NCBI GenBank assembly: GCA_020632335.1
Contig: JACKFV010000001.1
Coordinates: 30,001-62,000, forward strand
Length of the DNA: 32,000 bases
Origin: Candidatus Saccharimonadota bacterium
GTDB lineage: Bacteria; Patescibacteriota; Gracilibacteria; UBA4473
Direction: 5' to 3'
A program made the translations under genes and the position numbers. The notes under the pieces were generated by a model that was given only the letters and a program-made list of their open reading frames with translations, searched no databases and was not told the origin of the DNA. Shown one piece after another: positions 1-32,000 of this stretch; position 1 is the stretch's first letter, and each line of letters opens with the position of its first letter.

Positions 1-651
1 GTCGTCATGGGCCTTGAAGATGCTCATGCGGTAGCTATAGAGCTGCGGGAGTATTTCTCGTGTGTGGGGTATTGCCGTAGGATCCTCCAGGGAGGTAATC
101 TGGTAGCGCTCCCCTGCCCCATAGGGGGTCTGAGACGTCTTTGCCCTATTGCGCGAGTGAACGCCATTCTCTGGCCGCTGCGTCACCACTATCCGCCAGA
201 GCTGCCCCGCGCCATCACACATATCTACCCACTGCAGGCTCTCCCACGTCCCCGAGCCAAAGGCCTCGGCATTCCCCCGCACAAAGCCTCCCAGCTGCCC
301 CGGTATGCCGGCCATGCGCTCCAGGTCTGCGTAGCCGGCGCGCGCGGTGTCCTCCACCAGCTGGCTCATGATGACCCCGGCGTCCGCGATGAGCAGCATT
401 TTCCCCTCTGGCTGTGGCTGCCAGTAGCGCTCCGCGGCGGATAGATGCACCACCGTCCCGCGGAACCCCGCATCGGCCCACGCGGTATTGCTCCCCTTCC
501 CGAGGATTCTGCAGGGGGTTTTACTCGCGTGTAGCTGCGCCCACAGCGGCGGAAGTTCGGCAATGTGCTCCACCGTGATGAGCGTATCCGCCACGCCGCC
601 TATGCCCCAAAAGGTACGTTTGCTGAGGGGGACGGTATGTTCCACTTGCAT
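1..651 (-). CDS. murB: UDP-N-acetylenolpyruvoylglucosamine reductase MurB, N-terminal part (3' end lies beyond window start)
   Basis: Minus-strand frame is open from ATG 651..649 to base 1. It is absent from the ORF track because it has no stop in the window. Hand translation MQVEHTVPLSKRTFWGIGGVADTLI..ILGKGSNTAWADAGFRGTVVHL..ADAGVIMSQLVEDTARAGYADLERMAGIPGQLGGFVRGNAEAFG fits the MurB FAD-binding motifs (GxGSN; GIPGxxGG..NAGA). Track ORF 7..444(+) is its in-phase antisense shadow. Confidence 0.75.
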   Translation of the reverse strand, partial: MQVEHTVPLSKRTFWGIGGVADTLITVEHIAELPPLWAQLHASKTPCRILGKGSNTAWADAGFRGTVVHLSAAERYWQPQPEGKMLLIADAGVIMSQLVEDTARAGYADLERMAGIPGQLGGFVRGNAEAFGSGTWESLQWVDMCDGAGQLWRIVVTQRPENGVHSRNRAKTSQTPYGAGERYQITSLEDPTAIPHTREILPQLYSYRMSIFKAHDD

Positions 652-657
652 AGACAG

Positions 658-685
658 ACTATAGAAGTATGCTGAAGACTCACAA
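658..685 (-). promoter_or_regulatory. Putative leaderless promoter of murB: TTGTGA-16-TATAGT, then 6 nt to the ATG
   Basis: Read on the minus strand: -35 TTGTGA (685..680), -10 TATAGT (663..658), gap CTGTCT, ATG at 651. Same geometry as 13 other genes in the window. Confidence 0.5.
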
Positions 686-696
686 GCAAACCACTA

Positions 697-1275
697 ATGA
701 CTACTACCCCACTGTCCCCCGAAAAGATCGTGTATCACGGCCGCATTGTGTGCGTGAAGCAGCAGGAGTTCCGGGCAGGCGACACCGTCAAAGTATTCGA
801 GCGTGCAGAGAGGGCCCCCGGCGTGCGAATGATCATTACTGATGGGCAGCGGATCCTCCTTACCCATGAGTACCGCCATGAGCTCGAGCGCTATGATTAT
901 CGCCTCCCAGGAGGGAAGGTGGTAGATTCTCTGGAAGAATACCTCGAGATCTCGGGAGATATGACAGCGTATGCCGAGGAAGCCGTACGCCGTGAAGCAC
1001 GAGAAGAAGCGGGCGTAGATGTCCAGTCACTGCGGTTACTAGGGGTGAGCCACTGCGGCGCTACCATGGTATGGGATCTCTACTACTATGTGGTGGAGCA
1101 GTTCCAGCAACTACCACACCAGCAGTTAGAAGCGGGAGAGTCCATAACCGTACAGTGGTTTTCCATTGACGAAGTGTACGCCATGTGTATGAATGGGGCT
1201 GTAAGTGAAGAACGAAGTGCACTCGTGCTCTTACGCTTTATCCCTACTCTCTCCTCTCATGAACCTCTGGACTGA
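697..1275 (+). CDS. Nudix hydrolase (ADP-ribose pyrophosphatase-like)
   Basis: 192-aa ORF with a Nudix box region: LPGGKVV..(insert)..AVRREAREEAGVD. Ends in TGA and overlaps the ppa start by 17 nt. Confidence 0.75.
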   Translation: MTTTPLSPEKIVYHGRIVCVKQQEFRAGDTVKVFERAERAPGVRMIITDGQRILLTHEYRHELERYDYRLPGGKVVDSLEEYLEISGDMTAYAEEAVRREAREEAGVDVQSLRLLGVSHCGATMVWDLYYYVVEQFQQLPHQQLEAGESITVQWFSIDEVYAMCMNGAVSEERSALVLLRFIPTLSSHEPLD

Positions 1276-1795
1276 TATTCCCCTCCGCGGTAAGAAAAAT
1301 AATACCTTCCACGCGGTGGTGGAAATCCCCAAGGGGAGCTTTGTAAAGTATGAGTACGACCATGACCTGGGCACTATGATGCACGACCGCACGCTGCGCG
1401 TACCCATGGGCTACCCCCACAACTACGGGTTCTTCCCCCAGACGTGGAATCAGTACGACCAGGACCCCATGGACGTGCTGATCATTACCCCCTATGCCAT
1501 CAACCAGGGAGTGACGGTGCCCGTGCGCGTGGTGGGGATGCTGGAGATGGACGACAGCGGCGAGCTGGACCACAAGATCATCGCTGTACCGGCTAGTGAC
1601 GCCAGCTGTGATGGTATTCAGGACCTAGAGGACATCCCCTCAGAGCGCCGAGGACGGCTAGAGTGGTTCATAGCCAACTACAAGGCGCGCAAGGGCGGCA
1701 ACGCCAAGGTGACGATCCTCGGGTGGAAGGGGGCGGCGGCGGCGCTGGAATTCCTGGAAGAGTGCAGCGCGGCGTACGAAAAGCGCTCCCACTAG
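1259..1795 (+). CDS. ppa: Inorganic pyrophosphatase, family I
   Basis: FHAVVEIPKGSFVKYEYD..DR..YPHNYGFFPQT..DQDPMDVLI..LEMDDSGELDHKIIAV are family I PPase signatures. Start chosen at ATG 1259 (MNLWTDIPL..); the track ORF begins at 1205 inside the Nudix gene. Confidence 0.85.
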   Translation: MNLWTDIPLRGKKNNTFHAVVEIPKGSFVKYEYDHDLGTMMHDRTLRVPMGYPHNYGFFPQTWNQYDQDPMDVLIITPYAINQGVTVPVRVVGMLEMDDSGELDHKIIAVPASDASCDGIQDLEDIPSERRGRLEWFIANYKARKGGNAKVTILGWKGAAAALEFLEECSAAYEKRSH

Positions 1796-3954
1796 GGGCG
1801 AGAGGTCACGAGCGTCGGCCAGAGGATGGTGCTGTTTTGGCTCGTGATGCAGCCCCCGGGGTAGCCGTAGCTGCCGTTGGGCAGGACCTCCGTAGCGTAG
1901 GTGCACTCGCTGCCACCCGGGCGATACCGCCTCAGGCGACTGAGATCATACGCGGCGCTGACGGCCTCAGCCTCTTGCCCGTCCCACACGGTACCGGTGA
2001 GCATCTCAGGAGAGTCGAGCAGACTGCCCCACGGCGTGTGCAGCTGCGGCTGGGTCGTCGTCTGGTCCTTCACGGTGCTGCCACCCACGGTATTCTGCGT
2101 CGAGAGACTCCCCACAACGAGCAGCTGCGCGGTGGCGTCCTCAGCGCCAGTGATGACCGAAGACCAGTCTGAGAGCGGCATGGTGGTATTCTCGGGTACG
2201 CGTAGCAACGCCCCATCAGCGTAGATATGCGCGTGGAGCCGCCGCACATCGTCCTCTATAAAGACATTGCCGGTAGCGGGGAAGGGAGCCTGCGTGTCAT
2301 TCAGCAGGTAGATATGCAGCGTGCTGGTGGTGGTAGACGGCAGCAGATCATCCGCGATGAGCAGATTCCCGTTGCGGATAAGCAGCACCTGGTGCCCGGC
2401 CGGCAGCTGGCTGATATAGCGAATCCCACGAGTAGTGCCCACCCCGGTGGTGCCCAGCAGCGTCACGTCCTCGTTCTCGTAGAGGAGGGCGTTTTGCCCA
2501 TTCCAGAAGGCACTCATGGCCTCCGTTCCGTCTAGCCCGGTGTACAGCAGCGGCAACGAGCGAATCGCATCCGCCCGGTGGAGTGTCTCCAGCCCGGTAG
2601 TGCGAGCGATGCGGTCTGTGCTGGTGCCCGGTGCGGTGTCTATCTCACTGGTGGTGGGGCTAGCTATCAGGTGCCCTGCCTCCACTGCAAATCCGTACTG
2701 TGCCATACTCGCCACGTCACAGTTATAGCCCCAGATCTCCTCACACGTCTCCTCCGCCACGCCGCTGACGTCCATACCGCCACTGTAGTAGCGCACGGTT
2801 TTCCCTCCCACGGTGTACTGCGCCAGGGTGTAGAAGTCCAGCGGCTCGCCACTATAGACGTAGGGAGCCACCTCTGTGGGGGTCGTGGGGACCTCATAGG
2901 GCGTGAGGTCGCTGGTGTCTATAGGCCCCAGGATGCTGTAGGGCAGCGCCTCCGCACTGTAGGAGAGCTGTGTGAGCTGGTCCATACTCGTGCGCAGCTG
3001 CAGTACGTCCAGCGTGATGCCGGGCGTAGCGCTCATCTGCAGGGCATAGTCTGGGGTGAGGGTGAGGGTGTTTTCCTCGCCTATCTGCAGGAGCTCGAGG
3101 CTGGGGGTCAGGCTCGCCAGCGGCAGCGCGGTGAGCAGTACCCGGCGCTGGAGGGGGGTGATCGCGGTGCTATGCGGCGTGCCATCTGGCGTGATGCGGG
3201 GCACCCACACGGTATAGCTCAGGCCATTCTCCACCACCTGGGAGAGCGTGATTATCGTCTGTCCGCTCTGCACGGGGTGCACGATGCTGGGGGCTATGGC
3301 GGCTATGGCCTGGCCGATGGTGCCCCCCGTCATGGTGAGGGTCTGTGGAGTGGTGAGTAGCGCGGTGCCTGTACTCGCGTTCCGTAGCCCGTCTGCGAAA
3401 CTGGTGGCCAGGTTTGCCTCTGGGGTGAGGGCGTCGGCAGTGATGCTGGTGGTCATCGTGGTGCCCTCCAGCTGCGTGAGTGTATTGCCGTAGGGGTCGC
3501 GCAGCGGCAAGCTCCACAGGCAACTATCAGCCCCGTCAGCGTACACCGTGCAGCTCTGGGACTGGCTCACCGCACCTGGGCTGCCCGGCATGACGGTCAC
3601 GGTTTTGCTCCCACTGGTGCTGCCACTGCTACTCAGGCCCTCTATGGTGTAGGTTCCCGCGGCGGTGAAACAGCGATCAGCGGTACTATTGGGACTATTC
3701 AGGAGGGTCATGCCGCCCTGCCAGAGCGCCAGTGGGAAGGTCACGGTGCTGCCCGTCTGGCCCATGCAGGTCATGCTGGTGCCGGGCTCAGCGGGGTTGA
3801 AGCTCACCTGCAAGCTGACGATAGGGTCGCTGCCGGCTACGGGGAGGGAGCTCAGGGTTATTGCTCCCCCACTGGGAGCCGGCCCAGGGGTTACCGTAGC
3901 CCAACTATAGCCGAGGAAGAGGAGGGGGAGAGAGCTCCAGAGGAGGCGGTGCAT
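1792..3954 (-). CDS. Hypothetical large secreted protein (720 aa), no recognised domain
   Basis: Start at ATG 3954 gives a signal-peptide-like N-terminus (MHRLLWSSLPLLFLGYSWA). T/S/G-rich, scattered Cys pairs, no motif I recognise. A TACACT -10 box lies 6 nt upstream of this ATG. Confidence 0.7.
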   Translation of the reverse strand: MHRLLWSSLPLLFLGYSWATVTPGPAPSGGAITLSSLPVAGSDPIVSLQVSFNPAEPGTSMTCMGQTGSTVTFPLALWQGGMTLLNSPNSTADRCFTAAGTYTIEGLSSSGSTSGSKTVTVMPGSPGAVSQSQSCTVYADGADSCLWSLPLRDPYGNTLTQLEGTTMTTSITADALTPEANLATSFADGLRNASTGTALLTTPQTLTMTGGTIGQAIAAIAPSIVHPVQSGQTIITLSQVVENGLSYTVWVPRITPDGTPHSTAITPLQRRVLLTALPLASLTPSLELLQIGEENTLTLTPDYALQMSATPGITLDVLQLRTSMDQLTQLSYSAEALPYSILGPIDTSDLTPYEVPTTPTEVAPYVYSGEPLDFYTLAQYTVGGKTVRYYSGGMDVSGVAEETCEEIWGYNCDVASMAQYGFAVEAGHLIASPTTSEIDTAPGTSTDRIARTTGLETLHRADAIRSLPLLYTGLDGTEAMSAFWNGQNALLYENEDVTLLGTTGVGTTRGIRYISQLPAGHQVLLIRNGNLLIADDLLPSTTTSTLHIYLLNDTQAPFPATGNVFIEDDVRRLHAHIYADGALLRVPENTTMPLSDWSSVITGAEDATAQLLVVGSLSTQNTVGGSTVKDQTTTQPQLHTPWGSLLDSPEMLTGTVWDGQEAEAVSAAYDLSRLRRYRPGGSECTYATEVLPNGSYGYPGGCITSQNSTILWPTLVTSRP

Positions 3955-3960
3955 CGCTCT

Positions 3961-3990
3961 AGTGTACCGCAGAACCTGCCCGCAGAGCAA
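3961..3990 (-). promoter_or_regulatory. Putative leaderless promoter: TTGCTC-18-TACACT, then 6 nt to ATG 3954
   Basis: Minus strand: -10 TACACT (3966..3961), gap AGAGCG, ATG 3954. The -35 is weak (TTGCTC, 18-nt spacer). Confidence 0.4.
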
Positions 3991-3993
3991 GCC

Positions 3994-5058
3994 CTAACCG
4001 TGCATAAAGAGCGCGATGATGAGCCCCACGCCGCCGCAGATGGCCCCGAGGATCCAGAAGCGCATGACGATCTGCGTTTCGCTCCACCCGCGGTGCTCAA
4101 AGTAGTGGTGCAGCGGTGCTACGGGCCAGAGCTTTTTCTGCAGCATGCCGCGCTGGACCAGCTTCTTGCTGGCTATTTGGCTGAGAGAACTCAATGCCTC
4201 CATGGCGAAAATCAGCCCAATAACGGGCAGCAGCACCACGGTATCGGTCAGCATGGCCACCACCCCCAGCGTCGCCCCCAGGCTCAGCGCGCCCGTATCG
4301 CCCATGAAGATACTCGCCGGTGGCACATTAAACCAGAGAAAGGCCACCAGCGCCCCCACCACCAGCATACAAAAAGTCGCTAATATCGGCAGCCCCTGCA
4401 GGTAGGCAATGACCGCATAGACCGTAAACGCAATGGCCAAGAGCCCACCCGCCAGACCATCCAGGCCGTCGGTGATATTGACCGCGTGGGTGGTACTCAC
4501 CATCACCAGCATGAAGAGCGGAAAATACCAGTAGCCGATGTCGACGAGGCCTAGCCACGGGAGGGTGAGCTGGCTCCACCCCAGCTGGCACGTAAACCAC
4601 CACGCCCCCACCAGCGAGAAGAGCAGCAGCGTCCACCACTTTACTCGGCTGCTGAGGCCCTTCACTTTGCCCCGCTCGATGATATTCAGGTAGTCGTCTA
4701 GCATCCCCAGGCCCCCCACACACAGCAGGGTAAAGAGCGCCAGATAGGTCTCACCGCGGTTGAGCAGGCTGGAGTCGATAATACCGAGCAGGCTAAAGAG
4801 CCGGCTGAGCAGCACCGTGAAGGTCACCGACGCCACCACCAGCACGCCGCCCATATTGGGCGTGCCGGCCTTATGTGCGTGGAACTGCTGAAAAATGGTG
4901 GCCTTATCCCCCGTGATGCTGTCCTCGCGAATCTTCTTGGTGAACTTCAGCCGCTGGATAAGCGCGATAAAGTCCGGGTACAAAATAGCCGCCACAAAGA
5001 AAGTAAACCCCGTATAGGCAAAGAGCTGCAACAGGTGAGCGATATGGAGAGATTTCAT
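3994..5058 (-). CDS. mraY: Phospho-N-acetylmuramoyl-pentapeptide transferase MraY
   Basis: Multi-pass membrane protein with KKIRED..HAHKAGTPNMGGVLVV, NITDGLDGLAGG and NVPPASIFMGDTGALSLG motifs. Start set at ATG 5058 (MKSLHIAHLL..) because the track extension to 5148 overlaps tRNA-Gly. Confidence 0.9.
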   Translation of the reverse strand: MKSLHIAHLLQLFAYTGFTFFVAAILYPDFIALIQRLKFTKKIREDSITGDKATIFQQFHAHKAGTPNMGGVLVVASVTFTVLLSRLFSLLGIIDSSLLNRGETYLALFTLLCVGGLGMLDDYLNIIERGKVKGLSSRVKWWTLLLFSLVGAWWFTCQLGWSQLTLPWLGLVDIGYWYFPLFMLVMVSTTHAVNITDGLDGLAGGLLAIAFTVYAVIAYLQGLPILATFCMLVVGALVAFLWFNVPPASIFMGDTGALSLGATLGVVAMLTDTVVLLPVIGLIFAMEALSSLSQIASKKLVQRGMLQKKLWPVAPLHHYFEHRGWSETQIVMRFWILGAICGGVGLIIALFMHG

Positions 5059-5109
5059 GCAGGTTTCGGCAAGTGATGGCCCCGTCCTCATGCCCTGGAG
5101 AAGTGTATG

Positions 5110-5184
5110 TGGAGCACGTGGCGAGAATCGAACTCGCGTTTCTGCCATGGCAAGGCAATGTAATAGCCATTATACGACACGTGC
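5110..5184 (-). tRNA. tRNA-Gly (anticodon GCC), CCA encoded
   Basis: Hand-folded from the reverse complement: GCACGTG TC GTAT-AATGGCT-ATTAC A TTGCC-TTGCCAT-GGCAG AAAC GCGAG-TTCGATT-CTCGC CACGTGC T CCA. 75 nt, 7-bp acceptor stem, 5-bp T stem, TTCGATT T-loop, discriminator U. Confidence 0.9.
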
Positions 5185-5189
5185 GAAGC

Positions 5190-5205
5190 GCCCGGACCCC
5201 CGGGC
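5190..5205 (-). other. Perfect GC hairpin (gcccgg-accc-ccgggc) between the rplT stop and the tRNA-Gly 5' end
   Basis: 6-bp inverted repeat with a 4-nt loop. No T-run follows on either strand, so it is not a canonical intrinsic terminator. Possibly a processing or stability element. Confidence 0.4.
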
Positions 5206-5216
5206 AGATAAAAGAA

Positions 5217-5582
5217 CTAGGCTTGTAGAGGAGTAGTGCTTTGCCCCAGAGTCACCAGTTTATCGAAGATAGCGGGGTAGTTGATGGCCAGCTCGCTCAG
5301 GGTTTTGCGGTCTAGATCCACTCGGGCGTGCATCCAGCGGTGCATCATGGTGCTGTATTTCTCGCCGCGGTTGCGCAGGGCGATGTTGATCCGCGTGATC
5401 CACAGCTGGCGGAAGTCGCGCTTCTTCTGCTTGCGTCCGCGATAGGCGTGCTGCCCGGCCTTGATGAAGGCCTGGTTAGCGATGCGGAACACGGTGTGAT
5501 TCTTGCCGCGGTAGCCCTTGGTGGCCTGGCGGATCTTCTGGTGTTTGGCGCGGGTAGCGGGACCGGAGGTAACTCGTACCAT
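5217..5582 (-). CDS. rplT: 50S ribosomal protein L20
   Basis: 121 aa: MVRVTSGPATRAKHQKIRQATKGYRGKNHTVFRIANQAFIKAGQHAYRGRKQKKRDFRQLWITRIN is a typical bL20 sequence. Confidence 0.95.
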   Translation of the reverse strand: MVRVTSGPATRAKHQKIRQATKGYRGKNHTVFRIANQAFIKAGQHAYRGRKQKKRDFRQLWITRINIALRNRGEKYSTMMHRWMHARVDLDRKTLSELAINYPAIFDKLVTLGQSTTPLQA

Positions 5583-5610
5583 GGGAAGGAAAAACTAAAA
5601 CTACTAAGTA

Positions 5611-5805
5611 CTAAGAGAGCGTGACGGCCTTCAACAGTGAGGTGTGCGTCTTGGGTGCTGCCTGGAGGCCCTTACGCCGCGTACGATTCTGCCGGTTGGT
5701 CTTGCTGCTCAGCAGGTGGTGGCGGTTCGCAGCGGCTATTTTGAACCCACTTTTAGTGCTCTTGACGCGCTTGGCGGCAGCTGATTTGGTCTTCATCTTT
5801 GGCAT
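5611..5805 (-). CDS. rpmI: 50S ribosomal protein L35
   Basis: MPKMKTKSAAAKRVKSTKSGFKIAAANRHHLL.. is a typical bL35 N-terminus. Start at ATG 5805, 64 aa. Confidence 0.9.
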   Translation of the reverse strand: MPKMKTKSAAAKRVKSTKSGFKIAAANRHHLLSSKTNRQNRTRRKGLQAAPKTHTSLLKAVTLS

Positions 5806-5841
5806 GACTGGCAGCATTAGGAGGGGTGCATTTGCCCTTAC

Positions 5842-6402
5842 TTAGGGTTTCAGGATCATAATGCCTTGCCGGCCAGAAATCTTGGGCGGCGTGTCGATAG
5901 TATAGGGCGACTCTAGGGCGTCAAGAAATGCTTGCATTTTTTCGAGCGCGATGTCCTTATGCGCCATCTCTCGGCCCTTTATCTGCAGCGTTACCTTGAT
6001 GCTATGCCCCTCAGAGAGGAAGTCATCGGTGTGCTTGGCCTGGCGCTGCATGTCTCCTACGTCCATACGGAAGGTCAGGCGTATCCCCTTGAGCTCCGCG
6101 GCGGTGGTCTTGCGCTTCATTTCTTTGTCAATCTTCTGCTGCGCGTAGAGGAGTTTTCCCACGTCTATGAGCTTGCACACGGGCGGATCAGCCTTAGGAC
6201 TCACCTCCACGAGGTCGACTTCGCGGTCTTTGGCGGCCCAGAGCGCGTCTTGCAGAGACATCACTCCGAGGACCTCCCCGTCAGGCAGTAGCACGCGCAC
6301 GGGGTCGGCAGTGATCTGCTTATTCACTCGGTACTTGGGTTTGGGGTCGATGGTCTGGGAGGGGCGTTTGTTCTTGCGGCCGCCGCGGAAGGAGAGTCCT
6401 AT
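5842..6402 (-). CDS. infC: Translation initiation factor IF-3 (5' boundary uncertain; probable non-AUG start)
   Basis: ..YRVNKQITADPVRVLLPDGEVLGVMSLQDALWAAKDREVDLVEVSPKADPPVCKLIDVGKLLY.. is the IF3 N-domain and linker. The track starts at GTG 6327, but the frame stays open up to the TAA at 6417..6415 and encodes a basic tail (I)GLSFRGGRKNKRPSQTIDPKPKYR like the IF3 N-terminal tail. The only candidate starts there are ATA (6402) and ATC (6351). Confidence 0.85.
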   Translation of the reverse strand: MGLSFRGGRKNKRPSQTIDPKPKYRVNKQITADPVRVLLPDGEVLGVMSLQDALWAAKDREVDLVEVSPKADPPVCKLIDVGKLLYAQQKIDKEMKRKTTAAELKGIRLTFRMDVGDMQRQAKHTDDFLSEGHSIKVTLQIKGREMAHKDIALEKMQAFLDALESPYTIDTPPKISGRQGIMILKP

Positions 6403-6426
6403 GGCTGGGGTGGATTAGGTAGCGGC

Positions 6427-6454
6427 ATTGTAATGGCCCTGCAGCGAATGTCAA
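6427..6454 (-). promoter_or_regulatory. Near-consensus sigma70-type promoter upstream of infC: TTGACA-16-TACAAT
   Basis: Minus strand: -35 TTGACA (6454..6449) overlaps the TGA stop of the upstream gene. 16-nt spacer, -10 TACAAT (6432..6427). Predicted TSS near 6420, about 18 nt before the ATA codon at 6402. Confidence 0.6.
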
Positions 6455-7023
6455 AATCCCTCTGGTGCCTCGTATCGCACCGTCCAGCCCGGCGCATGAG
6501 CGGTCAGCAGCGCGTGACTCCCCGAGAGGAGCGGTATAGCCCCAGCCTCTGCGGGAGGGGTGAGCGGCGGGCTGTAGAAGAGCGCGGTGCTGGGCAGGGG
6601 GAGGCTCTCCGGTGCGGAAGAGAGCAGCGCGAGGAAGTCGCTCTGCAGGGACGCTGGGACGACGCGCAGCTGCTGCCAGTCTGGCGTGCGGGTGATAATG
6701 AGCATGCCTGGCGTTACGCGTACGACCCCGGTGGCCAGGCAGCTGACACGCGGGCTCAGCGCGGCGGCCCCCTCTGTGCAGAGTGGCATAACGCGCTCCC
6801 TGCCCCAGTACCACCAGGTGTAGCCCATCCAGTCAGCCAGGACCGCCGCGTGCAGGGGGTCACTGGCGGACGAGCTCCAGAAGCGCTGCCCGTCACGGAT
6901 GCTCACCCCATCCTGCGTCAGGTATACCTCCAGCGCGGTGACGTGCTGATGGGCGTCCTCATAGACCCCCCAGCCGAGCACCCCCAGCAGCCCCATCGCT
7001 AGCCAGCGGGAGAGGGAGCGCAT
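6451..7023 (-). CDS. Hypothetical membrane-anchored protein
   Basis: Start at ATG 7023 (MRSLSRWLAMGLLGVLGWGVY = N-terminal TM or signal anchor). It overlaps the upstream stop in TAATG. No recognised domain. The opposite-strand ORF 6433..7002 is R/G/Q-rich and judged a shadow. Confidence 0.55.
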   Translation of the reverse strand: MRSLSRWLAMGLLGVLGWGVYEDAHQHVTALEVYLTQDGVSIRDGQRFWSSSASDPLHAAVLADWMGYTWWYWGRERVMPLCTEGAAALSPRVSCLATGVVRVTPGMLIITRTPDWQQLRVVPASLQSDFLALLSSAPESLPLPSTALFYSPPLTPPAEAGAIPLLSGSHALLTAHAPGWTVRYEAPEGF

Positions 7024-7922
7024 TAGTTGAGGGATTCCAGCACCATGAGCCGCCGCCACAGGAGCATCCATACATTAGCCTGGAAGACCTCCACCAGCGC
7101 CGTCACCCACGCCACCATGCCGATGAGGATCAGCCCCAGCACCAGCGCAATAGCCAGTACCAGCCCCTGCGCCGCGGGCCCCACGTACACCACCAGCAAG
7201 ACAGGCAGCGCAAAGACCACTGCGGCGTTGAGGAAAATCCGGAGGTGTACCAGCAGCATCAGCAGCAGCATAGCGGCTACTTGCTCGAAGCGGATCCACA
7301 CCAGGCGGATACTAGCGCTGATGCTCTCGCGGACGTCCATATTCCGGTAGACGATAAAGAGCGGCGAGAAGATGCAGAAGAGCATCACTATGAGGCAGAG
7401 CAGCAGATACACCAGAATAATGGTGAGGAGCAGCTGTGGGTTGACCATAGTATGCACAAAGCGAAAGAGCGTGAGCGACCACAGCAAGATGCTCATAAAG
7501 GCAAAGGGCGCCAGCACTGCATGCATACGGAAGAGCGGCCAGAAGTGCGCCGACGCGTCGATGAGGTGCTTGCGGAGGTTGCCCTCCTTCCCGGTCTCGA
7601 GCTTCTCTTGCACCCCCAGGTAGAGCGTGGAGTTCACCCAGCTGGGCAGGATAAACGTGAAGAGGATCACCACAATCAGCAGGTTCACAAACCACAGCAC
7701 CAGGCTCTTCTCCACCAGGAGGCTAAAGAAATCCCCTATCATGGAGTAGCTGAACCGTGCCCCCAGGAAACCAAACTCTGAGGCGTACATCCACACCTGC
7801 CAGCCGATGCGCGCGGTATACGCCACCACACTCACAAAGGCCGGGATGAAGATCAGCCGAGTGAGTTTCGGGGTTTGCTTGGTGAGTTCCCAGGCAGCGG
7901 CGATGATGCGGGCATAGTTCAT
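7023..7922 (-). CDS. Hypothetical polytopic membrane protein (about 6-7 TM segments)
   Basis: 299 aa from ATG 7922 (MNYARIIAAAWELTKQ..) with repeated long hydrophobic stretches. Alternative TTG start at 7970 would add MCTRVEVLRWHPCPCC. No family recognised. Confidence 0.65.
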   Translation of the reverse strand: MNYARIIAAAWELTKQTPKLTRLIFIPAFVSVVAYTARIGWQVWMYASEFGFLGARFSYSMIGDFFSLLVEKSLVLWFVNLLIVVILFTFILPSWVNSTLYLGVQEKLETGKEGNLRKHLIDASAHFWPLFRMHAVLAPFAFMSILLWSLTLFRFVHTMVNPQLLLTIILVYLLLCLIVMLFCIFSPLFIVYRNMDVRESISASIRLVWIRFEQVAAMLLLMLLVHLRIFLNAAVVFALPVLLVVYVGPAAQGLVLAIALVLGLILIGMVAWVTALVEVFQANVWMLLWRRLMVLESLN

Positions 7923-7975
7923 ACAGCAGGGGCAAGGGTGCCAGCGGAGCACCTCTACACGGGTACACAACGTGA

Positions 7976-8003
7976 ATTATCCTCATTTTGTGCTGGGAGT
8001 CAA
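7976..8003 (-). promoter_or_regulatory. Putative promoter of the membrane-protein pair: TTGACT-16-GATAAT
   Basis: Minus strand: -35 TTGACT (8003..7998), 16-nt spacer, -10 GATAAT (7981..7976). The -10 ends 5 nt before the TTG at 7970 and 53 nt before ATG 7922. Confidence 0.5.
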
Positions 8004-8022
8004 TCTCTCTTTTGCGCCTTCA

Positions 8023-8050
8023 TTGACACCCCCCCCTGCCGCTCTACTCT
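8023..8050 (+). promoter_or_regulatory. Putative promoter of the lipoprotein/FN3 pair: TTGACA-16-TACTCT
   Basis: Perfect -35 TTGACA (8023..8028), 16-nt spacer, TACTCT (8045..8050). A leader follows, containing AGGAG (8053..8057), before ATG 8074. This is a leadered contrast to the leaderless genes. Confidence 0.5.
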
Positions 8051-8073
8051 ACAGGAGATAAAAAGAAATAAAC

Positions 8074-8454
8074 ATGAAACCCCTCTATACCGCTTCTTTA
8101 CTGGCATTTTGCGTTGTGGTACTCACGGGTTGTGGAGTTTTTTCTCGAAAAGACAGCACCACAAACACCACCCCTGAGGCCCCAGTAGCCACTGTGCCGG
8201 GCACGCCCTCGACCATCATGACGCCCCCAGAACAGGTCAAGCTCAACTCCCTGGTGTGCGATACCTACTTTGAGGACCTCATGAGTTGCTTTGAACAATT
8301 CCCTGAGGCGCAACGCCCGCAGCTGGTGGAGCAGCTCTACGCGGCTAAGAAGTCGCTGCTGGTCTTCCCTACCGAGCTGCGTGGCGAGGAGTGCCGCAAC
8401 GCCAAGGCCGAGGCCATAAACGTCTATGCGGATATGGGCTGTACCTTCCGCTAG
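8074..8454 (+). CDS. Small lipoprotein, unknown function
   Basis: MKPLYTASLLAFCVVVLTGCG is a signal peptide with lipobox L-T-G-C. It is followed by a T/P-rich linker and a helical domain with four Cys. Confidence 0.75.
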   Translation: MKPLYTASLLAFCVVVLTGCGVFSRKDSTTNTTPEAPVATVPGTPSTIMTPPEQVKLNSLVCDTYFEDLMSCFEQFPEAQRPQLVEQLYAAKKSLLVFPTELRGEECRNAKAEAINVYADMGCTFR

Positions 8455-8526
8455 ATCCGCTAAGAGATGCCCAGGGTTGACGGGGAGCGAGAGATCACTA
8501 GTGTGGAGCTGTTAGCCCTCCCCTAC

Positions 8527-9744
8527 ATGAAATATCTCCTTCCCGTTGGTGCGCTGCTGCTCACCAGTCTCTGGCTGCCACTGGCCGATGCGAAAGTCAT
8601 GAACCCCAGCGTCGAGCTGCTGGGCGATAACCAGCTCCGCATAGACTGGGACGCACTGAGCGACGATGAGGCCGCGAAGGGATTCCGTGGCTATGGCGTA
8701 CAGTGGTCTGAGAGCCTCTCGGACCTGGATAGCGACGACAGCATGCGCCAGGTGCTCTCCGGGCTCAGCAATACCTCAGTGGATATCTACCGCTATGGGA
8801 TTGGCTCGGGGGATACGCATTACTTCCGTGTGCATGCCTACTTTGAGGATAGTAATGGGAAAAAGGTCTACACGCATGGGTCTGATGTGGTGAATTTTGT
8901 TTGGTATGGAGATAACACCAAGACCTCCAGCATCATCACCAAGAACGAGCTGACCCTAGACCCCACCACCTACACGCCTGCCAGCACGGGTGACGAAGAT
9001 ACCGACACCACGGCCGACGACTACACCTTCCCCAAGATGACGCTCAAGCGCTATGATACCTTTATCATTGCGCAGTACTCGCGGCCCTTTGACGTGCCCA
9101 AGACCTACCTGGACGGCTACTTCATCGAGGTAGCAACGGACGCGGCGTTCCAGCATATCCTCACCACCGCTACGGTGAATGGCGCGGACCTCACCAGTGT
9201 GCGGGTAAATGGCCTGACACCGCAGACCAAGTACTACCTCCGTGGGTACTTCTACCAGAATAAAAATGGGCAGAAGACCCGCTTCGGGAAATCGTCTACA
9301 GAGGAAGTGGTGACCCAAGCGACGCTGACCGAGAGCCAGAAGACCCGGCTGGATATGCTCCGACGACGCGGCAGCCTCAGCCTGGACGCAGATGTAACGG
9401 TGCACGTTGGGGGTGAGGACGCAGCGGAGAGCTATACCGATAGCGCACTCCCCTCCTCTGATGTGACGCTGACGGCCGATAGTGATCGCTTCAAGAAAGC
9501 CCTGGCGTCCAGCAATATGAAGGAGGTAGAGGCCGAGATTATCCGCCTGCAGAAGCAGATACAGGAGCTGCGCCGCCGCTTGGTGAGCCTGCGCAACACT
9601 ACCCGCAGCCAGAACGTCCGCAGCACCAGCAGTACTACTGGCACGACGGCTGTGGTGACCCAAACGGGCATCACGACCGACGCAGATGATGGGGTGCGCA
9701 AGACGTCTCGGAGCTTTGAGACCTGGGCGCGATACCGGCAGTAG
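8527..9744 (+). CDS. Secreted protein with two FN3-like modules and a C-terminal coiled coil
   Basis: Start at ATG 8527 (MKYLLPVGALLLTSLWLPLADA, signal peptide). FN3-like strings are LRIDWDAL..GYGVQWSES..THYFRVHAY and YFIEVATDAAF..VRVNGLTPQTKYYLRGYFY. Heptad-like MKEVEAEIIRLQKQIQELRRRLVSLR lies near the C-terminus. Confidence 0.65.
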   Translation: MKYLLPVGALLLTSLWLPLADAKVMNPSVELLGDNQLRIDWDALSDDEAAKGFRGYGVQWSESLSDLDSDDSMRQVLSGLSNTSVDIYRYGIGSGDTHYFRVHAYFEDSNGKKVYTHGSDVVNFVWYGDNTKTSSIITKNELTLDPTTYTPASTGDEDTDTTADDYTFPKMTLKRYDTFIIAQYSRPFDVPKTYLDGYFIEVATDAAFQHILTTATVNGADLTSVRVNGLTPQTKYYLRGYFYQNKNGQKTRFGKSSTEEVVTQATLTESQKTRLDMLRRRGSLSLDADVTVHVGGEDAAESYTDSALPSSDVTLTADSDRFKKALASSNMKEVEAEIIRLQKQIQELRRRLVSLRNTTRSQNVRSTSSTTGTTAVVTQTGITTDADDGVRKTSRSFETWARYRQ

Positions 9745-9770
9745 GGCTGGCGTTGACTGATATGCAGATG

Positions 9771-9797
9771 AAAAAGAGGCCTTGTGCCTCTTTTTTT
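9771..9797 (+). terminator. Rho-independent terminator after the FN3 gene
   Basis: aaaaAGAGGC-cttgt-GCCTCTttttttt: 6-bp GC-rich stem, 5-nt loop, 7 T. The A-tract upstream could make it bidirectional. Confidence 0.8.
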
Positions 9798-9809
9798 CTT
9801 GGCTAGAGT
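9782..9809 (+). promoter_or_regulatory. Putative leaderless promoter of the HTH/S24-like gene: TTGTGC-16-TAGAGT, then 7 nt to the ATG
   Basis: -35 TTGTGC (9782..9787) sits in the loop and right arm of the preceding terminator, and the T-tract forms the spacer. -10 TAGAGT (9804..9809), gap GGAGGAG, ATG 9817. Confidence 0.4.
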
Positions 9810-9816
9810 GGAGGAG

Positions 9817-10458
9817 ATGCTCCCCGAAACTGACCCCATAGCCGCTCGTATCCGTACGCTGATGGACTCTCAGAAAGTCACCATGGGGCAGCTGGGGGCC
9901 GTGATAGACCCCACGGGGAGCCAGCAGTACATCACGCAATACCAGCGCGCGCGGCGCTTCCTCGACGGAGAATTGATGACACTGCTGAAGCTCAAACGCG
10001 TGGCGGAATACTTCAACGTACCGCTCAGCTCCTTGACGGGAGAGAGCCCGGACCCCGCACTGCGCGCCAGTTATGTCTCGGTGCCGCATCTGTACAGCCT
10101 GCAGCACCTCCACCCCAAGAGCCCGGACACGGCCCACATACGTGGCTGGGTGAATGTGCCGCTGCCCAGTAATATGGGGTTTATTCAGGCCGTGACGATG
10201 CAGGGGCACTGGCTGCACCCCCGGGTACGCGAGGGGGACCTCATGCTGCTACAGAGCGTTGCAACGCTCACCCAGGGGCAGGTGCAGGTGCTGCGGCTGC
10301 ACACGGGGGTCATCCATATGGGGGTGACGGAGGAGAGTACACTCCCCAAGCACTACCGGCTCCTCCGGCCAAGGCAGGGCACCACGGTGGCAGACATCCC
10401 CGTCAAAGACGTGGCCGAGCGATACCAGCTCATCGGGTTGCTGCAGGTGCTGCTCTAG
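9817..10458 (+). CDS. XRE-type HTH plus S24 (LexA/CI-like) domain protein, apparently lacking the catalytic Ser/Lys
   Basis: N-terminus IAARIRTLMDSQKVTMGQLGAVID..ITQYQRARRF fits an XRE HTH. C-terminus FIQAVTMQGHWLHPRVREGDLMLLQ..GQVQVLRL..YRLLRP..LIGLLQVL aligns by eye to the S24 core V.GDSMEP.I.DGD.V.V, with GDSM replaced by GHWL. Confidence 0.6.
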   Translation: MLPETDPIAARIRTLMDSQKVTMGQLGAVIDPTGSQQYITQYQRARRFLDGELMTLLKLKRVAEYFNVPLSSLTGESPDPALRASYVSVPHLYSLQHLHPKSPDTAHIRGWVNVPLPSNMGFIQAVTMQGHWLHPRVREGDLMLLQSVATLTQGQVQVLRLHTGVIHMGVTEESTLPKHYRLLRPRQGTTVADIPVKDVAERYQLIGLLQVLL

Positions 10459-11351
10459 TGCCCTGCAGGTGTGGAAAAGAGAAAGGGATAGCTGCGCAGC
10501 ACCTGCATGGCTGGTGCGGGGGTCTTGCCGGGGATCTGCAGCGTGCGGAGGTAGAGCTGAGTCCCCCCAGCGCAAGAGATGGGGACAGCGTCCTCCTCAG
10601 GGCTGGGGCTGATGGACAGCAGCTTCACCGGGCCCATAGCGGCCTCAATGTACACCCCTGGCCAAGGGGTAAAGGCGCGATACTTCCGGAGGATTTGCTC
10701 TGCGGTGTGGGTAGTGCAGTCCACTTCTCCGTCGGCTCTGGTGAACTTCCCACAATAGCTTGCGGCCGAGTCGTCCTGTGGCATGGGGGTCAGCAGGCCG
10801 CTACAATACTCGGCTACTATCTCTGGCAGCACCTCGGCAGTCATGGTGCTCATCGCGTCCCACGCGGTAGCGGTGGTGTGGTGCTGCAGGCTCATGGCTT
10901 CTTGGTAGAGGACGTCGCCGGTATCCATCGCGTAGGCCATGCGCTGCACGGTGATGCCTGACTCGGTATCGCCCTGGAGGAGAGCGCTCTGCACGGGGCT
11001 GGCTCCGCGGTAGGCCGGCAGCAGGCTGAAGTGCACGTTGAGAATGCCATGGAGCGGCAGGGTCAGCGCTTCCTCAGGGAAGATAACCCCAAAGGCGATC
11101 ACCACCGCGATGTCGCAGGAGAGGGTCTGCAGGAGCTGCAGCACGTCTTTCTTCCGCTCGGCATGGTAGACGGGCAGCCCGAGGGCATCAGCCGCAACGT
11201 GTACCGGGCTGGGGGTGAGCGTCTGGTGGCGGCCTACGGGCCTCAGCGGAGCGGTGACGACCCCAATAATCTCTATCCCCTCTGCCGCCTGGAGGGCCTG
11301 GAGAGGCTGAACAGCAATGGCGGGGGTGCCGAAGTAGAGCAGACGGATCAT
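10455..11351 (-). CDS. fmt: Methionyl-tRNA formyltransferase
   Basis: MIRLLYFGTPAIAV..VVTAPLRPVGR..NVHFSLLPAYRGASPVQSALLQGDTESGITVQRM are Fmt signatures. 298 aa. Confidence 0.9.
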   Translation of the reverse strand: MIRLLYFGTPAIAVQPLQALQAAEGIEIIGVVTAPLRPVGRHQTLTPSPVHVAADALGLPVYHAERKKDVLQLLQTLSCDIAVVIAFGVIFPEEALTLPLHGILNVHFSLLPAYRGASPVQSALLQGDTESGITVQRMAYAMDTGDVLYQEAMSLQHHTTATAWDAMSTMTAEVLPEIVAEYCSGLLTPMPQDDSAASYCGKFTRADGEVDCTTHTAEQILRKYRAFTPWPGVYIEAAMGPVKLLSISPSPEEDAVPISCAGGTQLYLRTLQIPGKTPAPAMQVLRSYPFLFSTPAGH

Positions 11352-11357
11352 ACCCCT

Positions 11358-11385
11358 ATGATGCTGCGAGTGACGCTATGGTCAA
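11358..11385 (-). promoter_or_regulatory. Putative leaderless promoter of fmt: TTGACC-16-CATCAT, then 6 nt to the ATG
   Basis: Minus strand: TTGACC (11385..11380), 16-nt spacer, CATCAT (11363..11358), gap AGGGGT, ATG 11351. Confidence 0.4.
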
Positions 11386-11396
11386 GCTCTTCTGGC

Positions 11397-12173
11397 TCAG
11401 AACCCCAGCACGGTGCCCCAGTACCAGGCTAGTATCTGTGGGCCATAGCAGAGCATAACCAGGTAGCTGAGCATGAGAAAACCGCCCATGGGGACGGTCG
11501 TCCGGGTGCGCTGTGGGCGGAGCAGCAGCGGAATAACTGCGAGGAATCCTACCCAGTAGGCGCCAAAGAGCGCCGCCAGTATGACCGGGTATCCTAGGCT
11601 CAGCCCCATATAGAGCCCCAGGTCTATGTCTCCCTCCCCTACCCACCGGCCCCTACTCAGCCCGTACTGCAGCGCGTAGAACCCCGCGCCGATGCCTCCC
11701 CCCAGTAGCCCCATCTGCCAGGGGAGCCCACTCCAGAAGACGAGAAATACCGCCGCCCACGCTATAGCCGGGAGGGATATGCGGCGGTCTACCACCATAT
11801 ACTGCGCGTCGTAGAGGCCCAGCAGGAGGGCAAAAATGCCGGAGATCCAGTACGGGAGCGCTGTCACACTCAGCCCAAAGCGGTGATAGAGCAGCAGGAA
11901 CACCCCCGCCGTAAGCAGCTCATACCCCAGGTACCAGACGCTGAGCGGAGCACTACAGGAGCGGCACCGCCCCCCCAACCAGGCGTAGGAGACCACCGGG
12001 AGCAGCTCATACCACGCGAGGGAGTGCTGGCAGTGGTCGCACTGGCTACGGCCAAGGAGCATGCCGCCCGTGCCGTGGTAGAGCCGGCTGATGAGCACCC
12101 CAAAGAAACTCCCGCAGAGGAGCCCCAGAGCGCCTATAGCGCCATACGCCAGCCAGGGAGCTAGGAGCGGCAT
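11397..12173 (-). CDS. pilD: Type IV prepilin leader peptidase (A24 family)
   Basis: N-terminal Cys pairs (CDHC..CRSC), then WYELLPVVSYAWLGGRCRSC and a polytopic membrane domain. 258 aa. Its start overlaps the holA 3' end by 13 nt. Confidence 0.85.
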   Translation of the reverse strand: MPLLAPWLAYGAIGALGLLCGSFFGVLISRLYHGTGGMLLGRSQCDHCQHSLAWYELLPVVSYAWLGGRCRSCSAPLSVWYLGYELLTAGVFLLLYHRFGLSVTALPYWISGIFALLLGLYDAQYMVVDRRISLPAIAWAAVFLVFWSGLPWQMGLLGGGIGAGFYALQYGLSRGRWVGEGDIDLGLYMGLSLGYPVILAALFGAYWVGFLAVIPLLLRPQRTRTTVPMGGFLMLSYLVMLCYGPQILAWYWGTVLGF

Positions 12174-13129
12174 ATGCGGGTGATAAGCGACAGGAGTAGC
12201 TGGTAGAGCTCGCGGTCATCATCGGCCTCACTGGTGACGCCCCCAGATTTCATCGCGGTATCGGCCTCCAGCAGCTGGCCGTAGAACTCCCGGAGCTCGG
12301 TCATGGTGAAGTACTTTGCTAGTGGCACTGTCTTCTGCACGACAAAGGGATGGAGCCCCGTCGCCTTGGCAATGCCGTCAGTGTGGTGGTCCAGCGCATA
12401 GCGTAGCTGCGTGAGGATGCGGATCTCCCGCTGCATCATCGCGAGGACGGTATAGGGGCTCTCCCCCGCGCTGAGGAGCCTTTCCAGCTGCTGCAGTGCC
12501 TTTGCTTCCTCTCGGCGGCTGAGGGCCTCGGTGAAGTCCCATATGATGGCCTCCGGGTGTGGCAGGCAGAGCGTCTCTACCAGTGCTGGGGTGACCGGCC
12601 CGCCATGCTGCGCGAGCTTCTCTATCTCCTGGTGCAGGTGCCAGAGGTTCTCACCACACCAGCTGAGCAGCGTACTGGCCATAGTGGAGGAGAGCGTCAG
12701 GCCGCGCTGCTGTGCCTGAGTGAGGACCCACTGGAGGAGCTCTGGCTGCTCGAGGAGGGGGTAATTCTCCACCGTGCAGCTGGCCAGCAGGTATTTGCTC
12801 CACCGTAGCCGCTTGTCTATTTTCTCGGGGAAGAACACCACTGTGGTGTCGGTCACGGTCTCGAGGGTTGTCAGTAGCCCCATTTTCTCGGCCGCGTCGT
12901 ACTTCTCGGGCGTCCAGAATCCTCTGCAGATGACCAGCGACCTACTGGCAAAGAGCCCCACGCTCAGCACTGCTTGCTGGAGGTCGGTCACCGTATGCTC
13001 TGCGCTGAGGTGGGTGAGCGTGCCCTCGGGGTACTTCTCGGCAAACTGCTGCGCGTAGTACCGCAGCCGCTGGGTGCTCCGGTAGTCGTCCTCTCCCATC
13101 AAGAGTCGTAGATGCGCATGAGGAGCCAT
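12161..13129 (-). CDS. holA: DNA polymerase III delta subunit (HolA-like)
   Basis: 322 aa. N-terminus ..LRLLMGEDDYRSTQRL.. and overall helical pattern resemble HolA. Call is by family resemblance, with no sharp catalytic motif. Confidence 0.65.
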   Translation of the reverse strand: MAPHAHLRLLMGEDDYRSTQRLRYYAQQFAEKYPEGTLTHLSAEHTVTDLQQAVLSVGLFASRSLVICRGFWTPEKYDAAEKMGLLTTLETVTDTTVVFFPEKIDKRLRWSKYLLASCTVENYPLLEQPELLQWVLTQAQQRGLTLSSTMASTLLSWCGENLWHLHQEIEKLAQHGGPVTPALVETLCLPHPEAIIWDFTEALSRREEAKALQQLERLLSAGESPYTVLAMMQREIRILTQLRYALDHHTDGIAKATGLHPFVVQKTVPLAKYFTMTELREFYGQLLEADTAMKSGGVTSEADDDRELYQLLLSLITRICRS

Positions 13130-13135
13130 AGCCAG

Positions 13136-13163
13136 AGCATAGCCCGCAGAGGCTGGTTGGCAA
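13136..13163 (-). promoter_or_regulatory. Putative leaderless promoter of holA: TTGCCA-16-TATGCT, then 6 nt to the ATG
   Basis: Minus strand: TTGCCA (13163..13158), 16-nt spacer, TATGCT (13141..13136), gap CTGGCT, ATG 13129. It fills the 41-nt gap after the ABC-F stop. Confidence 0.55.
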
Positions 13164-13170
13164 TGCTGCT

Positions 13171-14961
13171 TTAGCTGGTGGTGCTGAGGGAGTCCAGCGT
13201 GTGGTGGAGCTGCTCGAGCGCGGTGAACTCCTCCTGGACCTGCACGGTGAGCCGTGCCACCTCTACCGAGAGGTCATAGATGCGCAGCTGCTGGCCACGG
13301 GCATGCGCGGTGCTGAGCTGCTCAGTGGCGGCCTGCAGCGCTGCCTCGGTGGCGAGGATACGCTCCTCCATCTCCGCAACCTGCTTCTCATAGGGTCTAC
13401 GAGCCCGCCGCAGCTCTTTCTCGTGCCGATAGTCGGGGTTACTGGGCTTGGGAGGAGTGGTCATTGCGGGGGCCGTATTCGTCCAGCCCCTATGCGTGAG
13501 GAAGGCGTCATAACCGTCGCGGTACTCAAAGATCTGCCCATCGTCAAAGACCACCAGCTTCCTGGCAAAGCTCCGCAGCAGCGCCTCATCATGCGTGACG
13601 CACACCACCGCCCCTGGGTAGGCCTCTAGCGCTGTGGCGAGCGCCGCGCAGCTCTCCATATCCAGGTGGTTAGTGGGCTCATCCAGCAGGAGCAGATTAT
13701 GGGGCTGCAGCATGAGTTTGCCCAGCTGGAGCCGAGAACGCTCACCCCCACTCAGCACCTTTAGCGCCCGGTAGCGCTTCTCTCCTGTGAACATAAGGCT
13801 CCCACAGAGCTTATGAATCTCCTCATCACTGTGCAGCGCGCTATAGCTCCGCAGCTCCTCAAAGACCGTCCGCTCCATACTCGGCAGGCCGTGGTGCATC
13901 TGGCGGAAAGAGCCCAGCGCGGTGTCCTTGTTGTACTTCACACTCCCACTAGTGGGGGGACGCACTCCGGCGAGGACCTCCAGCAGCGTGGATTTCCCTC
14001 GGCCGTTGGGCCCCACGATGGCGATGCGGTCCTGCGGGGCGATGGTCAGGCTGAGGCCGTGGAGGAGCTCGGGCGCGTCTGGCGCGTACTGGTAGCGGAG
14101 CGAGGAGGCCTTCAGCAGCGCGTCAGCCTCAAAGGGGAGGGCGCTAAACGAGAAGCGCACGGGCGGAATCGGCGGAAGTTTGGGCAGGCGTTTCTGCTTC
14201 GCGATGGCCTTGATGCGGCTCTGTACCAGCCCTGCAGACCGTGCCCCGGCTCGAAAATTCCGGAGAAACTCCGCGGTCTGCTCGTCTTTTTTCTCTTGGT
14301 TTTGGCGCGTGCGCTCGTGGATTTCCTCCTCCGCCAGCAGCAGCTCCTGGAGTTTCTCGGGCCCTCCAGCGACCTTCCGTACCCCCTGCCGATGGATGGC
14401 CATGGTGTGGGTGACCACCGCCTCCATGAAGGTACGGTCATGCGTCACCAGTACGATGGTACCCTTCCAGTGGCGCAGCATACCCTCCAGCCAGCGGAGC
14501 GAGGTGATATCCAGGTAGTTGGTGGGTTCGTCCAGCAGGAGGATATCCGGGCGACTGAGCAGTGCGCGTGCCAGGAGTATCCTCACCTGGAACCCGCCGC
14601 TGAAGTGCTGGGGGGGCAGGTGCTGCTCGGCCTCGCTAAACCCCAGGCCATAGAGCAACTTGGACGCCAGCCAGGTGTGGTGCGCCTCATGAGCGCGTAG
14701 CCCGGTGCAGGCCTCAGCGTGTACGGTAGGCTTTGTGAAGGCCACATGCTGCGAGAGTCGCTCGAGGATGGCCCCCTCCTGCAGGTGTATCTCGCCCTTC
14801 TCGGGGAGGATATCCCCCGCGATCATCTGCAGCAGCGTGGTCTTGCCGTGGCCGTTGCGTCCCATCAGCCCGACGGTCTCGTTCTCGTGGATGGTAAAGC
14901 TGACCTCTTGCAGCAGGGTATGGTTGCCGTAGGATTTGGTCAGGCCGTGCGCGCGTATCAT
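13171..14961 (-). CDS. ABC-F family ATPase (two ABC domains, C-terminal coiled coil; Uup/YheS-like)
   Basis: Two Walker A sites ([18 protein letters not shown]), two signature/Walker B pairs ([17 protein letters not shown]; [18 protein letters not shown]) and no TM domain. Start set at ATG 14961 ([12 protein letters not shown]); the track extension to 15198 is a non-homologous R-rich tail. Confidence 0.9.
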
Positions 14962-14968
14962 CCTCACC

Positions 14969-14996
14969 AGTGTAGTGCGAACTCTCCTGCTGTACA
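14969..14996 (-). promoter_or_regulatory. Putative leaderless promoter of the ABC-F gene: TGTACA-16-TACACT, then 7 nt to the ATG
   Basis: Minus strand: TGTACA (14996..14991), 16-nt spacer, TACACT (14974..14969), gap GGTGAGG, ATG 14961. Confidence 0.45.
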
Positions 14997-15106
14997 GTAG
15001 TTGCCGCCGCACCATAACTCGCCGCAGTGTCGAGCCTATTGCGCTGCTGCCCCTTGCGCTGAGAGACGGCATTACTAGGCTGGGGCTGTTTTCTTTCCTC
15101 CCTCCT

Positions 15107-15808
15107 ATGAAATACTTCTTGCCGGCTCTGGCCTTCGGGCTCCTGCTCACCGGGTGTGTGTCGTCCCCCAGTAACTCGAGTACTCCTGGTAACAGCACCT
15201 CGACCGACCCCTACGCGACGGAAACCACCACTACTACCACGAGCAGTACCGCTCCCACCACCACTTCTCCTACTAGCACTGATACGATGAACACGCCTGA
15301 TACCTCTGTTGCCGCTGCGTCTCTTGGGGCAGATCAGCTCGCGCTGGAGACCAATATGGGCACCATTATCATCCAGCTGCAGCCCGACGCCGCACCGAAG
15401 AACGCCAAGAACGTCTATGACCTGGCCGCTGCGGGCAAGTATGACGGCACGCTCTTCCACCGGGTGATAGAGGGGTTTATGATACAGGGTGGCGACTATG
15501 AGAACGGCAACGGTACCGGTGGTCAGGCCTTCACCGGGGGGACGCTCAATGACGAGATCAACCCTGCCTACAGCCATGTGCGCGGTACGGTAGCTATGGC
15601 GAACCGTGGGCCAAATACTAATGGGTCGCAGTTCTACATCGTGCAGCAGGACTCTACTTTCCTCGACGGGGGCTATACCATCATCGGGAAGGTCGTGAGC
15701 GGTATGGATACCGTTGACGCCATCGCCGCAGTAGAGACCGGCGCTGCTGACCGGCCCGTGCAGGACGTCACCATCACCGCAGTGCGCACGGGTGTGTGGG
15801 AGGACTAG
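15107..15808 (+). CDS. Cyclophilin-type peptidyl-prolyl cis-trans isomerase, lipoprotein
   Basis: [17 protein letters not shown] (lipobox), an S/T-rich linker, then [38 protein letters not shown], the cyclophilin signature. Confidence 0.9.
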
Positions 15809-15832
15809 TCCCCTATTATGCCAGTACAGGAG

Positions 15833-15861
15833 GCCCTCTTGCGTTGCAGGGGGGCTTTTTT
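15833..15861 (+). terminator. Probable rho-independent terminator after the PPIase gene
   Basis: GCCCTC (15833..15838) pairs with GGGGGC (15050 offset corrected: 15850..15855), including one G.U pair. 11-nt loop, followed by TTTTTT (15856..15861). Confidence 0.6.
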
Positions 15862-15876
15862 GTCAAGGGGAAAGCG

Positions 15877-18537
15877 ATGCCCCACTCGACACTTCTTGGC
15901 GGCTTTTCTACACTAGATGGCGTAACTTCCCCTCTCATGCAGTACCGCTTTCTCGGCTTTCTCATAATGGCTACACCGCTACTGACGAGCACCGCTTTCG
16001 CGCTCAAGCTGGCCGCGCCATTTGTTCCTACGGTGGAGCAGTCTGCCACGGGTACCTTTAGCGATATCCTCGACGGGCACCCCTTCAGCAGCTCCATCGA
16101 GTACCTCTACAGCCATCATATCATCGACGGCTATGATGATGGGCTCTTCCGCCCCGGGCAGCGGGTCAACCGGGCGGAGTTCACTAAGATGGTCTATGGC
16201 TACATAAATGACACGCCCAAGGGAGAGGATTGCTTCCCCGATGTGACGGACGAGTGGTTTGCGCCGTACGTCTGTAGTGCGCTGCAGGACGGCATTGTGG
16301 AGGGCTACGACGATGGGCTCTTCCACCCGGAGAATTACATCACCCTGGCCGAAGCGGCCAAAATCATCGCCAGTACCTACGCGCTCCAGGGGCGAGACAC
16401 GGGTGACGTCTGGTACGCGCCCTATGTGAGCGCTCTGGCGGACGCTCATGCGCTGCCGCTCTCTATAGATCAGCTCGATCGGCCACTGCGCCGAGATGAG
16501 GTGGCGGAGATCCTCGGGCGGCTGATGGAGAAAAACAGTACAAAAAACAGCCAGACGCTCACCGCCCTTACCGACCCCATCGGCACCGTGAGTAGCTGTA
16601 GCGCGCTGCTGGAGATGATGGACGCGCCGAATAACTACACCGCCAACCGCTATGGTATGGCCTATGGTATGGGGGTGGAGAGCCTCATAGATATGGCTGC
16701 GGATACCAGTATGATGCAGAGAACCGCTGCTCCTGCCATGGTAGCCATGGAGAGCGAGAGCGCCAAGAATGCCGTAGCGAGCGACGACTACTCCACCACT
16801 AACGTGCAGGTGGAGGGCGTGGACGAGGCCGATACCATCAAGACGGACGGGAAGTACCTCTATGTCATCAGCCAGAGTACGGTGCAGATCATAGAGGCGC
16901 TTCCCGCGGCCGATATGCAGGTGGTCAGCACGTTGGAGTGGGGGGAAAGCTTCTACCCTACTGAGCTCTATGTGAGTGAGCACCGCCTGGTGGTGGTGGG
17001 CAATAGCGCGGGATTCTATGACGGGAGGGGCATCATGGAAGACACCGTGACCCCCTGGGACGTGCCCGAGGCCTCGCTCATCGCTCCGCCACGGTATAAC
17101 CGCGAGAAGACCCGCGTGTACATCTACGACACGAGTAATGCCAGCGCGCCGCAAGAGATAGAGAACTACGCCTTTGAGGGAAATTACCAGACTTCTCGGC
17201 GGCTGGGAGAGCACCTCTACCTGGTGATGAACCGCTACGCTGACCCGGTCATCATGCCCTACTGGCGAGACCAATACCCCCGGGTGATGGAGGGTATGCC
17301 TGCCCCAGAGCGGGAGAACACCCCACAGGTGGATCTGCCCCTCTACCAGCGGGGCGACGAGGAGCTGCAGCTCATTGCTCCCTGTAGTGGCATCCGCTAT
17401 CTGCCCGGGAATCACTACCAGAACTACCTCATCGTGGCGGCTATCAACATAGAGACCCCCACGCTGCGCCCCCAGACGGAGGTTTTCCTCGGCCAGGCGG
17501 AGACGGTCTATGTGAATGCGGAGAACCTGTACGTGGCGCTGCCCATGTATAACCAGGCCCTCTACACCGACTGGAACTACGAAAAGGACGAGGCGCGGCA
17601 GAAGACCATGCTGTTCCGGTTTGCGCTGGAGGACGGCGCCCCCGAGCTGCAGGCCAAGGGCTATGCGGAGGGGTCACTCCTGAACCAGTTCAGCCTGGAC
17701 GAGTACCAGGGGGCTCTGCGTGTAGCCACGCACATCAATGACTGGGACAGCCGCCAGAGCATCCAGACCAATAATGTCTTCACCTACAACGCCAGTGACC
17801 TCACACCCCTGGGGAGCATCCGTGATATTGCCCCTGGGGAGAGCATCTACAGCACGCGGTTTATGGGCGAGAAGCTCTATATGGTGACCTTCCAGCAGGT
17901 GGATCCGCTCTTTGTCATCGACCTGCAGGACCCGAAAAAGCCCGCTATCCTCGGGAAGCTGAAGATCCCCGGCTACTCCAACTACCTCCACCCGTATGAC
18001 GACACGCATCTCATCGGCTTTGGGAAGGACGCCGTGGCGGCTAAAGACAGTGACTTTGCGTGGTACCAGGGGATGAAAGTGGCGATCTTCGACGTGAGTG
18101 ATGTGGAGCACCCCGTCCAGATGCACGAGGTTGTGATCGGTGACCGAGGGACTGACTCTGAACTGCTCTATAACCACAAGGCGCTGCTCTTTGACAAATC
18201 ACGAGATCTGCTGGCCTTCCCCATCACCGTGGCGCAAGTCAAGGACCGCACAGCGCAGTACAGCGGCCAGGAGGAAGCGAGCATCTATGGCGAGACGGTC
18301 TTCCAGGGGGCGCACGTGTACAATATCAACCTGAAGGACGGCATCACGCCGCGAGGGGAGATCACCCACTACAGCGAGGAAGATATGCTGAAAATGGGCG
18401 ACTATTACCCCTATGACTACGAGAAGAATATCCAGCGCATCGTGCGGATAGACAACGTGCTCTATACACTCAGCCCTGGCGCGGTATATGCCACTGACGG
18501 CACCACGATGCAGACGCTCAGCCACGTAGACCTCTAG
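15877..18537 (+). CDS. Secreted SLH-domain (x3) protein with a C-terminal beta-propeller domain
   Basis: Three SLH-like repeats: FSDI..HPFSSSIEYLYSHHIIDGYDDGLFRPGQRVNRAEFTKMV; FPDV..WFAPYVCSALQDGIVEGYDDGLFHPENYITLAEAAKII; WYAPYVSALADAHAL..LRRDEVAEIL. Then YSTTNVQVEGVDEADTIKTDGKYLYVIS.., typical of the secreted 'beta-propeller domain' family. Start ATG 15877 has AAGGGGA 6 nt upstream; ATG 15937 (MQYRFLGFLIMATPLLTSTAFA) is an alternative. Confidence 0.8.
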   Translation: MPHSTLLGGFSTLDGVTSPLMQYRFLGFLIMATPLLTSTAFALKLAAPFVPTVEQSATGTFSDILDGHPFSSSIEYLYSHHIIDGYDDGLFRPGQRVNRAEFTKMVYGYINDTPKGEDCFPDVTDEWFAPYVCSALQDGIVEGYDDGLFHPENYITLAEAAKIIASTYALQGRDTGDVWYAPYVSALADAHALPLSIDQLDRPLRRDEVAEILGRLMEKNSTKNSQTLTALTDPIGTVSSCSALLEMMDAPNNYTANRYGMAYGMGVESLIDMAADTSMMQRTAAPAMVAMESESAKNAVASDDYSTTNVQVEGVDEADTIKTDGKYLYVISQSTVQIIEALPAADMQVVSTLEWGESFYPTELYVSEHRLVVVGNSAGFYDGRGIMEDTVTPWDVPEASLIAPPRYNREKTRVYIYDTSNASAPQEIENYAFEGNYQTSRRLGEHLYLVMNRYADPVIMPYWRDQYPRVMEGMPAPERENTPQVDLPLYQRGDEELQLIAPCSGIRYLPGNHYQNYLIVAAINIETPTLRPQTEVFLGQAETVYVNAENLYVALPMYNQALYTDWNYEKDEARQKTMLFRFALEDGAPELQAKGYAEGSLLNQFSLDEYQGALRVATHINDWDSRQSIQTNNVFTYNASDLTPLGSIRDIAPGESIYSTRFMGEKLYMVTFQQVDPLFVIDLQDPKKPAILGKLKIPGYSNYLHPYDDTHLIGFGKDAVAAKDSDFAWYQGMKVAIFDVSDVEHPVQMHEVVIGDRGTDSELLYNHKALLFDKSRDLLAFPITVAQVKDRTAQYSGQEEASIYGETVFQGAHVYNINLKDGITPRGEITHYSEEDMLKMGDYYPYDYEKNIQRIVRIDNVLYTLSPGAVYATDGTTMQTLSHVDL

Positions 18538-18570
18538 TGTTTCTCGGCTATATACCAGACTGATAGAAAG

Positions 18571-18590
18571 CCCCACTCCGGTGGGGTTTT
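18571..18590 (+). terminator. Rho-independent terminator after the beta-propeller gene
   Basis: CCCCAC-tccg-GTGGGG, a perfect 6-bp stem, followed by TTTT. Confidence 0.75.
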
Positions 18591-18604
18591 CAAAAGCCTC
18601 TCCC

Positions 18605-18632
18605 TTGCCAGGCGATTCTCTGCCCCTAGACT
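18605..18632 (+). promoter_or_regulatory. Putative leaderless promoter of recG: TTGCCA-16-TAGACT, then 7 nt to the ATG
   Basis: TTGCCA (18605..18610), 16-nt spacer, TAGACT (18627..18632), gap AGCAGTA, ATG 18640. Confidence 0.5.
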
Positions 18633-18639
18633 AGCAGTA

Positions 18640-20679
18640 ATGCAGCTCTCCACACCGCTCCGAGACGCCCTCAGCACTACCGAGAAACACTACGCCCAGC
18701 TGGAGAAAATGGGCCTTCTCACCGTGAAGGACCTGCTGCTGCACTTCCCCTCACGGGTAGAGAATATGGCTAGCCTCAGCCGCCTCAGCGACATCCAGGT
18801 AGATACCAAGACCACCCTCACCGCTACGCTCAGTGACGTACAGCGCCAGCCTACTCGCACCGGCAGGCAGCTCTACAAGGCGCTGGTGACCCTCTCCAGT
18901 GGAGAGACGCTCGAGGCCGTGTGGTTCAATGCGCCACCGTATAACCTGCGCACCCTTCCCGAGGACCGCCCGGTACGGCTCATCGGTAAGGTGAGCTACC
19001 GCTATGGCACGTGGCAGATAGCCGCGCCGGAGATCCACACTGAGGAGAACGAGCACACCGAATCGCTGCGGCCCCTCTACCCCGAGAGCGGTAAGATCAT
19101 CACCAGCCACTGGCTGCGAGGGAAGATCCCTGCGCTGCTGCCGCTGGCTGATGCTTTGCAAGACCCCGTCCCCGAGCCTATCCGCCGCACTCTGGGGCTC
19201 TACAGCCTGCCCTACAGCGTGCGCGCCATGCACCGCCCTGCCTCCCCCAGCACTTGGGCACTGGCCCGGAGCTCTCTGGGGTTTGCCGAGCTCTTCCTCC
19301 TGCAGCTGCGGGTGATGAAGGCCAAGGCCGAGCGCACGACGCTGTCGCCCTCGCGTTATCGTTTTGACTTCAATGTAGAGGCCGTGCAGGAGAGCCTCAT
19401 GCGCTTGCCCTTTGCGCTGACCCATGACCAGAAGCGCGCTCTGCATGCTATCCTTAAGGATTTTGCGTCTCCGGAGGCTGCCCGGCGGCTCATCCAGGGT
19501 GATGTGGGCAGTGGGAAGACGGTGGTGTGCTTCCTCGCGGCCGAGCAAATGCTGCAGCAGGGCGGCCAGGTGGCGCTCTTGGCCCCGACGGAAATCCTCG
19601 CCTCTCAGCACTACGAGAAGGCCGTGGAGCACTTCTCGGCCATTGGGGTCACGGTGGAGCTGCTCATCGGCGCGCTGAGTGTGAGTGAGAAGACCCGTAT
19701 ACGCACGGGGCTGGCCAATGGGCAGGTGCGCCTGGTGGTGGGGACTCATGCCCTGCTGACGGAGGATACCGAGTTCCGGAGCCTGGGGATGGCGTGTATA
19801 GACGAGCAGCACCGCTTTGGCGTGCGGCAACGGGCCGTGCTGGAGGCCACCGGGGCGCATATCATCAGCCTGAGCGCTACCCCCATCCCTCGCTCGCTGG
19901 CCCTTACCGTCTATGGCGAGCAGGACCTCAGCACTATTCGGCAGCTGCCCCCGGGGCGTAAACCGGCCATTACGCGACTCATCACTAGCGGCACGCACTA
20001 TCAGAAGATGCTGCAATTTATAGAAGACCAGCGGCTAAAGGGCCACCAGATCTTTTGGGTATGCCCACTGATCAATGAGAGTGAGAGCGACACCCTGGCT
20101 GATGTGCGGCACGTCACGGGTCAGTACCAGCGCCTACAGGCCGAGCTCTTCCCTCAGGCGCGCCTGGGGCTGCTACACGGGCAGATGAAGAGTAGTGAGA
20201 AAGAGGAGGTCATGCGCTGCTTCCAGCGCGGAGAGACAGATATCCTCGTGAGCACGAGTGTGATAGAGGTGGGGGTAGACATCTCCAACGCGACGGTGAT
20301 GGTGATAGAAAATAGCGAGCGCTTTGGCCTCAGCCAGCTGCACCAGTTCCGCGGGAGGATAGGGCGCAGTAGCCTGCAGAGCTATTGCTTCCTCCTGGTG
20401 GGGAAGACGCACCAGCGAGACACCCCGCGCCTGCGATATATGGAGCAGAGCACTGACGGCTTCTTCTTGGCCGAAAAAGACATGGAGCTGCGCGGCATGG
20501 GGGAGCTCTATGGCACGAGGCAGAGCGGCCTGCCGGACTTCAAGTGCGCGGATATCACGGATACAGATACCATCCTCCAGGCGCAGCAGTACGCCTTGGA
20601 GGTACTCACGGCCGACCCGACCCTCGCACACCACCCGGCGCTGGCCCATCACGTAGCCACGCACGAGGTATTCTTCTAG
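18640..20679 (+). CDS. recG: ATP-dependent DNA helicase RecG
   Basis: 679 aa. Wedge/OB N-terminal region, then LTHDQKRALHAI.., Walker A GDVGSGKTVV, DEQHRFGV, helicase C motifs (VSTSVIEVGVD, QLHQFRGRIGR) and the TRG-like motif GTRQSG. Confidence 0.92.
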   Translation: MQLSTPLRDALSTTEKHYAQLEKMGLLTVKDLLLHFPSRVENMASLSRLSDIQVDTKTTLTATLSDVQRQPTRTGRQLYKALVTLSSGETLEAVWFNAPPYNLRTLPEDRPVRLIGKVSYRYGTWQIAAPEIHTEENEHTESLRPLYPESGKIITSHWLRGKIPALLPLADALQDPVPEPIRRTLGLYSLPYSVRAMHRPASPSTWALARSSLGFAELFLLQLRVMKAKAERTTLSPSRYRFDFNVEAVQESLMRLPFALTHDQKRALHAILKDFASPEAARRLIQGDVGSGKTVVCFLAAEQMLQQGGQVALLAPTEILASQHYEKAVEHFSAIGVTVELLIGALSVSEKTRIRTGLANGQVRLVVGTHALLTEDTEFRSLGMACIDEQHRFGVRQRAVLEATGAHIISLSATPIPRSLALTVYGEQDLSTIRQLPPGRKPAITRLITSGTHYQKMLQFIEDQRLKGHQIFWVCPLINESESDTLADVRHVTGQYQRLQAELFPQARLGLLHGQMKSSEKEEVMRCFQRGETDILVSTSVIEVGVDISNATVMVIENSERFGLSQLHQFRGRIGRSSLQSYCFLLVGKTHQRDTPRLRYMEQSTDGFFLAEKDMELRGMGELYGTRQSGLPDFKCADITDTDTILQAQQYALEVLTADPTLAHHPALAHHVATHEVFF

Positions 20680-21977
20680 AGCGCGCTGGTGTAGGTGACT
20701 TCCACCGTGTTCTCGCTGTAGTAGTACTTACCGATGTACTGCATGGTGTGGCTCTTGCCGCTGAACCAGATGAAGTCGCCGTCCCGCTTACCGAATTGGT
20801 CTGCGCAGTAGTCGCCCTCTGGGGTCATGAGGAATTCTTGCGCGGTGTCATAGCGGAGGATCTGCCCGCAGTTGTCGGGGCTATGCGGCGCTATGGCGAG
20901 GAAAAGTTCCCCCTCTGAGGAGTAGCACGCCTCGTAGTCTAGGCTCTCCCCACCAGTGATGAAAGAGCTGTCACACCCCGCAGCCGTCAGCCGGCAGCTA
21001 CGCATATACTCGGCCAGTGGCGGGTATTGCTTCTCGTAGAGCTTCTCTAGCGATGCCATCCAGGGCTCGGCGGCGTAGGTTTCTCGCGTACCGCAGTAGT
21101 CAAAGGTGTACTCTGGCAGCGCATTGGCGAGCGGATCTGGGGGGTCTGCCAGTGTAAACTGGCACGTTGCCACGCACATGAGGATGCACACCGCCGCGTC
21201 CTCATCATGCCGGCAGGGTGAGGCACAGTCGTTGAAACTCCCTCCCCAGGTACTACAGAAGCTCTCATCGCCATACTCACACTCGCTGTAGGCCGAGAGC
21301 CAGTTCCCTCCCGCTGCCACGCACGCGCTGGCTACGGCCTCTGCCTCGGTGCTGCTCAGGGGGTTTGTAGCTGCCGCCGGTGGGGTGATGATACTGCCAA
21401 ACTGCCCTTGCTGCCGCATCCTCGCGATGAGAAAGGCCATCTCGGCCCGAGTCACAGAGGCGTCCGGCATGGTGATGGAGGGCGGCCGCAGCCCGCTAGC
21501 CTGCAAGACCGACGTATACGGCGTATACCACGTGCTGGCCTGGGTGAGGTCTGGGCTGAGCGATGCAGCCGCTTGCACGAGGATTTTGGCCGCTTCAGCG
21601 TAGTTTATCGGGTTGCTGGGGCGGAAGCTCCCATCCGGGTAGCCATCCACCAGGCCCGCACACACCGCCGCCTGCACAGACGCCGCGTACCAGGCGCTCT
21701 GGTCAGTGTCGCTAAAGGGTTTGCTGGTGGTACAGCGCTCATCAGCGGTTTCCTCGGTAGAGGCCGTCTGTAGCATCTTGAGAAACTCCACGCGGTTCAC
21801 CTGCTCTGTGGGGCGATACGTCCCATCGCTATAGCCCTGCACAATGCCCTCCTCCTGCAGGTAGTGGATCTCATTGGCGTAGTCATCGCGGATGTCTACG
21901 TCTGTAAAGGCCGCCATCGCGAGGCTCGCCGGCCCCAGACTCCCCATGATGCCGAGAGAAAAGAAACACCACTTCAT
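20676..21977 (-). CDS. Secreted SLH-domain (x3) protein with a Cys-rich C-terminal domain of unknown function
   Basis: Start ATG 21977 (MKWCFFSLGIMGSLGPASLAMA, signal peptide). SLH repeats: FTDV..YANEIHYLQEEGIVQGYSDGTYRPTEQVNRVEFLKML; FSDT..WYAASVQAAVCAGLVDGYPDGSFRPSNPINYAEAAKIL; WYTPYTSVL..VTRAEMAFLIARM. The C-terminal ~230 aa carry about 18 Cys and match no motif I recognise. Confidence 0.75.
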   Translation of the reverse strand: MKWCFFSLGIMGSLGPASLAMAAFTDVDIRDDYANEIHYLQEEGIVQGYSDGTYRPTEQVNRVEFLKMLQTASTEETADERCTTSKPFSDTDQSAWYAASVQAAVCAGLVDGYPDGSFRPSNPINYAEAAKILVQAAASLSPDLTQASTWYTPYTSVLQASGLRPPSITMPDASVTRAEMAFLIARMRQQGQFGSIITPPAAATNPLSSTEAEAVASACVAAGGNWLSAYSECEYGDESFCSTWGGSFNDCASPCRHDEDAAVCILMCVATCQFTLADPPDPLANALPEYTFDYCGTRETYAAEPWMASLEKLYEKQYPPLAEYMRSCRLTAAGCDSSFITGGESLDYEACYSSEGELFLAIAPHSPDNCGQILRYDTAQEFLMTPEGDYCADQFGKRDGDFIWFSGKSHTMQYIGKYYYSENTVEVTYTSAL

Positions 21978-22023
21978 GGTCGTTAGTATGCGTATAGTGG
22001 CAGAGAACACAACTGTAGACCGC

Positions 22024-22051
22024 TTGACAGGAGTAGCTGCCACAATATTTT
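22024..22051 (+). promoter_or_regulatory. Putative promoter in the AT-rich island: TTGACA-16-TATTTT
   Basis: Perfect -35 TTGACA (22024..22029), 16-nt spacer, TATTTT (22046..22051). It points toward the small ORF at 22127. The -10 overlaps the 14-bp palindrome. Confidence 0.35.
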
Positions 22052-22059
22052 GCAAAATA
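22046..22059. repeat. Perfect 14-bp palindrome TATTTTGCAAAATA (candidate operator)
   Basis: The sequence is identical to its own reverse complement. It lies about 70-80 nt upstream of the SLH/Cys-rich gene start and overlaps the plus-strand -10 candidate. Confidence 0.5.
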
Positions 22060-22126
22060 AAGGTGTCCTCGGGACTGGGCAAGAAGAGTTGCGCTCGCAT
22101 CTTATAAAAGTAGCCTATACGAGGCC

Positions 22127-22282
22127 ATGCCACGCATAACCCGCCAGATCACAGAAGACGGACTAGAACTGATGGGGGTACACTGGGAGAGTAAGCAGCA
22201 TGATATAGGCTATATCTTTGGGCATAATCGAGGGTATTCTTTTATGAACGACATCCATAAAGATCTGGTGCTCCTGTACTAA
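22127..22282 (+). CDS. Candidate small ORF (51 aa) with atypical A/T-ending codon usage; function unknown
   Basis: Hand translation: MPRITRQITEDGLELMGVHWESKQHDIGYIFGHNRGYSFMNDIHKDLVLLY*. Too short for the ORF track. TATACG sits 5 nt upstream of the ATG, the leaderless-like geometry seen elsewhere. No homology recognised, so it may be non-coding. Confidence 0.3.
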   Translation: MPRITRQITEDGLELMGVHWESKQHDIGYIFGHNRGYSFMNDIHKDLVLLY

Positions 22283-22313
22283 TAAACCTCTCAAGGATAA
22301 GGACGGTTAACGA

Positions 22314-22397
22314 TGGTGCACAGGAGAGGACTCGAACCTCCACGCCGTAAGGCACTGGTTCCTAAGACCAGCGTGTATACCATTTCACCACCTGTGC
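22314..22397 (-). tRNA. tRNA-Leu (anticodon UAG), class II with long variable arm, CCA encoded
   Basis: Hand-folded from the reverse complement: GCACAGG TG GTG-AAATGGTAT-ACAC G CTGGT-CTTAGGA-ACCAG TGCCTTACGGCGT GGAGG-TTCGAGT-CCTCT CCTGTGC A CCA. 84 nt. Confidence 0.88.
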
Positions 22398-22414
22398 ACG
22401 CTGCTGAGAGCTTT

Positions 22415-22951
22415 CTACTCCAGTGGGAGGAAACTGTCAACTATGCTCTGGCACGTCCCGGCGGTGCTCGCGGCTAATTCTCGGCAACTGGCCAGCAGCA
22501 CAATGCCATCCTCCGCCTGGGTGTAGGCCCGCTGCACAAACCTCTCTAACGGGTCTGTGGCCATATACCGCGCGGTGAGGATCCAGTAGTCTGGCGCCTC
22601 ATACTCGGTAGTTACGTCCAGCAGCGCCGCGTGGAAGCCCGCCCGTATGCGCGCGCTGTCCACCACTGTGGCGTCCTCCTGCACCATCACCAGCTGCTCG
22701 CCATTCGGCCCCAGCGCTGCCACCACTCCGCCGTCCGTCAGCGCAGCGTTTTCTTCCGTCCAGCTGGTGGGGAGGAGTATCTGGTACGTCCCCTGCCCTA
22801 CTAGGAATCGCAGCGCCGTACTCTCAGCAGCTACACTCGCGCTCTCTGCCGAGGGGTCATCGGCGCTGGTGTCACTCGTGTCGCTGCTGCCACAGCCGAG
22901 AAGCAGTACGCTTAGCAGCAGTACAAAGCCGTATCTAGAGAACCGTCGCAT
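22415..22951 (-). CDS. Lipoprotein, unknown function
   Basis: [24 protein letters not shown] has lipobox L-L-G-C, followed by an acidic S/T/D linker and a ~140-aa globular domain. Its start overlaps the pheT 3' end by 17 nt. Confidence 0.7.
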
Positions 22952-24974
22952 GGGGGTAGTGGGTAAAGAAATCGGTGATAAGGCCCGTCACATGAGTAAT
23001 TTCCTCCGGGGTGAGGGTGTGATCCGCCGCCTGCAGCCGGCACCGGTAGACGTGGTTACACTGGGTGTCTCCCCAGCGCTGGGCGTCGTGGTAGGTACTC
23101 AGCAGCTGCGCATGCGTGATGCGCCCGTCCAGCCCCTGCAGCGCTGTGATGAGGGGTCCGCTCTCGGTACGCGTGGGCAGCAACACCGAGACGTCGCGGT
23201 GCACCGCAGGGTAGGGCGATGGCGGGGTATACTGCCGCACGGTAGTCTCCGCTATAGCCAGCAGCGCAGCGGTAGAAAGCTCTGCAAAGACCACACTGGT
23301 CCCCTCAGGCACAGCGTGTGGGTGTACCACGCTGAGGATCCCTATCTCCTGCCCATCTACCTGTAGCACGCCGGTATTCTCTGGGTGGCAGAGCGCATGT
23401 GGCGGCGCTCCCCGCGTGACGGTCAGCGTGCGGTGCTGCATATCCAGCAGCGCCTGGAGATCCTCCCGCAGGGCCGCGAGCTGCTCACCGGCGTCCTCCC
23501 CTCGCCCGCCACGCACCAGGCAGTAGTGCGATTTTTCCTCCACCGCCGGGCTGGCCTCACGGTAGACATGGCCCCACTCCACCAGCCGCAGGTCCTCCTC
23601 GCTACGCAGGGGCACCTCGGCCTGAGCCACAATGCCGGCAATGAGCGTCTGACGCAGGAGCCCCTGAGCACTACTGAGTGGGTTGCTCACCGCTACGTAG
23701 TCGCTGAGGCCCGTCATCTTGGGGCGGTCCTCCGGCGCGAAATCATAGCCCATGTACTCGTTGTAGCCCCGTGCACTGAGGCACTGCAGCAGGCCCCGCG
23801 TGTAGTGCTGCTCGGCATTGGGTGGCAGCGGCGCGAGAGGAAAACTCGGCAGTACGCCCTCTATATGGTGGAATCCATACACCCGCATTACCTCCTCATA
23901 TACGTCTGCTACGTCGGTGATGTCCTTAGTGGCGCGCCAGCTGGGCGGCGTTACACTCCACTCTGTGGGCGAATACACCACCACGGTGAACCCCAGCCGC
24001 TCGAGAATGCCCTGCACGGCGGCATTGGTAATGGAGATACCGCTGACCTGCCGGAGCCGCTCGGGGCTGAGCGGTATAGGGCGGATGACCAGATGCTGCG
24101 GGTAGGAGTCCGTTATGCCGCTCGGCAACGTGACGCCAGGGCACGCTAGAGAGAGCTCCCGTAGCGCCTGGTGGAGTACGGGCACCACGTCCTGAGGGTT
24201 CAGCGATTTCTCAAACCGCACACTGGCCTCGGTGCGTATCCCCAGCCGTCCGGCCGTCCGCCGCACCTGCACGGGGTCAAAGTGCGCCGCCTCCAGGAGG
24301 ATACTGGTGGTCTGCTCGCTCACCGCGGTGCGCATGCCGCCCATCACCCCCGCTATCGACACCGGCCCCAGACTATCAGCAATGATGATATCCTCTCCGC
24401 TCAGCAGGTACTGCTCCCCGTCCAGCGCCAGCAGCCGCTCGCCCTCCCGCGCCATACGCACCGTGAGCGGACCTGAAATCTTCTCGGCGTCGAAGGCATG
24501 CATCGGCTGCCCGTACTGCAGGCACATCTGGTTGGTGATGTCTACCGCTGCACTCACCGGGCGCGTCCCCAGGGCCTGGAGCGTCGTCTGCAACGCGGCA
24601 CTACTGGGCTGATTCGGCGGGAGGTGCTCCACCCGTGCCAGCGCAAACCGGGTACACAGCGGCGTCTCTAGCGTGAGGGGAATGCGGTTATCTACCGGTA
24701 AGAGCGCCCCAGACCCGGACGAAAAATCCTCCAGAGGACTGCTGAACGGTAGGTCATAGAGCACCGCTATCTCCCGCGCAAACCCCAGGTGAGAGAAGAG
24801 ATCTGGCCGGTGGGTGAGCGTTTTATTGTCGATGTCGAGGAGTACTCCCGCCTCTGCCGTCTCGAGCAGGTCCTCTACCTCAGCCGTGTGCACCGTCAGC
24901 CGGTGGGTGAGGTCCTGCAGGTCTATACCGCTGATGTCGACAAAGGGCGCGAGCCACCGCAGAGAGAGCTTCAT
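22935..24974 (-). CDS. pheT: Phenylalanine--tRNA ligase beta subunit (short form lacking the N-terminal OB tRNA-binding domain)
   Basis: [34 protein letters not shown] (B1 domain) runs directly into ..[32 protein letters not shown] (B3/4). B5, the catalytic-like core and the C-terminal FDX-ACB-like region are present. 679 aa, versus about 795 in E. coli. Confidence 0.88.
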
Positions 24975-24980
24975 ATCGCT

Positions 24981-25008
24981 AGCCTACTAGCCACTCACCA
25001 GCTGTCCA
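24981..25008 (-). promoter_or_regulatory. Putative leaderless promoter of pheT: TGGACA-16-TAGGCT, then 6 nt to the ATG
   Basis: Minus strand: TGGACA (25008..25003), 16-nt spacer, TAGGCT (24986..24981), gap AGCGAT, ATG 24974. It occupies the 36-nt ftsK-pheT gap. Confidence 0.5.
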
Positions 25009-25010
25009 GA

Positions 25011-27347
25011 TTACCAGCCGTCATTCTCCGCACTCTGGAGGAAAATCTCCCGTGGCTTGGCCCCACGCGCTGGGCCAATGACCCCCCGTTCCTCCATCTG
25101 GTCCAGGATCCTCGCTGCGCGCGCGTACCCCACCTCCAGCAGTCGCTGCAGCATACTCGCTGAGGCCTTGTTGTACTGCAACACCAGCGCCACCGCCTTG
25201 TCATAGAGGTCATCGGTATCCTCATCGCTCAGGGGTTCTATGCCCGCGGTCAGCACGCCACCCTTGGCCATACCGTCTATTTTGTGCTCGGTGATTTCGT
25301 CTACGCGGGCTACCTCTGGGTAGTTGAGCTTCACGTTATTCACGATGCGCTCTATCTCCTCGTCGCGTATCCACAGGCCCTGTATGCGCGTCAGGCTGCC
25401 GTCGTTCCCGTTGAGGTAGAGCATATCGCCAAAGCCGAGGAGATCCTCCGCGCCGATCTGGTCAATGATGGTCCGGGAGTCTATCCCGCTGCTGACTTTA
25501 AAGGCTATCCTGGCGGGCAGGTTCGCCTTAATGAGCCCCGTCACCACGTCTACGCTCGGGCGCTGGGTAGCGATCATCAGGTGCATGCCCACTGCCCGGG
25601 CCATCTGTGCTATGCGGCATACCGCGGCTTCTACGTCTTTGCCGGCCACCATCATCAGGTCCGCTAGCTCGTCGATGACAATGACAATGTAGGGCTCTGG
25701 CGTCTCTTTGTACTTCTGGTTATAGCTCTTCAGGTCCCTTACCCCGCTCTCCTCCATCAGCTTATACCGCCGGTTCATCTCTGCTACCGCCCATGCCAGC
25801 GCGCTGGTGGCCTTATCGGGCTCGGTGATGACGGGCGTCAGCAGGTGGGGGATTTTATCATAGGGCTTGAGCTCCACGCGCTTGGGGTCTACGAGGATGA
25901 GTTTGAGCTCGCTGGGGCTGTTATTCCACAGCAGACTGCAGAGGAAGGCGTTCATCCCCACGCTCTTTCCGCTCCCGGTCTTCCCCGCTATCATGAGGTG
26001 CGGCATCTTGCTGAGGTCGGCTACTACCGCCTTGCCCTGCGCGTCACGCCCCATGGCCAGCTTCAGCTTGCTCTTCTGCTGGGCCCAGGCCTTGCTCTCT
26101 ATGATCTCGCGGAACCCCACATTCGCCCGCTCCGCATTGGGGATCTCTATCCCCACCAGGCTCTTCCCGGGTATGGGGGCTTCTATCCGCATCGTGGTGG
26201 CCGCCAGCGCGAGGCTCAGGTCTCGCTTCAGCCCGGCTATCTTGCTGATCTTCACCCCTGGGGCGGGCTCCAGCGCAAACTGCGTCACCGTCGGCCCCAC
26301 ATAGATGCTGCGCACCGTCACCTCCAGCCCGAACTGCTCTAGCTTCTGCACGATGCGGTCAGCCAGCTGTTGCAGCGCGGCTTCATCCGCCACGATGGTG
26401 CTGTGGTCGTTATAGAGGATCTCCCGGTTCAGCGGTATGAAAGGGATCTGCCGCGGGTTGAGCTCCGCCGGGGGGAGGTCACTGGTAGGCACAGCAGGTG
26501 GCGTAGGGGGAGCGGGCGGCTTAGCGTCCAGGCGGTCGGTAGCCGCTGAGAGAATCTCTGGCCGTTGCTTTTGCTCGGTCAAGTGAGGCTGTACTACGGG
26601 GCCACTACTGGTGATGGGAGTGCGGGGGTTGTCACCAGAGTTGATTACTTTTGCCCCCGGTATGGCTGCAGGAGTCCGCTGAAATAGCGCCAGAATATGC
26701 CGCACTCGCAGCCCAAATCCGAGCGTAAGAAAGACCCACAGCAGCCCGAGGAGGATCACCACCGCAAACACATCGCCAAAGAGCGAGCGGAGAAAATACC
26801 CCATCGCAAAGCCAATACTGCCCCCATAGCGGTCAGACTGCGCGGCAGATTCCTCCAGCGGCAGTGCCATATTCAGCAGCCCCAGCAGCGTAGCCACCGT
26901 ACCCAGCACCCCCAGCAGCTGCAGCGCCGGCATGGCTCGCCAACGCTTGCGCAGTACCTGCACCCCCGCCAGCAGCAGCCCCAGCCCCAGAGCCCACACC
27001 CCGGCTCCCACCGCGCGCCGCAGCAGCAGCTCCACACTGTCGCTCAGTGGCCCGGTGCTGAGCAGCAACGCGTACACCCCCACCCCCAGGGCTATGAGCC
27101 CAATGCCATAGACCTCTGCGCTGAGGTGCTCGTCCCAGTACTGTTCCCACGCCTCCTGCCGCTTGACTGCCGCTGCGGCCCTGGCCTGGACTTTCTCCTT
27201 CTGCCGGGCACGTTTTGCGGCTGCGGCTTCCCGCTGTTTCTCTTGCTGTAGTTGCTTTCTCGCTAGTTTCTCGGCTTCCTTTTTTATCAGCTTCTGCGGG
27301 ATTTTCACACTCGCGGTGTTCTTTTTCTTTGTCGTTATCTGGAACAT
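25011..27347 (-). CDS. ftsK: DNA translocase FtsK/SpoIIIE
   Basis: 778 aa. Lys-rich N-tail, four or more TM helices, a P-rich linker, motor domain (GKTGSGKSVGMNAF.., VIVIDELADLMM, ATQRPSVDV) and a gamma winged-helix (ASASMLQRLLEVGYARAARILDQMEERGVIGP). Confidence 0.95.
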   Translation of the reverse strand: MFQITTKKKNTASVKIPQKLIKKEAEKLARKQLQQEKQREAAAAKRARQKEKVQARAAAAVKRQEAWEQYWDEHLSAEVYGIGLIALGVGVYALLLSTGPLSDSVELLLRRAVGAGVWALGLGLLLAGVQVLRKRWRAMPALQLLGVLGTVATLLGLLNMALPLEESAAQSDRYGGSIGFAMGYFLRSLFGDVFAVVILLGLLWVFLTLGFGLRVRHILALFQRTPAAIPGAKVINSGDNPRTPITSSGPVVQPHLTEQKQRPEILSAATDRLDAKPPAPPTPPAVPTSDLPPAELNPRQIPFIPLNREILYNDHSTIVADEAALQQLADRIVQKLEQFGLEVTVRSIYVGPTVTQFALEPAPGVKISKIAGLKRDLSLALAATTMRIEAPIPGKSLVGIEIPNAERANVGFREIIESKAWAQQKSKLKLAMGRDAQGKAVVADLSKMPHLMIAGKTGSGKSVGMNAFLCSLLWNNSPSELKLILVDPKRVELKPYDKIPHLLTPVITEPDKATSALAWAVAEMNRRYKLMEESGVRDLKSYNQKYKETPEPYIVIVIDELADLMMVAGKDVEAAVCRIAQMARAVGMHLMIATQRPSVDVVTGLIKANLPARIAFKVSSGIDSRTIIDQIGAEDLLGFGDMLYLNGNDGSLTRIQGLWIRDEEIERIVNNVKLNYPEVARVDEITEHKIDGMAKGGVLTAGIEPLSDEDTDDLYDKAVALVLQYNKASASMLQRLLEVGYARAARILDQMEERGVIGPARGAKPREIFLQSAENDGW

Positions 27348-27353
27348 ACCCCC

Positions 27354-27359
27354 ACTATA
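27354..27359 (-). promoter_or_regulatory. -10 box TATAGT, 6 nt upstream of the ftsK ATG (leaderless geometry; -35 weak)
   Basis: Minus strand: TATAGT-GGGGGT-ATG(27347). The GGGGGT-ATG junction is identical to that of ruvA. Confidence 0.4.
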
Positions 27360-27442
27360 GCGCTCCTCCGCTGGTACGCCACTGCCAGGTATTGCGCTAC
27401 GGCAGAGGTGTGATAAAGTGTATCTAATCAGGCAGAGATCGG

Positions 27443-27471
27443 TTTACATCCTCCCGAGTATCGGCTATACA
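27443..27471 (+). promoter_or_regulatory. Putative leaderless promoter of the VanW gene: TTTACA-17-TATACA, then 6 nt to the ATG
   Basis: TTTACA (27443..27448), 17-nt spacer, TATACA (27466..27471), gap GAGGGT, ATG 27478. Confidence 0.55.
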
Positions 27472-27477
27472 GAGGGT

Positions 27478-28926
27478 ATGAAGCGATGGCTCTTGCTCGT
27501 CAGTCTGAGCGTCGGCACGGGCCTGAGCCATGCCGCGCTGCCCGAGCAGTTCATCCTCGACCTGCCCGAGGGCACCTATACCGTGGACCTTACTGAGAAT
27601 GAGACGCTGCTCAGCACGGTTATGCGGCCGGTGGTGCGCCTGGGGGAGCTCGCCCTGCCCTATGCCCCAGCAGTAGATACCCCGGAAGTCCTGGCCGGTG
27701 CAGACCCCGTCTACCCCCACTACGTCACGCTGGAGGCAAATACCACGCTGGACGGAGCCGCGCTGGAGGCGTATCTCACGCGGCGTGGAGCGGTGCGACC
27801 GGTAGGCAACACCCCCGTGAATATAGAAAAAACGGATACTGGCGTGCGCATCACGGGGCGGCCGTCGCTGGGGTATTGGCTGGATATTCCTCTGCTGATA
27901 CGCCTGGTGGAGGCTGTACCCACGCTCGGGACGCCACACATAGCGCTGCAGGGGCAGCTGCTCAGCCCCCCCATTACGGTGGAGGACAGCCTCTACCGCG
28001 AGGGAATACGGGAGATTATCGGCATCGGTGAGAGCTACTACTACGGCAGCCCTGCTGACCGCCGCACGAATATTGCTGTCGCCACCGCGCTCTATAACGG
28101 GGTACGGCTGGACCCAGGGGAGGTGTTCTCGTTTAACCGCATCTTGGAACCACACTTCAGCGCTGCGAATGGGTTTAAGGAGGAGCTGGTGATCAAGGGC
28201 GAGACGACCGAGAAAGAGCTCGGCGGGGGGGTGTGTCAGGTATCGACCACGGTGTTTCGCGCAGCGATAGATGCCGGACTGGAGATCGTCGAGCGCTCTC
28301 CCCACAGCTATGCGGTGCCCTACTACCGCGAACCCAGTGGCCATGGACTAGACGCCACGGTGTACTTTGGGGTGAAGGATTTCCGCTTCCGGAATGACAC
28401 CGAGAACCCCATACTCATCCAGAGCTATACCGAGGGCAGCGGGCTCTACTTTGTCTTCTACGGCACTCAGGACGGCCGCACCGTCACGCTGGAGAGTGAG
28501 GGCACCTGGGGCTACCACAGCGCGGGCGAGCCAGAAATCCGCTACACCACGGAGCTCCCCCCCGGTGCTGAGGAGGAGGTGAACCACGCCAAACAGGGAT
28601 TCCAGGCCCAGTGGGAGCGCACCGTGCACTACGCTGATGGCACCGAGGACACCGACACCTATTACTCCAACTACCGTGCCGTAGCGGCTGAGATCCTCCG
28701 TGGAGCTGCCGCTACCCCCGTGGTACCCACCCCAGAACCGGCAGTGACTCCCACGCCCGCTGCTCTAGAGGCGCCTATTCCTACCCCACGGGTCTTTGCG
28801 CCGCCCGTCATCACCCCGCCAAGCACCCCCACTAGCGCTACTACAGAGCCCTCAGACACCCCCACGACTCCCCCCATAGAGCCGAAGCGCGACCCCCGCC
28901 TGGAGTATATGCGGTCTCGGCAGTAG
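27478..28926 (+). CDS. VanW-domain protein with signal peptide and a P/T-rich C-terminal tail
   Basis: MKRWLLLVSLSVGTGLSHA, then ..GEVFSFNRIL..GGGVCQVSTTVFRAAIDAGLEIVERSPHSYAVPYY..GLDATV (VanW core). The C-terminus is about 80 aa of P/T/A low-complexity sequence. Confidence 0.85.
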   Translation: MKRWLLLVSLSVGTGLSHAALPEQFILDLPEGTYTVDLTENETLLSTVMRPVVRLGELALPYAPAVDTPEVLAGADPVYPHYVTLEANTTLDGAALEAYLTRRGAVRPVGNTPVNIEKTDTGVRITGRPSLGYWLDIPLLIRLVEAVPTLGTPHIALQGQLLSPPITVEDSLYREGIREIIGIGESYYYGSPADRRTNIAVATALYNGVRLDPGEVFSFNRILEPHFSAANGFKEELVIKGETTEKELGGGVCQVSTTVFRAAIDAGLEIVERSPHSYAVPYYREPSGHGLDATVYFGVKDFRFRNDTENPILIQSYTEGSGLYFVFYGTQDGRTVTLESEGTWGYHSAGEPEIRYTTELPPGAEEEVNHAKQGFQAQWERTVHYADGTEDTDTYYSNYRAVAAEILRGAAATPVVPTPEPAVTPTPAALEAPIPTPRVFAPPVITPPSTPTSATTEPSDTPTTPPIEPKRDPRLEYMRSRQ

Positions 28927-28927
28927 T

Positions 28928-28955
28928 TTGCCAGAGTGTAGATGGTCGTTACCAT
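28928..28955 (+). promoter_or_regulatory. Putative leaderless promoter of the second Nudix gene: TTGCCA-16-TACCAT, then 6 nt to the ATG
   Basis: TTGCCA (28928..28933), 16-nt spacer, TACCAT (28950..28955), gap GCCCGC, ATG 28962. Confidence 0.5.
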
Positions 28956-28961
28956 GCCCGC

Positions 28962-29486
28962 ATGACAACCTACACCACCTATACCAATGCGGAGAAAATC
29001 GCCTTCCGCAAAGCCCTCCCGAAGAAATATTGGTCCGCTGGAGCCCTCATCCCCGATACACAGGGGCAGTACCTGCTGGTGCATGACCACCAGGGCCGAT
29101 GGAATGTAGTAGGTGGCCTGGGGGATGCCGGCGAGACGCTCCTCGAGACCCTCTACCGAGAGATGCAGGAGGAGATTGGTCTGCAACTGCCCGTGCAGCA
29201 GCTCCTGGTGCTGGATGACAAGCAACTGATGATAGACGACTACTGCGATGAGAGCTGGCATACGCTCTGGCTCACCGCCCCCATTACTGAGGAGCAGAAG
29301 GCCTCTATACGCATCGACCACCAAGAAATCCTCGACTACGGGTTCTTCCCCTGGGAGAAATGCTTGGCCCGAGTACCCGACTCCCTCGCGAGGCGGCTTA
29401 CGCACCTCACTCCCTCCGCATGGGGATTTGTCTACCTCGAGAACGAGGAACTCCCCACACATCCCACCGCTTGCAGTGCTGGCTAG
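28962..29486 (+). CDS. Nudix hydrolase
   Basis: Canonical Nudix box GGLGDAGETLLETLYREMQEEIGL (Gx5Ex7REUxEExGU). 174 aa. Confidence 0.85.
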   Translation: MTTYTTYTNAEKIAFRKALPKKYWSAGALIPDTQGQYLLVHDHQGRWNVVGGLGDAGETLLETLYREMQEEIGLQLPVQQLLVLDDKQLMIDDYCDESWHTLWLTAPITEEQKASIRIDHQEILDYGFFPWEKCLARVPDSLARRLTHLTPSAWGFVYLENEELPTHPTACSAG

Positions 29487-29498
29487 CACCCCTATACT
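29471..29498 (+). promoter_or_regulatory. Putative leaderless promoter of ruvA: TTGCAG-16-TATACT, then 6 nt to the ATG
   Basis: TTGCAG (29471..29476) lies inside the 3' end of the Nudix CDS. 16-nt spacer, TATACT (29493..29498), gap GGGGGT, ATG 29505. Confidence 0.55.
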
Positions 29499-29504
29499 GG
29501 GGGT

Positions 29505-30074
29505 ATGATCGGCCTTCTCACTGGCACCGTACGGGGCATCACGGGTAGCCGTGTGCTGCTGATGACCTCTGGCGGGGTGGGCTATAGCGTCACTGCCGCG
29601 GGCGAGCTCCTCAGCCACTGCCGCCTGGGGGAGAGCCTGACCTGCTACATCTACACCGCGGTACGAGAGAACGACATCACGCTCTATGGCTTTGCGAGTG
29701 AGGGCGCGCTTCGGCTCTTTGAGCAGGTGATTCAGGTCAGTGGCATCGGGCCTAAGGTGGGCATTGCTATTGCCTCGGTGCCGCAGGAGAGGGTCTATAG
29801 CGCGGTGGAGCTGGGCGATATCTCTCTGCTAAAATCCATCCCTGGCCTTGGGCCCAAGACGGCGAAAAAGCTCGTGCTGGAGCTCCAGGGACGGCTTATC
29901 CTCGAACCTAATAGCACCGCGCAGCAGCCTAAAAGCCCTGCTATGGAGGACGCACTAGAGGCACTGGTGGGCCTGGGATATGAGCCAAAGACCGTCCACC
30001 AGGTGCTGGATACCGCGCCAGAGAGCCTCACTACCGAGGAGCTGGTGCGCTACTTCCTCACCCACCCCGCATGA
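29505..30074 (+). CDS. ruvA: Holliday junction branch migration complex subunit RuvA
   Basis: MIGLLTGTV....GGVGYSV (OB domain), two HhH motifs (VSGIGPKVGIAI; IPGLGPKTAKKLVLEL) and C-terminal domain III. 189 aa. Confidence 0.9.
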   Translation: MIGLLTGTVRGITGSRVLLMTSGGVGYSVTAAGELLSHCRLGESLTCYIYTAVRENDITLYGFASEGALRLFEQVIQVSGIGPKVGIAIASVPQERVYSAVELGDISLLKSIPGLGPKTAKKLVLELQGRLILEPNSTAQQPKSPAMEDALEALVGLGYEPKTVHQVLDTAPESLTTEELVRYFLTHPA

Positions 30075-30307
30075 TGCAGCGTCTACTCCTGGGGCTTGTG
30101 GCCCTCTATCAGCGTACCGTGAGCCCGCTGCTCAGCCTCACGCGCCACCCGCAGGACATCCCGCACTGCTGCAAATTCTACCCCAGCTGCAGTGAGTACG
30201 CCCGCCAGTGTCTGCAGAGGTATCCTTGGTATAGCGCTGTGGGGAGGAGTATCTGGCGCGTGGTGCGCTGTCACCCCTGGAGCAAGGGGGGCGTAGACCT
30301 GCCATAA
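30071..30307 (+). CDS. yidD: Membrane protein insertion efficiency factor YidD
   Basis: LYQRTVSPLL....CKFYPSCSEYARQCLQRY......IWRVVRCHPWSKGGVD is the YidD signature. Its start overlaps the ruvA stop in ATGA. Confidence 0.9.
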   Translation: MMQRLLLGLVALYQRTVSPLLSLTRHPQDIPHCCKFYPSCSEYARQCLQRYPWYSAVGRSIWRVVRCHPWSKGGVDLP

Positions 30308-30314
30308 GGCACTC

Positions 30315-30342
30315 TTGCCAGTTGCCGCGGCGCGACTACACT
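30315..30342 (+). promoter_or_regulatory. Putative leaderless promoter of the PBP gene: TTGCCA-16-TACACT, then 6 nt to the ATG
   Basis: TTGCCA (30315..30320), 16-nt spacer, TACACT (30337..30342), gap GCCCCC, ATG 30349. Confidence 0.55.
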
Positions 30343-30348
30343 GCCCCC

Positions 30349-32000
30349 ATGCTGCAGCAACGGCGTCGCCCTCGCAAGATAGTAGAGCCAGAAGTCTATG
30401 ACTTTGATACCCCTTCCCGCAGGGGCTGGACGCGTATCTTTACGCTGCGGTTCTGGTGGTGGGTGGCCACACGGATTGGCCTGCCGCTCCTCGTCATCTT
30501 CCTCGTGGGCAGCTACCTCTACGCACAGTACGGCCTGCCGAGCATCGAAGAAACCGAGGAGTTTCTCTTCCCGCAGGCGTCGGTTATCTACGCGCGCCAG
30601 GCACTGGAGGAGCCCGAAAAGAAGGATCAGTACGCGCTGTACCGGCTGCACGGGGGCGAGAACCGCGCCTATGTGCCGCTGAGCGAGATCTCTCAACATA
30701 TGATAGACGCCACCCTGGCGGCGGAGGACGACCAGTTTTTCTCGCATCATGGGGTAGATTTCCCCGCGCTGATCAAGGCAGTGGCGGCGCAACTGGGCAT
30801 CGGGCCACCACGGGGCGGCTCTACCATCACCCAGCAGCTGATGAAAAATGTCTTCCTCGACTCCCGCCAGCAGCTCACACGGAAGTACAAAGAGGCGCTC
30901 CTGGCCTTCAAGACCGAGGCCTACTACACCAAGGAGCAGATCCTCGAGCTCTACCTCAATAAGATTTTTATGGGTTCTAATGCCTATGGGGTAGAGGCCG
31001 CTGCGCAGACCTTCTTTGCCAAGAAGGCCGCCGACCTCAGCATCTGTGAGAGTAGTGTGCTGGCCGCACTGCTCAAGCTCCCCACGCGTCTGAACCCCTA
31101 CGGTCCGGGGGTCGGGGAGCTCATGGGCGTCTACGAGACCGATGAGGAGGGCAACCCCACAGGCGCCTTCACCCCTGGGCGGAAGGATATGGTGCTGCGG
31201 CGTATGCTCGAGGAGGGCTTCATCACCCAGGCCGAGCACGACCAGGCCGTGGAGGAATGCCGTACGCTGGAGTTCCAGCAGACCAAGAGCGACATCCGCG
31301 CGGCGCATTTTGTCTTCCTCGTGCAGCAGCAGGTGGCCGAGAAATACGGTGAAGACATCCTCACCGCGGGGGGGCTGCAGATCTACACCACGCTCGACTG
31401 GGACCTCCAGCAGATCGCCGAGGATACCATCGCTGAGAAAACCACCGACTACAAAACCAAGTACAACGCTAGCAATGCAGCGCTGGCTACCATCAACCCC
31501 GAGAATGGGGAGATCCTGGCCTATGTGGGGGGGCGAGATTACTTCGACGATGAGGCCGACGGCAAGGTGGACGTGCTGCAGAGCAAACGCCAGCCGGGGA
31601 GTAGCTTCAAGCCGCTGGTCTATGCTACTGCCTTCACAGAGGCCGGGCTGGGAGCGGGTACGGTGCTCTGGGACGTCCCCACGGACTTCGGCGCGGGGTA
31701 TACTCCCCAGAACTTCTCGGGGAACTTTACCGGCCCGGTGACGGTACGCCGCGCGCTGAATGAGTCGCTGAACATCCCCGCCATCAAGGCCGCTACCCTC
31801 GCCGGCCCGGAGAACATCCTACAGATGGCCACCACGCTGGGCATCGACTATGCCGGAGACGCGGACATCCACGGTGTGGCACTAGGGGTAGGGGTAGCGG
31901 AGGTGAATATCCTCGGGCATATTAATAGCTTTTCGGCCTTTGCGGGTGATGGTAGCTGGTACACCCCCAGCAGCCTGCTGGAGATACACGATAGCGACGA
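30349..32000 (+). CDS. Class A penicillin-binding protein (GT51 transglycosylase plus transpeptidase), 3' end beyond the window
   Basis: Frame-1 hand translation from ATG 30349 is open to the window end, so it is not in the track. MLQQRRRPRK.., a TM helix (WWWVATRIGLPLLVIFLVGSYL), GT51 motifs (AAEDDQFFSHHGVD, RGGSTITQQLMKN, RKYKEALLAFK..YTKEQILELYLN) and the transpeptidase SxxK (QPGSSFKPLVYA). Track ORFs 30271..31308(-) and 31142..31741(+) are off-frame shadows. Confidence 0.9.
   Translation, partial: MLQQRRRPRKIVEPEVYDFDTPSRRGWTRIFTLRFWWWVATRIGLPLLVIFLVGSYLYAQYGLPSIEETEEFLFPQASVIYARQALEEPEKKDQYALYRLHGGENRAYVPLSEISQHMIDATLAAEDDQFFSHHGVDFPALIKAVAAQLGIGPPRGGSTITQQLMKNVFLDSRQQLTRKYKEALLAFKTEAYYTKEQILELYLNKIFMGSNAYGVEAAAQTFFAKKAADLSICESSVLAALLKLPTRLNPYGPGVGELMGVYETDEEGNPTGAFTPGRKDMVLRRMLEEGFITQAEHDQAVEECRTLEFQQTKSDIRAAHFVFLVQQQVAEKYGEDILTAGGLQIYTTLDWDLQQIAEDTIAEKTTDYKTKYNASNAALATINPENGEILAYVGGRDYFDDEADGKVDVLQSKRQPGSSFKPLVYATAFTEAGLGAGTVLWDVPTDFGAGYTPQNFSGNFTGPVTVRRALNESLNIPAIKAATLAGPENILQMATTLGIDYAGDADIHGVALGVGVAEVNILGHINSFSAFAGDGSWYTPSSLLEIHDSD

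Follow-up and report, generated by a model that had tools for sequence, protein, structure and literature searches.

Sigma-70-type promoters placed directly before start codons point to leaderless mRNAs in a Candidatus Peribacteria genome

Introduction

The question raised by this locus is where its messenger RNAs begin and how their start codons are chosen. The window analysed here, a stretch of 32 kb with 29 protein genes to which all promoter counts refer, comes from 'Candidatus Peribacteria bacterium', an uncultured bacterium of the Candidate Phyla Radiation (CPR) that belongs to neither the Actinobacteria nor Deinococcus and has a small, streamlined genome with a coding density of 95%. 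A preliminary description reported that one -35/-10 unit recurs a few nucleotides upstream of fourteen ATG codons, and read these genes as leaderless units. The leaderless layout itself is already well known in other bacteria as GeneMarkS-2 'group C', which encompasses 1028 of 4769 bacterial genomes (PMC6028130). Leaderless genes are recognised there by a Pribnow box set 6-8 nt before the start codon, a criterion that dRNA-seq confirmed in M. tuberculosis and D. deserti (PMC6028130). A search limited to searchable papers found none tying leaderless mRNA to Peribacteria.

Promoters at the start codon

All fourteen upstream strings are present where they had been placed, with the hexamers described, and they share the consensus cTTGcCA-N16-TAnACT-N6/7-ATG. 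Eleven of the 14 have a 16-nt spacer, and the gap from the -10 box to the ATG is 6 nt in ten and 7 nt in four. Within the -10 box, A2 is found in 14/14 sites, T6 in 13/14 and T1 in 12/14; the first three bases of the -35 box are T in 13/14, T in 10/14 and G in 11/14. These are the features of housekeeping sigma-70 promoters, namely TTGACA-like and TATAAT-like hexamers, the latter with A2 and T6, lying 16-18 nt apart. The start codon is ATG in every case and is preceded by a pyrimidine in 10/14.

Several of these promoters lie on the reverse strand. The murB promoter (649..685) comprises TTGTGA (685..680), N16, TATAGT (663..658) and a gap of 6 nt to ATG 651, and that of a 720-aa secreted protein (3952..3990) comprises TTGCTC (3990..3985), N18, TACACT (3966..3961) and a gap of 6 nt to ATG 3954. 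For fmt (11349..11385) the elements are TTGACC, N16, CATCAT (11363..11358), gap 6 and ATG 11351, and for holA (13127..13163) they are TTGCCA, N16, TATGCT (13141..13136), gap 6 and ATG 13129; the holA promoter takes up the 41-nt spacer behind ABC-F. The ABC-F promoter (14959..14996) has a weak -35 box, TGTACA, followed by N16, TACACT (14974..14969), gap 7 and ATG 14961. Upstream of SLH-Cys (21975..22012), the site itself stood, while the register first proposed for it, TACTAA with a gap of 5, gives way to TTGTGT, N16, CATACT (21990..21985), gap 7 and ATG 21977, which fits better in having A2, T6 and a 16-nt spacer. The pheT promoter (24972..25008; TGGACA, N16, TAGGCT 24986..24981, gap 6, ATG 24974) takes up the 36-nt spacer behind ftsK, and the ftsK promoter (27345..27382) combines a weak -35 with TATAGT (27359..27354), gap 6 and ATG 27347.

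The remaining sites lie on the forward strand. The HTH-S24 promoter (9782..9819) is formed by TTGTGC, N16, TAGAGT (9804..9809), gap 7 and ATG 9817, and its -35 box sits in the loop and 3' stem of the preceding terminator hairpin (9770-9798). That of recG (18605..18642) has TTGCCA, N16, TAGACT (18627..18632), gap 7 and ATG 18640. VanW (27443..27480; TTTACA, N17, TATACA 27466..27471, gap 6, ATG 27478) is the weakest of the 14 sites, with a -10 box lacking T6, and a second promoter, TTGCGC-16-TAAAGT, lies upstream of it at 27392..27419. The nudix2 promoter (28928..28964; TTGCCA, N16, TACCAT 28950..28955, gap 6, ATG 28962) takes up the 35-nt spacer behind VanW. For ruvA (29471..29507; TTGCAG, N16, TATACT 29493..29498, gap 6, ATG 29505), the -35 box lies within the upstream coding sequence, as had been described, and that sequence is nudix2. 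Finally, the PBP (PBP1) promoter (30315..30351) has TTGCCA, N16, TACACT (30337..30342), gap 6 and ATG 30349. Three of the fourteen sites are thus weak: VanW in its missing T6, and ftsK and ABC-F in their poor -35 boxes.

Enrichment and start codon support

The enrichment expected from the preliminary description is found within the window. Of 27 gene starts, 11 have a strict TAnnnT at a gap of 6-7 nt; of the 875 other ATGs, taken from both strands, 9 do (binomial P=1.5e-15). TTG stands exactly 16 nt 5' of the -10 box in 9/14 sites, compared with 0.8% in the background (P=2e-16). For x from 14 to 20, TTGnnn-Nx-TAnnnT occurs 3, 2, 20, 3, 5, 5 and 5 times; at x = 16, shuffled sequences give 6.0 +/- 2.5 and none of 300 exceeds 13, against the 20 observed. 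The other 6 sites were scored against 888 background ATGs with a matrix built from the 8 cleanest, and each of fmt (p=0.009), ABC-F (p<0.002), SLH-Cys, pheT (p=0.003), ftsK and VanW (p=0.007) fell in the top 1% of background (p <= 0.009). An independent consensus scan recovers eight sites in all: six of the fourteen (murB, fmt, holA, recG, nudix2 and PBP) together with the infC and 315-aa-protein promoters described below.

Such a pattern could in principle arise by chance if start codons were picked freely, and 5 of the 14 open frames do offer alternative upstream starts. This explanation is scarcely credible and is refuted by the background statistics (P ~1e-15 against the 875 other ATGs) and by the support for the start codons themselves. 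In 8 of the 14 genes the open frame offers no start codon earlier than this ATG, and signal peptides or independent annotation settle the rest. In the 720-aa protein (signal peptide MHRLLWSSLPLLFLGYSWA), SLH-Cys and VanW, the chosen ATG stands before a signal peptide. Identical NCBI proteins are 433 aa long for SLH-Cys and 778 aa for ftsK. The Pfam Formyl_trans_N domain starts at residue 7 of fmt, RuvA_N matches from residue 1 of ruvA, and ATG 14961 yields a canonical ABC-F N-terminus. Gene calls on Logan contigs agree on nudix2, ruvA, yidD, PBP, ftsK, pheT and the lipoprotein. With signal peptides, the N-terminal positions of Pfam domains and independent gene calls all behind the disputed ATGs, the leaderless reading has good in silico support.

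RNA polymerase usually initiates about 7 nt past the -10 box. With the box ending 6-7 nt short of the ATG, transcription should start on the A of the start codon. We therefore consider it likely, from the sequence statistics, that these are housekeeping sigma-70-type promoters placed so that the mRNA begins at the ATG and is leaderless, as had been proposed, with start sites that we infer from promoter position.

Promoters with short leaders

Six or seven further promoters have a -10 box that ends 22-25 nt before the start, which would give leaders of about 16-19 nt. The nudix1 promoter (646..699, forward) has TTGCAT, N16, TATGCT (668..673), a gap of 23 and ATG 697, and overlaps the DNA of the divergent murB promoter. 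The best promoter of the window is that of infC (6400..6454, reverse), with TTGACA, N16, TACAAT (6432..6427) and a gap of 24 to a probable ATA start at 6402, downstream of which IF3_N begins. A 315-aa membrane protein is preceded by TTGACT, N16, GATAAT (7981..7976) within 7950..8003 (reverse), with candidate starts at TTG 7970 (gap 5), GTG 7952 (gap 23) and ATG 7922 (gap 53).

The others are on the forward strand. They precede a 126-aa lipoprotein (8023..8076; TTGACA, N16, TACTCT 8045..8050, gap 23, ATG 8074), an fn3 secreted protein (8477..8529; TTGACG, N16, TAGTGT 8499..8504, gap 22, ATG 8527), a PPIase lipoprotein (15054..15109; TTGCGC, N16, TAGGCT 15076..15081, gap 25, ATG 15107) and an SLH/beta-propeller protein (15886..15939; TCGACA, N17, TACACT 15909..15914, gap 22, ATG 15937). 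The fn3 protein had been given a start at 8467, which was replaced by 8527 on signal-peptide grounds. For the SLH/beta-propeller protein, we favour ATG 15937 over 15877 because of its signal peptide and the promoter at 15886-15914.

Three genes of this class (8074, 15107 and 15877) had been described as having ordinary leaders, two of them with AGGAG or AAGGGGA. These are probably not Shine-Dalgarno (SD) leaders, and the genes belong instead to the short-leader class, in which leaders are poor in G. The AGGAG before 8074 is doubtful as an SD sequence because transcription should start within or just after it, 16 nt from the ATG.

Absence of Shine-Dalgarno sequences

Anti-SD pairing energies calculated for the 29 starts reveal no usable SD sequence before any gene in the window. 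Pairing is weaker than background, with a mean of -1.3 against -3.2 kcal/mol, which bears out the proposal that the 14 genes lack an SD. For the 15 non-leaderless starts, duplex energies nearly all fall between -3.3 and +3.0 kcal/mol. The upstream regions of the non-leaderless genes are C-rich and G-depleted: at -16 to -1, G makes up 8% in leadered and internal genes against 30% in the 14 leaderless genes. Position -13 is an A in 10 of 14 such genes (P=5e-5, uncorrected for the roughly 100 tests made).

A genome without SD sequences would be expected to use another start-site signal, and A/T-rich elements near -12 boost translation in Flavobacterium (PMC6847099). TAnnnT could accordingly be, instead of a -10 box, a signal of the GeneMarkS-2 group B type, by which ribosomes bind leadered mRNA independently of an SD. 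We regard this as very improbable: the box goes with a TTG at precisely 16 nt on its 5' side, the same two-hexamer unit recurs 22-25 nt from other starts, and the box is missing at 6-7 nt before internal and overlapping genes, whereas group B motifs precede all genes (PMC6028130). The absence of the motif before internal operon genes marks it as a promoter rather than a site of ribosome binding. As the preliminary description held, overlapping genes have no full promoter. No -10 box at a gap of 5-8 nt was found before pilD, unk206, the lipoprotein, yidD, rpmI or rplT. In ppa a TACTCT at gap 8 stands alone, unaccompanied by a TTG at 16-18 nt.

Spacers, terminators and read-through

Many intergenic spacers are one promoter in length (34 nt, from -35 to ATG). 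The spacers of 36, 41, 35 and 41 nt that had been given for ftsK-pheT, ABC-F-holA, VanW-nudix2 and yidD-PBP are correct. A search of the co-directional 18-45 nt spacers found a promoter present and no terminator, those free of a terminator being these four and nudix2-ruvA. Terminator hairpins are restricted to spacers of 72 nt or more, all on the forward strand: an intrinsic terminator after the fn3 gene (9770..9798, z -3.45), another after the PPIase gene (15826..15862, z -4.4), and a terminator-like hairpin after the SLH/beta-propeller gene, directly before the recG promoter (18566..18591, z -4.4). Since the short spacers lack a terminator, read-through from upstream is expected, and the genes behind them are probably also carried on longer transcripts. 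The proposal of monocistronic units instead of operons is therefore not supported.

The same spacers lend some weight to the idea that the promoters are real but mainly internal or secondary, so that leaderless copies would be a minority and most mRNA copies would be leadered and polycistronic, with translation by re-initiation or by initiation independent of SD. The organism evidently does translate genes that have neither an SD nor their own promoter (rplT and rpmI, as well as the overlapping pilD, lipoprotein and yidD). This is an unlikely account, as it leaves no need for the precise 6-7 nt spacing to the ATG seen in 14 genes, and the difference in upstream G between these genes and the rest (30% against 8%) suggests that their upstream regions are not under selection as internal initiation regions.

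Comparison with known systems

The favoured reading, in which mRNAs begin at the ATG, most resembles group C (Actinobacteria and Deinococcus-Thermus, including M. tuberculosis and D. deserti). Both place a Pribnow-type -10 box 6-8 nt before the ATG of genes that head transcription units, and in both it is missing before internal genes. In D. deserti, 167 of 262 mapped cases (64%) are leaderless, and 25-50% are predicted for group C (PMC6028130). In the 32-kb window, 14 of the 29 protein genes, or 14 of about 21 promoter-headed genes (67%), are assigned to this class, a share that matches that of D. deserti, so that the claim of a density above known cases is not sustained. In group C, leadered and internal genes use SD sequences, whereas none does here; this host also differs in being a CPR bacterium, in its clear -35 box with a rigid 16-nt spacer, and in intergenic spacers trimmed to promoter length. 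In more distant relatives with a GC content of 42-44% (L018, L019), the clean promoter pattern was not seen, which tells against the favoured reading.

In some respects the window also mirrors Flavobacterium johnsoniae (Bacteroidia). Both lack SD enrichment before genes, and A-12 and A-13, positive determinants in that organism (PMC6847099), have a counterpart in the favoured A at -13. In contrast, most F. johnsoniae transcripts are leadered (PMC6847099), and its upstream regions are A-rich rather than C-rich and G-depleted. Bacteroidia hide the anti-SD via bS21, bS18 and bS6, and Peregrinibacteria are often without bS21 (PMC9297842). Neither a 16S rRNA gene nor rpsU lies in the window. Leaderless-dominated archaea (Haloferax, Halobacterium and Sulfolobus; GeneMarkS-2 group D) are alike in that most units are leaderless and the promoter-to-start distance is fixed, but they employ TATA/BRE elements 22-26 nt upstream in place of a bacterial -35/-10 unit.

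Implications for translation initiation

Three modes of initiation may operate side by side. On leaderless mRNA, a ribosome carrying initiator tRNA would recognise the 5'-terminal AUG directly, with no SD pairing. Overlapping genes may be read by coupled re-initiation from the upstream gene. On the remaining genes, initiation would take place behind upstream regions rich in C and depleted of G; six or seven of these genes have a promoter that would give a leader of about 16-19 nt.

A broader, tentative possibility, to which we give less than even weight, is that the Peribacteria, and perhaps the wider Peregrinibacteria/Gracilibacteria branch, have abandoned SD/anti-SD pairing and choose their starts from the 5' end of the mRNA. 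If so, promoters would be set at two quantised distances, with the 5' end either on the AUG or followed by a G-free leader of about 16-19 nt, approximately the footprint of the small subunit on mRNA 5' of the P site, and internal genes would be read via re-initiation. Such a change would accompany the bS21 loss reported for the clade and the shrinking of intergenic spacers to exactly one promoter.

Promoters at the start codon

Fourteen genes of the window (murB, the gene for a 720-aa secreted protein, HTH-S24, fmt, holA, ABC-F, recG, the gene for an SLH/Cys-rich protein or SLH-Cys, pheT, ftsK, VanW, nudix2, ruvA and PBP) had been described as carrying a -35/-10 promoter that ends only 5-7 nt from the ATG, and all 14 upstream strings are found exactly as claimed. 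The enrichment over non-start ATGs, a check named in that preliminary description and run here within the window, is strong, with a strict TAnnnT at a gap of 6 or 7 nt (from the end of the -10 hexamer to the start codon) before 11 of 27 gene starts vs 9 of the 875 remaining ATG triplets of the two strands (P=1.5e-15). Three sites have a -10 box outside strict TAnnnT that keeps the key bases, or most of them. The box of fmt (ATG 11351) is CATCAT, and that of VanW (ATG 27478) is TATACA, without T6. For SLH-Cys (ATG 21977) the promoter stands, and the TACTAA proposed at 5 nt is better replaced by CATACT in the 7-nt register.

When the sites are aligned on the -10 box the consensus is cTTGcCA-N16-TAnACT, and 9 of the 14 sites have a TTG upstream of the -10 at exactly 16 nt, as compared with 0.8% in the background (P=2e-16). 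With the eight cleanest sites as training set, a matrix ranks each of the other six within the top 1% of 888 background ATGs. Over both strands of the whole window, TTGnnn-Nx-TAnnnT occurs 3, 2, 20, 3, 5, 5 and 5 times for x from 14 to 20; the 20 matches at x=16 compare with an expectation of 6.0 +/- 2.5, and 14 of them directly precede an annotated start of their own strand. An independent consensus scanner also picks up the promoters of murB, fmt, holA, recG, nudix2 and PBP, together with those of infC and a 315-aa protein. From the hexamers, their spacing and their coupling, these are therefore ordinary sigma-70-type promoters. Their spacer is unusually rigid, with an optimum of 16 nt, in comparison to the 17 nt of E. 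coli.

The usual transcription start of bacterial promoters is the seventh base after the -10 hexamer, and a -10 box ending 6 nt before the ATG would hence place transcription initiation on the A of the start codon. All 14 starts are ATG and the preceding base is a pyrimidine in 10 of the 14 sites, features that fit a purine start and the requirement for a 5'-terminal AUG. The mRNAs of the 14 genes are thus predicted to be leaderless, a reading from sequence that is well supported.

Two local arrangements accompany these promoters. The divergent murB and nudix1 genes are separated by 45 nt, and their promoters make use of the same DNA, one on each strand (646-685), such that the nudix1 -35 (TTGCAT) includes the complement of the murB ATG at 651. 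The top-scoring background ATG, at 2775 on the minus strand, is an in-frame internal codon of the 720-aa protein gene with TACAGT at a 6-nt gap, and could be either an internal leaderless start or chance.

Placement of the starts

A fit of this kind might be obtained by freely choosing the start codon that best suits the motif. The ATG, however, is the first start codon of the open frame in murB, fmt, holA, recG, pheT, ftsK, nudix2 and ruvA, and it is immediately followed by a typical signal peptide in the 720-aa protein, SLH-Cys and VanW. For ABC-F the ATG yields the canonical N-terminus. The RuvA_N alignment starts at residue 1 and that of Formyl_trans_N at residue 7, and the starts are consistent with gene calls on Logan contigs and with NCBI protein lengths. 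The first-start frames, signal peptides, Pfam positions and independent gene calls all argue that the fit is not due to free choice.

Several other candidates were considered. An alternative SLH-Cys start at ATG 22100, with a TAnnnT at gap 6, is ruled out by the signal peptide, which begins at 21977, and by the NCBI annotation of 433 aa. The ATGs at 15577 (-) and 31043 (-) also follow promoter-like strings; they are antisense, with low GC3 or a frame of 19 codons, and were treated as chance. The start of the GT4 transferase gene is ambiguous between ATG 5091 and ATG 5058 (5058-5184, minus strand). A TACACT ends 10 nt before 5091 and is without a -35, the site of which would be within the tRNA-Gly (5110-5184) that sits between rplT and the transferase gene.

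A second promoter class with predicted short leaders

Six or seven genes, two of whose starts were re-chosen once the promoters were known, carry a TTGnnn-N16-TAnnnT unit at a gap of 22-25 nt from the start. On the plus strand the class includes nudix1 (promoter 646-699, start 697), a 126-aa lipoprotein (8023-8076, start 8074), an fn3 protein (8477-8529, start 8527), a PPIase (15054-15109, start 15107) and an SLH/beta-propeller protein (15886-15939, start 15937). Signal peptides favour ATG 8527 over 8467 for the fn3 protein and ATG 15937 over 15877 for the SLH/beta-propeller protein. On the minus strand, infC (6400-6454) has the best promoter of the window, TTGACA-16-TACAAT; a canonical start is missing ahead of the IF3 N-domain, and the sole in-frame candidate, ATA 6402, lies 24 nt after the promoter. 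The 315-aa protein promoter (7950-8003, minus strand) may belong to the class if the start is GTG 7952.

These promoters would give rise to G-poor leaders of around 16-19 nt that lack a Shine-Dalgarno (SD) sequence. The exported-protein genes, to which ordinary leaders had been ascribed, are probably better seen as members of this second class. The AGGAG before 8074 lies at the predicted 5' end of the transcript, 16 nt from the ATG, and the start downstream of AAGGGGA is probably not used.

Gene starts without Shine-Dalgarno sequences

No gene of the window has a usable SD, and this includes rplT and rpmI. Over the 18 nt that precede a start, the anti-SD is predicted to pair more weakly than at random positions, with means of -1.3 vs -3.2 kcal/mol. 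The 14 starts that are not of the leaderless type (697, 1259, 5091, 5582, 5805, 6402, 7023, 8074, 8527, 12173, 15107, 15937, 22951 and 30074) are depleted in G between -16 and -1, at 8% vs a background of 31% (P=3e-9), where C reaches 43%. C is found at -6 in 12/14 of them and A at -13 in 10/14. CCUCC-like runs are present upstream of many of these starts, in the sense of the anti-SD and not complementary to it. In SD-blind Flavobacterium, adenine at -12/-13 is a positive determinant (PMC6847099).

The ribosomal protein bS21 is frequently missing in Peregrinibacteria, Gracilibacteria and Absconditabacteria, and the anti-SD has been reported missing only in some Parcubacteria (PMC9297842). Initiation is disturbed without bS21, a protein that touches the helix formed by SD and anti-SD (PMC9723584). 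Loss of bS21 might plausibly be connected with initiation that is SD-free and 5'-end-proximal. The more far-reaching idea, that initiation is wholly SD-independent and depends on the 5' end, with leaders of two quantised lengths, is speculative and in our judgement rather unlikely.

Spacers, terminators and transcription units

Co-directional spacers before leaderless-type genes measure 18-45 nt, which is the length of one promoter (34 nt from -35 to ATG), and no terminators were found within them. The organization into monocistronic units put forward in the preliminary description is consequently not established, since these spacers hold a promoter but no terminator. Hairpins of strong terminators are confined to longer spacers (9770-9798, 15826-15862 and 18566-18591). 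The first, on the plus strand downstream of the fn3 gene, is preceded by an A-tract and followed by a T-tract, and is overlapped by the HTH-S24 promoter, the -35 of which (TTGTGC) makes up the hairpin loop and 3' stem.

Genes overlapping their upstream neighbour were said to lack the motif. This is true of the full promoter in all five; in four, gaps 5-8 are free of any -10 box, but ppa keeps a lone TACTCT at gap 8, without a -35.

All three convergent pairs of the window, ppa/720-aa protein (1792-1795), HTH-S24/fmt (10455-10458) and recG/SLH-Cys (20676-20679), overlap by CTAG, a palindrome that reads as a TAG stop on both strands, and there is therefore no room for a terminator between them. 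By far the longest spacer is a 336-nt non-coding stretch between tRNA-Leu and the SLH-Cys gene (21978-22313), which has plus-strand promoter-like sites at 22024-22051 and 22089-22116, small ORFs only and no Rfam match. A terminator-like match at 22111-22127 folds no better than shuffled sequences and is given no weight.

The organism and its relatives

The window is 61% G+C, has a coding density of 95% and harbors 29 protein genes and two tRNAs, the latter being the only matches of an Rfam scan with gathering and E-value thresholds. Its genes include murB, two Nudix genes, ppa, a GT4 transferase, the infC-rpmI-rplT cluster, fmt, the prepilin peptidase pilD, holA, an ABC-F ATPase, a cyclophilin lipoprotein, two SLH proteins, recG, pheT, ftsK, VanW, ruvA, yidD and a class A PBP; several secreted or membrane proteins are without a Pfam match. 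The 778-aa FtsK and the 433-aa SLH/Cys-rich protein have 100% identical counterparts at NCBI, which are named 'Candidatus Peribacteria bacterium' and encoded on a contig of 630,865 bp, and Logan assemblies of SRR12358675 and SRR12358676 carry identical short contigs (1-6 kb). The Peribacteria are placed in the Peregrinibacteria, a group of the Candidate Phyla Radiation (CPR). The gene content agrees with the repertoire of Ca. Peribacter riflensis, which has a 1.25-Mb genome of 58.5% G+C, S-layer proteins, type IV pili and many large cysteine-rich exported proteins (PMC4736985).

The source organism is isolated, because the nearest homologue of its pheT is only 36-38% identical; the FtsK motor domain reaches 76%. 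The pheT search gave no match between 38% and 100% identity, and so provided no close relatives for promoter footprinting. RecG gave a single match in the genome collection, at 36% identity in a Lachnospiraceae genome, and ABC-F gave none above 36% in metagenomes. The pheT gene (22935-24974, minus strand) encodes 679 aa, without the tRNA_bind domain found in most of its nearest homologues (around 795 aa).

More distant relatives were also compared. Two loci were reached via SLH-protein matches, of which the named ones include Peregrinibacteria and Patescibacteria: L020 (GCA_020631075.1, 58% GC) and L022 (53% GC). A third, L014 (GCA_021734785.1, 50% GC), was reached via a pheT match named Candidatus Gracilibacteria. 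All three show the same tendencies as the window, in small samples. Starts are preceded by G-depleted sequence (P~1e-5 in L020 and L014), TAnnnT boxes are over-represented at gaps of 5-10 (4/18 and 5/15) and 20-27 (4/18 and 4/15), and full promoters of the three loci cluster at gaps of 6-10 (n=6) and 21-29 (n=8). No clean signal was seen in L018 and L019 (42-44% GC, picked by FtsK similarity) or in L012 (35% GC), all of which have too high an AT content or are too distant. Judged from small samples and from starts as called, the architecture probably characterizes this CPR branch.

A known type of architecture in a new lineage

The bacterial leaderless class of GeneMarkS-2, group C, has its Pribnow box 6-8 nt from the start, encompasses 1028 of 4769 bacterial genomes, mostly Actinobacteria and Deinococcus-Thermus, and has 25-50% of operons predicted as leaderless; in D. 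deserti, experiments showed 167 of the 262 genes whose starts are verified to be leaderless (PMC6028130). The sequence geometry in the window is exactly that of group C. Leaderless-type genes make up 14/29 of the window and about 14/21 of the genes with their own promoter. The latter fraction equals that of D. deserti, so the density is not above that already known. Of the preliminary interpretation, then, the leaderless promoters are retained, the higher density is not, the monocistronic units are not established, and the exported-protein genes probably do not have SD leaders.

A full-text literature search found no description of leaderless mRNAs in the CPR, including Patescibacteria and Saccharibacteria, the few matches being reference-list items or unrelated topics. 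What is present is a group C-like leaderless architecture in a CPR lineage, along with a complete absence of SD sequences and promoter-sized spacers: a known type in a new lineage.

General knowledge of leaderless expression is unchanged by this finding. For genomes of this kind, gene finders and annotators that expect an SD mis-call starts, and the rule for placing starts in a leaderless, SD-free CPR lineage is an ATG 6-7 nt after TAnACT. The reduced CPR ribosome, with the loss of bS21 and other proteins, would in this way be tied to the mode of start-codon choice.
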